Shown here: positions 1 through 64,000 of the stretch, one piece after another
Layout: every line of letters begins with the position of its first letter
How positions within the stretch are numbered: the first letter of the stretch is position 1
NCBI GenBank assembly: GCA_964354805.1
Contig: CAYHBD010000030.1
Span: forward strand, 1-64,000
Reading direction: 5' to 3'
Origin: an uncultured archaeon
Lineage (GTDB): Archaea; Iainarchaeota; Iainarchaeia; Iainarchaeales; GCA-2688035
Length of the DNA stretch: 64,000 nt
Program-made: the position numbers and the translations under genes
The notes under the pieces: model-generated
Databases searched by the model: none
What the model was told of the DNA's origin: nothing
Seen by the model: the letters and a program-made list of their open reading frames with translations, nothing else

Positions 1-189
1 CAAAATAGTGTGCTTTGGGAAATTCTCCTTAATTTTCCCGCAAATTATTTCATTGCTCTCTGCATCAACATCAGTAACAAAATCTTTAGGGCTCTTGGAC
101 TTCACATTAAGCTTTGTCCGAAGCCTGTTTAATTGCAATTCAGAAGCGCTCTTTGCAGCCGCTATCGCAACACGCAATTCCTTACTCAT
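1..189 (-). CDS. Inositol monophosphatase family protein (SuhB-like), N-terminal part, truncated by window edge
   Basis: Hand translation MSKELRVAIAAAKSA...KSPKDFVTDVDAESNEIICGKIKENFPKHTIL matches the IMPase DxVTxxD motif; ATG overlaps the gatA stop. Confidence 0.8.
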   Translation of the reverse strand, partial: MSKELRVAIAAAKSASELQLNRLRTKLNVKSKSPKDFVTDVDAESNEIICGKIKENFPKHTIL

Positions 190-1622
190 CCACATGCACT
201 CTCCAAAGCAAGAGCTGCCTCAATCATTTTTCTTTCCTGCAAATGGTCTGCTGTTAGCATCAAGCCAACCGGCATATTTCCTTGTTCTCCAACTGGAACG
301 CTTATGTGCGGCATTCCAGCGAGGTTTGCAGGAACAGTGCACAAGTCCATTGCATACTGCTGCAAGGGGCTAAGCTTGCTTATCTCTTCAAATGTCGGCG
401 CAATAATCGGCATTGTTGGATTTGCAAGAACATCCACTTTATGGAAAGCCTCTTTGAATTCTTTTATCAAGCGCGTTCTTGCCTTCATGGCACGCAGATA
501 ATACGCATCCCTGAAGCCTGCCATTCTGGCAAAGGTCCCTAGCAAAATTCTTCTCTTTGCCTCTTCACCGAATCCGCTGCTTCTCACTTTTGAAAAGTAT
601 TCGTTGAAATTTCCGGCAAGCTCTGCATGCAATCCGTACCTCATTCCACAGTATTTTGCCAGATTTGTGCTTGCCTCTGCTGTTGAAATAAGGTAATAAG
701 CAGCAATCCCATATTTCGCATTCAAGGGCAGGGAAATTTCTTCAAGCTTTGCTCCCTGCTGCTGCATTTTGCCAATCGCATTCATGCATTCTTTTTGAAC
801 AGCAGCATCGCAGCCTGAAAAAAACTCTTTTACTATTCCAATCTTTAGTTTTTCAGCTGCCTCGATTTTTGAATAATCCTCTTTTTCATTCGGAAGGGAA
901 GTGCTGTCGTGCGCATCATAGCCAGCAGTCACTTCAAGCAGCAAAGCAGCATCCTCAACTGTCTTTCCAATGCTGCCGATTTTGTCAAGCGAGTTAGCGT
1001 AATCAATCAAGCCATAGCGCGAAACCCTGCCATAAGTTGGGGTTATTCCAACAACTCCGCAGAAGCTGGCTGGACATGCAATGCTACCGCCTGTTGATTG
1101 CCCAAGGCTTGCATGCGTCAGCTTGGTTAATGCGGTGAAGCCGGCGCTTCCACCGCTGCTTCCCCCGCAGCATCTCTTGACATCAAGCGGGTTCATTGGA
1201 TGTTCAAAGCCAATGCCTGTATTTGTGCTGAATGTTCCAAATCCGAATTCGTCCTGCGCTGTTTTTCCAATAATTATTGCCCCCTCTGCTTTTGCTTTCT
1301 CAATAACCGTTGCATCAAAAAGTGGCATGTAACCTGAAAGTATTTTGCTGCCTGCCCTTGATTCAATTCCTTTAACACAGATGCAGTCTTTAACCGAAAC
1401 CGGAACACCAAGCAGCTTTCCCTTGTGCCTGCCTGTTCTTATTTCTGCCTCAATCTCTTTTGCCTGCTGCAGCGCCTCTTTTTTTGCGATAATGTTAAAG
1501 TAGTGGTGACTTGAATTTGATTGCTCCGCTTCTGCAATGATTTTTTTTGTGTGCTCTAGCACGCTGATGTTTCCCTTTTTCACTTCGGTAACAAACTGCC
1601 TGAGGGTTAATTGCTTTTGCAT
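186..1622 (-). CDS. gatA: Asp/Glu-tRNA amidotransferase subunit A
   Basis: Amidase signature GGSSGGSA, GQSTGGSI, PASFCGVVG, EASTNLAKYCG, RRILLGTF. Confidence 0.96.
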   Translation of the reverse strand: MQKQLTLRQFVTEVKKGNISVLEHTKKIIAEAEQSNSSHHYFNIIAKKEALQQAKEIEAEIRTGRHKGKLLGVPVSVKDCICVKGIESRAGSKILSGYMPLFDATVIEKAKAEGAIIIGKTAQDEFGFGTFSTNTGIGFEHPMNPLDVKRCCGGSSGGSAGFTALTKLTHASLGQSTGGSIACPASFCGVVGITPTYGRVSRYGLIDYANSLDKIGSIGKTVEDAALLLEVTAGYDAHDSTSLPNEKEDYSKIEAAEKLKIGIVKEFFSGCDAAVQKECMNAIGKMQQQGAKLEEISLPLNAKYGIAAYYLISTAEASTNLAKYCGMRYGLHAELAGNFNEYFSKVRSSGFGEEAKRRILLGTFARMAGFRDAYYLRAMKARTRLIKEFKEAFHKVDVLANPTMPIIAPTFEEISKLSPLQQYAMDLCTVPANLAGMPHISVPVGEQGNMPVGLMLTADHLQERKMIEAALALESACG

Positions 1623-1625
1623 TTT

Positions 1626-1928
1626 TCACACGACCTTCGGGCCCAAAAAATAGCCTTCCTTTTTGTTTTTTGTGTTCTGCAGCGCTTCCTTTTGGCTCAG
1701 GCATTTCCCTGTTTTGTCTTCCCTCATTACATTCACTAATTTGATTGGCTGGAAGCTTGGCTGCTCTTTGCTTACGTCAATCTCATCCAGCTTGCTGAAG
1801 GCAGCAAGGATTTCCTGCAGCTGGGGCAAAAATCGTTCAATCTCCTGCTCGGTTAAATTCAGCCTGGCGTTGGCTGCAACCCGCAGAAGAAGCTGTTTGT
1901 CAACCTGCTGTTTTTGCATAGTGCTCAC
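1626..1928 (-). CDS. gatC: Asp/Glu-tRNA amidotransferase subunit C
   Basis: VAANARLNLTEQE...VMRED...YFLGPKVV; adjacent to gatA. Confidence 0.93.
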   Translation of the reverse strand: MSTMQKQQVDKQLLLRVAANARLNLTEQEIERFLPQLQEILAAFSKLDEIDVSKEQPSFQPIKLVNVMREDKTGKCLSQKEALQNTKNKKEGYFLGPKVV

Positions 1929-2320
1929 TTCCCTAAAAATAAAATGTTTTCTTTTATTTTTTTGAAATCCGCATCAAATGTCATTAGAATGGCCTTCTGT
2001 TCAATTGCACTTCTGTAAATTATGGCGTCTATTGCATGCAACTGCTCTTCTACAGAGTCCTGCGCTGCTGCCTCAGCGATTCGCTCGTTTATCTCTATTA
2101 TTATGCTCCTGCTTTTTATAAATGAAAGGCTAGCCTGAATTTTTTGCAGTGGCTTTTTCTCTGCCAGCAATCTTCGCTTAATCTCGAAAAGAGAAATGAC
2201 AGAGGTAAAAAGCGTATTGTTGCCAGAATCAATGATGTGGGTAACATCAGGCTGTGCCCTAAGGAAATATTCCAGCCAAGCGCTTGAATCCATAAAAAAA
2301 CTAGAACCTGTCGCGTTCAT
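1925..2320 (-). CDS. vapC: PIN-domain VapC toxin
   Basis: FFMDSSAW, SLFEI, DAIIY, LMTFDADF PIN motifs. Confidence 0.88.
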   Translation of the reverse strand: MNATGSSFFMDSSAWLEYFLRAQPDVTHIIDSGNNTLFTSVISLFEIKRRLLAEKKPLQKIQASLSFIKSRSIIIEINERIAEAAAQDSVEEQLHAIDAIIYRSAIEQKAILMTFDADFKKIKENILFLGK

Positions 2321-2507
2321 CCCTTAACCCTTTTAAAATTTCATCGCTTGTATATTTTTTCTTTCCAGCCAGTGCACCAGCCATGCTTTTGAATCTTTTT
2401 TTTGAAAGCACCTGAATTACTTCATCGTATGTTTTGCTATTAGTTTCCTGCTTCAGCTGTTTTAGCAGTTTTAACGTTCCATCCTCAACCTGCACGGTAG
2501 TAACCAT
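2301..2507 (-). CDS. vapB: VapB-type antitoxin (RHH-like)
   Basis: MVTTVQV...LKQLK...TYDEVI; overlaps the PIN gene. Confidence 0.8.
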   Translation of the reverse strand: MVTTVQVEDGTLKLLKQLKQETNSKTYDEVIQVLSKKRFKSMAGALAGKKKYTSDEILKGLRDERDRF

Positions 2508-2517
2508 TCGCTATCAC

Positions 2518-2530
2518 CTATAGACTATAG
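2518..2530. promoter_or_regulatory. Putative VapBC autoregulatory operator
   Basis: CTATAG-A-CTATAG palindrome between the TATA-like element and the SD of the antitoxin. Confidence 0.4.
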
Positions 2531-2722
2531 AACAATAAGATATAAAAAACCTTGTGTCCCCGCCTTGCCCTCTCCAATTTTTTACGCTGCAAAGGGCATT
2601 TGCATAATAATCAGGGATATTGAAGAGTAAAAGGAATTTAAAGCAAATCGCGTTTGGCGAAAAAAACCCGGGGGTATTTATAAAAATGCTTTTGTTCTAC
2701 ATAAAAACAGGAGGGTTTTTTA

Positions 2723-2956
2723 ATGAAGGGAGTTTTAGTTGAAATAAAGAAGCAGACCTTGGCTTTGATGATAGCTGCCTTTGGATTTGTTGCAGCGCTT
2801 GTATGGAAAGATGCAATCTCTGCCTGGATGGCGCCTTTTATCGAAGGAGCCGAAGGCCCAATGAACCTAACAATAGCCGCCTTTGTGGTAACAGTGGTAG
2901 TGGTTATTGTCACAATCATCCTTGCAAAATTGCTTGGGTCAAAAGAAGAAAAATAA
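2723..2956 (+). CDS. Small two-helix membrane protein (DUF5654-like)
   Basis: AAFGFVAALVWKDAI motif, two hydrophobic segments, SD GGAGG and TATA upstream. Confidence 0.75.
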   Translation: MKGVLVEIKKQTLALMIAAFGFVAALVWKDAISAWMAPFIEGAEGPMNLTIAAFVVTVVVVIVTIILAKLLGSKEEK

Positions 2957-2962
2957 TAAAAT

Positions 2963-3002
2963 AGCAGGCGATTTCGAAAAAGCTGATTCGCCTGCTTTTT
3001 TT
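2963..3002 (+). terminator. Hairpin plus T-run terminator-like element
   Basis: AGCAGGCGA...TCGCCTGCT followed by a T tract right after the stop. Confidence 0.5.
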
Positions 3003-3056
3003 ATTCTTTTGCTAATTGTATGCCAAAACCCAGAAAAGCGGCTGCGGAAACATTAA

Positions 3057-3704
3057 TCAGGTGTTTAATTTTGCGTTTCCGTCGCCGTGAAAGTGCTGGT
3101 TGACTTTGTCCCAGAATAGCCATAACAAAATTTGGGGGGCTTCTGGTGGCGCGTTAGTGCGCTGCATTTTTTCAGCCCAGCTATCGAATGCGTTTTGCGA
3201 ACTGTTGTAAGCTTCGGTAACCGTGTTTCCTTTAAGTAGCGATTTGATGATTTGGTTTGATGCTGCAAGACAGGACTTTGCAAGTTCGTCCGTGATTGGA
3301 TTGGCGGTTTTTCGTGGGTCAAACGGGAATCCAAATAAATCCTTATATCCAATGAATGCTGTTGTTCCGCTATCAACGCAGTCTTTTCCAAGTTTTGCAG
3401 CTGAATTGCAGGAGCGACAATAAACAATTTTATCTTTGAGCAGTTCCTCGTTTTTTCCGCTTTCGATTAATGTTTCATTTCTATGCCCCATAACAGTTTC
3501 TTCCGAACCGTGACCGTTGAACATTACAAGGCGGGGGTTCTTTTTTCTTAAAAAATTTTCAACTTCGGCTGGGTTCGCTCTCTCCTTGTTCAAATCAAAA
3601 ACAGGGATTCCTTTTTCACCAGCCATTTTTATTAATTCTTTAGACCACTCTGCCAAATAGAACATTGTAGGATCATGCTCTGGCCTTGTTATAAGAAACT
3701 GCAT
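3057..3704 (-). CDS. Putative clan CD (caspase/CHAT/gingipain-fold) cysteine peptidase, catalytic domain only
   Basis: LVMFNGHG (His-Gly) and IVYCRSCNSA (Cys), each after a hydrophobic strand; AFIGY strand follows. Confidence 0.6.
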   Translation of the reverse strand: MQFLITRPEHDPTMFYLAEWSKELIKMAGEKGIPVFDLNKERANPAEVENFLRKKNPRLVMFNGHGSEETVMGHRNETLIESGKNEELLKDKIVYCRSCNSAAKLGKDCVDSGTTAFIGYKDLFGFPFDPRKTANPITDELAKSCLAASNQIIKSLLKGNTVTEAYNSSQNAFDSWAEKMQRTNAPPEAPQILLWLFWDKVNQHFHGDGNAKLNT

Positions 3705-3716
3705 GGGAAACCACGC

Positions 3717-3914
3717 TTATTTAGCGAAAGAACGCAGATAATTAAGATGCACCTCGATTATTTTTTCGCCAATGTCTGTGTCTTTTTTCACTTGTTCAAT
3801 CAGTTGTTCCCTGTCAAATGTTCCCATGCTGCCAAGAGAAACATTCATTGAAGACGGCATTGTCTGCAATCTGGCTATTACAAGTTTTTTTATTTCCTGT
3901 TGGCTTACTGGCAT
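3717..3914 (-). CDS. Small hypothetical protein, 65 aa
   Basis: G-rich SD upstream; middle gene of a tight three-gene unit. Confidence 0.75.
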   Translation of the reverse strand: MPVSQQEIKKLVIARLQTMPSSMNVSLGSMGTFDREQLIEQVKKDTDIGEKIIEVHLNYLRSFAK

Positions 3915-3925
3915 CTTAGTCCCCC

Positions 3926-4108
3926 TTAAATAATCTTTAGCTCTTCAAGTTTTTTTAATATTTCTTCCCCTGTTTTTGTTTTCCCGCCTATTTCCCTGTA
4001 TGCAACATTCCAAGTTATCGGCTCGTCATTTATCACTAAAATAATTTCCTTCCTTATATTCAAAGGCAGATTTGAATAAACAATCATAAACCGTTCAGCC
4101 AAACCCAT
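3926..4108 (-). CDS. Small hypothetical protein, 60 aa
   Basis: SD GGGTGG and TATA-like TTTATTTAAA upstream; first gene of the three-gene unit. Confidence 0.75.
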   Translation of the reverse strand: MGLAERFMIVYSNLPLNIRKEIILVINDEPITWNVAYREIGGKTKTGEEILKKLEELKII

Positions 4109-4170
4109 TTATGCCACCCAAAGCACAGGTATTAAGCTTCCTTTAAATAAATGCTTTTCGCTTTAGCTTT

Positions 4171-5478
4171 TTACGGCGTCAGCCTTTCAGTGTCTCTTGG
4201 GAGCAGGATGGCTTCCCTGATATTGTCAAGCTTAAGCAGCTGCTCAACCATTCTGTCAAGGCCAAGGCCAACACCGCCGTGCGGAGGGCAGCCGTACTTG
4301 AAAATGTTTGCATAGTCCCGCATTGCATCAAGGTCAACGCCCTTCTCCGCAGCCTGCTTTTTCAATACCTCATACCTGTGCTCCCTCTGCGAACCTGTTG
4401 CAATCTCAACACCGTTCCAGATCAAATCATAGCTCAGGGTAACGCTCTTGTCGTTTGCAGGCATCATGTGATAGAACGGCCTTTTCTTGGCGGGATATAA
4501 TGTAACGAACACAAACTCTTCCTTGAATTTCTCTTTCACTATTTCCCCAAGCTGCTTTTCCCCTTCGGCATCCAAATCATCTTCTGCAGGCAGCTTTTTT
4601 CCCTTTGCAGCAAGCAGCTTTTTTGCTTCCACCATTGTAATGCGAGGAATCTTTTTTGGAACCTTTACATCAATGCCCCACATTTGCAGCTCCTGCTTGC
4701 ACTCCTCATTCAATCTCTTGATAATGTATTTTATCATTTCCTCAATCTCGTCCATTACATCATCAGGCCCGGAAATAAAGCCCATTTCAAAATCAACGCC
4801 AGTAAATTCAGTGAGATGCCTTGTTGTATGGCTTTTCTCAGCCCTGAAAACAGGGCCTATTTCAAAAACCCTTTCAAAGCCTGCTGCAACCATCATCTGC
4901 TTGTAAATCTGCGGGCTCTGGCTCAAAAAGGCCTCTCTTTCAAAGTAAACAACAGGGAACAACTCGGCGCCTGATTCAACTCCAGCAACAGTCAGCTTAG
5001 GAGTCTGAATTATTGTAAAGCCCTCCTTGTCAAAGAACTCGGTGCAGAACTTGAACATCTTGCTCCTAATCTTAAAAATAGCCCTTCTCTTCTCAGGCCT
5101 CAAATCAAGGAACCTGTAATCCAGGCGCTTGCTCAAATCAGTCTCAATCTTCCCGCTCAAATCAATTGGAACAGGAGAAGCAGCCTTGCTCAAAAGCAGC
5201 AGCTTTTCCGGAACAACCTCAAAGCCGCCAGGGGCCTGCTTTGCTTCCTTTACCTCGCCCTCAACCTGAATAACGCTTTCCTTTGAAACATCATCTGCAA
5301 CGGCAAGAACATCCTTTGCAACGCTTTTCTTCGGCAGGGTAATCTGGACAATGCCAGCCTTGTCCCTCATCACAAAAAACTTGAGGCCGCCCAAATCCCT
5401 GATGTCACTAACCCAGCCGGCAACCAAAACCTTTTTGCCAGCGTGCTTTGGCACTTCGGTTGAATAAATGCGCTGCAT
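4171..5478 (-). CDS. aspS: Aspartyl-tRNA synthetase, archaeal type, probably non-discriminating
   Basis: QSPQIYKQ, FRAEKSHTTRHLTEF, PPHGGVGLGLDR; Pro in the APGG anticodon-binding loop; near gatCA. Confidence 0.95.
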   Translation of the reverse strand: MQRIYSTEVPKHAGKKVLVAGWVSDIRDLGGLKFFVMRDKAGIVQITLPKKSVAKDVLAVADDVSKESVIQVEGEVKEAKQAPGGFEVVPEKLLLLSKAASPVPIDLSGKIETDLSKRLDYRFLDLRPEKRRAIFKIRSKMFKFCTEFFDKEGFTIIQTPKLTVAGVESGAELFPVVYFEREAFLSQSPQIYKQMMVAAGFERVFEIGPVFRAEKSHTTRHLTEFTGVDFEMGFISGPDDVMDEIEEMIKYIIKRLNEECKQELQMWGIDVKVPKKIPRITMVEAKKLLAAKGKKLPAEDDLDAEGEKQLGEIVKEKFKEEFVFVTLYPAKKRPFYHMMPANDKSVTLSYDLIWNGVEIATGSQREHRYEVLKKQAAEKGVDLDAMRDYANIFKYGCPPHGGVGLGLDRMVEQLLKLDNIREAILLPRDTERLTP

Positions 5479-5486
5479 AAGAAACC

Positions 5487-6182
5487 CTATTTATTAAACC
5501 TACAATTTGTTTTAAAAAAGCATTCACTGCACAGGGGCTTTTTCCTGCAATAGCGCTTGCCGTGCTCAACCAAAAGCGCATGAAATTCATTGAACAGCTG
5601 CACATCCTTAAGCAGCTGCTCTTCAAAGAAAGCCTTCACTTCTACATAACCCATTCCTTGCTTTGCGTAAAACCGCTCTACAAAGCGCTTTGTGTAAGCG
5701 TCAACAACAAAAGAGGGCTTTTCCGCTGCGTAAAGGATTATGTCGTCAGCTGTTTCATTCCCGATTCCGTGCAGGGAAAGCAGTTCTGCCCTGAGTTCAG
5801 GCAGTGGCTTTGCAAAAAAATTCTCCAATCGCCCTTCATAATTTTTTTGAATGTATGAGCAGAATTTTTTCAGCCTGTCTGCTTTCTGGTTGAAGTAGCC
5901 GCTGCTGCGAACAAGCAGAGCAATTTTTTCCTTTCTTGCAGCAGCAATTTTTTTGCACGAAAGCATTTTTGCTTTGTTCAGGTTTTCCAATGCGTTCATA
6001 ACATTTTTCCAGCCAGTGTTCTGTGCGAGGATTGCACCTGTGCATATTTCAAAGCGCTGCTGTTCTGTGAGAGCACCCCTCTTTTTGTATGTTGGCTTTG
6101 TTTCTCCTCGCTCTGTTACCGGCCACCAGTGCTGTTCCCCGAATTCGGAAAGCATTTTTTGGTAAATTTGAATTGGTTGCAT
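5487..6182 (-). CDS. Endonuclease III-related HhH-GPD protein with Fe-S motif
   Basis: GAILAQNT, LHGIGNETADDI, VVDAYT, CRKKPLCSEC...C. Confidence 0.9.
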   Translation of the reverse strand: MQPIQIYQKMLSEFGEQHWWPVTERGETKPTYKKRGALTEQQRFEICTGAILAQNTGWKNVMNALENLNKAKMLSCKKIAAARKEKIALLVRSSGYFNQKADRLKKFCSYIQKNYEGRLENFFAKPLPELRAELLSLHGIGNETADDIILYAAEKPSFVVDAYTKRFVERFYAKQGMGYVEVKAFFEEQLLKDVQLFNEFHALLVEHGKRYCRKKPLCSECFFKTNCRFNK

Positions 6183-6250
6183 TTGAAAGAAGTTTTGTAT
6201 GAAATTGTTTTTAAGCAAACTCTGTCAGGGTTTTCTACCAACAAATTCTC

Positions 6251-7231
6251 TCAGGCGTATTCCACCAGCGTTTTCTGCTCGTGCATTCCAAGCGGCTTTG
6301 CAGCAATGCCCAAGCGCCTTTGCACATAGGAAGCGAATTCCTGCTCGAATCCGTGCATTGTAAGGACAAGGCGTGGCTTTGCTTCCTGCACGTACTGCAT
6401 TAATTGGCCGAAGTCGGCGTGGTCGCTTAACTGGAAAAGCCTGTCATAGCTGCTTTTGAATGTCCAGCCTGTTGCAATGGCTGAATTAACCTTTTTGTGC
6501 AGGCTCAAGCCGAGGAACTGCAGAAGGTGCCTGTCCAAAAGCGATGGCGGCATTATCAGGACATTACTCTCATTCAGATTGTGGTTCAGTTTAATGTAGT
6601 CGCCTAAGTTTACTCCAAGCTGTTTGTATGTTTCGTTGTTGAGGAAAACGCTTTCGTGCACCAAGGGAGCAATGCCTGCATACTTGTTCACAATTGCTGT
6701 CAGCTCCTGAGCTTTTCCAAGAGAATAACCAGCCAAAACAACAAAACCGTTTTTGCTGCTTTTACGCACCCAATCGCCAATTTCATTGTACACCTGCTCT
6801 CTTTCAGGGAAAGAATGGCATGGCAAGCCAAAAGTGCTTTCAATTACAAGAATATCGCAGGGCAGCACTTCAGCTTTCTTTTGGATCAGCGAATCCTGCA
6901 GCTTGAAGTCAGAGGTAACTGCAATTGTCTGGTTTCCCTCAACCAGAACCTGCGCGCTGCCAAGAATGTGCCCTGAATTGTGCAGGCTGATTGTTGTGCC
7001 GTCGATTGCAATCTTTTCATTAAAGCGCAGTGCAGTGCTCTTCTGCATATGGCTGAATCTGGTTTCGACTATTGCCTTTGTTTCTTCGCTGCAAATGAAA
7101 TTGCTTTCGTTGTTCAATGCAACATGGTCTGCATGCGCATGCGTAATAACGGCATTGCATTGCCTGCTTCCCCTTTCAGGGTCAATAGCAATCTTTTCAA
7201 CAAGAAGGCCTTTTTCCGAACAAATCTGCAT
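6251..7231 (-). CDS. MBL-fold/beta-CASP nuclease
   Basis: THAHADH, SGHILGS, ESTFG, LSDHADF, HG. Confidence 0.88.
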   Translation of the reverse strand: MQICSEKGLLVEKIAIDPERGSRQCNAVITHAHADHVALNNESNFICSEETKAIVETRFSHMQKSTALRFNEKIAIDGTTISLHNSGHILGSAQVLVEGNQTIAVTSDFKLQDSLIQKKAEVLPCDILVIESTFGLPCHSFPEREQVYNEIGDWVRKSSKNGFVVLAGYSLGKAQELTAIVNKYAGIAPLVHESVFLNNETYKQLGVNLGDYIKLNHNLNESNVLIMPPSLLDRHLLQFLGLSLHKKVNSAIATGWTFKSSYDRLFQLSDHADFGQLMQYVQEAKPRLVLTMHGFEQEFASYVQRRLGIAAKPLGMHEQKTLVEYA

Positions 7232-7404
7232 GCAGTAATAATATGCAGGCGGGGAATAAAAAGCTTGGGGGAACTATTAAAATCTGATTTGACACCAGGG
7301 AAATAAAAAGTGTGGGCTATAAAAATCTTCTTTGGCCCCTGAAAAGAAAAAGCCTGAGGCGAAACTATTAAATCCTGCTTTGACTTAATTATACTGTTTT
7401 CTTT

Positions 7405-8523
7405 ATGCCTGCAGAGCATGCCGTAATGCAGATTGCCGGGAAGATTAATGAATTGCACAGCAATTTAAGCCGGCAGAACTGGGGCAGCGCAAGCAGGAGC
7501 TCCTTTTTGGCTTCCTTGCAGAAAAGCGTTGATGCCCTGGATGATTTGTATTTTCTTTTCAGCGAGGCGATTGCCGAAATTGAAAAAGAGCACGCTGTTG
7601 GCAAGCCTGACCTGCAGCCTTTTTTGGGTGAAATGCAGAAGCTGCTTGAATCACTGCACAGAAACCTGCAGATGGAGAAAGAAAAGAAAAGCGTGGCAAA
7701 AACGGTGAATGTCCTTGAGAAAGAGGAAACGCCTGAATTGTACTCTGACCTGCAGCAGAAAATCCTTGCAATGCTTTTAAAGTCGCGCTATTCGCTTGAA
7801 AGAATCAGCGTTTTCCTCAGAAGGCAGGGAATCGAAATTGTCACTGACAAAAGCACTGCAAAGCAGGTAATTGAAGTGCTGCAGAGGAAAGAGGATGAAC
7901 TGCAGGATTTAAGGGGGAAATACGAGGCAATAAGAAAAAAGAGTTATATGGGTTACTTTGAGGAAGACACTGTAGCTGACATGGAGCATGAATTGATTGA
8001 ATTGGGCAAAAAACTTTTTTTGAACGCGGACGATGTTGGAAAAACCATGAATTTGCACAGGAGCAGGCTGGAGCAGGCTGAAAGCAGCTATGCTGAACTG
8101 CTGCAAAAGCTTGACGGCATGCAACAGGCTTTTTCGCTTCACACCCAAAAATCAGGGGATTTGGTCAGGGCACTGAAAAAGGAAAGGGACTACGCGAAAA
8201 AAATCGTTCTTGACATAGAGAACGAAACACTGCAATTAAGGAACACTTACAGCAGGGAAATGCTGAACCTGCAGGAATCAAAACTTGCTGCAAAAAAAGA
8301 GGCAGAGCAGCACTTTTCAGGAGAAATAAAAAAGCTGCAGAAACAGCTGTCAGAAGAACATGACCTGCTGCAGCACTTCAAAAAAGTTGCGGAAGACAAG
8401 CTGAACAAAGAGCAGGCGCTTGAAGAAAAAATAAAGCAATTGACCATGCTTCTCAAAACAAAGGAAAAGCACGAGGCAGTGAAAAAGCATTACAGGGAAG
8501 CGAGGAAAAGGAAGAATAAATAA
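7405..8523 (+). CDS. Long coiled-coil hypothetical protein
   Basis: 372-aa E/K/Q/L-rich heptad pattern. Confidence 0.75.
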   Translation: MPAEHAVMQIAGKINELHSNLSRQNWGSASRSSFLASLQKSVDALDDLYFLFSEAIAEIEKEHAVGKPDLQPFLGEMQKLLESLHRNLQMEKEKKSVAKTVNVLEKEETPELYSDLQQKILAMLLKSRYSLERISVFLRRQGIEIVTDKSTAKQVIEVLQRKEDELQDLRGKYEAIRKKSYMGYFEEDTVADMEHELIELGKKLFLNADDVGKTMNLHRSRLEQAESSYAELLQKLDGMQQAFSLHTQKSGDLVRALKKERDYAKKIVLDIENETLQLRNTYSREMLNLQESKLAAKKEAEQHFSGEIKKLQKQLSEEHDLLQHFKKVAEDKLNKEQALEEKIKQLTMLLKTKEKHEAVKKHYREARKRKNK

Positions 8524-8525
8524 AA

Positions 8526-9140
8526 CTACTCAGCCATTCTTGCAATTATCTGTGTTGGCTCGAAATCGGGATCTTTCTCCCTTTTACTTTTTCTTAAATA
8601 CTCTTCCCCATACCAACTTGAAACTTTGTCTTCAGGCACTTTACTCACACTTGTTACCACAAAATCACTTTCTTCTAATATCGTTTTCCATCTTTTCATA
8701 GCAAGTTTAGGCGTTTGTAACCTAATTCTTCCATTGGGTACAAGAACTTGTTTGACTAATTTCAAAATTTTTCTTGCTTCTGTATTTGCTATTTCAATAT
8801 TAGCGTAATGAGCTTCAGGGAATAAAAATTGTTTTCCCAAGTTTGCGAAAAAATATTCTGCATTTATCACTTTCACTTTTCTTTCTTCTGCAATCAACTT
8901 TCTTAGAAAGGTTTCAGCCTGCCCTTTTTTTCCATAAACCAGCATAGCCCCTGGCACTTTTCGCCTAACTCTTATTCCTTTTCTCTGATGCCAGGCCGCT
9001 CTACTGCTACTGTCTATACCAATAACTTTTCTCCCTATCTTAGGCAATAATGCATTTAGTCTTCCAGCAGACCCTGCTCCAAGCTCTAATAAGGAAATTG
9101 GTTTCTTTCCTCTTTTAATCATATCAGATTTCCCTCTCAT
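8526..9140 (-). CDS. Class I SAM-dependent methyltransferase-like protein
   Basis: LLELGAGS motif I, VIGID, LVPNGRI; AT-richer than neighbours. Confidence 0.6.
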   Translation of the reverse strand: MRGKSDMIKRGKKPISLLELGAGSAGRLNALLPKIGRKVIGIDSSSRAAWHQRKGIRVRRKVPGAMLVYGKKGQAETFLRKLIAEERKVKVINAEYFFANLGKQFLFPEAHYANIEIANTEARKILKLVKQVLVPNGRIRLQTPKLAMKRWKTILEESDFVVTSVSKVPEDKVSSWYGEEYLRKSKREKDPDFEPTQIIARMAE

Positions 9141-10404
9141 TCTTAATTAGCTCTTCCAGCATTTGCCTTTCCCTGATTACTTTTGCCTCTCCGTTCAACA
9201 GGAGAATGCACGCAGGCAACAGCCTTGAATTGTAATTTGATGCCATCACAAAACCGTAAGCGCCGGCGTTGAGAATTGCAAGCGTGTCACCCTCTTTTGC
9301 TGCTGGCAGCGCTCTCAGCTTTTCCCTGTTTTCGTTAAAAACATCCACGCTCTCGCACAAATTCCCTGCAACCAAAAATTTTCGCTTCAGCTTTCCATTC
9401 ACATTGTCGCATACAACCATTTCATGGAAAGCACCGTAAAAAGCAGGCCTTATTAAATCATTGAAGCCAGCGTTCACTCCAATCAACGGAACATTTTTTT
9501 CCTCAACAGTATTTATTTCACACAGCAAAACACCGGCATCGCAAACAATAAAGCGCCCTGGCTCGATTGCAATCTCTGCCCTCAAACCGCTTTTCTGCAT
9601 TTTTTCAACAATTCCCTTTGCGTAACGCTGCAACGGAAAATCCTGCTGCTCTTCTCGGTATCTTACGCCCGGTCCTCCTCCGAAATCAACAAATTGCAGC
9701 TTTTTCCCTAAAATTTTTTCAACCTTTTTTGCAACGGCAATTGTTTTGCCAACAGTTTTAAGAAAAACCTGCACATCCTTGCCAAGCCAGCCTGAACCAA
9801 TGTGCTGGTGCAGACCGACAACATTGAAGCCGAGCGCTTTCGCTTCCTTGAACGCAAGCCCGATTTTTTTCTCTGGTATGCCGAATTTGATGAATTTGCC
9901 TGCGGTAATTGTGTGGCTGTGCGCTCCAGCTCCAATGCCAGGATTCCACCTAATACTTACATCACCTTTATAACCCAAGGAATGCAATCTCCTCATTTGT
10001 GAAAAGCTGTCAATGTTTATCCTCACACCCAATTCAATCAATTCCTGCAATTCGCTGTCGCTGACCGAGGTGCCTGTGAAAAGGATTTTTTCTTTTGAAA
10101 AACCTGCTTTCAGCGCAATCTTTACCTCATTCACTGAAACAGCATCAATGAATGCTCCCTCCCTCAACAGCAGCTGCAGCACTGCAATGTGCGAGTTTGC
10201 CTTCACTGCGAAATGGATTCTTGGACTTGCGCCAGCTTTGGCAAAAGCGCTTTTTATCGCCCTGAAATTTTCAATTATTCTGTTGCCATTGTAAACAAAA
10301 AGCGGCGTGCCGTACTGTTTTGCAAGCGCTACCGCGCTGTTCCCTGCAATGTATAGCTGGTTTTGCTTGACTTGCAAATGTCCGTCAATTTCCCACCACA
10401 TCAT
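9124..10404 (-). CDS. lysA: Diaminopimelate decarboxylase
   Basis: FAVKAN (PLP Lys), KFG, HIGS, DFGGG, EPGRF, CES, GAYG...SNYN. Confidence 0.95.
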   Translation of the reverse strand: MMWWEIDGHLQVKQNQLYIAGNSAVALAKQYGTPLFVYNGNRIIENFRAIKSAFAKAGASPRIHFAVKANSHIAVLQLLLREGAFIDAVSVNEVKIALKAGFSKEKILFTGTSVSDSELQELIELGVRINIDSFSQMRRLHSLGYKGDVSIRWNPGIGAGAHSHTITAGKFIKFGIPEKKIGLAFKEAKALGFNVVGLHQHIGSGWLGKDVQVFLKTVGKTIAVAKKVEKILGKKLQFVDFGGGPGVRYREEQQDFPLQRYAKGIVEKMQKSGLRAEIAIEPGRFIVCDAGVLLCEINTVEEKNVPLIGVNAGFNDLIRPAFYGAFHEMVVCDNVNGKLKRKFLVAGNLCESVDVFNENREKLRALPAAKEGDTLAILNAGAYGFVMASNYNSRLLPACILLLNGEAKVIRERQMLEELIKNEREI

Positions 10405-10408
10405 GAAC

Positions 10409-11230
10409 TCACCATTCAATTGCTCCAACAAAAACTTTTTGCGCTGCTCCCCTCAAAAAAACTTTTTCGCCTGCCTTTATTTCAAGAGCACCGCCTGGCA
10501 TTTCAACGCTGACCCACTGGTTTGCATCAGCAACGCCTGCGTTTATGGCTGCGACAACTGTTGCAATTGCGCCGCTGCCGCAGGCAGATGTTTCGCAGGC
10601 GCCCCTTTCATGCACCCTCATTTTAATTTTCTTCGGAGAAACAATGTTCGCAAACTCAGTATTTGTTCTATGTGGCTGAAACGCTTTGTGCCATTCAAAC
10701 TCATGCCCTATTTCTTCAACAGGAAAATGCTGCACATTCTCTTTCAGAAAAACAACGGCATGCGGATTTCCAACATCAACGCTGTAATACTCAAAGCCCT
10801 TTATCCCGGCAATTAACTGGAATTTTCCCTTGAAGATAGGCTTTGCCAGCAGCTGCAATTCAACTGTTGCCTTGTTTTTCTTTTCATCGGAAACCTTTGC
10901 TGAAACAATTCCATTGCCTGATTCAATCCTGAAATCCTTTTTCTTTTTTCCTTCGATTAAAAAACGTTCAAAGGCAACGCATCTCAATCCATTAACGCAT
11001 GTTTCTGCCTCGCTGCCGTCAGCATTAAAGGTTCGCATCCTGAAATCGGCTTTGGCTGAACTGGACTTGCACAAAAACAGCACGCCATCTGCCCCGACTG
11101 CAACGTGCCTCTTGCAGTTGTTTACTGCAAAAAATTCCTTGTCCCTTTCAGGAACCACTTCCCCCTGCATTTCATTTACAACAATGAAGTCATTTCCCAG
11201 GCCGTGCATTTTGCTGAATTGAACAATCAT
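10409..11230 (-). CDS. dapF: Diaminopimelate epimerase
   Basis: FSKMHGLGNDF, GADG, NADGSEAETCVNG, GNPH, ERG...ACGSG. Confidence 0.95.
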   Translation of the reverse strand: MIVQFSKMHGLGNDFIVVNEMQGEVVPERDKEFFAVNNCKRHVAVGADGVLFLCKSSSAKADFRMRTFNADGSEAETCVNGLRCVAFERFLIEGKKKKDFRIESGNGIVSAKVSDEKKNKATVELQLLAKPIFKGKFQLIAGIKGFEYYSVDVGNPHAVVFLKENVQHFPVEEIGHEFEWHKAFQPHRTNTEFANIVSPKKIKMRVHERGACETSACGSGAIATVVAAINAGVADANQWVSVEMPGGALEIKAGEKVFLRGAAQKVFVGAIEW

Positions 11231-11263
11231 TTTTATCAAACCCTGTTTCCATTGTTTTTCCTG

Positions 11264-12457
11264 TCATTCCAGCAGCCGCTCTGCTGCTTCCCTTGTTTTT
11301 TCAACACTTTGCACCATTGCAAAGCGCACAAACCTTTCCCCCGGGTTTTTGCCCTGGAAATCATGCGAAATCAGGCTGCCTGGGATATTGTTAATGCCCT
11401 TTTCAAGCAAAAGCCATTCGCTGAATTGCGCTGCTGTTTTTCCCTTAGGCACTTGAACCCACAAAAAAAATGTCCCCTTTGGTTTTTCAATTCCGCATCC
11501 AATCTGCTGCAGTGCAGGCAGCAATGCATCAATTCTTGCGCTGTATTCTTTTCTCATTTTTTCGCAGTGGGCTTCATCGCCCCAGGCAGCGATTGCTGCA
11601 TCCTGGATGAATGTTGCAACTCCCTGCACGCTTTTCCTTGTGATTGAAGCAAATGCTTTGAGCAATTCACTGTTTTTGCTTGCGGCAAAGCCCACAGCAT
11701 AGCCAGTCATCATGCTTCTCTTTGAAAGCGAATTCACTACAATGCTGCACTCTTCTGCTCCCTTGATCTGCATAATGCTCAAAGGCCTTTCGCTGAAATA
11801 AAGTTCGCTGTAGCATTCATCAGAAACAAGAATTACATTGTGTTCATTGCAGAAATCAACCGCCTCTTTCAGCTTTTCCTTTCCATAAACCTGCCCTGTA
11901 GGGCTGTGGGGGCTGTTCAGGAAAAGAATTTTTGCCAGCTCAGCTGTTTTGCTGTCAATTGAATCAAACAGTGGCAGAAAATCGTTTTCAGGAAGCAGGT
12001 TCAGATAATAAGGCGCACCGCCTGCCAGCAGCGTTCCGTCAGTGTAAGGCGGATAACCCGGATTTGGAATCATGGCAATTTCCCCCTTATTGGGATTAAT
12101 GAAGTAAGATGGAATGTGGAATGAAGCAAATTTTGCACTATATGTTGAAACAATTTCCCCTGCCTGCATTGAAACACCAAAGCGCTTTTTCATCCATTTG
12201 CACACAGCTTCCCTGAATTCCTCGCTCCCGATTGAAGCAGGGTAGCCGCTGCCTTTTCTTGCATCAACCGCTTTCTTGCACTGCTGCCTTATTGCAGCAG
12301 GTGTTTCATCTGTAGGATCGCCTATGCCGAAATCAATCAAGTGCCCAGAACCGAATTTTGCAATCGCCTTTTTCTTTAAGTCATCGATTGCGTCAAAAGG
12401 ATATGGCTTGCCAAGAATGCGCCGCAAATTTTCATTAATCGGCAACTTAAAATTCAT
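11264..12457 (-). CDS. Class I/II PLP aminotransferase (LL-DAP aminotransferase DapL or DapC-like)
   Basis: PNPGYPPY, NSPHSPTG, DECY, SLSKRSMMTGY; in the dap cluster. Confidence 0.8.
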   Translation of the reverse strand: MNFKLPINENLRRILGKPYPFDAIDDLKKKAIAKFGSGHLIDFGIGDPTDETPAAIRQQCKKAVDARKGSGYPASIGSEEFREAVCKWMKKRFGVSMQAGEIVSTYSAKFASFHIPSYFINPNKGEIAMIPNPGYPPYTDGTLLAGGAPYYLNLLPENDFLPLFDSIDSKTAELAKILFLNSPHSPTGQVYGKEKLKEAVDFCNEHNVILVSDECYSELYFSERPLSIMQIKGAEECSIVVNSLSKRSMMTGYAVGFAASKNSELLKAFASITRKSVQGVATFIQDAAIAAWGDEAHCEKMRKEYSARIDALLPALQQIGCGIEKPKGTFFLWVQVPKGKTAAQFSEWLLLEKGINNIPGSLISHDFQGKNPGERFVRFAMVQSVEKTREAAERLLE

Positions 12458-12617
12458 TGTATCCACCCAGAAATTCAATTCAATCAAAAAAGAATTAAAG
12501 AATTCTATTTGGGAAAATTTAAATAACAATAAGGGTTAAAACGAATTTCGTCCAAATTGGTTATTTATATATAGGTTTTCGTATAGAGGCATTTTATCGC
12601 TTTAAAGGTGAATTGGG

Positions 12618-13370
12618 TTGCGCATTGCATTAATCGGCTTTGGAAAAATGGGCAAAGAAATCGCAAGGCTGGCGAAAGAGCAGGGCATGGCTGTTGCAGC
12701 AACAATTGACCCAAATGAAAAAGAAGCCGGCTTCAAGGGAATAAGCAAAGAGGCAATTGCTGATGCCGATGTGTGCATTGACTTCAGCCAGCCTGATGCT
12801 GTTGTTGAAAACGTGAAAAAAATCGCTTCTTTCGGCAAAAACATTGTTGTTGGAACAACAGGCTGGCTGGAAAAGGAGCAGGAAGTGAAAAAAGCTGTTG
12901 AAAAAAACGGGACTGGGCTGGTTTATGCCAGCAATTTTTCTTTGGGGGTGAATGCTTTTTACAGAATAGTTGCACAGGCTGCGGCAGTAATGAACAAATT
13001 CCCGGCTTATGATGTTTTCTGCTTAGAAATGCACCACAGGAACAAAGCAGACAGCCCTAGCGGAACAGCAAAAAGCATTGAAAAAATTTTGCTTGAAAAA
13101 ATTGAGAGGAAAAAGAAAGCAATTGAAGAGAAACTGGACAGGAAAATTGCTGCAGATGAAATGCACGTTGCCTCGCTCAGGGGCGGCAGCGTGCCTGGAA
13201 CGCACGCTGTTTTCTTTGACAGCAGCGCTGATACAATTGAGCTGCGCCATACCGCAAGAAGCAGGGAAGGCTTTGCTTTGGGAGCACTGCAGGCTGCCAA
13301 GTGGATTAACGGGAAAAAGGGTTTTTATTCAATTGAAGACATGCTGGGGGAGATGATTGCCGATGAGTAA
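12618..13370 (+). CDS. dapB: 4-hydroxy-tetrahydrodipicolinate reductase
   Basis: GFGKMG, GTTG, ASNFSLG, EMHHRNKADSPSGTA. Confidence 0.96.
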   Translation: MRIALIGFGKMGKEIARLAKEQGMAVAATIDPNEKEAGFKGISKEAIADADVCIDFSQPDAVVENVKKIASFGKNIVVGTTGWLEKEQEVKKAVEKNGTGLVYASNFSLGVNAFYRIVAQAAAVMNKFPAYDVFCLEMHHRNKADSPSGTAKSIEKILLEKIERKKKAIEEKLDRKIAADEMHVASLRGGSVPGTHAVFFDSSADTIELRHTARSREGFALGALQAAKWINGKKGFYSIEDMLGEMIADE

Positions 13371-14265
13371 AAAAATTTCGGGATGTATTCCTGCGTTGGT
13401 TACGCCGATGCGCGAGGATGGCAACAGGCTGAATCACGCAATAAACTTTGATGCTTTGCGCGAATTGGTTGATTATGTAATAAAAGGCGGCGTGAATGGA
13501 ATCGTTGTTTCAGGCTGCACCGGGCATGCTGCCTCACTTACAGCAGCTGAGCAGGTTGATTTAATTGAAAAATCAATGGAGATGGCAGGCAGGGTGCAGT
13601 TCATTGCTGGCGATGGAAGCAACTGCACCAGAGAGGCAATTGACTTGGCGAAAAAAATTGAGGATGTTGGAGTGAAAACTCATTTGCAGATTTCTCCCTA
13701 CCAGAACAAGCCAACGCAGGAAGGCCTTTATCAGCACTATGCCGCGATTGCGAATGCAATCGAAGGGGAAATAATTGTCTACAATGTTCCCGGCAGGACA
13801 GGGAAGAATGTTGAGCCTGAGACTGTTGCCAGGTTGGCCAAAGAATTCAGCAGCATAATTGCTGTAAAGGAAGCATCAGGCAACTTGCAGCAGATAAAGA
13901 AAGTGATTGAATTGACTCGCGATTTCAAATTTGATGTAATAAGCGGCGATGACCCTTTAACTCTTGAAATAATCAAAGCAGGGGGCACTGGCTGCATTTC
14001 TGTTGCGGCAAACATTGCGCCAAAACAAACAAGCAAAATGATTTCACTTGCTTTGCAGGGAAAATTTGACAAGGCAAAAAAAGAGGATGACGCGCTAAGG
14101 GAGCTGTACAGGGTTCTTTTCATTGAAACAAACCCCTGCCCCGCACACTACGCTTTGAGAAAGCTTGGCATTGCTGTCGGGGTTCCGCGCTTGCCATTGG
14201 TTGACGTAATGCCGGAAACAGCAAAACAGATTGATGCAGCGCTCCTGCAACTTGGATTGATTTGA
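13357..14265 (+). CDS. dapA: 4-hydroxy-tetrahydrodipicolinate synthase
   Basis: ALVTP, GCTG, YNVPGRTG, KEASG, SGDD, ETNP. Confidence 0.95.
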   Translation: MPMSKKISGCIPALVTPMREDGNRLNHAINFDALRELVDYVIKGGVNGIVVSGCTGHAASLTAAEQVDLIEKSMEMAGRVQFIAGDGSNCTREAIDLAKKIEDVGVKTHLQISPYQNKPTQEGLYQHYAAIANAIEGEIIVYNVPGRTGKNVEPETVARLAKEFSSIIAVKEASGNLQQIKKVIELTRDFKFDVISGDDPLTLEIIKAGGTGCISVAANIAPKQTSKMISLALQGKFDKAKKEDDALRELYRVLFIETNPCPAHYALRKLGIAVGVPRLPLVDVMPETAKQIDAALLQLGLI

Positions 14266-14343
14266 CGCTGTCTCCCGGTTAGAAAGCTATTTAAATAACC
14301 TCCAATTTATCTATAGTAAACACGTTTTTCGGAAGCGATTGTT

Positions 14344-15876
14344 TTGGACGGATTGGATAAATTTGAGGAACCCTCTTATAGCAGCGCTGAAATAAAGATT
14401 GAGGGAGAGGGCTTTGGCGGCGGGTTTGGGTCAGTAAAAAAATTTGTGCCTTACATTATTGCAATCGTTGTTCTGGGCGCAATTGCTTTGTTTGCATACG
14501 ATTTCTTCATTGGCTCGGTTTCCAATGTCTCAATAACGATTAAGGACACTGAGGGCACTGTTTTGGAGGACAGTAGCATAAAGCTTTTTGCGGCTGGCAG
14601 CAATGAGCCGTTTTTTACCGGCAGCGATGCCTCAACTTACACTGTTGCAATGCGGCCAGGCAGCTACAGGGCTGAAGTAAAAGCTACAGGCTATGCAATA
14701 AAAACAGTCCAGATTGAATTGGGCGCAAACGAAAACCAGAAAACAATTGAATTGGAAAAAGACTTTGATGTTAAAATAACTGGCTTTGAACAGGCTTTTC
14801 CTGCAAAATTGTTTTTAGGGCAGGCAACAACAGTGCTGGTAACAGTGGAAAACAAATCTGATAAAAGCGCTACAGTGCAGTTAGTGCTTGAAGACGGCTT
14901 GAAAGAATTGGTTGAAGATGATGAAACAGGCGCTGTAACAATTGCCGGCAACAGCAGTGCAACAATAAATATTGCAATCAATGTGAAAACCACAATTAAG
15001 ATAAAGAACGAAAAGGATGGCGACAGCAAAAAAGCTGTTGTAAGGGTGAAATACACCAAAAAGCAGGAATCACGCAGTTTCACTCTTTTCCCGAACCCTG
15101 CCGACAAAATAACGCTTGGCAGCGCAACTTTCAGCGTAAAAGCCAGGGAAGGCCTGAACAAGCAGAGCAAAAAAATAAAAGTGACAAACAGTAATAAGTT
15201 CTCAATTGAGGACTTGAACTTGAGCATTGAAATCACAAGCAGCACGAGAAACGATGAAGCCCAGGTGCTGCAATGGTTCCAGTTCACTGAAATAGCTGAC
15301 GAGCCAAAGCCACAGCTGATCAGCATTCAAAGCATTGCAGCAGGCAGCTATGTTGAAAAGGAACTGCAGGTAATCGCGCCATTGAGCGCAAAAAAAGAGC
15401 CCGGAATAAAGGGAAACATTGTTTTAAGCGCTGGCTATCTGCAGCAGCCGAAAAAATCAACCCTTACACTGGAAATAGCTGAAGAAGCAAGCTATGGCAT
15501 TGCATTAACCCTTACCCCAAACCAGCCATATGAAATTGTATGGGATGACACTCAAAGAAAATACGAGAAAAAAATTGTAACACTGAAAGTGAAGAACTCA
15601 GGGCAAATTGTTTTGCAGAACATTGTTTTGTCAATTGAAAACGATGATGATTGCAGCACTAACTGGCTTTCTTTCCTTGAAAGCACAATTGATTCCTTGG
15701 CTGTCGGCCAAACAAAGGAACTGAAAATGGAGGCAACAGCGCCAATAGTGCAAAGGGGCAATGAAACCAACATGTACTGCAACGTGCATTATCTCTTTGA
15801 CAATCCTGTGCAACTGGGGGAATACGTTGAAGACACATTGCCTGCATTCATTCAAATAAGGCCAGAGGCAGAGTAA
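14344..15876 (+). CDS. Membrane-anchored surface protein with multiple Ig-like/CARDB-type domains
   Basis: Single N-terminal TM helix; repeated V-x-N-x-G/S beta-rich modules. Confidence 0.7.
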   Translation: MDGLDKFEEPSYSSAEIKIEGEGFGGGFGSVKKFVPYIIAIVVLGAIALFAYDFFIGSVSNVSITIKDTEGTVLEDSSIKLFAAGSNEPFFTGSDASTYTVAMRPGSYRAEVKATGYAIKTVQIELGANENQKTIELEKDFDVKITGFEQAFPAKLFLGQATTVLVTVENKSDKSATVQLVLEDGLKELVEDDETGAVTIAGNSSATINIAINVKTTIKIKNEKDGDSKKAVVRVKYTKKQESRSFTLFPNPADKITLGSATFSVKAREGLNKQSKKIKVTNSNKFSIEDLNLSIEITSSTRNDEAQVLQWFQFTEIADEPKPQLISIQSIAAGSYVEKELQVIAPLSAKKEPGIKGNIVLSAGYLQQPKKSTLTLEIAEEASYGIALTLTPNQPYEIVWDDTQRKYEKKIVTLKVKNSGQIVLQNIVLSIENDDDCSTNWLSFLESTIDSLAVGQTKELKMEATAPIVQRGNETNMYCNVHYLFDNPVQLGEYVEDTLPAFIQIRPEAE

Positions 15877-15920
15877 TCCGCAAAAACTGTTTCTTATTTG
15901 CCAAATTAGAAAAAGCAGCT

Positions 15921-16325
15921 TCAAAGCGCCTTTTTAATCAATTCCTTTAGGCTTGCGGGGGCTTCAACTTCTTTTTGCAAAAACTCTTCTTTTGAGAACC
16001 ATTTTAGCTGGGCAATCTTCTCGTTTTCCTTGTGTGGCAGAACAGGCTTCTGGCTGCCTGCATCGCATTTGAAAACAGTGTTCACAACCTGCGCTCCATC
16101 GCTCAAGCGCATGAAGTGGAAAACCCCAACAGGCTCTTTTGGCTCAATCTTTAACCCTGCTTCCTCCCAAACTTCCCTTTGCAGTGTTTGCATTGGCTCT
16201 TCGCCGTGCTCTACTTTTCCGCCAGGCAAATCCCAGACCTTTTTCCTTCCAACCTCTAACTCAAGCGCAAGGAATTGGCCATCCCTCACAATCAGAGCCT
16301 TTAAGGCAGCAAAAACATCAGGCAT
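15921..16325 (-). CDS. NUDIX hydrolase
   Basis: Nudix box PGGKVEHGEEPMQTLQREVWEEAGL. Confidence 0.92.
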   Translation of the reverse strand: MPDVFAALKALIVRDGQFLALELEVGRKKVWDLPGGKVEHGEEPMQTLQREVWEEAGLKIEPKEPVGVFHFMRLSDGAQVVNTVFKCDAGSQKPVLPHKENEKIAQLKWFSKEEFLQKEVEAPASLKELIKKAL

Positions 16326-16507
16326 AATAAAAAAATGAATGGAAAGGAAAATTTAAAAAGGAAAGTGAAAGAAAAAAAAGAACAAAAATTACAGAGATGG
16401 CTTCCAGAACAAGCCCATATGCCCAACAATGAAAAGCGCCATATTTTTAGTGGTTGCCAAAGATGCTGGGCATTGCTTGAAATGCCAGCTTCCTGCTGCT
16501 CAAAATG

Positions 16508-17467
16508 TCAGCTTCTTGCAATTGAGGCGATTTCTTCAAGGCTTTGCGCTTTCTCAAACAGGCGCATTTTTTCTGGGTTCGATGCAAAAAACCTGACTGC
16601 CTGTGTCTTCATCCTGCCCAAATAAGCGCTGATGCCGAACTTTTTGCACAATTCAAGGTATTGCAGGAAAGCCTGCTCCCTGGACAGGAGGTTTGCGCCA
16701 TCAGGCGCGCTTTTCCCAAGGCTTTTTTCCAGCGGGAAAAAAGGCTTGTTGCCCAGAATTTCCGCAAAAATTCCGGGATTGCCTATTGCCGCACTGCCAA
16801 CCATTGCAGCATCACAGCCGGTCTTTTCAAGCATTCGCTCAAAGCTAGGCTTGTTGATTACACCGCCATTCCCTATTACAGGAATGCCAACAGCTTTCTT
16901 GACGCGCTTTATTGCCACAAAGTCAACCAGGCCCCTGTTTTCCTGCTTAATGGTTCGCCCATGCACAGCAATTGCCGAAGCGCCCGCTCTTTCAATCTGC
17001 TTTGCCAGCTTGATTGTGCGCAAAACATTAGGGTCAGACCTTATTTTTGCAGTAACAGGCTTTCCAAGGACATGCCAGCAGGAAATGATTTCGCAAATTC
17101 GCGCAGGCCTCCTCAAAAGCGCGACGCCTGCCCCCTGGTTAAGCACATTACCCGAAGGGCATCCCAGGTTCAAATCCAAAAAATCGAATTCCTTTTCAGC
17201 AATAAGCAGTTCAACCGCCTTTTTCATGCTTTCAACCCTTGCCCCAAAAACCTGCATTGCCAAAGGCCTGTCCTCACCGCAGGTCTGGGCAAGCCTTTTG
17301 ACAGAAAGATTGTTCCTTATAAGGGCCTCAGAATTAATCATTTCCGAATAGCACAAGGAAGCGCCCTGCTCCCTGGCCAAAAGCCTGAAGGCAAGGTCAG
17401 TAACCCTGTACATTGGCGCCAAAACAAGCCTGTTTTCCATTTTTGTGCCGGCAATGCTGAAATCCAT
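16508..17467 (-). CDS. dus: tRNA-dihydrouridine synthase (Dus family)
   Basis: LAPM, DLNLGCP, VHGRT, IGNGG; carries a repeat insertion at 16695-16747. Confidence 0.92.
   Translation of the reverse strand: MDFSIAGTKMENRLVLAPMYRVTDLAFRLLAREQGASLCYSEMINSEALIRNNLSVKRLAQTCGEDRPLAMQVFGARVESMKKAVELLIAEKEFDFLDLNLGCPSGNVLNQGAGVALLRRPARICEIISCWHVLGKPVTAKIRSDPNVLRTIKLAKQIERAGASAIAVHGRTIKQENRGLVDFVAIKRVKKAVGIPVIGNGGVINKPSFERMLEKTGCDAAMVGSAAIGNPGIFAEILGNKPFFPLEKSLGKSAPDGANLLSREQAFLQYLELCKKFGISAYLGRMKTQAVRFFASNPEKMRLFEKAQSLEEIASIARS
16695..16747 (+). repeat. Palindromic repeat family copy, antisense inside dus
   Basis: TTTTCCCAAGGCTTTTTTCC-AGCG-GGAAAAAAGGCTT. Confidence 0.8.
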
Positions 17468-17630
17468 TACAAAAACAATACAGAAAAAGACTATATTCCA
17501 ATGCCCTAATGCACAGGCTTTTGCCGGAAAGCAGTGAAAAACAAAGGCAAAACCCCAAGCCATCTTCGCTCAGCTTTTAATAAAAGCCGGCAAAAACAGC
17601 CTCGCTTTGCTCGGCGAGCTCGATGGAATA

Positions 17631-17745
17631 AGCCCCGGGAGGGATTTGAACCCTCGACCCCCGGCTATCTCGAATTTTTCTTTTCGCACGCCTTTTTCTA
17701 AAAGGCTTTTACGAGGTCGGTGCTCTACCACTGAGCTACCAGGGC
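17631..17745 (-). tRNA. tRNA-Thr(CGT) with a 43-nt intron at 37/38 (17667-17709)
   Basis: Cloverleaf GCCCTGG...GGTTCAAATCC; BHB-like junction with CTCG/CGAG helix and TAA/ATA bulges; 72-nt mature; CCA not encoded. Confidence 0.92.
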
Positions 17746-17812
17746 GCTTCTTTTCTTTAAAGAAAATTGAATGCAAAACGCTTTTTAATCCCTTTTCCTT
17801 AATTGGTGTAGA

Positions 17813-18745
17813 ATGCCCAAGGATGACCAGCAAAAGGTTGAAGTTTTTCTGCGCGAATTTGTTTCAACTCTTACTGAACAACACGCAAAAGAAATTGATT
17901 TTATTCTTCTTTTCGGCAGCGCTGCAAGAGGCGAATTTGTTCTGGGAAAAAGCGATGTGGATTTAATAATCCAAGTGAAAAGCGATGAAAAAAGAAAAGA
18001 GGTTGAAGCGTTTGCCGAAAAGGTTTTCTGGCAGCTTGACAGAAAGCACGGCATGCAGCTAAAGCGCGTTTGTAGCACCGGCATTGGGGCAAGCGTTTTG
18101 GAGAATGCAGTTAAAGCGCTTGAAGCCCGGGCGCGGTTGTACAAGCCATTTGAGGTTTTTGGCCCAAAAGACATTGACTGGCGCAGAGGCATGATTAAAA
18201 GGCTTGACTTGCTGCCGGGCGCTTTTCTGGTTGCAAGCCAGCTGACGCTTTTGTACAAAATGAAGAATGAGGGAAAAATTTTATTCGGCAGGGATATTAG
18301 AAAGGAAATAAGGCCGAGGTTCACGCTTTGGGAGAAGCTGAAAAGCCTTTTTGTTCCCCAAAGCATTTCTTTTGCAGCACTGGCACTTTCGCTTTTCTTG
18401 CCAAAAAAAGCAGTTGCTTATGCCGTAAAAGCAATTTTTTATGAGGTTGAATCAGTGAACCTTTTCCTGCAGAACAAAATACCGAAAAAAGGAAAGGCCT
18501 GCTTTTTTGCAAGGGCAACCGAATTCAGAGACCGGTTATTGGATGATCTGCGGTTCTACATTGAACTGCGTTTTGGTTTGCTTGGCGAACAAAAGCTTGC
18601 TTTTGTAAAAAAGGCTGCCGCAGTTAAAAAGAACGGCTTTCAGGGGGGCAGGGTTGCCGCACTGCGCTTTTGCTTTAATGCATTTTGGGTCATTTACAAC
18701 TGCAATTCAAACATTATCCTGAAAACAATTTTTGCAATTGCCTGA
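17813..18745 (+). CDS. Pol-beta-type nucleotidyltransferase domain protein with helical C-terminus
   Basis: LLFGSAARG...SDVDL. Confidence 0.8.
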   Translation: MPKDDQQKVEVFLREFVSTLTEQHAKEIDFILLFGSAARGEFVLGKSDVDLIIQVKSDEKRKEVEAFAEKVFWQLDRKHGMQLKRVCSTGIGASVLENAVKALEARARLYKPFEVFGPKDIDWRRGMIKRLDLLPGAFLVASQLTLLYKMKNEGKILFGRDIRKEIRPRFTLWEKLKSLFVPQSISFAALALSLFLPKKAVAYAVKAIFYEVESVNLFLQNKIPKKGKACFFARATEFRDRLLDDLRFYIELRFGLLGEQKLAFVKKAAAVKKNGFQGGRVAALRFCFNAFWVIYNCNSNIILKTIFAIA

Positions 18746-18803
18746 AAAACCCCTAACAAAATGTTTAAATATTAGAAACCCGTTCTTTTATCAGGTGATT
18801 TAA

Positions 18804-19316
18804 TTGAACCAGAGCGGACAGGCTTATAGTGTCTTCAAGTTGCTGATTGCCGCAATCATTGCAGTAGCAATCCTTTACATACTTATTTCAATAATCGGCG
18901 GAATCAATATTTTCGGCAGCGATGTTCAAACCGTTGCAAAGCAAATCATTCAAAAGCAGGTTGACATGCCTGGCCAGCTGGACACAAGCACAGCAGCCGT
19001 TTTCAAAGCAGGAACAAACCTGGCGCCAAGCGCACTGGTTGGAAACAGCGGCCTGACCCCAGACCAGATTTGCCTGTATAAGGGTGACCTGGTTGACAAC
19101 CAAGCAGTGGAAGTTACAGGTAGCACACTAATGCAAAACGGGACAACTGATTTAACAGTGAAAATAAGCGTCATGTGCCACAAGGCAAACGCTTTAGTGG
19201 ATGCCCTTGAAGAAGTAGGATTGCCGATTGATTTTGGCGACACAACCACCGGAACTTGTGGATGCAACCTTGATACGCCCCAGAAATGCTGCGTGGTAAT
19301 GCTGAGATTTGCTTAA
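18804..19316 (+). CDS. Pilin-like protein with class III signal peptide
   Basis: MNQSG|QAYSVFKLLIAAII; SD AGGTGA; Cys-rich C-terminus. Confidence 0.75.
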   Translation: MNQSGQAYSVFKLLIAAIIAVAILYILISIIGGINIFGSDVQTVAKQIIQKQVDMPGQLDTSTAAVFKAGTNLAPSALVGNSGLTPDQICLYKGDLVDNQAVEVTGSTLMQNGTTDLTVKISVMCHKANALVDALEEVGLPIDFGDTTTGTCGCNLDTPQKCCVVMLRFA

Positions 19317-19547
19317 GCCCTTCTTTTTCTTTCTTTTTTTTCATTTTTGCTGTTATTGGCTTATCCAAGCTTGTAAGCCAATTAAATTTTCCTGCAATTT
19401 CTTAACTTTGAATACAAAACAATTAGTTTCAATTTACATTCAAAAAAATCGCATTAATAATTTCAATTTTTCAATTAAATGCCATTTAAGCGAAAACCCG
19501 CCTATCCAAAAAAATTAAATATAGCTTTTACCACAATTATTCTTATT

Positions 19548-19721
19548 ATGTTGGCAGTTGTTAAACGGGCGCTCGGCGAGAGGAGGGCTCAGAGTGAGTG
19601 GAGCAGCGTTTACATGCTGATTGTTTTAATTATCGCTGCCCTTCTTTTGATTGCGGTAATAAAGCCGATGTTCAAGCAAAGCCAGAGCATTGTGCAGAAA
19701 ACACAGCCGAAAGCAAGTTAA
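19548..19721 (+). CDS. Small pilin-like protein with class III signal peptide
   Basis: ERRA|QSEWSSVYMLIVLIIAALLL. Confidence 0.65.
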   Translation: MLAVVKRALGERRAQSEWSSVYMLIVLIIAALLLIAVIKPMFKQSQSIVQKTQPKAS

Positions 19722-19838
19722 AGAGCCCGAGGAAAAGGAATCCTTGGGAAAAAAAATTAAAAGGTGCAACTAAAATGCCGAACACAACACTGGCAAAGAG
19801 TGCCCAGGACCCAAAATGAATAATAAAGGTGCAAAGAA

Positions 19839-20660
19839 ATGCTGAACAGAAAAGGCCTTGCGAAGCAATTTTCCCAAAGCTTTTTTTCCGAAGGAAAAAA
19901 AGGCTTAGCAAAGCAATTTTTCCCAGGGGTTTTTTGCACGCGAAGCAATTTTCCCATCTTGCAAAACCCAAGGTTTTGCGAGACCTCGCAAAAGCGAAGC
20001 TTTTGCAAGGAGGCTTTTTTTGCAACGGCAAAAAAAGGCTTAAGCGAAAAAGGCCGAGCTGAAAGCCGTTTTCCCTGGGATTTTTTTGCAACAGCAAAAA
20101 AAGGCCAGGAGAGCGCGCCATTTGAGCTGCTGGTTGCTGTAATAATAATGGGCTTTGTCATATTCATTGGAACAAGTGTAATGCAGCAGGTAAATTGCGA
20201 GAAATGCAAGGGCGAAACCAATGCAAAGCTGGATCGAATGGCAACCGCGTTACAGAATGCTGACGAATCAGGCAGTATTCAACCAAACGTAAGTTTTTTT
20301 TTAAGCGGCTGCTTCAACCAACAGGAAGAAAAAATCTGGATTGAGGACGAAGACGATCCCCAAGTGTGTGCTGCCTATCATTGCGGTGAGAAGCAGTTAT
20401 GCACTTTGCTGAAATACTATGGTAATGGCTGCGGCGGGTTCAGCATCATAAAGTGCCTGGATATCACCCCTGACGCCGATTTTCCTTCCATATCAGGGGG
20501 CAGGTGCGAAGAAAGAGATGGAATGCAATTAGTGGATTTCGAGAAAAGGGAGGAGCCGATAGCAACAGGGGGCAACAAGCAGGGCAACTATTTGCTGTGG
20601 AACAAGACAGGGCAGGGCGACACTTTTTCAACAATCTGCGCTTACAGGAAAGAGGGTTGA
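19839..20660 (+). CDS. Pilin-like protein; signal peptide expanded by an 83-codon repeat insertion
   Basis: MLNRKG-[insert ending KKG]-QESAPFELLVAVII; Cys-rich domain. Confidence 0.8.
   Translation: MLNRKGLAKQFSQSFFSEGKKGLAKQFFPGVFCTRSNFPILQNPRFCETSQKRSFCKEAFFATAKKGLSEKGRAESRFPWDFFATAKKGQESAPFELLVAVIIMGFVIFIGTSVMQQVNCEKCKGETNAKLDRMATALQNADESGSIQPNVSFFLSGCFNQQEEKIWIEDEDDPQVCAAYHCGEKQLCTLLKYYGNGCGGFSIIKCLDITPDADFPSISGGRCEERDGMQLVDFEKREEPIATGGNKQGNYLLWNKTGQGDTFSTICAYRKEG
19857..20105 (+). repeat. Composite array of palindromic repeat units (249 nt, in frame)
   Basis: Several GCGAAGCAATTTTCCC and T-run/loop/A-run-GGC hairpins; AAAAGGCC at both junctions. Confidence 0.88.
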
Positions 20661-20667
20661 TTCAACC

Positions 20668-21330
20668 ATGCTTGGATTCACTTTAAGCAAACTGAATCTG
20701 CTGATTTTGGTGACAGCCTTGTTTGGGATAATTGCATTCTTTTTATTTACGCTAACAGACATGATGGTTGCCAGGTCGGCACAGCAAATGGTCAATGACC
20801 TTGTTGAAAGAACCAGCGGCATTATGACACCGAGCGTTGACTGCTTTGAGGAAACGGTTACAATACCAGAGGAAATAACCTACTTCAGCGGAAAACGCTT
20901 CTATTACGTAATGAAGATATCAAGGGAGCCGGCTGAATACAACTCGGAATATCTAAGCAAATTGATTTTCAAGGTTGCGGCAAGAAAAGAGCAAACCAAA
21001 TTCATTGCAACAAATAGCTATGACATGAATGCAGAAATCATGCTTTACCAATGGCCTGTTGCAGAAATTAGAACTAACCTAAAAGAGCAAAGCAGCATTA
21101 TACTTGATCCAATGAACGAAACTACTGCAAGCAATTCAGTTAAGTTAATAAAAGAGGTTTATAATAGAAAAAATTTCCTGCACGTAATTGCCTGCAATAC
21201 CGACCAAGGGCAGTGTGAAATGAATGAGGGTTATGCAGGCTGCTGCGTAAAAAAATGGAGGGGCGTTGAATCAAGCTGCCTGCCGCCTGCAGAGAATTGC
21301 GAAAACTTGAGCTGCGATACAAGGGGGTAA
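20668..21330 (+). CDS. Pilin-cluster membrane-anchored protein
   Basis: MLG-FTLSKLNLLILV N-terminal hydrophobic helix; Cys-rich tail. Confidence 0.7.
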   Translation: MLGFTLSKLNLLILVTALFGIIAFFLFTLTDMMVARSAQQMVNDLVERTSGIMTPSVDCFEETVTIPEEITYFSGKRFYYVMKISREPAEYNSEYLSKLIFKVAARKEQTKFIATNSYDMNAEIMLYQWPVAEIRTNLKEQSSIILDPMNETTASNSVKLIKEVYNRKNFLHVIACNTDQGQCEMNEGYAGCCVKKWRGVESSCLPPAENCENLSCDTRG

Positions 21331-21335
21331 AAAAA

Positions 21336-21836
21336 ATGAAAAACGGGGGTTTTTTGGGTCCAATTGGGGATGATTTGCCGAGCCTGATTCCGCTGCTTTT
21401 TGCTTTAATGCTTTTTTTTTATGCTTTTACATCTGCTTGGAATAATTTTGACAGGAGGAATGAGGATTTTGCCGATGACCTGGCAGTGCTCAGGGCAAGC
21501 AATGCATTGAGGGGAAACAATTATATTGCGGGAATTGAAAAATTCAATGAAAACTGCGAGACAGCGAAAGGAACCCAGAGAATGCACTTTTTGGCCGGAT
21601 TGCTGCCCTTGCCTACAGGGAAAGATGAGCAATTTGTTGGAATTGATACTGAAAAAATAGTCAGCGGCGATCAAAGCTTTTTTGAAGACTTTCAATGCAG
21701 CAGCACTGAGGAAATACCCGTGCTGGAAAGCGAAAAAAGCGTTGTTAGGTTCTTTCCTGTTGCCTTGGAAACAAAAGAGGAAAACGACAAGTTTTATGTA
21801 AAGCCGATGTTGCTGGTGGTCATTGCATGGAAATAA
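21336..21836 (+). CDS. Pilin-like protein
   Basis: MKNGG-FLGPIGDDLPSLIPLLF hydrophobic helix; ends ...VIAWK. Confidence 0.7.
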   Translation: MKNGGFLGPIGDDLPSLIPLLFALMLFFYAFTSAWNNFDRRNEDFADDLAVLRASNALRGNNYIAGIEKFNENCETAKGTQRMHFLAGLLPLPTGKDEQFVGIDTEKIVSGDQSFFEDFQCSSTEEIPVLESEKSVVRFFPVALETKEENDKFYVKPMLLVVIAWK

Positions 21837-22648
21837 AGCTTGGCGAAAAAGGTCCTGTTTTGCGAAGCCTATTTTCCCCAGGCTTTTGCAACAGCAAAAG
21901 GCTGTTGCGAAGCAAAACCCATTTCCCTGGGATTTTTTGCACGCGAAGCAATTTTCCCAAGGCTTTTTCACGAAGTGAAAAAGGCTTAAGCGAAAAAGGC
22001 CAGTCCAGTTTGACTGATTCCATGTTTTTCCTGGTAATAGCCAGCATTTTGAGCACTTGGCTTTTCTATTCAAGCGCAACCTACGGCCTGACAATAGACC
22101 AGCAAATTTCAAGGCAGGGCAGGGAGGAATACACCAAGTCTGCGCTTGAAACAATTTTGTACAGCAGCGCGCCGAGGCAGGCAGGCCTTTCTTTGGAAGA
22201 AGCATCAGAGATTGACTACCTGCTTGCGGCAATAAAAGAGGACTACGCTGATGACACTGAACTGGATGAAACAAAAGCAATTCTTTTCCAGAACATAAAT
22301 GCCGTAATGCAGCCGCTTGCAACAAACAGCAACTACCTTTTCTACATATATATTGCTCAAAAAAATAAATTTGTTGTCACTTTTTTGTACGCAAGCGAAG
22401 CAAAAAACGATGACGGCTGGAGCTTAACCGGCAACAAAATTGTTTTTTCCTGCGTGCCGCCAAGCAAGCAGGCAGTGGAAGAATTCCTGCTTACGGTTGG
22501 CAGGATGTCTGTCAGCAACAGCAGAATTCAGCTGCTTGAATCAAAAGAGCCGGCTCCTGACAGATACGATGCCCTAATCACTTTAATCACTTGGATTCCA
22601 ACGCCAGTTGATGAAAGCGACCTAAACTGCACTAAATTCACTGGCTGA
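21827..22648 (+). CDS. Pilin-like protein; signal peptide expanded by a 49-codon repeat insertion
   Basis: MEIKLGEKG-[insert ending EKG]-QSSLTDSMFFLVI. Confidence 0.8.
   Translation: MEIKLGEKGPVLRSLFSPGFCNSKRLLRSKTHFPGIFCTRSNFPKAFSRSEKGLSEKGQSSLTDSMFFLVIASILSTWLFYSSATYGLTIDQQISRQGREEYTKSALETILYSSAPRQAGLSLEEASEIDYLLAAIKEDYADDTELDETKAILFQNINAVMQPLATNSNYLFYIYIAQKNKFVVTFLYASEAKNDDGWSLTGNKIVFSCVPPSKQAVEEFLLTVGRMSVSNSRIQLLESKEPAPDRYDALITLITWIPTPVDESDLNCTKFTG
21854..22000 (+). repeat. Composite array of palindromic repeat units (147 nt, in frame)
   Basis: Three GCGAAGC motifs and two GGCTTTT...AAAAGGC hairpins; GCGAAAAAGG at both junctions. Confidence 0.88.
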
Positions 22649-23345
22649 ATTTTTTCCCGCAATCAGGACAGACTACTGTTTCAATGCTGCCAATCCTTTC
22701 AACCTTCTTCGCGCAAGAATAACAAAAAGCTGTTCCGCACTCAGGGCAGAAAACCACTTTGCTTGCAGGCTTTGCGCATTTCGGGCACTGCTGTTCCGCT
22801 TCACCAAGATCGCCCAAACTGAATTCTTCACCTTCTTCCTTCTGCACTACACTCTGCGCTCCCTTCTTTTCCTCTGCAAAAATATCCTCAACACTCAAAG
22901 AAGCGAGTTCTTTAGCTTTATCACCCTGCGATTGCCCGGCAATTTGCTTATCCGCTTCTTCAAATTCAGACCATTCCTTTTCATCGCCCTCCGCTGTCTC
23001 CTTTTTCCCTTCCACGGATTCCCTGCCTCTTCTCCTTTCAATCTGTTTGCTGGCCTGCTCCCTTACATCTTTGTCCTTTAATTGCTGGAAAATGTTTTCT
23101 GCAATCTGGTCGTACTCGGCTTTTTCAGGGTATCTTTTGTGCTCTTCCCTGAATTTCCTCACTTCCTGCAAAGTCAAATGCATTGTCACATCCTTATCAG
23201 CCGCCTGTTTAGGCTGATCTTTTGGCATCTGTTCAAACAAATAGTCGGCAACGCCGCCAACTTCCTTTTCGGCTGCCAAACCACCCTTTTGTTCAGCACC
23301 CTGCCTGTAAAAGCGCTTCATCCTTCTCGGAATTTCCTCAGCCAT
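22638..23345 (-). CDS. Hypothetical charged protein with C-terminal multi-CxxC zinc ribbons
   Basis: CPKC, CPECG...CYSC, CPDCG. Confidence 0.75.
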   Translation of the reverse strand: MAEEIPRRMKRFYRQGAEQKGGLAAEKEVGGVADYLFEQMPKDQPKQAADKDVTMHLTLQEVRKFREEHKRYPEKAEYDQIAENIFQQLKDKDVREQASKQIERRRGRESVEGKKETAEGDEKEWSEFEEADKQIAGQSQGDKAKELASLSVEDIFAEEKKGAQSVVQKEEGEEFSLGDLGEAEQQCPKCAKPASKVVFCPECGTAFCYSCAKKVERIGSIETVVCPDCGKKFSQ

Positions 23346-23409
23346 AAAAAAACAACCTGCTTTGCTAAAATTCTTTTCCAACCCAAAAAATGCTTCTTTT
23401 TTTCCCGAT

Positions 23410-24897
23410 TTAAAATTTTTCCTTTCCCGCCTCAAGTTTCCATAACAGTAATGGCAATTCCCCTATTTTAACCCTCTTCTGTTGCATTGAATCGCGCTCC
23501 CTGAGCGTAACAGCATCATCTTTCATTGAATCATAATCAACCGTAACAGCGAACGGAACGCCAACCTCGTCAACCCTTGCATACCTTTTTCCAATGCTTC
23601 CTTTCTCATCAAAGAAAACATCCAAGCTGAAAGAATTCAGTTCATTAAAAATTTGCTTTGCTTTCGCATCCAATCCATCTTTGCTCACCAATGGAAAAAC
23701 AGCGCAAAGATGAGGCGCAATGGCAGGGGGCAGCCTAAGGTAAATCCTTTCTTCAGGGCCTCTTTTCTCTTTCCTGAAAGCATTGTCCAAAACAACGTAA
23801 AAAGCCCTGTCAATTCCAGCCGACAGCTCAAAAACATGCGGGATGAATTCTTTGCCGTCCTCTTTTACCGCCAGTTTCTGCTTGCTCTGCTTTTGGTGCC
23901 CTGCCAAATCAAAATCAGTCCTGTAATTGCATGCAACCAGCTCAATCCAGCCCAAGTCTGTTTCCACTTCAAAATCCCATGTTTCCCTTGCATAAAAGGC
24001 CCTTTCATCCTTGCCAAGCTGCCTGAAACGCATTTTTCCAACAGCAATCCCAAAAGCCTCGTACAACTGCTGCAGCCTGGTCAAATAGTACGCAACCAGC
24101 TTGCCTGAAACAATTTTTTTTCCAACAGCATCCTTGCAGGAAACAGCATTAACCTTTTCCTTTCCAAACAAAAGCAAATTCAATTTATAGTTCTCCACTT
24201 CCTTAAAATTTTCCACTTCATTTATCTTTTCAGGGTTAAAGAACACTTCAATCTCCATTTGCCCTATTTCCCTCTCCCTGAGCAAAGTGTTTCTCGGGGC
24301 AATCTCGTTCCGAAAGCTGGCGCCTGCCTGCGCAATCGCCAAGGGCAGAGTCTGCCTAGCTGTTTTGTACAGCCTTTGGAAATCGCAAAAAATGCTCTGG
24401 CAGGTTTCAGGCCTAAGGTAAGCAGCCTGCTTTCCTGTTGCGCCTATGTCCACTTTCATCATCATGTTGAATTTTTTCACTTCACTAAAATCCTTGCCCC
24501 CGCACTTCGGGCACTTTACAGCGTGCTTTTCAATCAGCTTGTCCAGTTCGCTTGTTGCAAGGCTTTCCGGAACAATTCCCTCAACTTTTTCCGCAATCAG
24601 CTTGTCAGCCCTGTGCAGTGAATTGCATTTCCTGCACTGCACAATTGGATCGTTAAAGTTTTCAATGTGCCCGCTTGCTTTGAACACTTCTTCAGGCAGA
24701 ATCTGCGAACCGAATATTTCAACCATTCCTTCCTTTTCAACCAGCTGCTTTCTCCACAAATCAATAATTTTTCTCCTGATTGTTTCCCCTTCCAAAGCGA
24801 AATCAAAAAAGCCTGAGGCAGCGCTGCTGTATATTTCGGCAGCCGGGAAAAACAAGCCCCTCCGCAGAGCCAGATTAACCAATTCATCCTTTGGCAT
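23410..24897 (-). CDS. glyS: Glycyl-tRNA synthetase (alpha2 type)
   Basis: ASGH...F.D, YLRPETCQ, FRNEIAPR, IGKRYARVDEVG. Confidence 0.96.
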   Translation of the reverse strand: MPKDELVNLALRRGLFFPAAEIYSSAASGFFDFALEGETIRRKIIDLWRKQLVEKEGMVEIFGSQILPEEVFKASGHIENFNDPIVQCRKCNSLHRADKLIAEKVEGIVPESLATSELDKLIEKHAVKCPKCGGKDFSEVKKFNMMMKVDIGATGKQAAYLRPETCQSIFCDFQRLYKTARQTLPLAIAQAGASFRNEIAPRNTLLREREIGQMEIEVFFNPEKINEVENFKEVENYKLNLLLFGKEKVNAVSCKDAVGKKIVSGKLVAYYLTRLQQLYEAFGIAVGKMRFRQLGKDERAFYARETWDFEVETDLGWIELVACNYRTDFDLAGHQKQSKQKLAVKEDGKEFIPHVFELSAGIDRAFYVVLDNAFRKEKRGPEERIYLRLPPAIAPHLCAVFPLVSKDGLDAKAKQIFNELNSFSLDVFFDEKGSIGKRYARVDEVGVPFAVTVDYDSMKDDAVTLRERDSMQQKRVKIGELPLLLWKLEAGKEKF

Positions 24898-25001
24898 AAT
24901 TAACTAAAATAATGGATTAAGTGTTTTAATAAATTGCTGTTTTTGCCATTAAGGCTGATTTTCGCAATTTCCGCTTCTTGATTAATCTTTTAAATTATTG
25001 A

Positions 25002-25826
25002 TTGTCTAATGTTATAACTATGCAGGACAGATTGCAGCAATTGAGGCAAAAGCTTATTCAAAAAGCCAAAAAGCAGGTTCAAATCAAGTATGCTGAAAGC
25101 GATGTGCACATAATCAGGGCAGTAAGCGCTTTGCAGGATTTGGATGCTTCTTTCAACCTGCTTGCGGAGAACTGCATTGAGTGGTACGGCGCACATTTCC
25201 CAGAATTGCAGCAGCAGCTGCGCAACAACGAATTGTGCCTGCAGCTGATTTGCTCACTCGGAGAGAGAAAAAATTTCAGCGAAAAAAAGCTTGTGGAAAT
25301 AGTCAAGGAAAAGGAAAAGGTCAACGGCATTATGGCTGCCGCGGGAAAAAGCATGGGCAGCGATGTAAAACCTGATGTTTTGAGCGCATTGAAAGAGCTT
25401 GCAGAAAACTCATTGAACCTGAAAAAAGAAAGGGTGGCATTGGAGAAAATGATTGAAAAAGAAATGAGCGCATATGCCCCGAACACTGCCCTGCTTGCTG
25501 GGCCTGTTCTTGCTGCAAGGCTGCTTGCGGCAGCAGGCGGACTGCGGCAGCTTGCATTAATGCCTGCAAGCACGATTCAACTGCTTGGGGCGGAGAAGGC
25601 ATTGTTCCTGCATTTGAGGAACCCGAAAATCAAGGGCCCGAAGTACGGTTTCCTGTACCAGCACGCTCTGGTGAGGAGTGTACAGCCAAAGCACAAGGGA
25701 AAGGTTGCGAGAAGCGTTGCAGCAAAGCTTGCGATTTCAGCAAAAGTTGATTTTTTTGGCTCAAAGGAAAAAATCGCCGAAAAAATGCTGCTTGAACTGA
25801 AAGAGAAAATAAAAAAATTGCATTAG
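25002..25826 (+). CDS. nop5: C/D box RNP protein Nop5 (short form)
   Basis: EWYGAHFPEL, PASTIQLLGAEKALF, PKYG. Confidence 0.93.
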   Translation: MSNVITMQDRLQQLRQKLIQKAKKQVQIKYAESDVHIIRAVSALQDLDASFNLLAENCIEWYGAHFPELQQQLRNNELCLQLICSLGERKNFSEKKLVEIVKEKEKVNGIMAAAGKSMGSDVKPDVLSALKELAENSLNLKKERVALEKMIEKEMSAYAPNTALLAGPVLAARLLAAAGGLRQLALMPASTIQLLGAEKALFLHLRNPKIKGPKYGFLYQHALVRSVQPKHKGKVARSVAAKLAISAKVDFFGSKEKIAEKMLLELKEKIKKLH

Positions 25827-25833
25827 GTGGATC

Positions 25834-26499
25834 TTGTTGCAGGAATTGTTTCCGGGTGTTTTCAGTGACGCAACAAGATTGTTTACTGCAAACGCAGTGC
25901 CAGGCACCAGGGTTTACGGCGAGCGTTTGGTGAAAGAAAGTGGGGTTGAATTCAGGCAGTGGGATGCTTTCAGGAGCAAGCTTGCTGCTGCAATAAAAAA
26001 CGGATTGAGTGAAATGCCGGTAAAGCCAGACAGCAATGTCCTTTACCTTGGCGCTGCTGAGGGAACAACAGTAAGCCATGTTGCTGACATTATTGGGGAG
26101 AAAGGCATTGCCTTTGGAGTTGATGTAAGCGAAAGGGTAATGAGAAAGTTCATTTTGATTTGCGAGCAGCGCAAGAACATTGTCCCGATTTTGGCTGATG
26201 CCGGCAATCCAAAAACATATGAGGAATACATTGAAGGAAAAAAAATCGATGTATTGTACCAGGATGTGAGCCAGAAAAACCAGGCTGAGATTTTCCTGAA
26301 AAACAGCGGGTGCTTTCTGCGCAAGGGAGCGCATGGCCTGCTTGCAATAAAGGCAAAAAGCATCAGCCAGCAAAAGCCTGTGAACGAAGTGTTTGAAAAT
26401 GAAATAAGCAAATTAAAAGAGCAATTCAATATAAAGCAGGTAATCAACCTCAAGCCATTTGAAAAAGACCATGTGATGGTGCTATGCGAAAAGAAATAA
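25834..26499 (+). CDS. flpA: Fibrillarin rRNA 2'-O-methyltransferase
   Basis: VYGE, RSKLAAAI, VLYLGAAEGTTVSHV, QDVSQ. Confidence 0.95.
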   Translation: MLQELFPGVFSDATRLFTANAVPGTRVYGERLVKESGVEFRQWDAFRSKLAAAIKNGLSEMPVKPDSNVLYLGAAEGTTVSHVADIIGEKGIAFGVDVSERVMRKFILICEQRKNIVPILADAGNPKTYEEYIEGKKIDVLYQDVSQKNQAEIFLKNSGCFLRKGAHGLLAIKAKSISQQKPVNEVFENEISKLKEQFNIKQVINLKPFEKDHVMVLCEKK

Positions 26500-27044
26500 G
26501 GCGGCAGTTCATTCACTTCTTCTTCGGCTCAATCTTCATTATATTGATTTTAATATTCGGGGTGCAGCAAACACTGCTTTTTTTGAGCGCCGTTTTCCTA
26601 ATAGGGCTGCTTTTCTCTTTCCTTCTCAAAAAAGGAATAAATGTCCCGTTGATCTGGCACGTTGTTAAAAAGGTTGAAAGGGACTACGAACAGCACCTGC
26701 CTGGCAAGGGAGCACTGCTGCTTGTTTTAAGCGCAATAATTGTAATGGCGTTATTCTTGCAAAACGAAAAAATTGTGCTTGGCGCACTGTGCGCTGTTGT
26801 TTACGGGGACAGCACCTCAACAGTGATTGGCATTGCAATAGGAAAGCACAAAATCCTTGGAAAAAGAACCTGGGAGGGAACGCTTGGCGGAATGCTGTTT
26901 GCATTCATCTTCCTGCAGCTGCTTTTCCCACTGCACATTGCCCTCATTACAGCAGCCGTTGGAATGGCAGCAGAGCTGCTGCCGTTTGACGACAACTTCA
27001 CAATTCCCATTGCGGCTGGTGTGGTGCTGGCGATTTTAATTTGA
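26484..27044 (+). CDS. Dolichol/phytol kinase-like membrane protein
   Basis: RRQFIH, GDSTSTVIG, KRTWEG, DDNFTIP. Confidence 0.85.
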   Translation: MRKEIRRQFIHFFFGSIFIILILIFGVQQTLLFLSAVFLIGLLFSFLLKKGINVPLIWHVVKKVERDYEQHLPGKGALLLVLSAIIVMALFLQNEKIVLGALCAVVYGDSTSTVIGIAIGKHKILGKRTWEGTLGGMLFAFIFLQLLFPLHIALITAAVGMAAELLPFDDNFTIPIAAGVVLAILI

Positions 27045-27106
27045 TGCTTCCTATAGCCCTGCAGCAATTTATTATAAATTTTCCCTCACCCCATATTATT
27101 ATCCAT

Positions 27107-27279
27107 GGACCCATAGCCTAGTGGATAGGGCAACTAAAGAGGTGAGTTTTTCAATTCTCTCTTTTGCAAGCCTCCTAAAGCCTTTTCTTTAGAAAAGAAA
27201 AGGCTTGCGAAAAGAAATTTTTCGCTCTGCAAAAAACGGGGCTAGCAGTAGGTCGTGGGTTCGATTCCCACTGGGTCCG
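27107..27279 (+). tRNA. tRNA-Arg(CCT) with two introns: 34 nt at 29/30 (27136-27169) and 66 nt at 37/38 (27178-27243)
   Basis: Removing both restores the ACTGC/GCAGT stem and a 73-nt cloverleaf; strict BHB (GCAA/TTGC, CTA/AAG) for intron 1; CTCC/GGGG helix with TAA/CTA for intron 2. Confidence 0.9.
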
Positions 27280-27280
27280 T

Positions 27281-27802
27281 ATGGCTTGGTTAAAGCGTTT
27301 GAAGCACAAAGCCAAGAAAGCAGTTGTTGTGCTCAGGTCAAGGCCTCTGCTGAGAGACCCAACAGCTTTAGGAGTTCCAAGGGTTATTTGGAAAACGAAA
27401 TCGCATGGGAGAAGAATCATTTGGAAAAGCCCAGCAGAGCCAAGGGAAATTGAGGCAAGAAAGATTCTGCCAAAAATTGTGCCAAAAGAATGTGACACTT
27501 TTTATTTCAGGCTATCAAAGAGATACCCTTACAAAATTGGCGCAAAGCGCTGGGAGCAGTACTATGATTTGCCTTCAATGGAAGATGTTTTCCACGGTAG
27601 AATGCACAGGCGAATGAGAAAACTTCTGCGGGAAAAGAGAATATCTTTCGAAAAACTGCTGAACATGTGCACTGAAGCGGAAGAGGAATTGCACAAAATC
27701 CTAAGGGAACACAAAGATGAATTGAATCTTGACCTTGGTCCAGACCAATTAATGGTTGGCGTAAGAAACGGCAAATTGGACCTAATTTTGGTTGATGTAT
27801 AA
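27281..27802 (+). CDS. Hypothetical basic protein with kinase-like C-terminal motif
   Basis: 173-aa ORF starting 2 nt after the tRNA; LDLGPDQLMV...LILVDV. Confidence 0.6.
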   Translation: MAWLKRLKHKAKKAVVVLRSRPLLRDPTALGVPRVIWKTKSHGRRIIWKSPAEPREIEARKILPKIVPKECDTFYFRLSKRYPYKIGAKRWEQYYDLPSMEDVFHGRMHRRMRKLLREKRISFEKLLNMCTEAEEELHKILREHKDELNLDLGPDQLMVGVRNGKLDLILVDV

Positions 27803-27916
27803 CCCTGTTCGTCAAAACCCCAAATTTTTTCACAGGTTAATGGCAATTGACGAAACCCTTTAAAAGCTGTTTTGGTTAATTTACTTTTAAGTGGGTTAAT
27901 TTTTTGGGTGTTTTGA

Positions 27917-28630
27917 GTGGCTGAGAAGCTGACTACAACAATTGCCGGGGAAATCTGCCTGAGCAAGGACCCGGGCGGCAGCATGAAAAAGTGGCGGGAG
28001 ATTTTTGGCGTAACGCAGACAGAGCTGGCACTACACTTGAAGGTTACTAACAGCACTATTTCCGATTATGAGGGCGGAAGGAGAAAAAGCCCTGGAATTG
28101 CGGTCATAAGCAGGCTTGTTAATTCGTTGATTGAAATGGACAATGGCAGGGGCGGCAAGGTTGTAAAGCAATTGGAGAAGGATTTCAAGCCGAAGGAAGA
28201 GGCTTTTGATTCGCACGAGTTCAGCGCAGCAATGAAGGGCCCTGATTTTGCGAAAAAGATTGACGCAACATGCGTTGCAAACCAAAGCAGATTGAAGGAC
28301 GTTCAGATTTACGGCTTCACTGTAATCGACAGCATGAAGGTCATCTTGGAAGTGCCTGTTCACGAATACATGCTTTTGTACGGGAAAACGCCTGACAGGG
28401 CGCTGATTTTCAGGTTTGTAGAGAACGGAAGAAGCCCGCTGATTGCAGTGAAGATCGGCAGGTTCAGCACTGACATGAGGCCAGCAATCGTTGTGCTGCA
28501 CGGAAAAATCACTGCCGAAACAGTTGACCCAATTGCAATAAAGATTGCTGAAAGCGAAAAAATCCCGCTGCTCGTAACGCAGAAAAGCATTGAGGAAATA
28601 ATGGCTGAACTGAAAAAATTTGAGAGCTGA
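27917..28630 (+). CDS. XRE-HTH transcriptional regulator, archaeal COG1709-like
   Basis: IAGEICLS.DPG..MKKWREIFGVTQ...ISDYEGGRRKSPG; GRSPLIAV. Confidence 0.88.
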   Translation: MAEKLTTTIAGEICLSKDPGGSMKKWREIFGVTQTELALHLKVTNSTISDYEGGRRKSPGIAVISRLVNSLIEMDNGRGGKVVKQLEKDFKPKEEAFDSHEFSAAMKGPDFAKKIDATCVANQSRLKDVQIYGFTVIDSMKVILEVPVHEYMLLYGKTPDRALIFRFVENGRSPLIAVKIGRFSTDMRPAIVVLHGKITAETVDPIAIKIAESEKIPLLVTQKSIEEIMAELKKFES

Positions 28631-28667
28631 AAAAATAAAGCAAATTCAAATTAAAAAAATCCGAGAG

Positions 28668-29402
28668 CTAAATCCTGAGCGCGAATGTTTCCCTCTTTTT
28701 CTGTTTCCCTGTCCTGTCAACTCCAATCAGCTTGAATGTTTTCGTTGCATCTGTTTTGAATTCTTTTTCCAGCTGCTTTACAGCCAAGGCAGCTGCTTTT
28801 TTTGATCCGACTATTGCATCGATTGAGTTTTTTTTCTGTGTTGCGGAAACAATTGCGGCCAGACCGTCTCTTTTTTGCAGGGATGCGAGCAATTGCCTCA
28901 GCCTGTTGAAAGCAGCAGCTGCTTTTTCCCCCCTAAGCTGCACTATTGCCTCAAAGTAATTGCTTTTCAGCTTCATGCAAGCATCGCACTGCATTGCGGG
29001 AAAAGAGATTGTTGTTTTCCTTTCAACCAGAACAGGCGTGTTTTCAATTACGCCCTTTGCCGTTACGATTGCCTGCATTTCCTTTTCACTCAACCGCTGC
29101 AATTCAACTGACAGGGCAGCATCTGTCAGCTCCTTAACCTTGCATTTTTTTTTGACGAACTGCTTCAATAGTTCCAAGTCAAAAGCGTGCATTTTCCCTG
29201 AAAGCAAAATTTTTCCGCATTGCTTGCAGCGCTGCAACTCGATTTTTTCAGGCAACTGCAGAAGCGTGTGCTCTTTCAGGAAGCACTGGAGGCAGCTGCC
29301 CCTTACAAAAAGGCTGTCTGTTGCACCGCAGCTCGGGCAAAATAATCTGCCCAAAGCCTTTTTGCCTTTTGGCAAAAAGCCTTGGGAAAAGTTGCTTCGC
29401 AT
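28668..29402 (-). CDS. nmd3: NMD3 family protein
   Basis: FCPSCG...CLQC, CKQCG, CDAC...YFEAIVQLR. Confidence 0.88.
   Translation of the reverse strand: MRSNFSQGFLPKGKKALGRLFCPSCGATDSLFVRGSCLQCFLKEHTLLQLPEKIELQRCKQCGKILLSGKMHAFDLELLKQFVKKKCKVKELTDAALSVELQRLSEKEMQAIVTAKGVIENTPVLVERKTTISFPAMQCDACMKLKSNYFEAIVQLRGEKAAAAFNRLRQLLASLQKRDGLAAIVSATQKKNSIDAIVGSKKAAALAVKQLEKEFKTDATKTFKLIGVDRTGKQKKRETFALRI
29354..29400 (-). repeat. Palindromic repeat family copy at the 5' end of NMD3
   Basis: GCGAAGCAACTTTTCCCAAGGCTTTTTGCC-AAAA-GGCAAAAAGGCTT. Confidence 0.85.
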
Positions 29403-29406
29403 CCCA

Positions 29407-30249
29407 TTAACCCACCTTGAGGAATTGCTTTTTTTCAAAGCCAAAGTAGAAAACAGTACTTAACACGTAGTAGTATGTGGCAAAAACTGCCAGCAGAAAC
29501 CTTACCACTATCAATAAGGAAAAAACAGCCAATTGCTGAAGCAAATTCTGTGGCCCTATTAACCATACATCAACGCTTAAGAAAATACTGATGCCCATCG
29601 TTAAAAGAAAAAAAATGAATGCTTTTATAATATTTGTGTTGTGTTTAAACGAAACTGATACTGTTTGCTTAAGTGTTTTGGAAAAATTTAAGTTCTCTAA
29701 AGAGCCAATGGGGTAAATCAAAAAATATATGAATATAAACCAAAAGAACATTGCCAATAAAGCCGCAAAAACCAAGATTGCAGACAAAAATAAATCCCCT
29801 GATAAATAGGATGTGTAAGCAAACCAAGTAAGTGGCAACCAAACAATAAGGATTGCCACCAAAGCGGCAAATAAGGGCATAAAAATTTTTCCGAAGTGAT
29901 GCAAAACATTTTGCAATGCATTCTTAAAAGATATTTTTCTCTTTTTATAATAATCTTGGACCATTGGGGGATACATCGGATTTATAAGAAAAAAATCAAT
30001 CGAATCAACTGCCAGACTGTATAAGGCAATAATAAGCATAGAACCGATTATATCCAACGCCCTACTTAATTCACTGCTGCTCAAATTATATGGATTCAAA
30101 AGGGACGTATCCAATTGAAGCCCGTAATAGGTAAGCAGAATAAATGCAGGCAACTGAAAGAATGCAACCAGAATCTTCGGAATGAACAGTTTGGGGCACA
30201 TTCGCAGCAGAAGAAAGCTGTCAACCATGATTCTGTAAAAGCTCATCAA
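29407..30249 (-). CDS. Multi-pass membrane hypothetical protein
   Basis: About six hydrophobic segments; AT-rich. Confidence 0.75.
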   Translation of the reverse strand: MMSFYRIMVDSFLLLRMCPKLFIPKILVAFFQLPAFILLTYYGLQLDTSLLNPYNLSSSELSRALDIIGSMLIIALYSLAVDSIDFFLINPMYPPMVQDYYKKRKISFKNALQNVLHHFGKIFMPLFAALVAILIVWLPLTWFAYTSYLSGDLFLSAILVFAALLAMFFWFIFIYFLIYPIGSLENLNFSKTLKQTVSVSFKHNTNIIKAFIFFLLTMGISIFLSVDVWLIGPQNLLQQLAVFSLLIVVRFLLAVFATYYYVLSTVFYFGFEKKQFLKVG

Positions 30250-30277
30250 TGCTCACTTAAACAATTTTATTCCGTTT

Positions 30278-31555
30278 TTACTCGTTTAATGCAATTTTTT
30301 TCCCAAGCTGCGGGACAATTGCCTCAATGCCTGTTTCTTCTTTTATTTTCTGCCTGAAAACATCAATCACTTCCTTGTCTCCGTGCACAAGCAAAACTTT
30401 CTCAGGCTGCCATTTCTTTATTGCATGCAGCATTTCCTGCTGCGAGGCATGCGCACTAAAATCAAATTTTGCAACCTTTGCTTTTACGTCATATAATTGA
30501 CCGTCAATCTCTATTTTATTTGTTTCCATAAGCATTCTGCCTGGCGTTCCTTCAACCTGGAAGCCCGTAAGGAAAATGCCGCTTTTCTCGTCATTGTGCA
30601 ATCTCTTGATGTAATCAAATATCGGGCCGCCTGTAAGCATGCCTGATGTCGTAACAATTACGCCAGGCTTTTTCAATACCTTATTCCTTGCGCCCTTGTT
30701 CTTAACCCAGCTGGCGTGCTTTAATGCCTTTTGCAGCTGTTTCGGGTCCTTTAAATATTCAGGGAAGCGCATTGTTGCAAGAGCAACCCTCTGACCCATT
30801 CCATCCAAATAAATTGGCGCATTCACCTTGTGCTCGAACAATATATCAATTATTTCCTGGCTTCTCCCGACAGCAAAAGCAGGCACCAAGGCAAAGCCCC
30901 CTTTTTCAATCGTGTTCTGCACTTCCTCTATAAAAAGTTTTTCGCACTCTTTCCTTTTTGGATGATTCCTGTCGCCGTAAGTTGACTCAATCGCAAGGTA
31001 ATCGACCTTTCCAGTATTCAAGTCCGCTCCCTTGAACAAGCGAGTTTCCTCTGGCTTGAAATCTCCAGTATAGAGAAGGGTCTTTTCCCCCATTGCCAAT
31101 TTCACCATCGCGCTTCCGAGAATGTGCCCTGCATCAAAAAGGGTCATTGAGCAATGCTTGGTTATATCTAATTTTCTTTTGTAAACAGCAGGGAAAGTGA
31201 AACGTTCCGCTTTCGCTATATCCTCTTTTGAAAAAGGGACATTCTCGCTTTCCATTCCCGCAATATGCAGGCTGTCAAACCACAAAATTTTGCACAATTG
31301 CAGAGTCGGCGGGGTCATGTATGTAAGGAACTTGCTTTCAACAAAAAGCGAGGGCAGGCTTCCGCTGTGGTCCAAGTGCGCATGGCTTATTATTACTGCA
31401 TCTAGGTTTGTCTGGATAGGCAGCGGATCGAATGTTCCCTGCGGGAGCAGCTTTACTCCCCTTTCAAGCAGAAACTTTTCCCCGCTGTCAACAAGGAAAC
31501 TGCTTCTGCCGACCTCGTTGCATCCGCCTAACGCAGTGAAAGAAACAGGCCGCAT
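30278..31555 (-). CDS. Beta-CASP ribonuclease (aCPSF2-like)
   Basis: LGGCNEVGRS, SHAHLDHSG, AGHILGS, ESTYG, FSAHA, VHG. Confidence 0.92.
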   Translation of the reverse strand: MRPVSFTALGGCNEVGRSSFLVDSGEKFLLERGVKLLPQGTFDPLPIQTNLDAVIISHAHLDHSGSLPSLFVESKFLTYMTPPTLQLCKILWFDSLHIAGMESENVPFSKEDIAKAERFTFPAVYKRKLDITKHCSMTLFDAGHILGSAMVKLAMGEKTLLYTGDFKPEETRLFKGADLNTGKVDYLAIESTYGDRNHPKRKECEKLFIEEVQNTIEKGGFALVPAFAVGRSQEIIDILFEHKVNAPIYLDGMGQRVALATMRFPEYLKDPKQLQKALKHASWVKNKGARNKVLKKPGVIVTTSGMLTGGPIFDYIKRLHNDEKSGIFLTGFQVEGTPGRMLMETNKIEIDGQLYDVKAKVAKFDFSAHASQQEMLHAIKKWQPEKVLLVHGDKEVIDVFRQKIKEETGIEAIVPQLGKKIALNE

Positions 31556-31607
31556 TTTGAATCAAGCCAATTTTTTTAAAATTTTTTAATTATTTCCCGC
31601 CAGAATT

Positions 31608-31790
31608 TTATTTAACCACAATCGCTTTCGCCGGGCAGCTTGCCTCGCAGGCCCTGCACTGAATGCAGTCATTCGGGTTTTTTACAACGGCTTTCCCTTT
31701 CTGCATTTCGAAAACATTGACAGGGCAAACCGAAACGCAGGTGCCGCAGCCAGTGCACTTGTTTTTGTCAACATAAGGCCTTTCAGCCAT
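31608..31790 (-). CDS. 2x[4Fe-4S] ferredoxin
   Basis: Two CxxCxxCxxxCP motifs. Confidence 0.93.
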   Translation of the reverse strand: MAERPYVDKNKCTGCGTCVSVCPVNVFEMQKGKAVVKNPNDCIQCRACEASCPAKAIVVK

Positions 31791-31859
31791 TTTGCCATCA
31801 CCTCTGGTTAAAAATTATTTTTTCCTTTCATTTACCTCTTTCTTTATCTCTGTTTAAAA

Positions 31860-32093
31860 TCACTTTTTCTTTCCCTTTGCCTCTTTTTTAATTGCCTCAT
31901 TCATTTCCTTGAGCAAAGAATCAATTTCCTTTTCATCCATGCCATGCGCTTTTGCGCCCTGCTCGACTGTTTCAAAAACGGCAACATGGCAGCCAACGCA
32001 ATGCAACCCCCTGCCAAGCATTACAGGCACGGCATCAGGAAACACGCTGACCACTTCGCCAAGAGTCGTATTTCTCTCAATTTTTTTAACCAT
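31860..32093 (-). CDS. DUF1858 (hybrid cluster-associated redox disulfide) protein
   Basis: GLHCVGCH...ETVEQGAKAHG. Confidence 0.85.
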   Translation of the reverse strand: MVKKIERNTTLGEVVSVFPDAVPVMLGRGLHCVGCHVAVFETVEQGAKAHGMDEKEIDSLLKEMNEAIKKEAKGKKK

Positions 32094-32101
32094 AAGGAAA
32101 T

Positions 32102-32200
32102 CAATCACAGAAAAGTTTTTTAAATGCCCCCTGACAGCAACGTGCTCAAAGCAATCACAGAAAAGTTTTTTAAATGCCCCTAACGGCAACGTGCCCAAAG
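32102..32200. repeat. Tandem duplication (~50 bp) of the nrdG 3' end
   Basis: 29 identical bases CAATCACAGAAAAGTTTTTTAAATGCCCC at 32102 and 32152, with diverged tails. Confidence 0.9.
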
Positions 32201-32880
32201 AAAGGCTTTAACGCAGCGGCAAACTGCAGCAGTTCCTCCCTGCTGTATGCCCTGCTGCCCTGCATTTTTTTATCCAAAAGCGGAACGCTTGAATCAAACT
32301 GCTGCAAAAAGAATTGCTCGGCGCCCTGCAGCCATTCGCCGATTGCAACCAAATCGGCTTTGCTGTGCAATGCAGGCACAATGGTTATCCTGAACTCGTA
32401 TTCAACGCCGCTTTCTTTAATCAAGTCAATGCTGCGCTGGATTTTTTGCAAATCAACCCTGGCGCCGGCTGCTTTGCTGTATTTTTCTTTCGCAGCCTTT
32501 ATGTCCATTGCAATGTAGTCCACTGCTTTGGCGGCAATCAGCTTTTGCAGCATTTCCGGTTTTGAACCATTTGTGTCAATTTTAACCAGCAAGCCCAAGC
32601 GCTTGGCCTTTTTGCAGAAAGCAGGCAGCCCTGCATGCAGCAGCGGCTCTCCGCCTGAAATGCATACGCCATCCAGAAACTTTCTTCTGTCGCGAAGGAA
32701 ACGCAGCGCTTCTTTTTCCGTTATTTTTACGCCTGTTTCCTTGTCCAGAACAAGCTGGGCGTTGTAGCAAAAGGGGCACCTGAAATTGCATTTTGGCAGA
32801 AAAAGCGTTGCAGCAACCTTGCCCGGAAAATCAATCAAAGTTGTCTTTTGCACTCCTTTAAAGATAAGCAAACCATACAC
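32170..32880 (-). CDS. nrdG: Anaerobic RNR activating radical SAM enzyme
   Basis: TLIDFPG, CNFRCPFCYN, SGGEP, DTNGS. Confidence 0.92.
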   Translation of the reverse strand: MYGLLIFKGVQKTTLIDFPGKVAATLFLPKCNFRCPFCYNAQLVLDKETGVKITEKEALRFLRDRRKFLDGVCISGGEPLLHAGLPAFCKKAKRLGLLVKIDTNGSKPEMLQKLIAAKAVDYIAMDIKAAKEKYSKAAGARVDLQKIQRSIDLIKESGVEYEFRITIVPALHSKADLVAIGEWLQGAEQFFLQQFDSSVPLLDKKMQGSRAYSREELLQFAAALKPFFGHVAVRGI

Positions 32881-32920
32881 CTGAAATAGTTAAAAAATAA
32901 ATAAATTCGGCTGCAACTGG

Positions 32921-33070
32921 TTATACTTTGCCCATTGCTTTTTTCTCTGAGAATGTCTGCCTTTCCTTGAATTCTTCCTGTTTGCCCAGATTCCAGTTCT
33001 GGACTGGCCTCAGGTATCCTACAACCCTGCTGTAGACCTCGCATGGCGCGTTGCATTTTGGCATTTTCAT
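32921..33070 (-). CDS. Stand-alone glycyl-radical domain of class III RNR (49 aa)
   Basis: Hand translation MKMPKCNAPCEVYSRVVGYLRPVQNWNLGKQEEFKERQTFSEKKAMGKV; own SD GGAGGT. Confidence 0.92.
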   Translation of the reverse strand: MKMPKCNAPCEVYSRVVGYLRPVQNWNLGKQEEFKERQTFSEKKAMGKV

Positions 33071-33116
33071 CGACCTCCGTTTTTTAATTTTAATTTTTTG
33101 CCAATCTCAAATAAAA

Positions 33117-35132
33117 TCACTGCATTTGCCGCACTGTTTGCTTTGCTGCCTCTTCTTTTTTTTCGCTCACTTCAACAGGGCAGTTGAAGTGCTTGCCCTT
33201 GACATAGCCGTGAACAGGGCAAACACTGAAGGTTGGCGTAATAGTGTAATACGGCATCTTGAAGCCGTAAGCTATTTTTTTAACCAGCCTGCCGCATGCC
33301 TCTCCCGATTCCATTGCCTCTCCAAGGAAACCGTGCAATACTGTTCCGCCAGTGTATTTGCACTGCAGTTCATCCTGGTGCTTTAATGAATCAAAAATGT
33401 CGTCAGTGAAGTCAACAGGCAGCTGTGTGCTGTTTGTATAATATGGTGCATCCTTGCCTGCTGTTTTTATTTCCGGGTAGTTTCTTTTGTCTATTCTCGC
33501 AAGCCTGTAGGAGGCGCCCTCTCCGGGAGTTGCCTCCAAGTTGAATATGTGGCCTGTCTCTTTCTGGAATTCAGTCAGCCTTTCCCTGAAGAAGTCAAGT
33601 GATTTTAATGCAAGCTGCCTTCCTTCCTTGCCTGCAATGCTTGTTTTCAGGAAATTTTCGCAGCATTCATTCATTCCAATCAGACCTATTGTTGAAAAAT
33701 GGTAATCCAATGTGCCCAAATAATGCTTGCTCCATGGCAGCAAGCCCTGCTGCATGTTTTTGTTCACTTCCTTTCTTTTGATCTCAAGGCTTTCCTTCGC
33801 AAGATAAAGCAGTGTATCCAGCCTCTCGAAGAAATCATCCTCGTCTTTTGCAAGAAAACCAAGCTTTGACATATTGATTGTCACAACTCCAATGCTGCCT
33901 GTTTTTTCACCAGAACCAAACAGGCCGCCTGTTTTTTGCTTCAGGTCGCGCAAATCCAATTGAAGCCTGCAGCACATTGAGCGAACATCGCTTGGCTTGA
34001 GCGAGCTGTTGATGAAGTTCTGGAAGTATGGAATGCCGTACTTTGCAGTCATGTTGAAGAGAGCCTGCGCGTTCTCGCTTTCCCAATCAAATTCTTTCGT
34101 AATATTGTATGTCGGAATTGGAAAGGTGAAAACCCTGCCGTTTGCGTCCCCTTCGGTCATTACCTCAATGAATGCCTTGTTAATCATATCCATTTCATCC
34201 TGGAAATCAGCATATGTTTCATCGGCAAGCATTTGACCGCCGTAAATCACTGGCATGTCCCTCATGTCAGATGGAACAGTCCAATCTAGGGTAATGTTTG
34301 TGAATGGCACTTGGTTTCCCCAGCGTGATGTTGCGTTTGTTGCAAAAATGAATTCCTGCAATGACTGCTTTACCTTCTTGTAATCCAGATTGTCTTTTGC
34401 AACCAATGGCGCCAGGTAAGTGTCAAAGCTGTTGAATGCCTGGGCTCCAGCCCACTCGTTCTGCAAGGTTCCCATGAAGTTGACAATCTGGCCAAGTGCT
34501 GCATTGAAGTGCTTTGCAGGCTTTGCAGCAATCCTGCCTGGCACTCCACCGAAGCCGATTTCAAGCAGCTGCTGCAGGCTCCAGCCTGCGCAGTATCCTG
34601 AGAATGTGCCGTTTCCCAAATCATGGATGTGGAAGTCGGCGCTCCTGTGCGCGTTTGATATCTCTTCCGGATAAATGTTTCTCAGAGCATACTCTGCAAT
34701 GACTGCACCGCTTATGTGTGCCTGCAATCCTGAAAGGCTGTAGGAGGCGTTGCTGTTTTCCGCAACCCTCCAGTCAGTCAGCATTACGTAATCGTCAACG
34801 ATTTTATTGATTTTGTTCAGGAAAGCGGCTGCATCCCTCAGCTCTGCTCTTTTCTGCCTGTAAATGATGTATGCCTTTGCTGTTTTTGCGTGCCCTGCCT
34901 CAATCAGTTCCTTTTCAACAGTGTCCTGAATCTCTTCAACGCCCGGAGTCTTTGTCCCGAATTTTTTCTTCAGGGCGTGCACTATTCTGTCGGTCAGGTC
35001 AACTGCAATCTGCCTGTTTGTTCCGCCGACGGATTTTGCGGCAGCAAAAATAGCGTCCTCAATCTTCTTTCTGTCAAAGGGGGCAGTGCTGCCGTCCCTT
35101 TTTCTCACGCTTTCCAAAAAACGCTGAACCAT
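33117..35132 (-). CDS. nrdD: Class III anaerobic ribonucleoside-triphosphate reductase, catalytic part lacking the Gly-radical tail
   Basis: N-terminal ATP cone, HIHDL, SMCCRL, EATPGE, YTGG, CPVHGY; no RxxGY motif. Confidence 0.94.
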   Translation of the reverse strand: MVQRFLESVRKRDGSTAPFDRKKIEDAIFAAAKSVGGTNRQIAVDLTDRIVHALKKKFGTKTPGVEEIQDTVEKELIEAGHAKTAKAYIIYRQKRAELRDAAAFLNKINKIVDDYVMLTDWRVAENSNASYSLSGLQAHISGAVIAEYALRNIYPEEISNAHRSADFHIHDLGNGTFSGYCAGWSLQQLLEIGFGGVPGRIAAKPAKHFNAALGQIVNFMGTLQNEWAGAQAFNSFDTYLAPLVAKDNLDYKKVKQSLQEFIFATNATSRWGNQVPFTNITLDWTVPSDMRDMPVIYGGQMLADETYADFQDEMDMINKAFIEVMTEGDANGRVFTFPIPTYNITKEFDWESENAQALFNMTAKYGIPYFQNFINSSLKPSDVRSMCCRLQLDLRDLKQKTGGLFGSGEKTGSIGVVTINMSKLGFLAKDEDDFFERLDTLLYLAKESLEIKRKEVNKNMQQGLLPWSKHYLGTLDYHFSTIGLIGMNECCENFLKTSIAGKEGRQLALKSLDFFRERLTEFQKETGHIFNLEATPGEGASYRLARIDKRNYPEIKTAGKDAPYYTNSTQLPVDFTDDIFDSLKHQDELQCKYTGGTVLHGFLGEAMESGEACGRLVKKIAYGFKMPYYTITPTFSVCPVHGYVKGKHFNCPVEVSEKKEEAAKQTVRQMQ

Positions 35133-35304
35133 TAAACCAACCCGGTAACACTAAAAAATTATTTAAAAAAAATTCTGTCAATACAAGGCAACGGAAAAAA
35201 TAATGCGAAACATATTTATAAAAGTTTCCTATGGATTTTTGGCACAGTAAGGTTTTTATAGCCTTAAAAAAATTTAGTTATTTCAACCAAAATTTTTTTG
35301 TAGC

Positions 35305-35826
35305 TTAAAATTCATCTTCAACAATAATTTCGCTTTCTTTTCTCCTGCCTGTAACGAATGGCTGCTCTGCTGCATAGCCGATTGGCAGAATCGCGACAGG
35401 CAGCATATCCTTTCCGGCATTTATCGCATCTGAAACAGTAGCAGCATCAAATGCACCGACCCAAACACTGCTTAGGCCGAGTTCCTGCGCTGCAAGCTGC
35501 GCGTAAGCGCAAGCGATTGTTGCATCCTGCAATGCATACAATTCTCTTCCTCTATTGCTGTACCTGCCTGCGCTTCTTTTCAAATCAGCTACAAACACAA
35601 GCAATAAGGGAACTTGCCCTACAAAGCCCTGACCCAAAGAAGCAGCAGCCAACTGCTGCCTTTTTGCTTCGCTTTTCACAACAACAATTTTGAATGCCTG
35701 CAGGTTGCCTGCGCTTGGCGCACTATTTGCAGCGCGCAGTATCTGCTGCAGCTTGTTGGTCTCAACCTTTTTTTCCTGAAAGCGCCGCACGCTGTGCCTT
35801 GCCTCAATCAATTCAAAAAATTGCAT
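35305..35826 (-). CDS. Nitroreductase family protein
   Basis: RHSVRRF, APSAGNLQ, GLSSVWVG. Confidence 0.92.
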   Translation of the reverse strand: MQFFELIEARHSVRRFQEKKVETNKLQQILRAANSAPSAGNLQAFKIVVVKSEAKRQQLAAASLGQGFVGQVPLLLVFVADLKRSAGRYSNRGRELYALQDATIACAYAQLAAQELGLSSVWVGAFDAATVSDAINAGKDMLPVAILPIGYAAEQPFVTGRRKESEIIVEDEF

Positions 35827-35855
35827 AAGAATTTGTTCATTCAAAGCGCTTTTAA

Positions 35856-36149
35856 TTATTGTTTTTTGAAAAACAGCCTGCACAGGCAGTGGCCCTGCTC
35901 CCTTATTTCGCTCTTGTGGAATGCGCAGGGGCAAATCTTTGTATCGTCCTCAGCTTTTTTTCCGGTCAGCGCCCTGCAGGGGCAGTATTTTGCGCCCTTT
36001 GAATTGAGATTCTTTGCCAAAGCGCTTATTACTAAATTCACTATTTTTTCATCCGGATTTAAAACAAGGCCTTCCCTCTCAGCGTAAGCAGTGCTTTCAG
36101 CCAGAATCTTTTTTTCTATTGAATCCAAAAAAATCACCCATTTCTTCAA
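35856..36149 (-). CDS. Ferredoxin:thioredoxin reductase catalytic subunit-like
   Basis: YCPCR, CPC, HCLCRLF; true start may be slightly downstream. Confidence 0.9.
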   Translation of the reverse strand: MKKWVIFLDSIEKKILAESTAYAEREGLVLNPDEKIVNLVISALAKNLNSKGAKYCPCRALTGKKAEDDTKICPCAFHKSEIREQGHCLCRLFFKKQ

Positions 36150-36379
36150 ATGCCGAGCGCTCTCAGCAGCGCTGCCTCGTCAAAGCCAATGATTATTTTT
36201 CCGCCAATGTCAATGACAGGGACAGCAGTCTGCCCTGTCTTGCTGATCATTTCCCTCAGCTTTTGCGGATTGCTGGCTACATCAAAATCCTGGAAATTGA
36301 CATTGTGTTCGCTCAGGAATTCTTTCACCATGTCGCAAAAAGGGCAGGTTGGCGTAGAATAAACAATTACTGGCTGCAT
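36146..36379 (-). CDS. Glutaredoxin/NrdH-like redoxin
   Basis: YSTPTCPFC, TAVPVI, IGFD. Confidence 0.92.
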   Translation of the reverse strand: MQPVIVYSTPTCPFCDMVKEFLSEHNVNFQDFDVASNPQKLREMISKTGQTAVPVIDIGGKIIIGFDEAALLRALGI

Positions 36380-36544
36380 ATAAGATAATTTAAAAAGAAA
36401 AAATATTTTTAAGGCAACAGGGTTCAAAGCGTGTTGAATACCTCAGTCTTTTAGAGGCATAATTTAGGCAAATTATTTATTTTTTCAACACGCTTTCAAA
36501 AAAAGAAAAACCTTTTAAAGAAACCCCTGCCAAAAATACTTAAT

Positions 36545-37213
36545 ATGCCTGAATCAAGCGAAAGCGAAGAAAACGAAATTGAAGGAGCGGAAAACGCTGC
36601 AGTGTGGGAAGCAAGCCGAAAAGCAGAGCAAGATGCTGTGCAAAAGGCAAATAATGGCAGAAGACCAACAACGCCTTTGATTGCGGTAATTGCTGTTTTG
36701 GCAATTATTATTGCAGCGGCAACTCTTGTTTTTTTATTCAGGCAACCAAGCCAAACAGGGCTTACAGTGTTATCCAATAACACAGACAGCAACGCCGCTG
36801 TTGCAGGGATAAAAACTTTTTCAAAGACAAACGACCAAATTGAAACAATTGACGGAAAGCCTGTGATAAGGCTTTTTTCAACAACCTGGTGCCCGCACTG
36901 CCAGTGGATAAAGGAAACATTTGACGCTACCGTAAAGCCTTATGTTGATTCCGGAAAAATTGTTGCAAGGCACTGGGAGCTTGACATTCAGGATGATACG
37001 CTTACAGCCGCTGTTGAAGGCAGTGTTCCAAAAGAAGAGCAGGACGTATTCGCCAAATTCAGCCCTGGCACAAGCATACCTGCATTTGTTTTCGGAGGAA
37101 AATATTACAGGATTGGAAACGGCTACGAAACGCAAAAAGATTTGGCTGCTGAGAAAGCGGAATTTACTGCAGTAATTGAAGCACTGCTGAAAGAGATGGA
37201 AGAACAAAAGTAA
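36545..37213 (+). CDS. Membrane-anchored thioredoxin-fold protein
   Basis: TM helix, WCPHC, IPAF. Confidence 0.82.
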   Translation: MPESSESEENEIEGAENAAVWEASRKAEQDAVQKANNGRRPTTPLIAVIAVLAIIIAAATLVFLFRQPSQTGLTVLSNNTDSNAAVAGIKTFSKTNDQIETIDGKPVIRLFSTTWCPHCQWIKETFDATVKPYVDSGKIVARHWELDIQDDTLTAAVEGSVPKEEQDVFAKFSPGTSIPAFVFGGKYYRIGNGYETQKDLAAEKAEFTAVIEALLKEMEEQK

Positions 37214-37339
37214 AAAAAACTTTTTCTAAGCGGATAGGCAAAAGCAAGAAAGCTTTTTCTTATCAGGCTAAGCTTTGCTGAAAGAAGATGAAGGAAAGAA
37301 ATAGTGCAATCTTTTTAATTCAATTTTTTATTTACAATA

Positions 37340-38476
37340 CTAACAGCTTCCGCCGCTAACGGTTCCGCCGCTATATTGCTCTGAAATGCCTGATGAAGCG
37401 AGTTCCTTTGACAGCACAGTTGAGCATGCTGCTGGCTTGGTTGTGAAACCATAGCACAAGAGGTTTTTTACGTTTTCAGCTGACCTCTCGCTTCCGGTCG
37501 CATTGTTGTCAGCACCGAATTCGAATTCGTCGACTTGCATGCCGTTAAGGAACAGGGTTGGCGAACTTCCAACGCCATTCTGGTTTGCTAGATCAAAGTC
37601 TGCCTGAGCATATGCAATGCCCTTTGAAGTGTCTGTCATGCATGTGTTCAGCTTTGCCTTGTCAATGCCTGCAGCAGTGAGCGCTGCCTCGCTGTCGCCT
37701 TTTTTCATGTATTCGGAAACATAAGGCCAATATTTGCCGCCCTGCTCTTCCCTGATGCAAATCTGGCGCAGGTTCTCCTGCGCTTCCACATCGCCGTGCA
37801 TCGAGGTTATTTTTCCGCCCTCAATAGAGCCAATATAACGAACTTTTATGTTTGCCCCAAGACCTGTTGCCACTGGTGCAAGAATGCGCTGCATCTGCAG
37901 ACCATATGGGCAGTTTGAAACAATGAATGCTTCAAGCAGGGCGCTTTCCTGCGGCTCTATATCTTTGTAGGAAAAAGTCGGCGTTGGCTCTGCCTCAGGT
38001 TGTGGCTCAGGCAATGACTTGTCCAAAAAGAAAATATTGGAGAATTCCTGACCGGTAAACATTGTTGTGCCCTCTTTTGTAACATAAACCGTTATGTTGC
38101 CCTTCTGCCCGCTGCTTTCCATCAGAATATCTGCGGAATACAAATCGCTGTTCAATGAAGTAAGCGAAACAACGGTTGCATTGGCATCCTGGCCTTGCAT
38201 TAATCCTGTTAAATAAGTCTGCAGCTTCAGCTGCAATGCATTCACATCAGGACCGACAGCAGGGGAAGGAGCCAAGCCGGCTGTATTGGGCATAGCAACC
38301 CTGTCAATTAACGCACCAACAATCAATCCGACAATCAGGACAACAATCACTGTAAGCAATAAATTCTTGCAGCAGAAAAAAGCAATGCCTTGTTTCTGCT
38401 TTTTAGCCTCATGCTCTGCTTTTGCTTCAGACTGTTCAGCTTTTTCTTCAGCCGCAGCGCCTTCTTTCTTGCTCAT
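37340..38476 (-). CDS. Membrane-anchored DsbA/thioredoxin-fold protein
   Basis: TM helix, CPYG, SMHG..E..EN..Q.C, GSSPTL; ends GGSC. Confidence 0.75.
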   Translation of the reverse strand: MSKKEGAAAEEKAEQSEAKAEHEAKKQKQGIAFFCCKNLLLTVIVVLIVGLIVGALIDRVAMPNTAGLAPSPAVGPDVNALQLKLQTYLTGLMQGQDANATVVSLTSLNSDLYSADILMESSGQKGNITVYVTKEGTTMFTGQEFSNIFFLDKSLPEPQPEAEPTPTFSYKDIEPQESALLEAFIVSNCPYGLQMQRILAPVATGLGANIKVRYIGSIEGGKITSMHGDVEAQENLRQICIREEQGGKYWPYVSEYMKKGDSEAALTAAGIDKAKLNTCMTDTSKGIAYAQADFDLANQNGVGSSPTLFLNGMQVDEFEFGADNNATGSERSAENVKNLLCYGFTTKPAACSTVLSKELASSGISEQYSGGTVSGGSC

Positions 38477-38533
38477 GCTAAAATTCAACCAGCAAAACAA
38501 TTAAAAAGCTTCTTTTATTGTAAGAAAAAATCA

Positions 38534-38995
38534 TTATTTAACGAAAATCACGTCTTTTTCCGAATCAATCCGCCTGAAAGTGCGGAAAATTTCCGCAGCC
38601 TGACTGAAATTCCCTGCCCTCTTGAAAAAACTGACTGCGATTGCAGCCTGCTGCTTTGCAACCCTCGCAATTTCCTCTTTTGCCTTAACCAAATCCGCGT
38701 GGTGCAGTGCAGTAATGCTTATCACTGAATCAAAGCTGCTGCGCTTGAAAGGCAGCTGCTCTGCCCTGCCGACAACTTTAACTCCATTGAAATGCTGCAG
38801 CATTTCCCTGCAAGGGTCAAGCGCAATGCACTGCGCTTGCTGCCGGAATTCCCTTGTTGTTATGCCAGTGCCTGCGCCAATGTCAAGCAGCAATCCATGC
38901 AGCGCAGCGTGCTTTTTAATCAGGGCTGCTTTTGCCAGCTGCTCTTGGGCATGCAGGGCATCATAGCCTTTGCTTATTGCGTTATAGTATCGCAT
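38534..38995 (-). CDS. Class I SAM-dependent methyltransferase
   Basis: LLDIGAGTG, AEQLPF...FD. Confidence 0.88.
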   Translation of the reverse strand: MRYYNAISKGYDALHAQEQLAKAALIKKHAALHGLLLDIGAGTGITTREFRQQAQCIALDPCREMLQHFNGVKVVGRAEQLPFKRSSFDSVISITALHHADLVKAKEEIARVAKQQAAIAVSFFKRAGNFSQAAEIFRTFRRIDSEKDVIFVK

Positions 38996-39067
38996 TCCAA
39001 AATTATTAATTATAAAAAGGAATAAATAAAGGGTGGGTTTTGATTAATAAAAGAGCCATTTTTCATA

Positions 39068-39544
39068 TCAGCCGAACAGCCGCCCGATTGCATCTCCTGC
39101 AAAGTGGGTTAAAACAATAACGCATATTGCAATCAGCAAATGCTCTGCAACCGCGTAGCTGGGTTTTTGCCCCTCGCCTTTTGCAATGAAAAAGCTGAGC
39201 ACAGCCAGCAGCAGCAAGCCCCATGCCACACCTACAATCATTGCTGTTGAAAGCGGCAATAAAAGCACTGGCAAAACAAATGAAAGGGCAACAAAGAATT
39301 TGGCGACAAAAGTTGCTGCCGTTGACTGCCAAATCTCTTTGCTTGAGTGCTTTTTCTCCGATTCCTCGCTTACATGAATGCCAAGCGCGTCGCTGAATGC
39401 ATCAGCAATTGCAATCGTCAGAATGCCGCCGATTACAACCGGCTGGCTGTGTGTCCCTGAGTGCAGCCCGACCATTAAGCCAAGAGTTGTTATTATTCCG
39501 CTTGTCACGCCGAAGCTGAATCCAATACTTAAACTGTGGTTCAT
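39068..39544 (-). CDS. VIT1/CCC1-like membrane protein
   Basis: FGVTSGIITTLG, IADAFSDALGIHVSEE. Confidence 0.85.
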   Translation of the reverse strand: MNHSLSIGFSFGVTSGIITTLGLMVGLHSGTHSQPVVIGGILTIAIADAFSDALGIHVSEESEKKHSSKEIWQSTAATFVAKFFVALSFVLPVLLLPLSTAMIVGVAWGLLLLAVLSFFIAKGEGQKPSYAVAEHLLIAICVIVLTHFAGDAIGRLFG

Positions 39545-39655
39545 AGCAAAAAGGGATAAGAGAAATTAATAAAAAAGCATAATAATACCACTTGGAAAAA
39601 TAAAAAGAGGCAATACCGCCGCCAACGGCGCCTAAAAAAGACAATTACTCTTTTA

Positions 39656-39677
39656 AATATGTTGTTGCCAACATATT
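39656..39677. promoter_or_regulatory. Putative PadR operator overlapping the ABC operon promoter
   Basis: AATATGTTG-TTGC-CAACATATT contains ATGT-N8-ACAT, next to TTTTAAAT. Confidence 0.65.
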
Positions 39678-39700
39678 AGCAACTTTTTGGGTGATTCCGA

Positions 39701-40414
39701 TTGCCAGCTGAGGCCGTGATTAGGGCTGAGAATGTTTCAAAAGCTTACCAGATGGGCACTATTCAGGTAAAGGCACTGGACAATGTCAGCCTGGGCATTA
39801 AAAAAGGCGAATTCATTGCAATAATGGGGCCAAGCGGCAGCGGGAAGACAACTTTGCTTGATGTTTTGAGCGCTTTGCTGAGGCCAAGCAGCGGTGAAGT
39901 GTTCATCAATGGCAGGCCGATAAGCGAGATGGACGACAACCAGCTCGCTGTTGTAAGGGGCAGAACAATCGGATTTGTTTTCCAGACATTCAATCTGATA
40001 GCGAGAATGACTGCTTTGGAAAATGTCATGCTGCCTTTGTGGTTCCTGGGAAAAAGCCCGGAGGAAAGAAAAGCTGCTGCAGAGAAAATTTTGACAGATG
40101 TTGGCATGGCTGAAAGGATGCAGCACAGGCCGAACGAGCTGAGCGGAGGCCAGAGGCAGAAGGTTGCGATCGCAAGGGCGCTTGCAGTAAACCCTGATGT
40201 GATTGTTGCCGATGAGCCTACCGGAAACCTTGACAGCGCAAGCGGCGAGCAAATCCTGAACATAATAAAGGAATTGCACGAGAAAAAAGGGAAAACAGTT
40301 CTGATGGTAACGCATGAAAGATACGTTGCGGAGAAGGCTGAAAAAATCCTGCATTTGCGGGATGGCATGATTGTTAAAAAGGAAGAAATAACCAAAAAAA
40401 GGAGAGGTGGTTGA
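39701..40414 (+). CDS. ABC ATPase, LolD/MacB type
   Basis: GPSGSGKT, LSGGQ, ADEPTGNLD. Confidence 0.95.
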   Translation: MPAEAVIRAENVSKAYQMGTIQVKALDNVSLGIKKGEFIAIMGPSGSGKTTLLDVLSALLRPSSGEVFINGRPISEMDDNQLAVVRGRTIGFVFQTFNLIARMTALENVMLPLWFLGKSPEERKAAAEKILTDVGMAERMQHRPNELSGGQRQKVAIARALAVNPDVIVADEPTGNLDSASGEQILNIIKELHEKKGKTVLMVTHERYVAEKAEKILHLRDGMIVKKEEITKKRRGG

Positions 40415-40418
40415 AAAA

Positions 40419-41660
40419 ATGAATTGGAAAAACGTTTTGTTTTTGGCGCTGCTGATTTTTTTCGCAGGCAACGCGGCAGCAGGGGACCTGATTGCGAGCT
40501 CATTCAGCTATGAGCCAGCGCCTGCAGCGCCAGGCGGCACCTTGAGCGTGTGGGTATACATAAAGAATGATTCATCCTACTTGTCAGAGGACGCCAAACT
40601 TAAAGTGGAATTAAGCTATCCACTGTCGCTGCAGCCAGGGCAAGAGGCTGAAATAGGGTTGGGCGACATAGATCTTTTCAAAACAAAAGCAGTTGAATTC
40701 AAGATTCTGGTGGATCCGAAAGCAATAGATGGAAGATACAGCATAAAGTTTCTTTTTGGCGAGGGTGGTTTCTTCAAGAGCAAAACCGAGCTTGTAAGCG
40801 TACTAAGCAGGACGCCGAAGCTGGAGATAATCGAAAGCGATGTTACACAGCTTGAGCCTGGCCAGGTTGCAACAGTCAACCTTTCAATTAAAAACATCGG
40901 CGGCAGCATCGCAAAAAACATTGTTGTGAAAACAACTGAGGACAGGACAGTCACTTCAACAGGCGTTGTGGTTGAAAGGGAAATTGTTTCACTTGGGGCA
41001 ACAACGAAATATGTTGAATTCCTTGACCCTGACCAGCAGACTACAGTGCAGATGCAGCTTGCAGTGAACGAAGGTGCTGAACTGAAAAATTACTCGGTTC
41101 CAATAACAATGGAATACTATGACATAAATGGAACCGCAAAAACAGACACGGGCTACCTTGGCTTGAAAGTAACAGCAGCACCAGAGGTTGATGCTGTAAT
41201 CAGCAGCGTAACGCCATACGCTTTCCCTGGCACAACAGCGGAACTTACAATTGACTTGTTCAACATAGGTTCGGCTGACGCAAAATATGTAACAGTTGAA
41301 TTGAGCGGGGAAGGTGTTGAAATAGCCGAGCCAAAGCAATTCATTGGAACGCTGGAAGCTGACGACTTTGATTCATTCAAAACAAGCGCTAAATTCAGCC
41401 AGGCAGTGCAGCCGGGGCAGCAATTGCCGATCACGCTGAAAATAATTTACAAGGACCCTGAACAGCAAACGCAGGTCAAGCCAAAACAGCTTTCACTGAA
41501 AGTGCTCACTGCAGCGGAGATGCAGGCAACAGCAGGCATTGGGCCAGCCGCAATAATTATAGGGCTGTTCTCCCTGGCAGTCCAGCTGATTGGATTGTAC
41601 GTTGTAGCACGGTTCGGCTACAGGAAATTCAAGCAGTTCAGGGGAAAGAAGGGGAAATAA
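40419..41660 (+). CDS. COG1361-like S-layer domain protein
   Basis: Signal peptide, repeated PG...N.G Ig modules, C-terminal TM helix. Confidence 0.82.
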   Translation: MNWKNVLFLALLIFFAGNAAAGDLIASSFSYEPAPAAPGGTLSVWVYIKNDSSYLSEDAKLKVELSYPLSLQPGQEAEIGLGDIDLFKTKAVEFKILVDPKAIDGRYSIKFLFGEGGFFKSKTELVSVLSRTPKLEIIESDVTQLEPGQVATVNLSIKNIGGSIAKNIVVKTTEDRTVTSTGVVVEREIVSLGATTKYVEFLDPDQQTTVQMQLAVNEGAELKNYSVPITMEYYDINGTAKTDTGYLGLKVTAAPEVDAVISSVTPYAFPGTTAELTIDLFNIGSADAKYVTVELSGEGVEIAEPKQFIGTLEADDFDSFKTSAKFSQAVQPGQQLPITLKIIYKDPEQQTQVKPKQLSLKVLTAAEMQATAGIGPAAIIIGLFSLAVQLIGLYVVARFGYRKFKQFRGKKGK

Positions 41661-41766
41661 AAACCTGCAATTAATTTCCTTTTGAATTTTTTTCAATTCA
41701 AGGGAAAAAAATGAAATAGAAACAGCAAATTATCCCCATATGCTTTCCTTTCTTAAAGGTGGTTGG

Positions 41767-42972
41767 TTGATTGATTCAGAACTGCTGGATGTGGCATTCA
41801 AAAACCTCAAAGCGCGAAAGCTGCGCAGCTATCTCACCCTGCTTGGCATAGTTATCGGGATTGCAGCAATTGTAGCGCTTGTTTCATTGGGCGAAGGACT
41901 GAACCAGGCAGTAACCCAGCAGTTCGAGCAGCTCGGCCTGAACACCCTTGTTGTAGAGCCAGGCAGCGGCAGCTTTGTTTCAACGGCCGTTGCAAGAACC
42001 TTAAAGGAAGATGACGAAAGGCTGATTGAGGGCATTGCAGGCGTTGAGGCAGTAGTCGGATTTTATGAAACAGCAGCTGTTGCCGAATTCAAGAACGGGA
42101 AAAGCAGCGTATTCATAATCGGCTTTGACCCCAAAAAAATGCCTTACCTCGAAAAAATGGGTTACAGCGAGTTAACTAAAGGGAGAAAATTGCAGCCAAG
42201 CGACAAATATGCTGTCATGCTGACAGAGGGCTTTGCGGCAAACGGCTTTGTCGACGAAACATTGAGGGTAAAAGACAGCCTTGAAATAAACGGCCAGAAA
42301 TTCAAAATCGTCGGCATAACAAAAGACATGGGCGGCTTCATGGGCGGAGGCATAATGTCAAATTTCCTCTTCATGCCAAAGAAAACAGTGCAGGACTTTT
42401 TTTCCGGAAGCAATCCGACAGAATTGATTGTAGAGTTAACAGACAAGTCAATGGCTGACGAGGTTGCGGAAAAAATAAAGACAAAGCTGCTGCGGGCGCA
42501 TGGGGAAGAAGATTTTTATGTCATGACAATGGAGAACATAATGGAAAGCGCGGGCGTTGTGCTGGGATTAATTCAGCTTGTGCTTGTCGGCCTTGCGGCA
42601 ATCTCACTGCTTGTTGGAGGCATTGGAATAATGAACACAATGCTGATGTCAGTAATGGAAAGGACAACAGAGATTGGCACAATGAAGGCAATCGGCGCAA
42701 CAAACAGCAGGGTTTTGTCAATATTTCTGGCTGAGGCAGCACTGCTCGGATTCACAGGCGGCCTGGTTGGCTCTGTCTTCGGCATTATGATTGCAGCAGG
42801 CGTTTCGGTTGTTGCAACAGCAACCGGCTTTCCCCTGCCTGTTGTCGTTAATCCGCTTGCATTTGTTGTGGCAATTGCCTTTGCAATGGCTGTCGGAATG
42901 ATTTCAGGGTACTATCCCGCAAGGCGAGCGGCATTGCTCGAACCTGTTGCAGCACTGAGGTACGCCGAATAA
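41767..42972 (+). CDS. ABC permease, MacB/FtsX type
   Basis: RSYLTLLGIVIG, GGIGIMNTM..SVMERT.EIG, YPARRA. Confidence 0.94.
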   Translation: MIDSELLDVAFKNLKARKLRSYLTLLGIVIGIAAIVALVSLGEGLNQAVTQQFEQLGLNTLVVEPGSGSFVSTAVARTLKEDDERLIEGIAGVEAVVGFYETAAVAEFKNGKSSVFIIGFDPKKMPYLEKMGYSELTKGRKLQPSDKYAVMLTEGFAANGFVDETLRVKDSLEINGQKFKIVGITKDMGGFMGGGIMSNFLFMPKKTVQDFFSGSNPTELIVELTDKSMADEVAEKIKTKLLRAHGEEDFYVMTMENIMESAGVVLGLIQLVLVGLAAISLLVGGIGIMNTMLMSVMERTTEIGTMKAIGATNSRVLSIFLAEAALLGFTGGLVGSVFGIMIAAGVSVVATATGFPLPVVVNPLAFVVAIAFAMAVGMISGYYPARRAALLEPVAALRYAE

Positions 42973-43161
42973 AAAAAACGAAGGTGAAAAATTGGCTTTG
43001 ATTAAATTTGAATTTTTTGTGGCATATAAAGTTTATGTATTGCCACTTTTTTTGATGAAACTTTTTCCAAAAATTTCTTGCATTGCATTAAAATAAAAAA
43101 AAGGTTGAAAAAAATGGATTAAAATTGCATCAAATTAAAAAAAACAAAAGGGGTTGAAAAA

Positions 43162-44361
43162 TTGGCTTTGGTTGATTTTGAATTGTTTCAGGTTGCGTTC
43201 AAAAACCTGAGGAGCAGGCGGTTGCGCAGCTTTCTCACTATTCTTGGGGTAGTTATCGGGATTGCGGCAATTGTTGCGCTTATTTCCATAGGCGAGAGCC
43301 TGAACCAATCTGTAACCAAGCAGTTCGAGCAGCTCGGCACAAGGACTTTGACTGTTACGCCAGGCGGCGGCCTTGCCGAAAGCACTTTGGCGAAACTGCA
43401 GACCGAAGACGTTGACACAATTGAAAAAGTGAAAGGGGTTGATTTTGCAACAGAGCTGTACATTGTATCAAGGCAGGTGGTTTTCAAGGGGGAAAAAAAG
43501 AGTGCTGTGATAATCGGCATTGACCCGGAAAAAATAGACGAACTCGGCATGATTGGAATGGTTGAAATCGGTTCAGGAAGGCAGCTTTCAAAAAATGACA
43601 CCACTGCCATAATCGTCGGAGAAAACTTCGGCGAAAAAATCCTCAAACAGGACCTGCGCCTGAAAGAGAGCCTTGAAATGGACAGCACAAAGCTGAAGGT
43701 TGTCGGAATACTGAAAGGCGCAAAGCAGAGCCTTGCAGCAATGTTCAACACCGCCATTGCAATGAACAGCGAGGAATTAAAAAAATTGAGCACTGAAGAA
43801 ATAACCCCATTCAGGATAATCGTGAATGTTTTGCCGGGCGAGGATGTGGAAGAAGTAAAGCAGCGCATAGCAGACAGGCTGGAGAAAAAGCACGGGAAAA
43901 AGGATTTCCAGGTTATGGCAATGCAGCAGATTGCCGACATTGCAGGGAGCGTTATTGGATTGATTAGCCTTGTGTTGATTGGAATTGCGGCAATCTCGCT
44001 GCTTGTAGGAGGCATTGGAATAATGAACACAATGCTGATGTCAGTAATGGAAAGGACAAGGGAAGTTGGAGTGATGAAAGCGATTGGCGCAACAACAAAC
44101 AGGATCATTGCAATCTTTGTTGTAGAAGCAGGAATGATTGGCCTGGCCGGCGGAATAATCGGATTGCTGGTCGGCGCTGGAATTGCAGCCGTTGTTTCAT
44201 TAGTAGCTGACGCTGCAGGCCTGCCCCTTGCAACAGCAGTAACACCCACACTGGTTATCGGGGCGCTTGCATTCAGCATGGCAATCGGGATGATTGCAGG
44301 CGTTTACCCGGCAAAAAGGGCGGCAAGCATAGACCCAGTGGAGGCGCTGAGATATGAATAA
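43162..44361 (+). CDS. ABC permease, MacB/FtsX type (paralog)
   Basis: Same motifs as the preceding gene. Confidence 0.94.
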   Translation: MALVDFELFQVAFKNLRSRRLRSFLTILGVVIGIAAIVALISIGESLNQSVTKQFEQLGTRTLTVTPGGGLAESTLAKLQTEDVDTIEKVKGVDFATELYIVSRQVVFKGEKKSAVIIGIDPEKIDELGMIGMVEIGSGRQLSKNDTTAIIVGENFGEKILKQDLRLKESLEMDSTKLKVVGILKGAKQSLAAMFNTAIAMNSEELKKLSTEEITPFRIIVNVLPGEDVEEVKQRIADRLEKKHGKKDFQVMAMQQIADIAGSVIGLISLVLIGIAAISLLVGGIGIMNTMLMSVMERTREVGVMKAIGATTNRIIAIFVVEAGMIGLAGGIIGLLVGAGIAAVVSLVADAAGLPLATAVTPTLVIGALAFSMAIGMIAGVYPAKRAASIDPVEALRYE

Positions 44362-44914
44362 AATAAATGAAGCCATGCCTGGAATTTTCAAGGGCCACCT
44401 TTGCTACATGATTTTGAGGGCCCTGCAAAAAAAGCCTTTGCATGGATATGCCATAATAAAAAGAATTGAGTTAATCACCGGCGATATCTGGAAGCCTACA
44501 ACTGGAAGCGTGTACCCCGCACTGGAGCAGATGCTAGGCAATGGCCTAATTTCAATAAAGGAAACAACAAAAAAAGGCAGGGAAAGGAAAGTATACGAGC
44601 TGACTGCAAAGGGGATGCAAGAGCTGAAGGAGAGGAAAAAAAGCGTTGAGAAAATAGTAAAAACAACAGATGAAATGTTCCAGCACCTTTTCCCGAAAGA
44701 GGTAAACAAAACAGAATTGCTGCAATTAATTGAAGAAGGCAGATTCCTGCAAAAGGAAATGATTGAAACAAGGCTGAATATGCTGAAGCTGCTTTCGCTC
44801 GGCAAAAAAGAAAGAATAAGCAGCAATGAAAAAGCCCAAATTAAAATAAAACTGGCTGAATTAAACGCCATGCTCAAGAAAATAATTGAAAGCAAAAATC
44901 AACCGCTTGGTTGA
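44354..44914 (+). CDS. PadR family transcriptional regulator
   Basis: HGYAI, GSVYPAL, RKVYELT.KG. Confidence 0.92.
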   Translation: MNKINEAMPGIFKGHLCYMILRALQKKPLHGYAIIKRIELITGDIWKPTTGSVYPALEQMLGNGLISIKETTKKGRERKVYELTAKGMQELKERKKSVEKIVKTTDEMFQHLFPKEVNKTELLQLIEEGRFLQKEMIETRLNMLKLLSLGKKERISSNEKAQIKIKLAELNAMLKKIIESKNQPLG

Positions 44915-45013
44915 GAAAAATCAACCGCAGTCATATTAAGTCCCCAGGCAGCAATCTCTTTTGGCTTGCCCACCAATTGTTTGGAAAGCCTGCCAAAAAA
45001 GGGGTTGTGAATT

Positions 45014-45292
45014 TTGCAGGGGATTACTGTTTTGGAGCTTGCCTTCATAAAGATTTTGAGAGCCAGGCTTCCGGACGCAAGCCCCATGCACCTGAAGGCA
45101 ATGCTTGCATTGCTCAGGGAAAAACAAAGCTATTTAACCCTGGATGAAATAGAAACATCAACGGCAATCCACAACGGCGAACTGAAAAAAATAATGCGTG
45201 ATTTTACCGCAACGCAACTGGTTGAAAAAGAAGGCTGCCTTTTCAGGAAACCGGAAAACAAAAAAGTAATGCAAATTATCTTAGGGAACTAA
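45014..45292 (+). CDS. Winged-helix-like protein, possibly a frameshifted continuation of the ORF starting at 44911
   Basis: LTLDEIET...ELKKIMRDF...LVEKEG wHTH pattern. Confidence 0.4.
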   Translation: MQGITVLELAFIKILRARLPDASPMHLKAMLALLREKQSYLTLDEIETSTAIHNGELKKIMRDFTATQLVEKEGCLFRKPENKKVMQIILGN

Positions 45293-45381
45293 GCAACCTC
45301 AATTTACCCCCTTTTTCCAACTTGCCCCTTGCCCTATCGCCTCAAGCAAAAGGAATAAAAATCTTGCAAAGCCAGTTATGT

Positions 45382-46140
45382 ATGGTTGGAATGATTGGAA
45401 TAATCGGCGGTAGTGGCCTTGAGGGCCCGAAGATTTTGAAGGACGCGAAAGAGGTTGAGGTTACCACGCCTTACGGAAAGCCTAGTTCAAAGCTTATTCT
45501 TGGAAAAATCAGCGGCATTGATGTTGCAATAATTTCAAGGCACGGAGAAAAGCATACTATCCCACCAACTCAAGTCAATTTTAGGGCAAATATTCAGGCG
45601 CTAAAAGACCAAGGAGTTACACACATACTCGCGACAACCGCTTGCGGAAGCCTTAGAAAAGAGATTGAAAGAGGTGACATTATTATTCTTGACCAATTTA
45701 TTGACTTTACAAGGCACAGAAAAGTAACCTATTATGAAGAGTTTCCACCTGGGGGGGAAAACGCAAAACATACGTCAATGCCCGATCCATTCTCGGAAGC
45801 ATTAAGACAACTACTAATTGAAACTTGCAAAGAACTGAAGTTTAAGTTTCATCCAAGAGGAACAGTGATTACTATCGAAGGGCCAAGGTTTTCTACTAGG
45901 GCCGAATCAAAAATGTTTAGGATTTGGGGTGCAGACGTGATAAACATGTCAATTGCCCCAGAATGCATTTTGGCAAACGAGGCAGGCCTTCAGTATGCGG
46001 CTGTTGCGATGTCTACAGACTATGATAGTTGGGCTGAGGAGGAGGCCCCTGTAGAATGGGAAGAACTCCTCAGAACATTCCACAAAAACGCAGATAATGT
46101 TAAGGCTCTTCTTATCAAAACAATACCAAAAATAAAATAA
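45382..46140 (+). CDS. mtnP: S-methyl-5'-thioadenosine phosphorylase
   Basis: IGIIGGSG, RHG..H.IPP, EGPRFSTRAES, INMS, TDYD. Confidence 0.94.
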   Translation: MVGMIGIIGGSGLEGPKILKDAKEVEVTTPYGKPSSKLILGKISGIDVAIISRHGEKHTIPPTQVNFRANIQALKDQGVTHILATTACGSLRKEIERGDIIILDQFIDFTRHRKVTYYEEFPPGGENAKHTSMPDPFSEALRQLLIETCKELKFKFHPRGTVITIEGPRFSTRAESKMFRIWGADVINMSIAPECILANEAGLQYAAVAMSTDYDSWAEEEAPVEWEELLRTFHKNADNVKALLIKTIPKIK

Positions 46141-46142
46141 AC

Positions 46143-47069
46143 TTAGATGGCATTGTGGCTTACGATGGGAAGGAAACTGTATTGCTCCCGCAGGTCTTCG
46201 TAATCTTCTGGCACCAGCCCAAACTCGATATTTCTCTTTATCTGCATGGGCATTTTTCTTCCGTAAATCCAAGAACGATAAGTTTCCCAGACAATATTCA
46301 AATCTCTAGCAGCCGCTCTCAGGCTTTTTCGGCAATTTAAATTATATCTTAAAGCGCCCAAATACTGCTGTTTATCGTATGACTTGCATTTCTTGAGATA
46401 TTCCACTGCCTCTGCCAACTTTTTACTTTTGTAGCCAATTGAAAAACCAACAAGCTCTTGATATTTTTCAAGATTTTCCAGAAGAGAGATTATCAGCTTG
46501 TCTGAACCGAATTTTTTTCTCAGCACTTTACTTTGGATGCCAATGTCCCAAAGCAGCCGTTTAATTTTCTCCAATAAGGCAGTGTCTGCTTGGGTTATTA
46601 CAATTTGTCTTCGATTATAGATAACATCCACACTTCCTTCTGAATCAGAAAATCCACGAATAAATCGCGCTTTTATGTTTTTATCTCCCTTAAGAACAAA
46701 CTCTGGAATTTGCGCGTTGTTTTTTGTAAGCTTAGCCAATCGTTTTGCCAGGAGAGTGCTATAAGCATAGCAATTGTAATAGTATTTATCATCTACCGGC
46801 GCATCTATACCATAAGTCTTCTTAATCAAAGCTGCAAAATGAAGGCAAAAGTCTAATTCCTTAACACGCAATCTAATATAGCCCCTGTCATTCCTTAGGT
46901 GACCATCACCCAACATTATGCCAACTATCTCCGCTTCATCCAAAAGCTCTTCATAAGTCTGCGGAACCTCTATTTCTTTTAGATTTTTGGATTTCAAACA
47001 GAACCCCTTACAACAGTATTCACTTTTTATTATTAAAGCCCTTTGAAAGAGCGGGGTTCCGGTGGTCAT
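46143..47069 (-). CDS. Free-standing two-motif LAGLIDADG protein with C-terminal HTH
   Basis: IVGIMLGDG and FIRGFSDSEG; SLRAAARDLNIVWETYRSW; alternative TTG start at 46997. Confidence 0.85.
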   Translation of the reverse strand: MTTGTPLFQRALIIKSEYCCKGFCLKSKNLKEIEVPQTYEELLDEAEIVGIMLGDGHLRNDRGYIRLRVKELDFCLHFAALIKKTYGIDAPVDDKYYYNCYAYSTLLAKRLAKLTKNNAQIPEFVLKGDKNIKARFIRGFSDSEGSVDVIYNRRQIVITQADTALLEKIKRLLWDIGIQSKVLRKKFGSDKLIISLLENLEKYQELVGFSIGYKSKKLAEAVEYLKKCKSYDKQQYLGALRYNLNCRKSLRAAARDLNIVWETYRSWIYGRKMPMQIKRNIEFGLVPEDYEDLREQYSFLPIVSHNAI

Positions 47070-47164
47070 AGGAAACCATCTCCTTTCATGTTCTTTAGAA
47101 GTTCATCAAATGAGAATCCATCTCCAAAAGGACTTCTTTTTTCTTCTGTAATCGAAAAACTCAT
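47066..47164 (-). CDS. 32-aa peptide ORF
   Basis: MSFSITEEKRSPFGDGFSFDELLKNMKGDGFL; SD GGAGGTG; stop overlaps the ATG at 47069. Confidence 0.55.
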   Translation of the reverse strand: MSFSITEEKRSPFGDGFSFDELLKNMKGDGFL

Positions 47165-47166
47165 AG

Positions 47167-47320
47167 CATCACCTCCAATGTATTATGAATTTTTTCGTGG
47201 ACGTCTTGCGAATTTTGGAGGCATTAAATTCTTTCCACCGAGAAACAGAATTTAAGCGTGGAAAGATTTAAGCCGAGAAAATTCGAGTCCTAAGAAAAAA
47301 TTCCAATATTGGAGGTGATG
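47167..47320. other. Long imperfect inverted repeat (fold-back)
   Basis: Nested helices CATCACCTCCAAT/ATTGGAGGTGATG, GAATTTTTTC/GAAAAAATTC, GGAC/GTCC, CGAATTTT/AAAATTCG, TTAAAT/ATTTAA, CTTTCCAC/GTGGAAAG. Confidence 0.85.
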
Positions 47321-47402
47321 ACATTTTTCTTACAGCAAATGCGAATGCCAAAAGCACATTGCCGGCGCAATAGTGAAAGTTGAAGAAGATTAAACGTCAT
47401 TT

Positions 47403-47747
47403 CTATTGCTTCCGCAGGAACTCGTTTCCTGCAAACGTTGTCTGCAGCACTGGCTGCTGCTCTTTTGCATAAGCCTTTTCCAAAGAGGCTGTGAAGCATT
47501 TTATTTTTTCAATCCACTCCAAATTCAGGCAGTATTCATTGTTTTCCTTCAATATAACGCCTTTCGCAGCCAGCTGGTTCAATGCCTTGTGGACAGCCTG
47601 GTATGAAACATGCAAAGCATACTGGCGGGTGACAGCGGAATAAATAGATTTTAAACTCAAAGGCCAGCGGCAGCTGAGAATTGCAACAACAGCATCCTTA
47701 ACCTTTCCTTCACCTTCAAAGCCAGAAGGCGAAGCAATTAACAGCAT
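47403..47747 (-). CDS. Winged-helix DNA-binding protein
   Basis: WPLSLKSIY...VSYQAVHKALNQL...GVI. Confidence 0.75.
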   Translation of the reverse strand: MLLIASPSGFEGEGKVKDAVVAILSCRWPLSLKSIYSAVTRQYALHVSYQAVHKALNQLAAKGVILKENNEYCLNLEWIEKIKCFTASLEKAYAKEQQPVLQTTFAGNEFLRKQ

Positions 47748-47880
47748 CGCCCACCCCCGACCTTTCACAGGCCATGTTATATAATACCCATCACCCCTTC
47801 CTTTTATACATTTGCATTTATGTATACACGTGAAAAAGGGGCAAAGAGCAAAAAAGGAATTATGTAGTAGGTGCTGTCCG

Positions 47881-48402
47881 CTATTCTTTCACAAAAATGC
47901 GGAACAAGCAGAATGGGTCGCCTTTTGCCCTGCACTTTATTTCCCTGCATTCAATGTTCTCTGCTGCAAAAGCGCTGGCTGCGCTGCCTGCAAGGAATCC
48001 GGCAATAAGAAAATCAACTGCAGCATCTGAAGGGTGCAGTGCTTTTGCAATATGGGAATCAGTCACTTTGACAAGCGCTTTTTTGTTCAGAGCATCAAAT
48101 TCAATCAGTTCGCCTTTGCCCAGGCCAGCCAATGCCAAGGTGTTAAGGTCGAATTCGGTTTGCTTTCTTGCATCCATTTTGAATTTTTCCTTTACCGCCT
48201 TGCTGTGCCTGCTGCTTGATTCTTTTGCAACAGCGTAAATTATGTCACTGTATTTTTCCGGCTGGGCTTTGCGCAGTTCTGTCAAAAGGGTGCTGTAAAA
48301 GCTTACCGGGCTCATTGCCATGTTCTGGCCAAGCAGCTTTATTTCGCCTTCCTCGAAACTGATCTGGTTTGCCAAAAGCAATTGCTTTACAAAATTAAAC
48401 AA
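47881..48402 (-). CDS. V4R domain protein
   Basis: GLG, AGFLAG, CREIKCRAKGDPFCLF. Confidence 0.88.
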   Translation of the reverse strand: MFNFVKQLLLANQISFEEGEIKLLGQNMAMSPVSFYSTLLTELRKAQPEKYSDIIYAVAKESSSRHSKAVKEKFKMDARKQTEFDLNTLALAGLGKGELIEFDALNKKALVKVTDSHIAKALHPSDAAVDFLIAGFLAGSAASAFAAENIECREIKCRAKGDPFCLFRIFVKE

Positions 48403-48501
48403 ACAACAACCACCTGCTGTTATAAAACAAAAGCCTGGAAAAAACTATAACTTAAATTTTCCCAAAAATAATAGGACCCTACTTTAATGAAAACCGGCAG
48501 G

Positions 48502-49260
48502 CTATGCCTTGAATTTGTCGCCTTCTGTAATTGTTATGCCTTCCTCTGTGATGTTGTACGGCAGTATGTCTTTCTCGTAAGCGCTGTACCTCATTTTTCT
48601 CACAAACATGCTTCTGTAGTCCGCAATCCCGATCTCAAAATAGCGCAATATTATTACCCCGTCCGTAATGAATTCGCTTACTCCGTCACTACTCAAGGCT
48701 CTTGCATCTTCAGGCAGTTCGCTTGTAAGCAGGGTTGTTGTATTGTAGCGCTTCAATTCCGCAACCAGCTTGTACAAAATGCTCTTTGAAACAATCTGCT
48801 CTGTCCTCGGAATAGGCGAAATGTTTTCAGCAACCTGCACAAGGCTGAAACTGCCTTTCTGGCTCAAGCCTCCAATTATCAGCGCATCTGTCATTGTTGT
48901 CAAGCTGTCAATTGCAATCCTCTTGGGCTTAAAGATCTTGATTGCTTCAAGCGCTTTTGCAAGAATGTCATCGCCCTGAGTAATGTCAAAGTAAACAATT
49001 TTGAGCAGGTTCTTTTTCTGCAGATCCATCAAATCCCAGCGAAATCCTTCAGCGTGCCGCTGCAGTTCAATGTCATCCTGCTCAGTGCTGATATACAGGC
49101 CTTTTTCCCCAAACATCTTTGCGCCATTAACAAGAAACTGCAGGCAAAAAGTGCTCTTTCCAGTGCCGGCTCCGCCGCTCAGCAAAACAATGTTCCCCTC
49201 AGGAATTCCGCCTGTCAGCGCCTTATCCAAGCCCCGGATCCCGGTTTTCGTTCTAGCCAT
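48502..49260 (-). CDS. Single-domain KaiC/RAD55-like ATPase
   Basis: TGIRGLD...GGIP, GGAGTGKS, IDSLT, RKMR. Confidence 0.9.
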   Translation of the reverse strand: MARTKTGIRGLDKALTGGIPEGNIVLLSGGAGTGKSTFCLQFLVNGAKMFGEKGLYISTEQDDIELQRHAEGFRWDLMDLQKKNLLKIVYFDITQGDDILAKALEAIKIFKPKRIAIDSLTTMTDALIIGGLSQKGSFSLVQVAENISPIPRTEQIVSKSILYKLVAELKRYNTTTLLTSELPEDARALSSDGVSEFITDGVIILRYFEIGIADYRSMFVRKMRYSAYEKDILPYNITEEGITITEGDKFKA

Positions 49261-49274
49261 CAATAATATAACCG

Positions 49275-49304
49275 TTCACTGATATTTAAATCTTTCACTG
49301 ATAT
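49275..49304. promoter_or_regulatory. Direct repeat flanking the TATA box of the KaiC-like gene
   Basis: TTCACTGATAT at 49275 and 49294 around TTTAAA. Confidence 0.5.
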
Positions 49305-49380
49305 AAGGCTGTTGTGTTGTCATGAATTAATGTTCTCCAACAATTAATGCAGCACATTCCTGTGCGCAAACTGCCCTGTT

Positions 49381-49956
49381 TTAAATTTCCAGCTGCAATT
49401 GCTGCTGGACTCTTTTGTCCGAGAAATCGAAAAGGTGCTGTTGTTTTACAATGAATTCGCAGTCGGCTTCTCCCAATGCAGTGCAGTGGGTTTCAACGCA
49501 GTCAACATCTGAAGCAAAGGCAGAGCTGAAAATGCCCGCAATCACCCCTCTCAAAAGGTGGTCGGCTGGCATCGAGGGCTTTTTGTGCAGCCTTGATGCA
49601 AAGGGGTTGTTTGCCACCTTGACTATTGCTTTTTTTGTTTTGAAATCAAGGTCAATGCTTTGCAGCATTCCCCAGCCAGAGGCAGTAAAAAACTTGTTCA
49701 GGAAATCAACCATTTGCGCTGATTCAAGCCCGAAACCAAATCCAAACTGGGAAACCAGGTTTTCTTTGACGTTTTTTCGCACGCTTGCATACAGCTGTTT
49801 TTCAAAATCGCAGTCTCCAGTGGAAAGCAGCGCGCTCAGGACATCAACAGGGCAAATGAGAAAGGGCACGTTCATCAGGAAAAACTGGTTTTGCCTGTAC
49901 TGCAATGCATTGGTGAAAATGAACCTGTCCAAAAAATTGTTGAGCATTATTGGCAC
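49381..49956 (-). CDS. V4R domain protein
   Basis: SGWG, RGVIAG, CVETHCTALGEADCEF. Confidence 0.88.
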   Translation of the reverse strand: MPIMLNNFLDRFIFTNALQYRQNQFFLMNVPFLICPVDVLSALLSTGDCDFEKQLYASVRKNVKENLVSQFGFGFGLESAQMVDFLNKFFTASGWGMLQSIDLDFKTKKAIVKVANNPFASRLHKKPSMPADHLLRGVIAGIFSSAFASDVDCVETHCTALGEADCEFIVKQQHLFDFSDKRVQQQLQLEI

Positions 49957-50032
49957 CTTCCGAATTTTTCCGCTTTGGGCAGAATAATAATCGCTCTTTT
50001 ATTTAAATAGTTTTCCTATTTTATTGATTTAG

Positions 50033-50956
50033 ATGAAAACAATCACAGTTGACCTGCATACGCACCTGATTGAGAAGCGGGAGAAGCCTGAGCGCTATTG
50101 GAGGGCGGTGAAGGCAAAAAAGCTGGATGCTGTTGCAATAACAGAGCATTTTGATTGCAAGCCGGAAAAGGCATACCAAATGCTTTTGGAAAAAAAGCCC
50201 AAAGCTGCTTTATTGCTCCCTGGAATGGAGCTGCAGACAAGCATTGGGCACGTTCTTGCTTTTGGCAAAAGCGATGAAATTTTTTCAATTGAAAAACTGT
50301 TCGAGAAAAAGCTGCCTATAAAAAAAGCAATTCAGGTTGCGCAAAAAAACGATTTGCTTTTGAGCATTGCACACCCCTGGGGATTGAGCTATGACAGCGC
50401 TGCATATTTGATGGGGGAAAAGCGATTGCACAAGCTGGTTACAGAAGGCGAAATTGGGGTTGAGGCATTCAACGGCATGTTCGGGCAGATCGGATACTTT
50501 TTTTACGGCACAAGCTGGGTCAGGAAGCCATTGAATTTTTTCGATTTTTTGGAGAAAAGCAGGATTGGAAGGAAAACAAGGCTGAGCAGGCTCGGCAGAA
50601 AAGCCAGGGAAAAGCTTGACAAAAAAGGCAGGGAAATCATTGAGAGATGCGTCAAGCCGCTTGAGCTGGCGCAGCACGCAAGTTTTTTCACTGCTGGCAG
50701 CGATGCCCACAGCCACGAGATGATTGGCGCAGGCGTGATGAAAATAAAAATTTCCGGAAGGCTGAGTGAAAAAAACATTTTGGGTGCGATGCAGCAGAAA
50801 AAGAACATTGAGTTTGTCGGGCCCTTTGTTAAAAAAACAAAGGCTGGAAATTACGGCATTGCAATGCAGCAGCTGCGCAAGAAACAGTTTTTGTCGGGCT
50901 TGCGGTATGCAACAAAGAGGGCGGTTGTAAAAAAGCTGAGGCTGCGGAGAAAGTGA
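50033..50956 (+). CDS. PHP domain metallo-phosphoesterase
   Basis: DLHTH, ITEH, AHP, GSDAH. Confidence 0.88.
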   Translation: MKTITVDLHTHLIEKREKPERYWRAVKAKKLDAVAITEHFDCKPEKAYQMLLEKKPKAALLLPGMELQTSIGHVLAFGKSDEIFSIEKLFEKKLPIKKAIQVAQKNDLLLSIAHPWGLSYDSAAYLMGEKRLHKLVTEGEIGVEAFNGMFGQIGYFFYGTSWVRKPLNFFDFLEKSRIGRKTRLSRLGRKAREKLDKKGREIIERCVKPLELAQHASFFTAGSDAHSHEMIGAGVMKIKISGRLSEKNILGAMQQKKNIEFVGPFVKKTKAGNYGIAMQQLRKKQFLSGLRYATKRAVVKKLRLRRK

Positions 50957-51015
50957 TTTGAATTGATTGTGATTGATGCAAAAAAAACTGCATTTTGGGC
51001 TGGAAGTGATTTCAT

Positions 51016-51426
51016 TTGATTGCTGCTGTTTCGCCTGATTCAAAGCTTGGTGATGTGCCTGCTGATGCAGCTGAACTGCATTTGGTAAGACCAGTGAAAA
51101 GCGAATTGCTTTCAGGGATTCTGCGAAAATGCAGTGCGCTTGAAAAAGTTACTTTGAGCAAAAGCTGCCTGCGCAGGATGCCTGCACAAAGCAGGCAATT
51201 GCTGCTGGAAAAGGGAATTGCGTTGGTTGAGCAAAACAGGCCAGGCAGGCCGATTGGCTTGCCATTGCAGAAGATGCTGCACGCGCTTGAAATGAGGAAA
51301 GACTACCAGACCCTGCGCGAAATTGAAAGAGTTACAGGGATTCCAAAAAGCACTGTGCATTATTTGCAGAGATATGCCCAGAGGACAAAGATTAAAAACG
51401 GAAAAAACATAGTCTATCTAAAGTGA
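51016..51426 (+). CDS. DUF1699-like protein with C-terminal HTH
   Basis: HLVRP, RPGRP, TLREIERVTGIPKSTVHY. Confidence 0.6.
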   Translation: MIAAVSPDSKLGDVPADAAELHLVRPVKSELLSGILRKCSALEKVTLSKSCLRRMPAQSRQLLLEKGIALVEQNRPGRPIGLPLQKMLHALEMRKDYQTLREIERVTGIPKSTVHYLQRYAQRTKIKNGKNIVYLK

Positions 51427-51435
51427 GGGAGAAAA

Positions 51436-51762
51436 ATGCCTAACGAATTTTTTAAGCAGATGGTGCTTGATTTGACCAGAAAGGGTGCAGTTGAAAAGGT
51501 GCGCTTTTTGAAAAACCTGCACAAAAAAGTAATGCCCTCGCAGTTTGAAAAAATCAGGAGAAATGACAAAAAAGTAATGCAGGAACTTTTTTTGCCAAAA
51601 TGGCTTTCTTGGGAACTGCTTAGAGCATGGGCTGACAATGTAACGCCAATCGGAAAAGGAAGGGCATGCGCTTTATGCGATTTAAAAAGCGATCTTGGAA
51701 TCATGTTCAATGAAAAATTCGTCTGCGAAAACTGCTTCATAAGGCTGCATCAGCTGAAATAA
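51436..51762 (+). CDS. Hypothetical protein with C-terminal zinc finger
   Basis: CALC...VCENC; SD GAGG. Confidence 0.7.
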   Translation: MPNEFFKQMVLDLTRKGAVEKVRFLKNLHKKVMPSQFEKIRRNDKKVMQELFLPKWLSWELLRAWADNVTPIGKGRACALCDLKSDLGIMFNEKFVCENCFIRLHQLK

Positions 51763-51766
51763 CTGG

Positions 51767-52435
51767 TTATTCCCTTTCTCCAAACAAAGCAGTGCCCAAG
51801 CGCAACATCGTGCTCCCTTCCTCGATTGCAATTTGGTAATCATTGCTCATTCCCATGCTCAGTTCGCGCAAACCAAGCTGCTGGGCAAGCTGCCTCATTT
51901 TCTTAAAATACTGCCTTGTCTGCTCCGCAGGCAAAAGGGGAGCCATGCAGAACAAGCCTTTCACCTGCAAATTGGGCAGTTTTTTTATTTCATTATAAAA
52001 AGAGGGAACATTCTCCGGCAGCACGCCGAATTTGCTTTTCTCAGCGGCAATATTCACTTCAATAAAAACTGGGAATTGCTTTTCCGCTGCATCATTTATT
52101 TTCCGGGCGAGCTTTAACGAATCAACGCTCTGAACGCACGAAAACAATTCAACAGCTTGCAGGACTTTGTTGCTCTGCAGGTGCCCGATGAAATGCCATT
52201 CAACTCTGCCGCCGATTTCTTTTATTTTTTGCTCTGCTTCCTGCACATAGTTTTCTCCGCAGATTCGAATGCCTGCAGCAATCGCTGCATTGATTTTTTC
52301 AATTGGCTGGGCTTTAACCGCTGCAAGGATTGAAATTTCATCTGCATCTCTGCCTGCCTTTGCGCAGGCAGCTGCAATGTTTTTCTTGATTGCAGCAAAA
52401 TTCTGGTTTATTTTTTCAGCAGATAAATTTTGCAT
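51767..52435 (-). CDS. yggS: YggS/PLPBP pyridoxal phosphate homeostasis protein
   Basis: GENYVQE, WHFIGHLQSNK, LSMGMSNDY, RLGTALFG. Confidence 0.95.
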   Translation of the reverse strand: MQNLSAEKINQNFAAIKKNIAAACAKAGRDADEISILAAVKAQPIEKINAAIAAGIRICGENYVQEAEQKIKEIGGRVEWHFIGHLQSNKVLQAVELFSCVQSVDSLKLARKINDAAEKQFPVFIEVNIAAEKSKFGVLPENVPSFYNEIKKLPNLQVKGLFCMAPLLPAEQTRQYFKKMRQLAQQLGLRELSMGMSNDYQIAIEEGSTMLRLGTALFGERE

Positions 52436-52526
52436 ATTTATCCTCTGTTGCATTTCGTAACGCGTCTGCAAAAGCATTTTTTGTTTTTGCCGAGCTGTTG
52501 TTAGCCTCAAGGTAAAAGAAAAGAAA

Positions 52527-52664
52527 TTACCAGTTTGGCCTTCTTTGCTCTTGCTGCATCCTGTAATGGCAGCCTGGGCATTCAAGAGTCATAAGAACCC
52601 TGTCGCCGGCCAATTCAGCGAAATCAACGGCTCTCATTTCTGTTCCGCATTTCGGGCAGCGCAT
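52527..52664 (-). CDS. 45-aa CPxCG zinc-finger microprotein
   Basis: Hand translation MRCPKCGTEMRAVDFAELAGDRVLMTLECPGCHYRMQQEQRRPNW. Confidence 0.75.
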   Translation of the reverse strand: MRCPKCGTEMRAVDFAELAGDRVLMTLECPGCHYRMQQEQRRPNW

Positions 52665-52792
52665 TTGAGGTCAAATGATTTATGGGGGGCAATTGTTTAA
52701 AAGGATAATTTGGCAGGAGGGGATTCAGCGAAATATTGCTCGGCTTGGGAATTGTTTTAAAAGGATAATTCAGGGTTTTTATTTTGGTTCTT

Positions 52793-53470
52793 ATGGCAAT
52801 AAAGGCTGTTTTGTTTGATTTGGATAACACTTTGGTTGACTTCATGCGGATGAAGCAGCTGTGCAGCGAGGCTGCGATTCACGCAATGAGGGATGCCGGC
52901 TTGCAAATGCAGCATGGCAAGGCATTGCGCTTGCTGTTCAAATTGTATGAGAAGCACGGGATTGAAGACCAGAAAATTTTTGAGAAATTTTTGCGAAAAG
53001 CGATTGGCGCTGTTGACTACAGGATTCTGGCACAGGGTATTGCCGCTTACAGGAGAGTAAAGGCAGGCTACCTGGTCCCTTACCCCCATGTCAGGGAAAC
53101 ACTGATTAAGCTGAAAGAAAATGGCATTGCGCTCGGAATAGTGAGCGATGCCCCGAGAATGCAGGCATGGCTCAGGCTGGCTGAAATGAATTTAACCGAA
53201 TTCTTTGATTTGGTGATTGCATTGGAGGACACAGGGCAAAAAAAGCCGAGCAAGCTGCCTTTCAGGCAGGCGATAAAAAAACTGCGCATTAAGCCAAAAG
53301 AAATTCTTTTCGTCGGAGACAACCCGCAAAGAGATATAAAGGGAGCGAAAAGCGTTGGAATGAGGACAGCCCTGGCGCGCTATGGGCAATTGATGAAAGG
53401 AAAAGCAAAAGCGGAATTTGTTTTAAACGACATAAGCGATTTGGCAAAAATAGTAAAGACGTATACATAA
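52793..53470 (+). CDS. HAD-superfamily hydrolase
   Basis: FDLDNTL, VSD, KKP, VGDNPQRDI. Confidence 0.92.
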   Translation: MAIKAVLFDLDNTLVDFMRMKQLCSEAAIHAMRDAGLQMQHGKALRLLFKLYEKHGIEDQKIFEKFLRKAIGAVDYRILAQGIAAYRRVKAGYLVPYPHVRETLIKLKENGIALGIVSDAPRMQAWLRLAEMNLTEFFDLVIALEDTGQKKPSKLPFRQAIKKLRIKPKEILFVGDNPQRDIKGAKSVGMRTALARYGQLMKGKAKAEFVLNDISDLAKIVKTYT

Positions 53471-53484
53471 CAGAAGTTGTTTGC

Positions 53485-54486
53485 TCAAGTGTACTCCTTA
53501 AACATGAAACCTTTGTTTTTTTGAAAAAATTCCCTTGCCAGCTCTATGCATTTCATTAACGCAGCTTTTATGTCTTCTCCTTCTCCGTTGAAGCCTGCTG
53601 CGCCTGCATGGCCTCCGCCGCTCCCTGGATAGAATGCAGGCATTTTTTGGAAAACGTCTTTTGCCAAATCAAACCCTGTTTTTTTCAAAACGTGCTGTGC
53701 TGCCCTGCCGCTGATGCGAAGCTTTCCGTCATCGCTGTCGCCGGCAAATGCGATGTCTGCGCCGATTTTCACCAGTGTTGATGCAGCATCAGCTTCAAAC
53801 GCCCCGATGTCTGCTGTTGCCGCAATGAAATCGTTAATCCTGAATATCCTGCTTCTTTTCGCTGCTTTCAATGCAGCAATCTTTTGGTCGAATGTTAATG
53901 GAGCTGAGAAAAGGCTAAGCAGCCAGCTCAGGTTTTTTTTGTTCTTTTGCATTACTGCCGCCATTATTGCAAATGTTTTGCTGTTTGCTGTCTGAAAGTG
54001 GGCGCTGTCAGTTACAATGCCTGCTGCAATGCATGTTGCAATTCGTTCATCAATCGGAATGCGGTTTTTTTGCAGCAAGTCGAATACTATTTCGCAGCTT
54101 GCGACAGCTTCTGGGTTTATCAGGGCATTTACCCTCTTGCCGATTTTTTCGCCTGTTTTTTCGTGGTGGTCGATTAAATAGATTGGACCGTTAAAGCGCT
54201 TTATTGCGTCTGCTGCGCTGCCGGCCATTGAAAGACTGTTGAAATCCACAAGGAAAAGGCAGCCAAAGCTTGAAATGTCATCGAATCCGTTTAAGTGGTA
54301 CGGGATTTTTTGTTTTTCCGCAAAAGCTTTTGCTGGCTTTGCAATGTGTTGCGGAACAGCGATTTCCACTTTGTTTTTTTTGCTTAATGCGAAAGACAAC
54401 CCCGCTGCTGCAGCAATTGCGTCAACATCGCAGCCTGCGTGCGTTACAATTAGGATTTTTTTTCCTTTAATGCTGCTAAGCTGCAA
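53485..54486 (-). CDS. DHH/DHHA1 phosphoesterase
   Basis: THAGCDVDA, IDHH, GIVTDS, GGGHAGAAG. Confidence 0.9.
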   Translation of the reverse strand: MQLSSIKGKKILIVTHAGCDVDAIAAAAGLSFALSKKNKVEIAVPQHIAKPAKAFAEKQKIPYHLNGFDDISSFGCLFLVDFNSLSMAGSAADAIKRFNGPIYLIDHHEKTGEKIGKRVNALINPEAVASCEIVFDLLQKNRIPIDERIATCIAAGIVTDSAHFQTANSKTFAIMAAVMQKNKKNLSWLLSLFSAPLTFDQKIAALKAAKRSRIFRINDFIAATADIGAFEADAASTLVKIGADIAFAGDSDDGKLRISGRAAQHVLKKTGFDLAKDVFQKMPAFYPGSGGGHAGAAGFNGEGEDIKAALMKCIELAREFFQKNKGFMFKEYT

Positions 54487-54592
54487 AGCAAAACCACTTT
54501 CCTGCCCAAGGGGTTACTATTAAATTACTGCAGAGTTAAAGCACAAGCCTATTTTTTCTTTTTCTGCCGCTTCTGCGGCGTCTGGCGCTGGC

Positions 54593-54967
54593 TTATTTTT
54601 TCTTTTCTTCTTTTTCTGTTTCTTTTACTATGTCTGTTGCTGCCCCTTGCTTTGATTCAATCTCTGATTTCAGCTTGTTCAGCTTGTTCACAAGGCTGTC
54701 TTCCTGCTTTTGCAGTGTTTTTACCCTTAAATCAGTTGATTCCTTTTTTTCCTCTAATTCCTTTTTCACAACTGGGGTGTCTGTCTGGATTAATATGTTT
54801 CCGACAGCTTTGTAGACGCGCTTTTCCTTTGTTTTTGCCAGCTCGTCCAGTGCCTGCTGCAATGCCGAACTCTGCATCTGCAGCTGCTGTTTTTGCCCTG
54901 AAACAGTGAACAGCTGTGACCTGCTTCTCTCGAATTCCCTGGCTTTCAATTCAATTCCTTCAACCAT
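54593..54967 (-). CDS. pfdB: Prefoldin beta subunit
   Basis: Coiled coils around VYKAVGNILI. Confidence 0.92.
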   Translation of the reverse strand: MVEGIELKAREFERSRSQLFTVSGQKQQLQMQSSALQQALDELAKTKEKRVYKAVGNILIQTDTPVVKKELEEKKESTDLRVKTLQKQEDSLVNKLNKLKSEIESKQGAATDIVKETEKEEKKK

Positions 54968-54970
54968 TTG

Positions 54971-55318
54971 CTATTCCTCCAAAATGCTTTTTGACAAAAT
55001 AATCGAATTAACTATGCTGTTAACGCTTGCCCTCAGTGCGGTTGCATCTGATGCATTAATACCTATTTGCACTGCATTGTTTTTAATTTTAACATGTGTT
55101 GCGCTTCTCTTAGCATGCACTGCATTTAATTCTGGACCAATTGCTTTCAAAAAAATGCCTGCTTCTTTTTTCGGCACAGCAATGCTGATGCTCAAATCAA
55201 AGCCTTTTTTGCTTAAGCCTTTTGCTTCGCAAAACCCTTGGGAAATTTGCTTCGCCTGCAAAAAACCCTTGGGAAAAGGGTTTTGCTTACGCAAAACATA
55301 TTCCGGTGAATGCTGCAA
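54971..55318 (-). CDS. pcc1: KEOPS subunit Pcc1 with repeat-derived N-terminal extension
   Basis: PEL...RS...INASDATALRASVNS; TTG start with SD GAGGT. Confidence 0.85.
   Translation of the reverse strand: MQHSPEYVLRKQNPFPKGFLQAKQISQGFCEAKGLSKKGFDLSISIAVPKKEAGIFLKAIGPELNAVHAKRSATHVKIKNNAVQIGINASDATALRASVNSIVNSIILSKSILEE
55202..55292 (-). repeat. Palindromic repeat family copy in the pcc1 5' region
   Basis: Colinear with 21907-22000 but with an altered hairpin tip (TTTTGC-GAA-GCAAAA). Confidence 0.88.
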
Positions 55319-55324
55319 GCGCGA

Positions 55325-55459
55325 TTACCTCGCTTTGATGTTTTTTGCAATCGGTTCCCTGACTTTGTACATTATTTTGTAAGCGCAGACTGGGCAGCGC
55401 AGGATTCCTTCAGGCAGGGCGTTGATTACTTCACCGCATTTAGCGCATTTGTAAGGCAT
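55325..55459 (-). CDS. rpoP: RNA polymerase subunit Rpo12 (RpoP)
   Basis: YKCAKCG...RCPVCAYKIMYKVR; SD GGAGGT; superoperon position. Confidence 0.9.
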   Translation of the reverse strand: MPYKCAKCGEVINALPEGILRCPVCAYKIMYKVREPIAKNIKAR

Positions 55460-55481
55460 TCTCATTACCTCCCAAAAAAAA

Positions 55482-56132
55482 TTATTTTTTCTTTCGCTCT
55501 TCTTTCTTTTCTTTTGCTTTCTCTTTTCCTTTTGTTTCCTTTTCAATTCTCTTTTCTTTTCGTTCTCTTGGCGCAATTTTTTCTTTTCTTTCTTTGCCGA
55601 TTTCTTTTTCTTCGTGTTCCCCTAATTGCTTTTCCTCACTGCCGATTTGTTTTTCTTCTGGCTTGCGCTCTTTCCATTCTATTGTTTCTTTTCCTTGTCC
55701 GAAAAAGTCCCTTCTTCCTTTTCCTCGCTCTCTCCATTCCCTTCTTTCCCTGTAGATTTCCCTGCTTGCTCTTCCGCCCCATTCCCTTTTTCCCTCTGCC
55801 CCGCTTTCATCGCCTGCCTCTTCTTCTGCCCAGTCTTCTTTTGTGCTTAGCAGTTCTTTCATTGAAGGCAAAAAGCTTCTCTGGGCAACCATTTTTTGCA
55901 CAATCGAGCCAGGCAAAGTGGTGGGCAAATACGCGCCTCCTGCGAATGTGTTATCGCATTTCCTGCAGCTATAGATGCCTGGCGCTTTTCTCCTCACTCT
56001 CTCGGCTCCGCAGAACGGGCATGGGTAGTATTTGTGCTGCTTGCTTTCAATTTTAAGCAGGCTTTTTCTTATGCCAACGCCGTATCTTGCCCCATAGCGC
56101 CCAGCGGTTTTAACTTTTAAAGTGTTGCCCAT
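55482..56132 (-). CDS. rpl37ae: Ribosomal protein L37Ae (eL43) with long charged C-terminal extension
   Basis: GRYGARYG, CPFCG, GIYSCRKC, FAGGAY. Confidence 0.92.
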   Translation of the reverse strand: MGNTLKVKTAGRYGARYGVGIRKSLLKIESKQHKYYPCPFCGAERVRRKAPGIYSCRKCDNTFAGGAYLPTTLPGSIVQKMVAQRSFLPSMKELLSTKEDWAEEEAGDESGAEGKREWGGRASREIYRERREWRERGKGRRDFFGQGKETIEWKERKPEEKQIGSEEKQLGEHEEKEIGKERKEKIAPRERKEKRIEKETKGKEKAKEKKEERKKK

Positions 56133-56210
56133 ATATTACAGAACTCCTGCTTTTGAAAATCCTTACAGCAGTTTCATGCACTCTTTTTCCTCTAGCTGCC
56201 CCCTGTTCGC

Positions 56211-56990
56211 TTACAGCAGTTTCCTTATCTCTTTCCCTTTGCGCATTGCAACGTCAAGGCAGTTTTCTATCTCGGCTGATGTGAATGCTCCGCCCAAGCC
56301 TTTTTGGAAAGCGCAGAACAAATTGTCCTCTGTTGTTGCGCAGCTGAACCTTGCCTCCATTGCCTTTTCCTCTACAAGAGCCGGGTCCAAAACAACTTTG
56401 CCCCCGATTTTTGCAAAGGTTGAAAGCAGCGGTTTTCTGCTCAGGTGCAGCTTGCCCGCAAATTCCCCTTTAACTATCTTGTCTTCCTCCAGCTTTGGGT
56501 ACTTTGTTTCAAGCAGTGCGGACATTGCCGCAATGCTGCTTGCGTCAAACAGGTTTCCGTCGTCGTTCATCATGTACAGGTCAATGTACACCATCCAGAC
56601 TTTTTCCTTTTCAACAATGCACAGCTTCTTGAAATCAATTGTTTTGCTTTCCCTAATGCCCCTGTCAACAACCCTTGCCAGCTCTGTCGCCTCCTCTCTT
56701 GGAGGCCCTGACTCAAAGCTAGGCGAAGCCAGCGGCAGGAATTCTGCTCCAACGCTTATACTGCCTTCGTCAGGCATATCTGGGAATGGCGTAGCAGGCT
56801 CCATTTTAATGCCTGCGATCACGTCCGTTTCTCCGAGCAAAACCCTTGCTGAACCGTTTGCGTTCTCGCTTATGTTGTGCTGGATTTTCACTTCCCTGTA
56901 TTCGTCAACTTTTCTGGCATCCAGCCTTTTCCCTTCTTTTATTGCCTCTATTACTTTGTCGCTCTTCAGAGCCCAAATCGCTTCTTCCAT
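56211..56990 (-). CDS. rrp42: Exosome subunit Rrp42
   Basis: RLDAR, ANGSA, PFPDMPDEG, ELARVVDRGIRES, DGNLFDA. Confidence 0.95.
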   Translation of the reverse strand: MEEAIWALKSDKVIEAIKEGKRLDARKVDEYREVKIQHNISENANGSARVLLGETDVIAGIKMEPATPFPDMPDEGSISVGAEFLPLASPSFESGPPREEATELARVVDRGIRESKTIDFKKLCIVEKEKVWMVYIDLYMMNDDGNLFDASSIAAMSALLETKYPKLEEDKIVKGEFAGKLHLSRKPLLSTFAKIGGKVVLDPALVEEKAMEARFSCATTEDNLFCAFQKGLGGAFTSAEIENCLDVAMRKGKEIRKLL

Positions 56991-57748
56991 TACGCATCAC
57001 CTTTTTCGCTGCTTTCCTGTTTCTCCGCAGCAAGGAACCTTTTCCGCAGCGCTTCCCGCTGAATTTCGTAAATCTGCTTGCACCCCTTCATTGCCAGCTG
57101 CATTGACTTGTGCCATTCCTCTTTTGAAAGCAACCCGTCCATTTGCATTAAAACAATCTCCTCTGTTCTCGGCATTATTGCAACAGGCATATCTACTGCA
57201 TCCGGCGCGTCCTCTTCATCCTTATCCAAGTCAAGTATTACTTCACCGCCTGCTTTGCCTACTCCCACAGCTGTAACCAGGTCTCGCATTGGAACACCCG
57301 CATCAGCCAATGCAACTGAAGCTGCTGTCAATGCGGCAACTCTTGTGCCTGCATTGCTGTCCAAGACCTCAACGAAGACATCTATTGTCGTGTTTGGAAA
57401 GCGCTCCAAAAAAATCGCTTTTTGCAGGGCTTCGCCTGAAACCTTGCTTATCTCAATTTCCCTTCGCCCTGGCTTTGGCATCTTTCTGTCCGGAACACTG
57501 AAACTCGCCATCCTGTACTGGTAGTCCACCAATGCCTTGTAAGGGTTTTGAATGTGCTTTGGCAGCGCTTCTCTTGGGCCGTAAACCCCTGCAACTATTT
57601 TGTTCTGTCCCCATTCAATGTAAGCCGAGCCGTCTGCCCTGCTCAAAACCCCGGTCTCAATCTTTATCGGTCTCAATTCATCCAATTTTCTTCCGTCCAA
57701 CCTTTTTCCGTTTTTGACGTATTCGATTTTTTCTTCTTTTTTCTTCAT
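56990..57748 (-). CDS. rrp41: Exosome subunit Rrp41
   Basis: RLDGRKLDELRPI, ADGSAY, GPRE, RREIEIS. Confidence 0.95.
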   Translation of the reverse strand: MKKKEEKIEYVKNGKRLDGRKLDELRPIKIETGVLSRADGSAYIEWGQNKIVAGVYGPREALPKHIQNPYKALVDYQYRMASFSVPDRKMPKPGRREIEISKVSGEALQKAIFLERFPNTTIDVFVEVLDSNAGTRVAALTAASVALADAGVPMRDLVTAVGVGKAGGEVILDLDKDEEDAPDAVDMPVAIMPRTEEIVLMQMDGLLSKEEWHKSMQLAMKGCKQIYEIQREALRKRFLAAEKQESSEKGDA

Positions 57749-57979
57749 TCTCAATCAACACCTTCTCTTTTTTTAAAAATCAACTGCTTTTTTTTCAATT
57801 CTCACTTATTTTTTCCATCTCTTCTCTTTTTCCTCAATTCAATCCAGCTAATTGCCCACTTCAATTTATTTTATTATTTTTTATTCCTCTTTTTTTCTTA
57901 ATTCAATTCCAACCAATTGCTTTTTTCATTTGATTTGCTTTTTTCTTTTCCCTCAAATCAATTCCATTTTTATTGACAT

Positions 57980-58663
57980 TTATTGCTTCTGTTCGCTTTG
58001 GGGCTTTTGTTCGATTTTGGCTCCTTTTTTCTCTTTCAGGAAAGCAGCAACCTTGTTGGTGAGATTGCTTAGGTGGGATTCCCTTTCAATCAGTTCAACT
58101 GCTTCAATGAACAATGGCACATTGCCACCCTTTACCCAAACCCAACCGTTTCTCCCTACAATTGGGTTGCTTTCACTTCCATCCTTGAGCACGTTCAGCA
58201 TTGAACCGTTCTTTCCAATAATGCGAGGCACTTTCGCAGGGCTGACTTCAATGACCTCGCCACCGTAGAAAACCCTTATGTCCTCCAATCCGGCCTCGTT
58301 TATTTCATTCACATCCCTGATGATTGCGCTGATTACGCCGCCCCTCTTTAATTCATACCTTACATCGTCCTTTGAAACAAAGCTGCGGTAAATGCTGTTT
58401 ATGTCAACAATGTAGCTGTTGAATGTTTCCCCTGAAATTATTCCGACAATCAAATCATCCCTCACAGGGAGATACCTTCCGTGCAATGGCACAACATAAG
58501 CAGCGCCTGAATCAGGGTAGGTTATTCCCAAAGCGTCGGAATAAACCTTTCCGTTCTCAACAAAAACATGCTGCCCAATGCTTTTCCTTTCCTCAGTAAC
58601 CAAATCGCCGGGAATAACTATTTTCTTCTGCTTCTTTTCAACTTCAACTGCTTCCTCTTCCAT
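57980..58663 (-). CDS. rrp4: Exosome subunit Rrp4
   Basis: VIPGD, S1 domain, KVPRIIGKNGSM, VGRNGWVWV. Confidence 0.94.
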   Translation of the reverse strand: MEEEAVEVEKKQKKIVIPGDLVTEERKSIGQHVFVENGKVYSDALGITYPDSGAAYVVPLHGRYLPVRDDLIVGIISGETFNSYIVDINSIYRSFVSKDDVRYELKRGGVISAIIRDVNEINEAGLEDIRVFYGGEVIEVSPAKVPRIIGKNGSMLNVLKDGSESNPIVGRNGWVWVKGGNVPLFIEAVELIERESHLSNLTNKVAAFLKEKKGAKIEQKPQSEQKQ

Positions 58664-58732
58664 TCTTTACCACACGTCCTTCAGTTTTTCCGTTTTTTTT
58701 TATTTCTCCTTCCTACTATCTTTGCCCCTGCT

Positions 58733-59437
58733 TTACCTTTCGCCTTCCTGCACGATTTTTGTTTCGCATGCCCCGTGGCATACTGCGTTCAATTCATTCA
58801 GAAAATCCTGTTTCATTCCGCCTGGCAATTCAACAACCGCAACCAGGCTGCCGTCGTTCTGCCATTGCTCTTTTACCACCTTGAACCTGTGCACTGTTGC
58901 AGCGCCCCTGCCGCTGTGTTCTGCGCCGATTTTCACTGCAATCTGCAAATGCTGCATTGAAATCGGCAGAATCCTCTTGAGCTCCTTTAAAATCTCCGGC
59001 AGCTGCTCTTCAACCGATTTGTTTTCATCAACCCTGATTTTCGCTTCAATCAATGCATTTTCAATCCTTTTGGGCGGATGCGGTGCTGCTGTCTGGGGAT
59101 TGATCGCGTTCCTTGCAATGAATTCAACCACTTCCCTTTCCCTTGCTTCCTTCATTGCTTTCCTTTGCTCTGTTGTTAAATGCAGTATGCCCTGCAAAAT
59201 TATTTTTTTTGCGATTACCGCAACATCTGTTGAACCAAAGACCTTGTTCAATGCAGCTGGGCTTTGCGCTTCGCCCTTGCTCGCGTCCTTGAATACTGTG
59301 TCCACTGCAAGCAAATCGCTTAAGCCCACTTGTTTCCCTTTTTTTAACTGCATTGCAAGGTCTGGGTCAACCAATATTTCAAATTTTTCTCCGAATGATT
59401 CCAGCCTTGCAGTAACAGCATTCTCCAAGTTAACCAT
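58733..59437 (-). CDS. Ribosome maturation factor SBDS/Sdo1
   Basis: FEILVDP, FKDASKG, LTTEQR, PHPPKRIE. Confidence 0.94.
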   Translation of the reverse strand: MVNLENAVTARLESFGEKFEILVDPDLAMQLKKGKQVGLSDLLAVDTVFKDASKGEAQSPAALNKVFGSTDVAVIAKKIILQGILHLTTEQRKAMKEAREREVVEFIARNAINPQTAAPHPPKRIENALIEAKIRVDENKSVEEQLPEILKELKRILPISMQHLQIAVKIGAEHSGRGAATVHRFKVVKEQWQNDGSLVAVVELPGGMKQDFLNELNAVCHGACETKIVQEGER

Positions 59438-59507
59438 GCTACCTCAAAAACTCCTTTTGATAAAAAAAATGTTTTTACGTTTTTTTTCTTTGAAAAAATC
59501 AATGCTT

Positions 59508-59615
59508 GCAAAGCAATTGCCCTTTCCCCCATAATGCCAAGCTAAAGAATTATTTGTTTTTGTTCCATTGCTTGGCATTATGCCAAGGCTTTTTTCCCGC
59601 AGGAAAAAAGGCTTA
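59508..59615 (+). repeat. Intergenic palindromic repeat family copy with an extra internal hairpin
   Basis: GCAAAGCAATT..TTTCCCC-[CATAATGCCAAGC...GCTTGGCATTATG]-CCAAGGCTTTTTTCC-CGCA-GGAAAAAAGGCTTA. Confidence 0.82.
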
Positions 59616-59654
59616 TCCAAAGAAAATTGCATTAAATCCATTCAAAAAATTTCT

Positions 59655-60380
59655 TTACTTTTTCCCTAAAATAGACTTGAGCTTTTGCTTTGGCACTTTT
59701 TCAAACTTTTTCCCTTCCTCAATCAAAGCAAAATCAATTCTATTAACATCAAGTTTCTCCTTTTCATCCAGGCCTTTCTGCAGAGCCCTCGAAATCAACT
59801 CAATCCCTTCCTCCAAAGGCATGTTCTCCTTATAGTCTTTCTCAAAGAATTTCATTGCTTCCTTCTTCTCTCTTCCGATCGCGATCGCGGTGTATTCAGC
59901 CAATGCACCGCTTGGCTCTGTCTCAAACAGCCTCTTTCCAGAATCATCAACTCCGCCAATGATAAAAGAAACGCCGAACGGTCTCATGCCAGCGTACTGC
60001 GTAAACAGCTGCTTAACAGCGCACAGTCTTTTCACCAATGTCTCCACTTCAATCTTCTCCTCGTAATACATTTTGTTCTCCTGCGCTTCTTTCCTCGCAA
60101 TCTGCACCAGTCTCCTGGCATCCCCAACCAAGCCGCTGCTTATTGCGCCAATGTGGTCATCAACCTTGAATACTTTTTCAATGCTGTCAGCCAAAATCAG
60201 CCTTGAAACAATCTTCTTGTCAGCGCCAAACAAAATGCCCTTATCATAAACAATTGCCGCGCCCATTGTTCCCTGCTCAACAATCTTGCTCGCGTACTCA
60301 ACCTGGTAAAGCCTTCCATCAGGGCTGAACATGGTTGAAACCCTGTCGTAAGCGCTGCTCCTCCTGTTCATTGGATACAT
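59655..60380 (-). CDS. psmA: Proteasome alpha subunit
   Basis: YDRVSTMFSPDGRLYQVEYA, RPFGVS. Confidence 0.96.
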   Translation of the reverse strand: MYPMNRRSSAYDRVSTMFSPDGRLYQVEYASKIVEQGTMGAAIVYDKGILFGADKKIVSRLILADSIEKVFKVDDHIGAISSGLVGDARRLVQIARKEAQENKMYYEEKIEVETLVKRLCAVKQLFTQYAGMRPFGVSFIIGGVDDSGKRLFETEPSGALAEYTAIAIGREKKEAMKFFEKDYKENMPLEEGIELISRALQKGLDEKEKLDVNRIDFALIEEGKKFEKVPKQKLKSILGKK

Positions 60381-60444
60381 TCAAAACCAGCCCCTCAAAC
60401 AAAATTCTCTCTTTCCCCTACTTTTATATTTTGAAGAACGTAAG

Positions 60445-60774
60445 CTATAAAAAGCTTCTTAAACCCCTCAAAGTCCCGCTTGTTTTCACTGTTTTCGGCT
60501 CGAATTGCTTTGCCATGGCTTCAATTCCCTTCCTGGCTTCCCGCTCTGCACCAAGAATGCACCTTATAATCCCTTTTCCTGTTTCAGGCTCAAATCCAAT
60601 AAACCACAAGCCAAGCCTTTTCCTTTGCTCCAAAGAGAACTGCCCCATGACCAAATCAAAAGCCTGCCTCGCGCTGCTGCAGCTGCCAGGCTTTAGCCGG
60701 AAAAGAATGTATCTGCGCTTTGGCCTCTTGCTTTTTTTGGGAAGCTTTCGCACAGGCTGCTTTTTTTCGGTCAT
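60445..60774 (-). CDS. RNase P protein Pop5/Rpp14-like
   Basis: RPKRRYILF, GIIRC, TSGTLR; upstream of psmA. Confidence 0.8.
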   Translation of the reverse strand: MTEKKQPVRKLPKKSKRPKRRYILFRLKPGSCSSARQAFDLVMGQFSLEQRKRLGLWFIGFEPETGKGIIRCILGAEREARKGIEAMAKQFEPKTVKTSGTLRGLRSFL

Positions 60775-61316
60775 TTCAATTCACTCAAAGAACTGTCTGT
60801 GCAGAGCTTGTTAAATATTTCTTTTTCAAGCTCTTGGGCAAGAGTTCCGCATGAAGCAATCTTCTCGCGCTTTTCCTTTGTTTTTCCATAGCTTGCAACC
60901 AGATATTTGAGCCTGTCTTCCAGTGAAACAATCTGGTTGTGATTAACCCGCTTGTCCGCATAGTAAACAATTTTTTCCTCCCAATTGGCGAAAGGTTTTT
61001 TCCTAAGGATGTAATATAAGTGGTGCTTTTCAGTAATTGCCCCGATTTTTGGAAAGCCCTCTTTTTCAAGAATCGCCCTGCTCATTTTGCCGTGCAGGTG
61101 CCTAAATCCCTGTTCTAGGGTTTTGGTTTTGTCAAGGTCATGCAGCAGCGCAGCCCTGTCAACAAGCTCCACATCAACTTTTTCTCCAGCCTGCTTCATT
61201 TTGCGTGCAAGAAATACTGCAACCCTTTCAACCTGCAAGCTGTGCCTTACAATATTTTCCGGCACTTTGTGTTTGTGCAGCAATTGCAGGCATTGCTCCC
61301 TTGAAGGAAGAGTCAT
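60771..61316 (-). CDS. HD-domain hydrolase
   Basis: HS..V, ALLHDLDK, HH, YADKR. Confidence 0.9.
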   Translation of the reverse strand: MTLPSREQCLQLLHKHKVPENIVRHSLQVERVAVFLARKMKQAGEKVDVELVDRAALLHDLDKTKTLEQGFRHLHGKMSRAILEKEGFPKIGAITEKHHLYYILRKKPFANWEEKIVYYADKRVNHNQIVSLEDRLKYLVASYGKTKEKREKIASCGTLAQELEKEIFNKLCTDSSLSELK

Positions 61317-62321
61317 TCAAACATCCGCCAATTTGTATTCCCTTTTCCCGTAGCCATGCTGTTCAAGCCATTCAATCTGCTGCGTAGGGCTCCTGAAACC
61401 ACACCAATCAAAAAAGTCTTTTCCAAATTTTTTATTGACCAAGTCAATTGATGCTGCGTCAATTGCAAGAATGTTGTCGCTCACAAGAATGCCGATGTCA
61501 GGCATTTCCGCAAGCGTTGCATCGCCGTGGCAGTCGCACATTGCTCCAATGCTCATTAAAGCGTTCACATAAAGCAAATCTTTTTTCTCAAAGCACTCGA
61601 GAACAGGAAGCGTACAGCTTGCCAATGCAATGTCAGGCATTAATTCTTTTGGGCTCATTGCTCCCTGCTTGCATGCTTTGAAGCACTTTGCACAGCCCCA
61701 GCATTTTTCATAATTAATCACTGCTTTTTTGTTTTTTAGCGCAATTGCGTTCACTGGGCAGACTTTGATGCACGTGCCGCATCCAATGCATTTTTTTAAG
61801 TCAACAACCATGTTTGCCTTGTCATGGCATGCTTTTTTTGTTTTGGTGTCAACGCAGCCCATTCCAAGGTTCTTTATTGCCCCGCCCAAGGCTGTGAATG
61901 CATGCCCTTTGCAGTGGGTTAAAACAACCATTGCATCCGCTTCCGCAATCTCTTTGCTTACGCCCACAGGAAAGAGCTTTCCCTGCTTTTGCACTGAATT
62001 GTTTGAGATAACAATTGGGCAGCCCATTGTTTCAGCAGTAAAGCCATTTCTCCTCGCGGTATCGTAATAATCCTCAACAGTGTGGCGTTTCACTTTGTAT
62101 TTTGTTGTTGAATCGTAAAGGAACGGCTTTGCGCCTGCTTCTTTCAAAACGTCAACAATTTTTCCTGCAATCGGGGGTCTGATGTAATTCAGGTTTCCAC
62201 GTTCGCCCATGTGCAGCTTTACTGCAACGCTTTTTCCCCTCCAGTTGCCTAAGGGAAATTTGCGCAGTGCTGTTGCCATTTTTTCCAGGAAATGGTCTTT
62301 TACGAAATACACATTGCTCAT
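61317..62321 (-). CDS. DUF362 Fe-S protein with inserted ferredoxin domain
   Basis: VKLHMGE, HCKGH...GGAIKNLGMG, two CxxCxxC motifs, CDC. Confidence 0.88.
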   Translation of the reverse strand: MSNVYFVKDHFLEKMATALRKFPLGNWRGKSVAVKLHMGERGNLNYIRPPIAGKIVDVLKEAGAKPFLYDSTTKYKVKRHTVEDYYDTARRNGFTAETMGCPIVISNNSVQKQGKLFPVGVSKEIAEADAMVVLTHCKGHAFTALGGAIKNLGMGCVDTKTKKACHDKANMVVDLKKCIGCGTCIKVCPVNAIALKNKKAVINYEKCWGCAKCFKACKQGAMSPKELMPDIALASCTLPVLECFEKKDLLYVNALMSIGAMCDCHGDATLAEMPDIGILVSDNILAIDAASIDLVNKKFGKDFFDWCGFRSPTQQIEWLEQHGYGKREYKLADV

Positions 62322-62422
62322 TCTTGCTCAAGAAAAAAATAGTTAAAAAGGATTAAAAAACAACCTAAAAAATTCAGAAAAAAAATAATTTGCCTTGTCT
62401 GCATATTGTTGGAATACTGCGT

Positions 62423-62995
62423 TTACCTTACTTTCTCCGCGCCCTTTCCTTTCCTTCTCAATCCCCTCGATTTTTTGCCCCTTGAGGTAAGGCCCCTTAA
62501 TGCCCTTCCCTTGTGCTTTCTGCTGCAAATCCAGTTTATTTCCCTGTCTGATTTTATTTCAGGCGCGTTGACGTCAACCAGAATTATTTCGTAGTAGTGG
62601 TTTACGCCATCGTCGCCGATGTAATAAGAATTCAGAACCTCGCAGTTTGGATACCTTCTTGTGCACCTCTGCTCTGCGATTGCCTGAATGTTGATGTTCC
62701 TTGTAAGCTTGCTTACCCCCATTCGCTTGGGCCTTCTTCCGCTTGTCGGCCGAGTATGCATGCCGCTGCCTTTTCTTATTCTTACTCTTGTGACAACAAA
62801 ACCCTTTTTTGCCTTGTAGCCAAGGGTATGGGCCCTTGCAATGTTCGTCGGCTTTTCCAATCGAACAATGGCTTTTTTCTCTTTCCTGAATCCAATCAGC
62901 CTTTCCCTCTGGATTTTTTTGTAGTCGTATGACTCGTCTTTTTTGCCAGCGAACTCGCGCTGGAATGTCTGCTGAATGAATTTTGCTGCGCCCAT
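62423..62995 (-). CDS. rpl15e: Ribosomal protein L15e
   Basis: LGYKAKKG, RRPKRMG, EVLNSY, RGLTSRG. Confidence 0.96.
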   Translation of the reverse strand: MGAAKFIQQTFQREFAGKKDESYDYKKIQRERLIGFRKEKKAIVRLEKPTNIARAHTLGYKAKKGFVVTRVRIRKGSGMHTRPTSGRRPKRMGVSKLTRNINIQAIAEQRCTRRYPNCEVLNSYYIGDDGVNHYYEIILVDVNAPEIKSDREINWICSRKHKGRALRGLTSRGKKSRGLRRKGKGAEKVR

Positions 62996-63107
62996 TTCAA
63001 TCACTTAAAAAATCATTGAAAAAAGAAGCATTTAATGGCTTGATTTTTAATAAAAATTAATTAATTGCAAGCCTTTTTAAAGGTTAGTAATACAAATCAA
63101 TTTGATT

Positions 63108-63524
63108 ATGAAAACAGGATTCAAAAGCAAGGCAGCAAACGAGCACATTAGGGTTGAGGAAAACCAGTGGGCGGAAATTCTTGCAAAAGGGAACGCTTTT
63201 GCAGGCATGCTTTTGCTGCAGGACCAGAAGCTGTGCGCTGTATGCCATGAAATTGAGAGGGCGCTTAATGCAGGCAAAGTCAGCGCTGAACAAGTAGAAT
63301 TTTTTGCTGCAGGGCTTGGAGGCAGAATTGATGCTGTATTGAAAATGCTGGATGAGGCTGAAGAGGGTTTTAAGGCAAAAGCCGAATTCGTTAAATTGAA
63401 GGAAAAGCTTGAAAAACCGGAAAACGGCAAGGCAGGGCTTGATTCCTTGAAAAAACTGGCCGGGCAAATTCATTTGGCGAGCCATTTGCTCTGCGATGAA
63501 CTGCATGAAAAAATAGTGAAATAA
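63108..63524 (+). CDS. Hypothetical helical protein
   Basis: Open 138-aa frame with host-like codon style. Confidence 0.6.
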   Translation: MKTGFKSKAANEHIRVEENQWAEILAKGNAFAGMLLLQDQKLCAVCHEIERALNAGKVSAEQVEFFAAGLGGRIDAVLKMLDEAEEGFKAKAEFVKLKEKLEKPENGKAGLDSLKKLAGQIHLASHLLCDELHEKIVK

Positions 63525-63596
63525 AGGCAGCAGGATTCTAATCTAATCAATTGCCTTGTTTGTTTTTTTCACTGCACTCTGAGTTAATTAATTCCA

Positions 63597-63731
63597 TTAT
63601 TTCCTTTTTTTGCTTTTTCTAGATCGCTTTATACGAGTTATAGTTCTCTTAGACCGCGGGAATCCGCCTGCTACTATAAGTCCACCACAAGGTGGTCGCG
63701 AGCCCCTGCCATGGCATACGCCTCTGGCCAT
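63597..63731 (-). CDS. 44-aa basic peptide
   Basis: MARGVCHGRGSRPPCGGLIVAGGFPRSKRTITRIKRSRKSKKRK; SD AGGTGA and TATA TTTATATA upstream. Confidence 0.55.
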   Translation of the reverse strand: MARGVCHGRGSRPPCGGLIVAGGFPRSKRTITRIKRSRKSKKRK

Positions 63732-63833
63732 AAAATCACCTACAAAATATCAGCAGAAGTGATATATAAATAGCAATGATTGATTTGCGTTAAAAATATG
63801 TTTTAAATCAAATTGCTGGAAAAGAATCTTGCC

Positions 63834-64000
63834 ATGCAGCAGAAATGCGTTGAATGCGGAAAAAAGGCAGTCATCTCTTTGCCCTATGGTCCGCATCGTT
63901 TCTGCAAACAGCATTTTCTGCACTTTTTTGAGAAGAGGGTTAGGCGCACAATCAGGGAGAACAGGCTGGTGCAGGGCAGAGAGAAGCTGGTTGTTGCATG
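63834..64000 (+). CDS. TtuA/Ncs6-family tRNA 2-thiolation protein, N-terminal part, truncated
   Basis: CVECG...FCKQHF..FFEKRVRRTI...KLVVAC, just before the expected PP-loop. Confidence 0.82.
   Translation, partial: MQQKCVECGKKAVISLPYGPHRFCKQHFLHFFEKRVRRTIRENRLVQGREKLVVA

Follow-up and report, generated by a model that had tools for sequence, protein, structure and literature searches.

We analyzed a window of 64,000 nucleotides (the whole stretch under study) from a small archaeal genome. Among named organisms, its closest relative is a Candidatus Iainarchaeum MAG, in agreement with the DPANN-type host proposed in an initial annotation. That annotation listed six loci sharing a unit of about 50 nt. 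All six contain it, and a covariance model (CM) detected 10 units at seven loci in the window (E ≤ 5e-4), namely, the six and a tRNA-Glu intron missing from the earlier list (Table 1).

Table 1. Repeat units and arrays in the window
Feature	Position	Strand	Description
Dus unit	16694..16747	+	One 54-nt unit; CM E = 5.8e-13
tRNA-Thr(CGT) intron unit	17676..17708	+	Diverged; CM weak, E = 0.22
Pilin leader array 1	19858..20106	+	249 nt (83 codons); several units, nested multi-hairpin module X
Pilin leader array 2	21853..21999	+	147 nt (49 codons); in frame in pilin-like ORF 21827-22648
tRNA-Glu(TTC) intron unit	27178..27218	-	C-interrupted; CM E = 8.4e-7; ARAGORN with introns
NMD3 unit	29350..29402	-	53 nt; GCGAAGC mini-hairpin and main hairpin; CM E = 1.9e-12
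Pcc1-upstream array	55199..55296	-	Two to three units; CM match 55215-55251
Composite unit	59508..59614	+	Small hairpin, pyrimidine tract, nested module, and main hairpin; CM E = 3.4e-9

Five copies had been placed within ORFs. Three of the six listed loci are truly genic and in frame (Dus and two pilin leaders). The Dus insert, TGCGCC-ATCA-GGCGC (hairpin A), TTTTCCC, and AAGGC-T6-CC-AGCG-GG-A6-GGCTT (hairpin B), is antisense to its gene (16508-17563, minus strand) and is read as KPFFPLEKSLGKSAPDGA. Eleven orthologues lack it, as do metagenome contigs L158 and L159. A second genome, G016, holds a 54-nt unit of the same type, and a relative about 90% identical has the Dus insert plus an additional 54-nt module, with the frame kept. 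An AF2 model of Dus has low pLDDT at the insert only, which lies between two domains. The 249-nt array interrupts a class III (pilin-type) leader (ORF 19839-20660) in frame, separating K-G from Q, with CM matches at 19864-19906, 20011-20040, and 20064-20107 (fold z = -5.7). Its left flank, AAAAGGCC, recurs at its right end, and orthologues of the ORF begin MLNRKGQESAPFELL, without the insert. The 147-nt array has CM matches at 21867-21904 and 21947-21987 and a 10-nt direct repeat, GCGAAAAAGG, at 21843-21852 and 21990-21999. Orthologues of its ORF begin MEIALGRRGQ or MEIALSQRGQ and also lack the insert. The ends of the pilin arrays recreate the K-G/Q cleavage site.

The NMD3 and Pcc1 copies are instead upstream of the native starts. 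The NMD3 unit separates the NMD3 body (MGRLFCPSCG) from the former TAATG start overlap and has TGGG repeats on either side. Its left end is the source of a new in-frame ATG (29402-29400), and the Pfam NMD3 match begins downstream of it; in G016, NMD3 starts (MKSQNFCPLCG) immediately past the upstream stop. The Pcc1-upstream array is intergenic or in a 5' leader. The Pfam Pcc1 match runs from ORF residue 42, past the array, and the Pcc1 start is likely a TTG at about 55195. In G016, Pcc1 overlaps the gene before it, and the repeat is absent between the two. The composite unit is intergenic, between a 318-aa ORF (58578-59534, plus strand) and a convergent proteasome alpha gene (59655-60380, minus strand; assigned by Pfam). 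Ahead of its AAGGC, this unit carries a nested hairpin module with a 12-bp stem (ATAATGCCAAGC...GCTTGGCATTAT), and the main hairpin follows (fold z = -5.6). In the tRNA-Glu(TTC) gene (27106-27280, plus strand), the intron unit is antisense to the tRNA and consists of TTTTCTTT-AGA-AAAGAAAA plus a third tract, AAAAGAAA. The tRNA-Thr(CGT) gene (17631-17745, minus strand; ARAGORN) has a 43-nt intron with the unit at its start, compared with 114 nt and two units in the ~90% identical relative.

The unit is a folding DNA repeat of 45 to 57 nt with three parts. The first is a small variable hairpin (A), often GCGAAGC but also GCC-GAA-GGC, GCGCC-NNNN-GGCGC, and others. The second is a pyrimidine tract, T(n)C then CC (T(n)CCC), on the strand reading TTTTCCC. 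The third is hairpin B, AAGGC-T(n)-tip-loop-tip'-A(n)-GGCTT, whose stem contains a G.G mismatch. Five variable tips quoted previously occur exactly as written: TCC-GAA-GGA (19885), CAC-GAA-GTG (21968), GCC-AAAA-GGC (29354, minus strand), GC-AACA-GC (21884), and TCC-AGCG-GGA (16727). GCGAAGC is found 16 times in the window versus 12.9 expected, a count that is unremarkable alone; as had been reported, nine of these lie inside copies, within ~700 nt of repeat.

Across 45 aligned units, 98.2% of stem cells are paired. Compensatory, both-side changes occur in 54 stem cells, and none of 500 shuffles reached the observed score; as counts of independent events these are too high, because the copies descend from master copies. 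The encoded peptide changes with frame and strand, and the earlier proposal that structure rather than peptide is conserved is supported. The persistence of the G.G mismatch was borne out in part. Its flanking pairs covary around it (AAGGC..GGCTT, 70; CAGGC..GGCTG, 7; AAGGC..GGCTG, 1; CAGGC..GGCTT, 0), but it is limited to the main subfamily, and diverged tRNA-intron units have perfect feet. Fold z-scores were -2.6 to -5.7 at six of seven folded loci, the odd one being the Pcc1-upstream unit (55212-55260, minus strand; z = +0.16).

The upstream pyrimidine tract is a mirror image of the hairpin's pyrimidine arm. In a run-length test on the window genome, 26 of 29 matched, which none of 5,000 permutations equaled, and asymmetric arms were mirror type in 12 cases and direct type in 2. 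G016 gave 10 of 11 matches, with 6 mirror and 0 direct. At least nine distinct patterns occur in tRNA introns, each with its own matching third tract. In the main T-run subfamily, third-tract length does not track stem length in the run-length comparison, and a few C-interrupted units have no matching third tract. We infer that the mirror tract encodes a one-stranded triple helix, a fold suggested by covariation. Because the tract is mirrored, one DNA strand, or one RNA strand in the TTTTCCC orientation, could form the hairpin and place a third strand along the major groove of that hairpin, probably through T.A-T and C+.G-C triples. The initial annotation mentioned neither this third tract nor the residence in tRNA introns, nor that copies are mostly intergenic.

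The repeat is abundant. A 16-mer core, TTTTCCCAAGGCTTTT, has 45 exact occurrences in the 1.38-Mb genome (~0.001 expected), and 21 sites in the window match it with up to three mismatches (5.6 expected; no more than 20 in any of 100 shuffles). A strict hairpin pattern found 97 units genome-wide. In the family, 17 of 22 genomes carry the exact core, with 0 to 115 copies per genome; in the order, 54 of 101 genomes have CM matches. By crude longest-ORF gene calls, 43% of units genome-wide are intergenic (11% expected), 25% are inside genes (68% expected), and 7.6% are in tRNA introns (0.3% expected, ~25-fold enrichment). These data support a modular, structure-conserved, dispersed, non-autonomous repeat.

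Empty sites in orthologues (Dus, 54 nt; pilin leaders, 249 and 147 nt) show that new copies appear at new sites. Elsewhere in the genome, inserts with empty sites include Elp3 (two sites) and a class I tRNA synthetase, among others. Conversely, two G016 genes carry inserts and are empty in the window genome. All nine genic inserts are stop-free multiples of three, versus 5 of 17 non-genic array periods (Fisher P of about 6e-4). Therefore, genic inserts are probably translated, not spliced. Inserts comprise whole unit numbers (2 × 54 nt in G016; arrays in pilin leaders), and all nine resolved ones have constant termini, the hairpin A foot on the left and GGCTT on the right. In five of nine, the left flank is identical to the right end of the element, A(n)GGCY, over 6 to 12 nt. 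Homology is weak at Dus, only the 4-nt TGGG at NMD3, and none at Elp3 site 1 and the synthetase insert. Therefore, this target rule is only a tendency. In tRNAs, all 15 units begin within the intron's first bases.

We favor, with a probability of about 70%, a small non-autonomous repeat that is still turning over across this order of Iainarchaeum relatives. New copies would often land immediately after sequence that resembles the right end of the element itself, which would also explain the head-to-tail arrays. Family searches of the 88.5%-complete genome gave no match to TnpB, DDE_Tnp_1, rve, or reverse transcriptase (the last a mover envisaged earlier), and they yielded no recognizable mobilizing gene. 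Our leading candidate for the mover, at a little under even odds, is an enzyme of a family still to be recognized, acting on the defined ends of a folded single strand. Possible, but clearly behind it, is spread without an enzyme. The hairpin or triplex would stall replication, and the nascent strand would switch template at A(n)GGC microhomology, copying one or more array units into a new site. Direct repeats of variable length (4 to 12 nt) joining flank and element end in 5 or 6 of 9 events fit this route, as do insertion of whole units, the common head-to-tail arrays, the lack of a transposase candidate, and the link between bacterial intrastrand triplex repeats and local genome instability (PMC4666352). 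However, the identical termini, which persist at sites lacking microhomology (Elp3 site 1 and the synthetase), fit defined ends better, and the intron-start positions are not predicted unless selection is added. Other routes share the remaining probability.

A REP/RAYT- or IS200/IS605-type route, in which an HUH Y1 transposase acting in trans would move the mismatched hairpins in single-stranded form, had been suggested previously and appears unlikely. In its favor, the constant termini in all nine resolved inserts are marked by two different hairpins, fixed-length target duplication is absent, and the genome encodes two Y1_Tnp genes. IS200/IS605 elements insert 3' of a short target, and insertion here likewise tends to follow right-end-like sequence. 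However, both IS200-like copies carry a common end hairpin, GGGAAcCCgCaCCCTTcAGGGtGcGGAGGATGTCA, unrelated to the repeat, and no repeat unit is near them. Among relatives, Y1 genes do not match repeat copy number: 27 cores occur in G001 without any Y1, seven Y1 in G004 with two cores, and five Y1 in G023 with no cores. Units also lack a conserved GTAG-type head, and arrays are head to tail rather than REPIN-style inverted doublets.

A host-serving signal kept by selection (a bidirectional terminator or an RNA-stabilizing or protein-binding site) is improbable. T5-T7 runs on both strands do resemble archaeal termination signals, many copies adjoin gene ends, seven ORFs end exactly at a unit boundary, and units are enriched between genes. 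However, units show no preferred orientation with respect to neighboring genes (5' ends, 28 versus 25; 3' ends, 22 versus 25), and copies lie where a terminator would do harm, inside tRNA introns and essential genes. Presence at the same site also differs between close relatives, and copies range from 0 to >100 within one family. Least probable of all, genic copies could be tRNA-type (bulge-helix-bulge) introns cut from mRNA by the splicing endonuclease, leaving proteins unchanged; tRNA introns are filled by the same units, oriented like most genic copies, but splicing would lift the multiple-of-three, stop-free constraint that all nine inserts and the relative's secondary Dus module obey, the pilin array ends restore a cleavage site, and the geometry is not evident by eye at the Dus junctions.

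We found no publication describing this small mobile repeat. The earlier description of it as REP/RPE-like holds: it is modular like REP/BIME mosaics and inserts in frame like Rickettsia palindromic elements (RPEs). As summarized in one source, RPEs (Ogata et al. 2000) are bacterial, about 100 to 150 bp, and lack their own transposase; they add a peptide in frame to unrelated housekeeping genes, leave the protein intact, and have intergenic copies too (PMC10969869). Neither a third mirror tract nor residence in tRNA introns is reported for RPEs (PMC10969869), and the archaeal units are shorter and modular, with about a quarter or fewer genic. The comparison is by description, and a sequence relation is not expected. 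BoxC/PIT/TM_ECO repeats of E. coli and other bacteria are likewise short and dispersed, with three consecutive triple-helix-code tracts, ties to local genome variability, and no dedicated enzyme known, but the motif studied is G/C-rich and intergenic (PMC4666352). The archaeal unit is A/T-rich (T.A-T plus one or two C+.G-C triples) and adds the small hairpin module, arrays, and in-frame genic and tRNA-intron copies. REP/BIME/REPIN repeats with RAYTs are also high-copy imperfect palindromes with a conserved mismatch, mosaic arrays, a mostly extragenic location, and copy numbers that vary widely among relatives (PMC3116915, PMC3337134). In contrast, the archaeal repeat has no cognate single-copy, repeat-flanked RAYT and has genic and intronic copies.

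The repeat has spread through a small Iainarchaeum-like genome and its order, with some copies in frame inside essential proteins. Selection would filter new copies, keeping them between genes, in tRNA introns (in one orientation only), and in proteins only if they are multiples of three and fall where they can be tolerated (for example, a domain linker or cleaved pilin leader). A surviving genic insert would be translated as a new peptide segment. In the accessible text on Thermoproteales tRNA intron 'transposition' (Fujishima et al. 2010), related sequences in introns of different tRNAs of one genome imply spread between tRNA genes, and no such dispersed donor family is described (bioRxiv 10.64898/2026.10.13.758758). 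Here, by contrast, the family also lies between genes and in proteins. Therefore, a donor of tRNA intron sequence is visible in the form of a genome-wide repeat.

The initial annotation described a shared unit at six loci of the window, and this sequence was present at all six. On one strand, the order is a short variable hairpin (hairpin A), then T(n)CCC, and then a main hairpin (hairpin B) of the form AAGGC-T(3-7)-tip-loop-tip'-A(3-7)-GGCTT. Hairpin A occurs as GCGAAGC, GCC-GAA-GGC, GCAATTGC-GAA-GCAATTGC, or GCGCC-NNNN-GGCGC, on the same strand as T(n)CCC. The nine occurrences of GCGAAGC previously counted within the copies were recovered: nine of the window's 16 fall in about 700 nt of repeat. 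Across the whole window, 16 were found versus 12.9 expected, so the motif is not over-represented. The 16-mer core had 45 exact copies in the 1.38-Mb genome (about 0.001 expected), and a strict hairpin pattern identified 97 units genome-wide. A covariance model built from 45 units was scanned across the window (E <= 5e-4) and gave 10 matches at seven loci, which were the six already noticed and a tRNA-Glu intron. Rfam contained no family for the unit, and its sole match was a tRNA.

The proposed co-variation of the stem tips was borne out, with 98.2% of cells paired, both sides changed in 54 cells, and none of 500 shuffles as good. The pair outside the G.G mismatch covaries as well (AAGGC..GGCTT in 70 cases, CAGGC..GGCTG in 7, and mixed in 1). 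The mismatch itself had been described as persistent. It does mark the main subfamily, but some diverged units in tRNA introns, which have other foot sequences, are free of it. Therefore, it is not a requirement. When folded as single-stranded DNA by a program that covers hairpins and not triplexes, six of seven stretches formed hairpins with a 1x1 mismatch (z = -2.6 to -5.7). The unit upstream of Pcc1 (55212-55260, minus strand) folded no better than its own shuffles (z = +0.16).

The pyrimidine tract before CC-AAGG, which we refer to as the third tract, mirrors the pyrimidine arm of the hairpin and is not its complement. In the plain T-run subfamily, this tract is 3-9 Ts plus C, independent of stem length. 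The C-interrupted patterns CTTTCTTT, CTTTCTTTC, CTTTCTTTT, CTTTCTTTTT, and CTTTTCTTTTT each have their own mirror upstream. The mirror match was full length in 12 of 17 C-interrupted units in this genome and in about 10 of 14 in 366 kb of a relative (G016), where two more were one base short. In a run-length test, this genome gave matches in 26 of 29, a result that no permutation out of 5000 equalled, and G016 gave them in 10 of 11. Asymmetric arms were mirror type rather than direct type by 12 to 2 in this genome and by 6 to 0 in G016 (18 to 2 for both). Thus, three consecutive tracts follow a pairing code more often than chance. An intramolecular triple helix has such mirror symmetry of homopyrimidine/homopurine tracts as its sequence code, which would not be expected from an alternative Watson-Crick hairpin or from a dimeric protein site. 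Judged by this mirror code over three tracts, the conserved feature of the mobile element would be a nucleic-acid triple helix. Where additional hairpin modules occur (in the L156 Dus insert, at 19940-20010, and at 59530-59584), they sit precisely within the connector that runs from the third tract to the hairpin. This connector is a place where a loop can grow.

Five copies had been placed inside ORFs. Those in Dus and in two pilin leaders are indeed genic, but the other three window loci lie outside genes (see the table). Orthologues without the insert, which we call empty sites, were found for several of the genic copies. The Dus unit is absent from eleven orthologues and two metagenome contigs, and in a contig that is about 90% identical, this insert is joined by another 54-nt module with multiple hairpins, and the frame is kept. 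Outside the window, two 45-nt inserts were found in Elp3 and one of 54 nt in a class I tRNA synthetase, and every orthologue of both is empty. Two G016 genes with inserts likewise have empty orthologues. Units are also borne by genes assigned by Pfam as Fic, CoaE-like, and DHH. No further empty sites came from comparing the other genic candidates with the 366 kb of G016, because the units in those genes precede the conserved body of the protein. Candidates for genes interrupted by a unit that breaks the frame turned out to be separate neighbouring genes or units right behind stop codons.

Features of the window and of the source genome (contigs C13 and C35)
Feature	Position	Strand	Observation
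Dus insert, 54 nt	16694-16747 (gene 16508-17563)	-	After the TIM-barrel domain; strand is that of the gene; orthologue comparison
tRNA-Thr(CGT), 43-nt intron	17631-17745	-	ARAGORN with introns
Pilin-leader array	19858-20106		
Pilin-leader array	21853-21999		
tRNA-Glu(TTC), 80-nt intron	27106-27280	+	ARAGORN with introns; boundaries look doubtful
NMD3 copy, 53-nt insert	29350-29402		Between old TAATG start overlap and MGRLFCPSCG; left end gives a new in-frame ATG
Pcc1 array	55199-55296		Upstream of the Pcc1 domain and likely TTG start
Intergenic copy	59508-59614		Flanked by convergent genes
Y1_Tnp gene	C35:614-967		IS200-like; own conserved ends; no unit nearby
Y1_Tnp gene	C13:1382-1729		IS200-like; own conserved ends; no unit nearby

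The two 273-amino-acid ORFs of the window encode different pilin-like proteins with class III leaders. Their uninterrupted orthologues start MLNRKGQESAPFELL and MEIALGRRGQAALTD, and here 249 nt and 147 nt of array lie between K-G and Q, with the K-G/Q site restored at the array end. The region (19839-22648, plus strand) is a syntenic, conserved pilin-like cluster found throughout the order, with class III signal peptides in which KGQ is followed by a hydrophobic helix. In two other genera (genomes G004 and G006), pilin orthologues have different inserts at the identical leader position. Therefore, the pilin leader is a recurrent landing site. Units also occur in the first 10-45 codons of three further ORFs, before a pilin-type or transmembrane N terminus, at C47:16373-17578, C25:14927-16849, and C16:23335-25128 of the source genome (G000). 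This suggests that insertion into the N-terminal leaders of secreted or membrane proteins is both favoured and tolerated. At seven places in this genome, an ORF stops exactly at a unit boundary (C7 13109, C9 82688, C10 34615, and C16 23304, 62825, 64971, and 93017). There, the stop codon TAA runs into the AAGCC end of the element (T-AAGCC), a hint that an insertion can replace the 3' end of a gene or define it. Separately, a 216-amino-acid ORF at 55482-56132 (minus strand) has ribosomal protein L37ae as its residues 1-84. Its remainder is a long tail in pyrimidine-rich, internally repetitive DNA (family D1), and is either a real tail or an over-extension of the ORF.

The nine resolved genic inserts or modules are 54, 45, 45, 54, 249, 147, 108, 51/54, and 54 nt long, all multiples of three, versus 5 of 17 periods of non-genic arrays (Fisher p ~6e-4). 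Archaeal bulge-helix-bulge (BHB) introns lie in an RNA at a BHB motif and are cut out by the splicing endonuclease; for the genic copies, these frame statistics make such splicing unlikely. To judge from the lengths, the frame bias is probably the product of selection on translation, and RNA splicing would not require such lengths. An AlphaFold model of Dus (mean pLDDT, 91) is confident except at residues 241-260, the insert, which is predicted as a coil that links the barrel to the C-terminal helices.

With crude ORF calls genome-wide, 43% of units were intergenic (11% expected at random), 25% were inside genes (68% expected), and 7.6% were in tRNA introns (0.3% expected); about a quarter of units fall in ORFs or leaders. 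When run with introns, ARAGORN found 44 tRNAs in the genome, 26 of them intron bearing. The hairpin followed by the matching purine tract opens the intron, at its first bases, in at least 15 of these 26, with the same orientation in 15 of 15. Two units begin one base past tRNA 3' ends. The tRNA-Thr beside Dus has its 43-nt intron here but one of 114 nt, with two different units, in the relative that is about 90% identical. For the window, the default tool reported no tRNA, Rfam one, and ARAGORN with introns two. ARAGORN also reported a tRNA with anticodon TTA, which would read the stop codon UAA; this tRNA has a 17-nt intron (C42:83948-84039, minus strand).

The termini were constant in all nine resolved inserts, with the foot of hairpin A at the left and GGCTT at the right, and the two end hairpins are different. 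In five of the nine, a stretch of 6-12 nt in the left flank is identical to the right end of the element (AAAAGGCC; GCGAAAAAGG; GCAAAAGGCTG; AAAAGGCTT; AAGGCT); overall, the length of the flank repeat varies from 0 to 12 nt. Insertion directly after A(n)GGCY also explains the head-to-tail arrays. The junctions fit either a putative enzyme that acts on defined ends and has an end-like target, or microhomology-guided template switching. A bolder reading, to which we assign a probability of roughly 0.3, is that the repeat would spread without a transposase, its own triple-helical fold stalling replication or being handled by a housekeeping enzyme and seeding copies at A(n)GGC sites. On this reading, the repeat would be the long-sought donor from which archaeal tRNA introns arise and grow, and it would also write new loops and leader extensions into essential proteins.

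The initial annotation had instead proposed a link to HUH/Y1 transposases, for which the searches gave no support. The genome's Y1 genes have unrelated ends and no unit nearby, and they did not co-occur with the repeat in 40 relatives. A search of the genome for a repeat-flanked Y1/HUH transposase or reverse transcriptase gene found neither. The pieces with the Y1 genes (C35:1-2467 and C13:1-1804) are diverged copies of an IS200-like element with a Y1 transposase alone; they have left-end and right-end hairpins in common, and these are unrelated to the repeat family. Family searches of the 88.5%-complete genome gave no match to TnpB (PF07282), reverse transcriptase, DDE_Tnp_1, or rve. Two tyrosine recombinases were matched: C45:5982-6470 is a strong Phage_integrase match, and C10:30692-31153, which lies about 600 nt from tRNA-Ser(GCT), is a weaker one. 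Genes bracketed by inverted units were considered as transposase candidates but were housekeeping genes (RIO-type kinase, FtsZ, and a small HTH protein). A terminator or UTR function was rejected because there was no orientation bias relative to neighbouring genes.

The earlier description of the repeat as REP/RPE-like was right in part: in-frame inserts with empty orthologues are of the RPE type and the modularity is of the REP/BIME type, but the defining tests of REP-RAYT systems failed. REP/RAYT systems (REPINs) have a cognate HUH Y1 gene, usually single copy and REP flanked, and REPs are extragenic with a conserved 5' GTAG-type head, often in inverted doublets; the present repeat differs on both counts. 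Its units are imperfect palindromes too, but they are flanked by T(n)CCC and AAGGC and form head-to-tail arrays. IS200/IS605-derived miniatures have differing subterminal hairpins at their ends, insert 3' of a short specific target without duplication, and occur in genomes that have a TnpA with matching ends. Here, two different end hairpins were seen in 9/9 inserts and an end-like left flank in 5/9, the only TnpA genes present have unrelated ends, and TnpB was not found. Classical MITEs have terminal inverted repeats, a fixed-length target duplication, and a related autonomous IS, whereas here the unit ends are different hairpins, not inverted copies, and searches of the genome matched neither DDE_Tnp_1 nor rve. 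In behaviour, the repeat resembles Rickettsia RPEs, palindromic in-frame genic inserts (PMC10969869) with empty orthologues, as seen here for Dus, Elp3 (two sites), the class I tRNA synthetase, both pilin leaders, and a pair of G016 genes. The modular hairpins resemble REP/BIME mosaics, and the three tracts with a triplex code, here read from sequence alone, resemble bacterial PIT/BoxC triplex repeats (PMC4666352). The repeat is a behavioural combination of three known kinds, RPE, REP/BIME, and PIT/BoxC.

Archaeal genes in the window include NMD3, Pcc1, proteasome alpha, and Dus. For this Dus, the closest relative with a name is from a Candidatus Iainarchaeum MAG, and the next ones are from archaeal MAGs. 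Of 22 genomes in the same family, 17 contained the exact 15-mer core (range, 0 to 115 copies per genome), and a sample of 101 genomes from across the order included 54 with covariance model matches. This patchy occurrence and very unequal copy number is what a mobile repeat gives. Literature searches found no published description of the repeat in Iainarchaeum or DPANN archaea.

For annotation of such MAGs, automatic mis-calls of starts are expected, as for NMD3, Pcc1, and the pilins, and tRNAs are overlooked (standard ARAGORN found none in the window). The genome of this archaeon is very small, and the repeat appears to create new peptide segments in it in an RPE-like manner; the proteins concerned include Dus, Elp3, a tRNA synthetase, and pilin-like proteins, the last in their cleaved leaders. 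It is still not settled how introns enter archaeal tRNA genes: a 2026 preprint, which examined several possible routes for those of Asgard tRNAs, left the matter open (bioRxiv 10.64898/2026.10.13.758758). Here, one dispersed family provides both free copies and the body of most long tRNA introns, with turnover between genomes about 90% identical. Therefore, it is a concrete donor of tRNA introns to test.

Follow-up and report, generated by a model that had tools for sequence, protein, structure and literature searches.

A dispersed hairpin repeat leads many tRNA introns of a DPANN archaeon and very probably invaded an older intron of tRNA-Arg(CCU)

The window (the whole stretch of DNA analysed, 64,000 nucleotides from an uncultured archaeon of the Iainarchaeota) holds a tRNA-Thr(CGU) and a tRNA-Arg(CCU) gene, both interrupted at position 37/38, along with several copies of a short hairpin repeat (Table 1). 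Both 37/38 introns show the canonical central helix, 4 bp long and formed with positions 32-35, and two bulges of 3 nt. In tRNA-Thr(CGU), whose anticodon stem has an A30.C40 mismatch, the central BHB helix (CTCG/CGAG) is Watson-Crick at 4/4 pairs and h' comprises 2 bp. Arg intron 2, separated from intron 1 by a middle exon of 8 nt, has a central helix of three Watson-Crick pairs and one G.U and lacks an exon-distal h' (relaxed hBH); the stem of the element itself begins at nucleotide 1. The genome encodes RtcB and one EndA of alpha4 size that aligns gap-free to M. jannaschii 1a79.

Table 1. Features of the window and their coordinates.
Feature	Position	Strand	Remarks
tRNA-Thr(CGU)	17745-17631	-	exon 1 17745-17710, exon 2 17666-17631
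Thr(CGU) intron, 43 nt, canonical 37/38	17709-17667	-	hBHBh'
Repeat unit in Thr intron	17682..17708	-	from intron nt 2; hairpin and GCGAAA box
tRNA-Arg(CCU), three exons	27107..27279	+	27107-27135, 27170-27177, 27244-27279
Arg intron 1	27136..27169	+	29/30, strict BHB, no kinship to repeat
Arg intron 2, 66 nt, 37/38	27178..27243	+	central helix CTCC/GGGG (27238-27241)
Element inserted in Arg intron 2	27178..27236	+	13-bp perfect hairpin, GCGAAAA box, second-module stretch
Dispersed copy, in frame in Dus gene	16694..16747	-	empty allele in contigs of runs X3, X6
Unit array, in frame, antisense, N-terminal leader of pilin-like ORF (19839-20660)	19850..20110	-	
Unit array, N-terminal leader of ORF 21827-22648	21852..21990	-	X6 allele 54 bp shorter
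Dispersed copy, 5' end of NMD3 gene	29354..29405	+	joint skipping the copy in contigs of X1, X2, X6
Nested copies, one unit within loop of another	55200..55300	+	
Dispersed copy with variant 5' flank	59575..59615	-	
Second palindrome type CCATC...GATGG holding variant unit	17560..17627	+	just 3' of tRNA-Thr

The repeat is a hairpin of ~35-55 bases, dispersed in genomes of tiny DPANN archaea and laid out as AAGCC, T-run, loop, A-run, GCC/GGC and TTG(G/C)GAAAA; we found no published description of such a family. A strict finder returned 90 units in 81 clusters, 13 of them in tRNA introns, compared with one unit in the reversed-genome control. The stem carries a C.C mismatch in 77 of the 90 units, and 75 units lie outside tRNA genes. 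Counts of a core 14-mer, which is blind to the AAACC/GGTTT subfamily common in genome G011, were 65 in this genome (G000), 160 in genome G016 and 1-15 in the six GTDB congeners of G016. The family has undergone bursts of copy number. Besides the D-loop, anticodon loop, T-loop and 3' end of tRNA genes, where it lands by preference, the element is found between genes, at stop codons and, in frame, within proteins. The empty Dus allele is a net 54 bp shorter and in frame, and the array in the pilin-like ORF has shorter alleles in X3 and X6. A near copy of the CCATC...GATGG palindrome follows another tRNA-like gene, on contig C42. The loops of the second hairpin read T..C on the intron strand in 41 cases vs G..A in 4, and the T..C loops form cGNA/cGNNAg mini-hairpins on the opposite strand. 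Such mini-hairpins are exceptionally stable as single-stranded DNA. The element's 3' box resembles the anticodon loops of tRNAs for Pro, Arg and His, a likeness that is very short. IMG/VR gave 0 matches to the full element and 50 to a 16-mer box; we rejected a viral vector, as the box matches came without a convincing hairpin.

A sequence-only reading, whose intron sequences proved exact, had likened the introns of the two tRNAs to this family, had voiced concern that A/T runs might produce such similarity by chance, and had named composition-matched shuffles as the test that could refute the kinship. We therefore scored introns, against shuffled controls, with an HMM built from the 75 non-tRNA copies only. 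Both introns beat their shuffles: Arg intron 2 scored 32.8 bits (shuffle mean 9.5, maximum 22.9, 0/2000 as high) and the Thr intron 15.6 bits (mean 5.0, 3/2000 as high), with lower reverse-strand scores (21.5 and 8.9, respectively). Arg intron 1 (1.0 bit, 182/200 shuffles as good) and seven other introns did no better than shuffles. Among 41,008 background windows, 32.8 bits was reached in three, all of them missed repeat copies, and 15.6 bits in 28, mostly recognisable copies or fragments, so that the Thr intron taken alone is the weaker case. The closest non-tRNA matches agree with the introns in 25/28 (Thr) and 35/38 (Arg) columns. Chance likeness, or convergence, among A/T-rich hairpins in BHB introns has the A/T-run composition and the 15.6 bits of the Thr intron in its favour, and is highly improbable in view of the shuffle and background scores, the empty alleles, and fixed flanks common to 17 introns and several phyla. 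The same reading had described a G.G mismatch replaced by a C-G pair in the introns. The C-G form is real, and the Thr unit indeed belongs to a C-G-closed, purine-loop subfamily, but the introns match the reverse complement of the strand quoted there, on which the mismatch is C.C; nor is the closure peculiar to introns, as the C-G-closed form ending in GCGAAAA also occurs outside tRNA genes (e.g. C9:151144, C46:11857, C42:38426).

The two introns are not special as a pair, being 2 of ~17 repeat-led introns. Of the canonical introns, which number at least 26, 14-17 are led by the element, and all 17 intron units lie in sense orientation with their start within 0-3 nt of the 5' splice site; h' reaches at least 2 bp in 11 of the 17. 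For Cys, His and Asp, the only tRNA genes that the assembly yielded bear repeat-led introns. At least 17 introns are led by the repeat in G016, and none of the long tRNA matches that Rfam finds in the congener G004 contains it.

For tRNA-Arg(CCU), comparison with relatives revealed three states, i.e. no 37/38 intron, a short intron and a repeat intron. A repeat-free intron of 15 nt, whose G-rich 3' end is similar, is present in genome G012 and in L372, a close relative with identical Arg exons; in run X6, a strain-level contig carries one of 17 nt. Since the repeat-free intron of L372 sits between identical exons and resembles Arg intron 2 at its 3' end, the element accounting for ~51 nt more, Arg intron 2 very probably reflects invasion of a pre-existing intron of ~15 nt, as the sequence-only reading had proposed for these introns in general. 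The alternative offered there, that the repeat seeded an intron, is plausible for tRNA-Thr(CGU), which is intron-less in 16 relatives and repeat-led in five genomes via different subfamilies, and falls short of proof. No repeat-free Thr(CGU) intron was found in the family by a pattern search of partial sensitivity (its positive control recovered G000 and G006 and missed G012), and a metagenome scan for the Thr exon gave no match. A single-gene GlyRS tree, which splits the genus of G016, requires five changes for the Thr intron, with gains inseparable from losses. A test of repeat load, as 14-mer counts in non-independent genomes, against presence of the Thr intron gave p=0.08 and was set aside. 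On these comparisons we lean slightly towards the view that the element created the Thr(CGU) intron.

Insertions elsewhere left footprints. Direct repeats of at least 12 bp accompany 17 of 144 non-intron copies vs 0 of 800 permuted pairs; target duplications of 15-28 bp, often accompanied by an inverted copy of the target, abut the element's 5' end in 12% of copies, ~88% being without duplication, and for one duplication a single-copy allele exists in G016. At tRNA sites, a short inverted copy of the target follows the 3' box and is target-specific (within-class permutation p ~5e-5 for 13 cases, 4 of them picked by eye); over all dispersed copies of this genome the inverted-flank signal showed no enrichment, appearing only at tRNA-end duplications. 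Intron tails (matches of at least 9 nt) occurred in dispersed copies 3 times vs 7.9 expected, and an Asp-tail match on C42 was rejected because it falls at the end of a gene and does not exceed chance expectation. At least 10 copies lie antisense in T-loops. Tail-less dispersed copies, antisense landings in T-loops and target duplications together favour DNA-level insertion over reverse splicing. We consider it likely, with a probability of roughly 65%, that we are dealing with a small, non-autonomous hairpin element that is mobile in DPANN archaea, moves as DNA and prefers the loops of tRNA genes as landing sites.

How such a hairpin might insert can be sketched from these footprints. Cloverleaf DNA in single-stranded form may be nicked in one of its loops and the element joined to it there, after which fold-back and re-annealing synthesis would close the gap. 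An insertion at a tRNA end would survive, since the duplication restores a complete gene, and one at 37/38 would persist only when EndA and RtcB splice it out, which would make 37/38 introns tolerated landing sites that gather further units. The 4-bp BHB helix of the Thr intron could stem from a templated inverted copy or from later selection. More speculatively, insertion might itself write the inverted target copy that supplies its own BHB at 37/38, and so yield a spliceable intron in one step, throughout DPANN and through an enzyme other than those of the known RAYT, DDE, Cas1 and RT classes; we hold this to be possible and on balance doubtful. If true, it would be a mechanism of de novo intron gain, with the Thr(CGU) intron as one case.

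That the element sits exactly at the 5' splice site, also where the intron is older, fits RNA-level ligation at the EndA cut as well. By that route, reverse transcription and insertion would act on introns in excised or circular form, or on RNA of the element that RtcB had joined to the 5' pieces of cut tRNAs, and introns would be the source of the repeat. The uniformly sense copies at the 5' cut, further sense copies after tRNA 3' ends, and duplications of variable length (15-28 bp), akin to those of target-primed reverse transcription, would suit it. The antisense T-loop insertions do not, nor do the copies in protein genes, which run both ways (17 in the same and 10 in the opposite orientation, on rough ORF calls), dispersed copies without intron tails above chance, or low-copy genomes, in which the majority of copies lie outside introns; reverse transcriptase (PF00078, RVT_1) was found in 0 of 23 family MAGs, which are 61-93% complete. 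We thus regard this route as improbable, and the suggestion of the sequence-only reading that excised introns gave rise to the repeat by reverse splicing or retroposition is not borne out.

Somewhat less improbable as the main process, and still unlikely, is that the element entered one or a few introns, which then spread among tRNA genes by transposition or gene conversion while their tails adapted. Intron units are indeed skewed to one subfamily (13/17 vs 16/75, p=3e-5, on a rough classification), and copying between introns therefore probably contributes. Further support comes from Arg intron 2, which is nearer to the introns of Asp, Ser(CGA), Cys and Leu(CAG) than to that of Thr, from AAATT-type tails that recur across isotypes and Ser(GGA) tails alike in two genera, and from intron 1, whose host is Arg(CCU) in G000 and G012 and Arg(UCU) in G001. 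Transposition of introns has a precedent in Thermoproteales (Fujishima 2010, as related in PMC4090602). However, the tail of Arg intron 2 is still that of the short intron from which it derives, h' pairing with the element's AA accounts for the TT seen in tails, composite modules occur in protein genes as well as in introns (C8 copy, Leu(CAG) intron), and the majority of copies, being outside tRNAs, would go unexplained.

Counting against the DNA-level reading that we favour are the ~88% of copies without duplication and the lack of a mobiliser among the classes searched. Y1 transposases occur at 27 loci in 12 of 23 family genomes; none of the 27 is flanked by the repeat on both sides, with at most one nearby copy, and their presence does not follow repeat load. 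The two Y1 transposases of this genome were rejected as mobilisers: both are of the usual IS200-like kind and possess ends of their own. Xer and integrase loci carried no repeats, and none lay near the six integrase loci inspected.

Akin to tRNA-targeting integrative elements, among them casposons, the repeat duplicates the tRNA end (T54 to 3' end) and leaves the gene intact; the duplicated piece varies with each target and is thus target-derived. Unlike a casposon, it comes with no Cas1-like integrase (PF01867, 0/23 family genomes). Unlike tyrosine-integrase islands, whose att sites lie in tRNA genes (e.g. the Caldiarchaeum tRNA-Thr case; PMC3293823), it has no fixed attP, no adjacent integrase and a cargo of just 50-120 bp. 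It differs from a MITE, which shares terminal inverted repeats with a cognate IS and makes target duplications of fixed length, in its asymmetric ends and in having 15-28-bp duplications in a minority of copies, and neither IS110 nor IS1595 was found in this genome. With REP/REPIN/BIME elements, which are mobilised by RAYT (PMC3116915, PMC3733652, PMC2817692), it shares imperfect hairpins of 20-40 nt in which a stem mismatch is conserved, copy numbers from tens to hundreds, composites of tandem, nested or inverted units, the supply of stop codons and some in-frame copies in ORFs. It lacks the GTAG/CGTC tag that defines REP/REPIN (PMC3733652), ending in AAGCC and GGGAAAA, and is set apart by the absence of a repeat-flanked Y1 gene, its archaeal hosts, its strong tRNA-loop preference, and target duplications that are long, vary in length and come with inverted copies of the target. 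Like Rickettsia palindromic elements (RPE) as portrayed in PMC3184786 (Ogata 2000), it is a palindrome found in frame in conserved protein genes, here in Dus with an empty allele; it is shorter (~54 bp vs 105-146 bp for RPE in that account), has no CGTC end (PMC3184786, PMC3733652), and has its chief hot spot in tRNA genes and introns. For the transposed BHB introns of Thermoproteales, DNA-level gain with a BHB needed for survival was proposed (Fujishima 2010, in the account of PMC4090602). Related sequences occur there, as here, in introns of different tRNA isotypes; unlike introns of that type, which move as a whole and are confined to tRNA genes, those studied here have only the 5' module in common, with host-specific tails, and most copies lie outside tRNA genes.

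The mechanism by which archaeal tRNA introns arrive has been called unknown (PMC4090602), and a 2026 Asgard census reported no general route to introns (bioRxiv 10.64898/2026.10.13.758758). A named donor sequence is available here, with empty and filled alleles and junction footprints, and among congeners the repeat load varies 50-fold and intron content varies strongly, so that the question of gain versus invasion is open to comparative genomics and in vitro EndA assays. Long introns also conceal tRNAs from standard annotation: default ARAGORN, run without the intron option, reported 0 tRNA genes in the window (a relaxed run was discarded as mostly noise), and Rfam tRNA matches number 29 in G016 vs 43 in G004.

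Both introns singled out by the sequence-only reading, that of tRNA-Thr(CGU) and the second of two in tRNA-Arg(CCU), are present with the sequences it quoted. The contig belongs to a 1.38-Mb metagenome-assembled genome (G000; 88.5% complete), and the genes separating the two tRNAs are ordinary: a nucleotidyltransferase, pilin-like ORFs, GlyRS (named from motifs), Nop5 and fibrillarin. Position pair 30-40 of tRNA-Thr(CGU) (17631-17745) is also mismatched (A30.C40), and in Val(GAC), just beyond the window on the same contig (64785-64905), C33 replaces U33; either may reflect relaxed selection, error or C-to-U editing.

Introns of the two tRNA genes (BHB, bulge-helix-bulge; h', intron-side outer helix)
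Feature	Position	Motif
Thr(CGU) intron, 43 nt	17709-17667	strict BHB
Arg(CCU) intron 1, at 29/30	27136-27169	strict BHB
Arg(CCU) intron 2, at 37/38, 66 nt	27178-27243	h' absent

The commonest 12-mers of G000 belong to a single repeat family, of which a structural finder recovered 90 units in the genome and 1 in the reversed genome. A unit consists of AAGCC, a T-run, a loop, an A-run, GCC or GGC, and TTG(G/C)GAAAA; in most cases a small second hairpin comes next. Scored with an HMM trained on 75 non-tRNA units, Arg intron 2 reached 32.8 bits (equalled by 0 of 2000 shuffles) and the Thr intron 15.6 (3 of 2000), so that their likeness to the repeat goes beyond the chance similarity of A/T runs; neither Arg intron 1 nor the short introns stood out from shuffles. 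It had also been proposed that the introns replace a G.G mismatch of the repeat with a C-G pair. The C-G-closed form is real, a subfamily with a GCGAAAA box, but it also occurs in intergenic DNA and ORFs, and the G.G came from reading the repeat on its opposite strand: on the strand matching the introns, 77 of 90 units have a C.C mismatch in the stem.

The Thr-Arg pair is one instance of a genome-wide pattern. Judged by eye, 17 of at least 26 introns at position 37/38 are repeat-led; by HMM, 13 of these are clear and Gly, Glu and His borderline, and the over-long stem of the Pro(GGG) intron breaks the model. Intron copies are all in sense orientation, starting 0-3 nt from the 5' splice site, and several introns hold two or three units. 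Elsewhere, copies lie after tRNA 3' ends, provide stop codons (6 cases) or fall within ORFs (17 in the same and 10 in the opposite orientation, with a rough ORF caller). In the two pilin-like, class III signal-peptide-like ORFs (19839-20660 and 21827-22648), in-frame arrays extend positively charged leaders up to a KGQ-type cleavage motif.

At Arg(CCU), contig L372 from a metagenome matches G000 exactly in the exons and is 89% identical to it in the flanks; it carries intron 1 and a repeat-free 15-nt intron 2, the G-rich end of which can be aligned with that of G000. Short Arg introns are also found in three other genomes (G012, G009, G005) and, at 17 nt and with intron 1 absent, in a contig from a sequencing run containing related strains (X6), which on the basis of equal depth probably corresponds to the long record ~93% identical. 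These short introns indicate that the element entered a pre-existing intron at its 5' junction, as the proposal of invasion had it; Pro(UGG), where the tail of the G000 intron is like the end of an 18-nt intron in G013, looks to have changed in the same direction. Arg intron 1 is itself patchy, occurring in Arg(CCU) of G000, G012, L372 and a further record (L371), where it is the sole intron; in genome G001 it sits in Arg(UCU), its BHB helix showing a compensatory change. Its first 10 nt are the last 10 nt of the short 37/38 intron of X6, as from circular permutation.

The Thr(CGU) gene is mostly syntenic with GlyRS. Its intron is absent in 16 genomes of the family and repeat-led, with different subfamilies, in G000, G006, G009, G012 and G016 (two genes); repeat-free short introns were found in 3 of 196 genomes with a search pattern of partial sensitivity, all three from other families. 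Repeat-led introns number at least 17 in G016, whereas its congener G004 has 43 tRNA matches and the repeat in none of the long ones. This census and this contrast favour gain of the Thr intron through the element, the seeding previously suggested. Repeated loss would be the less favoured but still viable course, since the GlyRS tree, on which the intron requires 5 changes, does not polarise them and splits the genus of G016. Duplicate tRNA genes, each with repeat-led introns, are seen for Thr(CGU) in G016 (L039, L112) and Ser(GGA) in genome G088 (L150, L151).

Repeat-led introns are very probably spliced, because they interrupt the only genes recovered for tRNA-Cys, tRNA-His and tRNA-Asp in the assembly; EndA and RtcB are both encoded. 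The single EndA gene is alpha4-sized, with no obvious insert relative to M. jannaschii, and enzymes of this type reportedly prefer strict BHB motifs (PMC5829648). The Thr motif is strict; the relaxed motif of Arg intron 2, in which the element's own stem starts at the cut, is in tension with that preference.

The element is mobile. Counts of its core 14-mer are 65 in G000, 160 in G016 and 1-15 in the six congeners of G016; in other families the count is mostly 0-2. The insertion in the Dus gene, in frame and accounting for a net 54 bp, is absent from related-strain contigs, in which the arrays of both pilin-like leaders are shorter. The element was not found in IMG/VR; MAGs of Micrarchaeota, Aenigmatarchaeota and Altiarchaeota contain it, often located at tRNA genes, and two Micrarchaeota records (L251, L237) have it as a T-loop intron.

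Direct repeats of at least 12 bp end exactly at the element's 5' end in 17 of 144 non-intron copies (pooled set) versus 0 of 800 permuted pairs; most measure 15-28 bp, one is a 60-bp tandem, and the single-copy allele of one site is present in G016. In about 11 of these copies the duplicated stretch is a tRNA end, either the first 15-17 nt to the D-loop (sense) or the 3' end to T54 (antisense); the junction therefore lies in the first loop past the acceptor-stem base on either strand. At these duplications the 3' box is followed by a short, imperfect copy of the local target in inverted orientation (p about 5e-5 by within-class permutation; 13 cases, four chosen by eye). On the intron strand, second-hairpin loops read T..C in 41 cases versus G..A in 4; on the other strand, T..C loops form the stable cGNA/cGNNAg DNA mini-hairpin, and two dispersed copies fold better as DNA on that opposite strand. 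Dispersed copies carry no intron tails above chance, which speaks against excised introns as the source of the repeat; the sequence-only interpretation is borne out in part, for invasion at Arg(CCU). Because of the target duplications, inverted target copies, mini-hairpin strand bias and tail-free dispersed copies, the footprints together point to insertion at the DNA level: we infer that the element would enter a loop of single-stranded cloverleaf DNA, the gap being mended by fold-back repair. In favour of rival routes, the placement of the element exactly at the splice cut suits RNA ligation, and the subfamily bias (13 of 17 introns versus 16 of 75 other units, p=3e-5) suits intron-to-intron copying after first entry; both are compatible with such DNA insertion.

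No mobilising enzyme was found: searches for Cas1 and RT in 23 family genomes and for IS110 and IS1595 in G000 gave none, no Y1 locus was flanked by the repeat on both sides, and six inspected integrase loci had no repeat nearby. A divergent Y1-transposase group (L307, L311 and L319, in G016, G013 and G004) has its own hairpin ends and is unflanked by the main repeat. A second palindrome family, with CCATC/GATGG or CCATT/AATGG arms and a GC-TTC-GC loop, recurs beside tRNA 3' ends (window 17560-17627; G000 C16:22900-23075; L069, L073, L104) and frequently shares one target duplication with the main element.

The element behaves as REP/REPIN and RPE elements do, yet is not a member of either, lacking the GTAG or CGTC tag and RAYT (PMC3116915, PMC3733652, PMC3184786). 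In contrast to Thermoproteales intron transposition, it is not the intron itself that moves (PMC4090602); the route by which tRNA introns arrive has been described as open (PMC4090602). No published description of the element was found in the literature searched, mostly outside subscription papers.

Further tRNA genes of G000 were noted. A tRNA-Ile with a UAU anticodon (C42:32258-32377) has a 48-nt intron without the repeat; the gene recurs in relatives, where some introns are repeat-filled and reach ~320 nt (L057, L261). A tRNA-like gene (C42:64937-65023) with an unusual CUGAUAA loop and a long variable arm is possibly an atypical tRNA; its orthologues have CCAUGAC (G016), UUAUGAC (G004) and CUGAAAA (G013). 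In the Asn and Phe tRNAs (C10:32806-32966, C18:1231-1338), the D-loop appears to hold insertions or introns that are not related to the repeat.

Follow-up and report, generated by a model that had tools for sequence, protein, structure and literature searches.

Hairpin-repeat arrays at the predicted prepilin peptidase site of pilin-like genes in an uncultured Iainarchaeota archaeon

That palindromic repeats colonise genes in frame is already known from the Rickettsia palindromic elements (RPEs), reportedly described by Ogata et al. in 2000. RPEs are bacterial, ~105–150 bp long, and found in frame in genes (PMC10969869, PMC3184786). In the literature that we searched, there is no description of a cleaved leader as a "safe harbour" for repeat insertion, nor of a preference for pilin leaders by an element whose end re-encodes the peptidase site. 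In the class III (type IV pilin-like) signal peptide, [KR][GA] constitutes residues −2/−1, and the leader is cut off there. The pilin peptidase EppA requires Gln at position +1 (PMC4187195), and the papers on archaeal prepilin peptidases that we consulted state minimum leader lengths only. Here, we analyse a stretch of 64,000 nt (the window; contig CAYHBD010000030.1 of assembly GCA_964354805.1, forward strand) from an uncultured member of the Iainarchaeota (Diapherotrites, DPANN), in which the leaders of two genes in a pilin-like operon are interrupted by arrays of a hairpin repeat. We consider it likely that these arrays are selfish, RPE-like repeats with an AAAGGC/AAAGCC end that both fits the [KR][GA] site and re-creates it, and that the cell tolerates them since the leader is taken off by the prepilin peptidase.

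A sequence-only reading of the window had proposed that two repeat insertions sit exactly at the prepilin peptidase KG/Q site (the slash denotes the cut) and regenerate it. This is read directly as MLNRKG-249 nt-KG/QES in gene 1 and as MEIKLGEKG-147 nt-KG/QSS in gene 2 (Table 1). The accompanying claims hold as well: both inserts are multiples of 3 that end in KG, and the matching sequence at the two junctions takes the form of direct repeats, AAAAGGCC in gene 1 and GCGAAAAAGG in gene 2. Each insert is stop-free solely in the frame in use. In gene 1, the rebuilt Lys-Gly comes from the right repeat copy, which also contributes the initial C of the Gln codon, and the junction AAA GGC / CAG (20100–20108) continues into QESAPFELL and a hydrophobic stretch. 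Array 1 is composed of ~4 hairpin units and a short LSEKG module, with two small hairpins nested inside one of the units (19958–20009). The ATG of gene 2 (21827) and the stop codon of the preceding gene overlap, and the KG/QSS junction at 22001 gives a predicted mature start QSSLTDSMFF that leads into a hydrophobic stretch. The repeat flanking the gene 2 array is 17 nt long in a close strain and takes in the CAGTCC (Gln-Ser) codons. As for a duplication upstream of gene 1, the 35-nt filler has no second copy in the genome. Three neighbouring pilin-like genes have ordinary or short leaders, and the ortholog of the third (21336–21836) in relative G013 carries one repeat unit in its leader, ending KG/F.

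Table 1. Coordinates in the window of the pilin-like genes, their arrays and related features.
Feature	Position	Strand	Source
Dus (dihydrouridine synthase gene) insert of the same repeat, 57 nt = 19 residues, in frame	16685..16741	−	
Neighbour pilin-like gene, ordinary 5-residue leader MNQSG/Q	18804..19316	+	
Gene 1, pilin-like preprotein, 273 codons, 89-residue leader	19839..20660	+	ORF list
MLNRKG, leftover of gene 1 ancestral leader; GGTG ribosome-binding site ahead	19839..19856	+	
Direct repeat AAAAGGCC flanking array 1, left copy	19850..19857	+	
Array 1, 249 nt = 83 codons, 3' end AAA GGC	19857..20105	+	
Direct repeat AAAAGGCC flanking array 1, right copy	20099..20106	+	
Gene 1 mature part, N-terminus QESAPFELL then hydrophobic helix	20106..20657	+	
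Neighbour pilin-like gene, short leader MLG/F, without insert	20668..21330	+	
Neighbour pilin-like gene, MKNGG/FLGPIGDD, without insert in this genome	21336..21836	+	
Gene 2, pilin-like preprotein, 273 codons, 58-residue leader	21827..22648	+	ORF list
MEIKLGEKG, leftover of gene 2 ancestral leader	21827..21853	+	
Direct repeat GCGAAAAAGG flanking array 2, left copy	21843..21852	+	
Array 2, 147 nt = 49 codons, ~3 units, end GLSEKG	21854..22000	+	
Direct repeat GCGAAAAAGG flanking array 2, right copy	21990..21999	+	

No Pfam family matches the pilin-like proteins; they are identified as pilins from their N-terminal motif, their place in the operon and source names. Lys-Gly (AAA GGC) immediately precedes the mature N-terminus in both genes, the remnant leaders likewise end in KG, and Gln at +1 is followed by a hydrophobic stretch. 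Acidic residues are found at +2 and +7 (Glu) in gene 1 and at +6 (Asp) in gene 2, and in neither case at +5, where most other Q-type pilins of this genome have Glu or Asp. The mature part of gene 1 is kept throughout the order in a comparison with relatives, where the source names include one class III signal peptide protein and one PulG-like pseudopilin. A Pfam profile search returned three A24 prepilin peptidase genes over the cut-off (PF01478), one of them within a Q-type pilin cluster, together with six T2SSE ATPases (PF00437) and seven T2SSF platform matches (PF00482). One of the three peptidase genes is located at C16 79636–80001. The leaders of 89 and 58 residues are longer than the short leaders typical of class III signal peptides (few to ~30 residues), and we know of no archaeal prepilin peptidase that processes leaders nearly as long.

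The building blocks of the arrays are the commonest repeat of the genome, with the core TTCCCAAGG and a T/A-rich stem ending in AAAGGC. Among all 12-mers of the genome, the core one ranks first with 60 copies, and a total of 106 units are distributed over 92 islands. The motif count within the window is higher than in each of 100 shuffles; the array sequences are not due to chance. A unit measures ~30–60 nt and consists of a small hairpin with a CGAAG loop, the core TTTTCCC(AA/TG)GG, and a stem, formed by a T run and an A run, that varies with compensatory changes and has a 3' arm ending in AAAAAGGC, so that the proposed correspondence between the element end and KG codons is borne out for the canonical units. 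The repeat is common to the family of the host: the core pattern has 64 occurrences in this genome and as many as 126 in relatives, and it is present in 18 of 22 same-family genomes, compared with 0–2 occurrences per genome outside the family and ~0 for a reversed control. Unit spacings in intergenic arrays lack 3-periodicity, with multiples of 3 in 2 of 11. An Rfam search of the arrays gave nothing above chance, only chance-level microRNA and RNAI matches, and no transposase or other mobilising enzyme linked to the repeat was found in this genome. By eye, a C-interrupted repeat subfamily appears mirrored. A mirror-repeat test, in a register one base off, gave a weak signal (3.85 vs 3.49 matches of 9) that lies within the permuted maximum.

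The suggestion that the repeat is enriched in class III leaders genome-wide was examined with a six-frame census, which identified ~27 Q-type class III N-termini. Arrays are present in 8 of these, each at the −1/+1 junction, where 0.01 arrays would be expected by target size (Poisson P ~2e-21). All eight preserve an upstream M..[KR][GA] remnant and none is out of frame; the insert lengths (48, 60, 93, 102, 147, 147, 165 and 249 nt) are divisible by 3 without exception, for which the chance probability is (1/3)^8 = 1.5e-4. The five sense arrays all end AAA GGC / CAG (Lys-Gly), placing Gly at −1, and the three antisense arrays all start AAA GCC and give Lys/Arg-Ala, placing Ala at −1, an association of orientation with the −1 residue that gives a Fisher P of 0.018. 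The encoded peptides are Lys/Phe-rich with net charges of +3 to +10. Free AAAGGC/AAAGCC hexamers number ~4,000 in coding DNA, so the mere presence of a matching sequence is not enough to account for the enrichment in leaders. The empty site C16 80586 (AAA AAA GGC CAG) matches the unit end and has no insert, which indicates that homology alone is insufficient.

Orthologs in ~40 relatives have plain leaders of 6–9 residues, and the simple M-x-x-x-[KR]-G/Q leader anticipated at the matching position is indeed present. For gene 1, the ortholog leaders are 6 residues long and end in [KR]G/Q; relatives with an empty site have MLNRKG/Q, MLNRKA/Q or MLNKRG/Q, and proteins 51–83% identical to gene 1 read MLNRKG/Q or MLNRKA/Q. 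Orthologs of gene 2 have MEIALGRRG/Q, MEIALSQRG/Q or MALNSRG/Q. The sites are polymorphic, with insert alleles of 0, 27, 83 and 90 residues in gene 1 among proteins 51–100% identical (the filled ones at least 79%), and leader alleles of 25, 41, 54, 58 and 60 residues in gene 2 among proteins 88–95% identical. Every strain allele examined is in frame. The DNA of close strains, which come from the sites of JGI samples Ga0315275 and Ga0315276, was covered by two contigs. Compared with a close strain, the dN/dS of the mature part is 0.47 for gene 1 and 0.18 for gene 2. One relative's pilin is annotated from an internal Met. Relative G006 has long leaders in both orthologs and was considered as a parallel case, but was rejected since its inserts are not detectable as repeats in G006 and show just 14–17-nt chance matches.

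In-frame copies also occur in further candidate genes, including housekeeping genes, among which Dus is the case verified against empty orthologs. Its insert lies immediately past the catalytic domain and is absent from 8 orthologs; the empty site in the ortholog carries AAAAAGCCT, and the insert that the present genome (G000) has there begins at AAGCCT. The flanking direct repeats measure ~3 nt in Dus, 8 and 10 nt at the two pilin-like genes of the window, and 17 nt in the close strain.

In the mechanism that we propose, the inserts would consist of arrayed units of a hairpin repeat that is selfish and non-coding, with a terminal hexamer that specifies Lys-Gly in the forward (AAAGGC) and Lys-Ala in the reverse orientation (AAAGCC). 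Since the end of the unit equals the Lys-Gly/Lys-Ala pair of the leader site, units would land at or near the [KR][GA]/Q junction, guided by short homology, and the junction would be rebuilt on the 3' side of the unit. Later units may then nest in the first unit, or append to it, to form an array. The junction anatomy and the one empty/filled pair, that of Dus, point to insertion by micro-homology. As far as can be judged from the sequence, the array would be translated within the leader and yield a Lys/Phe-rich, positively charged peptide that remains cytoplasmic. Cleavage by the A24 prepilin peptidase would fall at the last KG/Q, and the extra 49–83 residues are probably discarded. A cut at this last site would leave the mature pilin unchanged, and the insertion would thus be close to neutral.

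That the arrays are kept as regulators appears unlikely. The T tracts and hairpins would in that case attenuate minor-pilin transcription or translation, gain and loss of arrays would produce strain-level or phase-like variation of the pilus, and discard of the leader would be the precondition for persistence of the arrays but not its cause. Oligo-T tracts are archaeal termination signals. Five sense-strand tracts (T5–T7) are present in array 1 and two in array 2, array 1 with its flanks folds at −120 kcal/mol (z = −5.0), array length differs in each close strain examined, and intergenic copies are frequent at the 3' ends of genes and tRNAs in both orientations, all of which favours a regulatory role. 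Because of the tracts and the stable hairpins of array 1, transcription or translation may be strongly reduced, and the arrays could tune pilin expression. However, the repeat is also scattered through housekeeping genes and intergenic DNA, as selfish spread predicts, and since gene 1 orthologs of the other genera examined lack an array (G006 apart), a conserved regulatory need is not visible. Regulation is, moreover, compatible with a selfish repeat, and the two do not exclude each other.

It is still less probable that the arrays escape translation as part of the leader, be it through an internal GTG/TTG start in or past the array, or through removal from the mRNA, e.g., by the tRNA-splicing endonuclease. 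In the three antisense arrays, which lie elsewhere in the genome, an in-frame TTG/GTG is located 6–14 codons ahead of the cleavage site. An internal start is entirely lacking from array C16 107146. A downstream translation start was also checked in the window, where no in-frame ATG/GTG/TTG lies closer to the cleavage site than 49 (gene 1) or 32 (gene 2) codons; the nearest internal start would still leave leaders of these lengths, and has a ribosome-binding site in neither gene. The array flanks are unpaired with each other in the predicted fold, unlike what a splice motif requires, and lack of translation gives no reason why 8/8 arrays and the strain alleles should be stop-free multiples of 3. 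Repeats are classic mis-assembly sites and the leaders are unusually long, as might be expected if the arrays were artefacts of metagenome assembly or if repeat insertion had turned genes 1 and 2 into pseudogenes. Either is highly improbable, considering that arrays are found at both sites in independent assemblies from other samples, that the frame is intact in all alleles, that the mature parts are 79–95% identical between strains with dN/dS <1, and that the operon has been retained throughout the order.

Returning to selfish insertion at the cleavage site, some units may be more specialised. Units with the palindromic core CCCTGGG fall within class III leaders in 6 of 6 cases in this genome, and five units end in AAA GGC CAR (Lys-Gly-Gln), among them the units next to the cleavage site in four different pilin genes, which are spread over three contigs. 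A search of 40 relatives for AAAGGCCAR-ending units gave just copies that neighbour tRNA genes, apart from two matches ascribed to chance, from which it follows that a leader-type sub-lineage is visible only in this genome and close strains. We tentatively raise the possibility, with more doubt than confidence, of a repeat sub-lineage specialised on pilin leaders, i.e., a mobile element that bears its own protease site and homes to a discarded segment, with fast array turnover that varies pilin expression between strains as a by-product. If selfish insertion into the leader is true, peptide segments that are discarded post-translationally would be possible safe harbours for selfish DNA, and pilins of this type would be mis-annotated by gene callers and signal-peptide predictors. 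The alleles would then also constitute a natural series of leaders, from 6 to ~96 residues, on near-identical pilins, suited to probing the upper length limit of the peptidase.

As for EppA-type pilins (Methanococcus maripaludis EpdA-C, MMP1685; PMC4187195), the products of genes 1 and 2 have a basic leader end [KR][GA], Gln at +1, and an acidic residue soon after Gln followed by a hydrophobic helix, and the genome has A24 peptidase genes. The known EppA-type leaders are short, whereas those described here have 58 and 89 residues and consist of peptide encoded by the repeat, with KG at several internal positions. The acidic residue is not at +5. In analogy to MITEs and REP/BIME palindromes, the repeat forms dispersed hairpins that are mostly intergenic, often clustered, and show compensatory stem changes. 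With regard to MITEs, its flanking repeats range from ~3 to 17 nt, which differs from a classical target-site duplication of fixed length, no terminal inverted repeats were seen to bound a larger element, and a parent element was not found. Similar to REP/RAYT systems, Y1 (IS200-like) transposase genes exist in the genome, but as mobilisers they were rejected, because the conserved ends of the two PF01797 genes are unrelated to the repeat and both genes are flanked by unrelated hairpins of their own. A close parallel in behaviour is offered by the RPEs, which likewise are short, multi-copy, geneless palindromic repeats, in frame and stop-free in protein genes where the added peptide is tolerated. 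The resemblance is functional only, as there is no sequence relationship, and the units here are archaeal, ~30–60 nt long, and arranged in nested or tandem arrays. In contrast to the RPEs, for which no preference for signal peptides has been reported, the repeat described here concentrates at one junction that its own end re-encodes.

Direct reading of the sequence confirms as written that two in-frame repeat inserts, both multiples of 3 and with matching junctions, sit at the KG↓Q site (arrow, prepilin peptidase cleavage site) of two pilin-like preproteins, genes 1 and 2. The inserts, arrays 1 and 2, are bordered by direct repeats (AAAAGGCC in gene 1 and GCGAAAAAGG in gene 2) and are stop-free only in the frame used. 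The leaders of three neighbouring pilin-like genes are of the ordinary kind (MNQSG↓Q, MLG↓F, and MKNGG↓F). The archaeal assembly, in which the window is contig C30, comprises 1.38 Mb in 49 contigs (88.5% complete), and relatives of its proteins carry the source names Candidatus Diapherotrites or Iainarchaeum (DPANN archaea).

Coordinates of features (window coordinates for C30)
Feature	Contig or locus	Position (strand)	Content
Gene 1	C30	19839-20660 (+)	MLNRKG + 249 nt repeat + KG↓QESAPFELL
Gene 2	C30	21827-22648 (+)	MEIKLGEKG + 147 nt repeat + KG↓QSS
Nested hairpins, array 1	C30	19958-20009	two small hairpins
Region upstream of gene 1	C30	19760-19853	duplicated start region
Mini-ORF	C30	19775-19819	14 codons
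Small ORF	C30	19479-19721	internal RRA↓QSEW
Dus insert	C30	16685-16741 (-)	57 nt, 19 residues
Zinc-ribbon ORF unit	C30	29354-29390 (-)	ORF 28668-29444
Two units near ORF start	C30	55215-55277 (-)	ORF 54971-55318
tRNA-associated unit	C30	~64835	just past window
Long ORF	C42	28499-31420	apparent in-frame internal repeat insertion
Long ORF	C16	62953-64638	apparent in-frame internal repeat insertion
Long ORF	C44	6145-7332	apparent in-frame internal repeat insertion
Long ORF	C8	22717-25593	apparent in-frame internal repeat insertion
Lengthened leader, relative G006	L013	2044-2130	29 residues
Lengthened leader, relative G006	L022	2143-2244	34 residues

Both arrays are composed of copies of a hairpin repeat that is dispersed in the genome. 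No other 12-mer there is as frequent as its core (60 copies), and a profile search of the genome returned 106 units in 92 islands. Each unit combines a small hairpin whose loop is of the CGAAG type, a core TTTTCCC(AA/TG)GG, and a T-run/A-run stem with a 3' arm ending AAAAAGGC; stem variants show compensatory changes. Array 1 comprises about four units, and the two nested hairpins interrupt one of them. Of the islands, about half lie between genes, frequently at gene ends or next to tRNA genes, and the remainder overlap ORFs; many units are immediately adjacent to tRNA gene sequence or located within it. Within the family, 18 of 22 genomes contain the core pattern (0-126 copies per genome), as against 0-2 copies per genome outside it and about none for a reversed control. 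No Rfam family matches the arrays, and no mobilising enzyme tied to the repeat was found in the genome; two IS200-like genes were rejected as mobilisers, their ends being unrelated to the repeat.

Almost all members of a set of 40 relatives from the order have orthologs of genes 1 and 2, the leaders being six residues long for gene 1 (M-x-x-x-[KR]-G↓Q) and 7-9 residues long for gene 2. For gene 1, empty sites (MLNRKG↓Q or MLNRKA↓Q) are seen at 51-83% identity, a 27-residue insert in strains at 82-90%, and a 90-residue insert in one strain at 79%. Gene 2 leaders have 25, 41, 54, and 60 residues in proteins 88-95% identical, versus 58 here. In public protein sets this variation is always in frame, and two close-strain metagenome contigs bear it out in DNA; in one, the gene 2 array lies between copies of a 17-nt direct repeat in which the Gln-Ser codons are included. 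For the mature parts, dN/dS against this strain is 0.47 (gene 1) and 0.18 (gene 2), with small counts. The agreement of independent assemblies, the intact frames, and the conservation of the mature parts together speak against both an assembly artefact and pseudogenes. The segment directly ahead of gene 1 is 64 bases longer in the window than in a close strain. About 29 nt, comprising the ribosome-binding site, ATG, and first codons, occur twice, on either side of a 35-nt filler found nowhere else in the genome, and the upstream copy, which has diverged, heads the mini-ORF. The small ORF farther upstream, where a hydrophobic stretch follows the internal motif, is probably a very short pilin-like gene with an internal real start. 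In G006, which belongs to another genus, both orthologous pilins have leaders lengthened by GC-rich sequence not detectable as a repeat within that genome.

The predicted enrichment of the repeat in class III signal peptides was borne out genome-wide. A six-frame census, independent of gene calls, gave about 27 credible Q-type N-termini, eight with arrays in the leader, where target size predicts 0.01 among ~25 intragenic islands (Poisson P ~2e-21); a ninth array-bearing leader has an atypical KGFA↓Q junction. Each keeps an M..[KR][GA] remnant upstream of the array. Each of the eight inserts has a length divisible by 3 (chance 1.5e-4), and the census found no out-of-frame array among Q-type leaders; in intergenic arrays the spacing of units shows no 3-nt periodicity (2 of 11 divisible by 3). 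Because about 4,000 AAAGGC/AAAGCC hexamers within coding DNA are unoccupied, sequence availability alone cannot explain the enrichment, and tolerance at the site must contribute as well. The peptides they encode are rich in Lys and Phe and carry a net charge of +3 to +10, which fits a cytoplasmic leader. No arrays occur in the ~13 non-Q class III genes of the genome; in the relative G013, a single unit, ending KG↓F, is present in the leader of the fourth operon gene's ortholog.

Every leader array lies at the -1/+1 junction and nowhere else in the leader. Five sense-oriented arrays end AAA GGC↓CAG, and three antisense arrays start AAA GCC and end AGA GC(C/T)↓CAR, so that the residue at -1, Gly or Ala, can be predicted from the orientation (Fisher P = 0.018). 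A dihydrouridine synthase (Dus) gene has an in-frame insert directly after the Pfam Dus domain that is absent from eight orthologs; these read AAAAAGCCT at the site, and the insert starts at AAGCCT. This empty/filled pair is independent and points the same way on targeting. The repeat end is nearly palindromic (AAGGCTT forward, AAGCCTT in reverse complement), and the pattern would fit insertion guided by homology to that end, as in the micro-homology entry proposed in the sequence-only reading, although one empty leader already reads AAA AAA GGC CAG and the flanking repeats vary from ~3 to 17 nt. Units with the core CCCTGGG all lie in pilin leaders (6/6); five of the six end in AAAGGCCAR, four of these being the cleavage-adjacent unit of their array. 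The only copies of this end in 40 relatives were next to tRNA genes or were chance matches. Judged from sequence, this suggests a possible subfamily that would spread between leaders of this lineage and itself carry the Lys-Gly-Gln codons.

The arrays are best read, on sequence grounds, as being translated as additional leader that an A24 peptidase would remove, in keeping with the discarded leader proposed earlier. The genome has three A24 genes, one within a Q-pilin cluster, as well as ATPase and platform genes. EppA-type peptidases require Gln at +1, and for leader length the literature consulted reports minimum figures only (PMC4187195). Sense-strand oligo-T tracts (five in array 1, two in array 2), the very stable fold predicted for the RNA of array 1 and its flanks (-120 kcal/mol, z = -5), and the extreme leader length weigh against easy expression. 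Leaders as long as those of genes 1 and 2 are not known to be processed. An internal translation start, or removal of the array at the RNA level, is unlikely for either gene, because the nearest in-frame start codons still leave 49 (gene 1) and 32 (gene 2) leader residues, and frame conservation would go unexplained. A regulatory role of the arrays is possible and compatible with translation and removal as leader.

Other in-frame copies are candidates for further insertions. The in-frame unit in the zinc-ribbon ORF is preceded by a start codon with a ribosome-binding site and followed by the CPSCG start of the zinc ribbon, and may be another N-terminal in-frame insertion; two further units are in frame near the apparent start of another ORF. 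The four long ORFs on other contigs have good coding scores on both sides of the apparent insertion, and one contains two units.

Full-text searches of a paper library turned up no publication that deals with repeats in class III or prepilin leaders. Among known phenomena, Rickettsia palindromic elements inserted in frame, along with other small repeats within genes (PMC10969869, PMC3184786), come nearest; the likeness to them is functional and not one of family membership.
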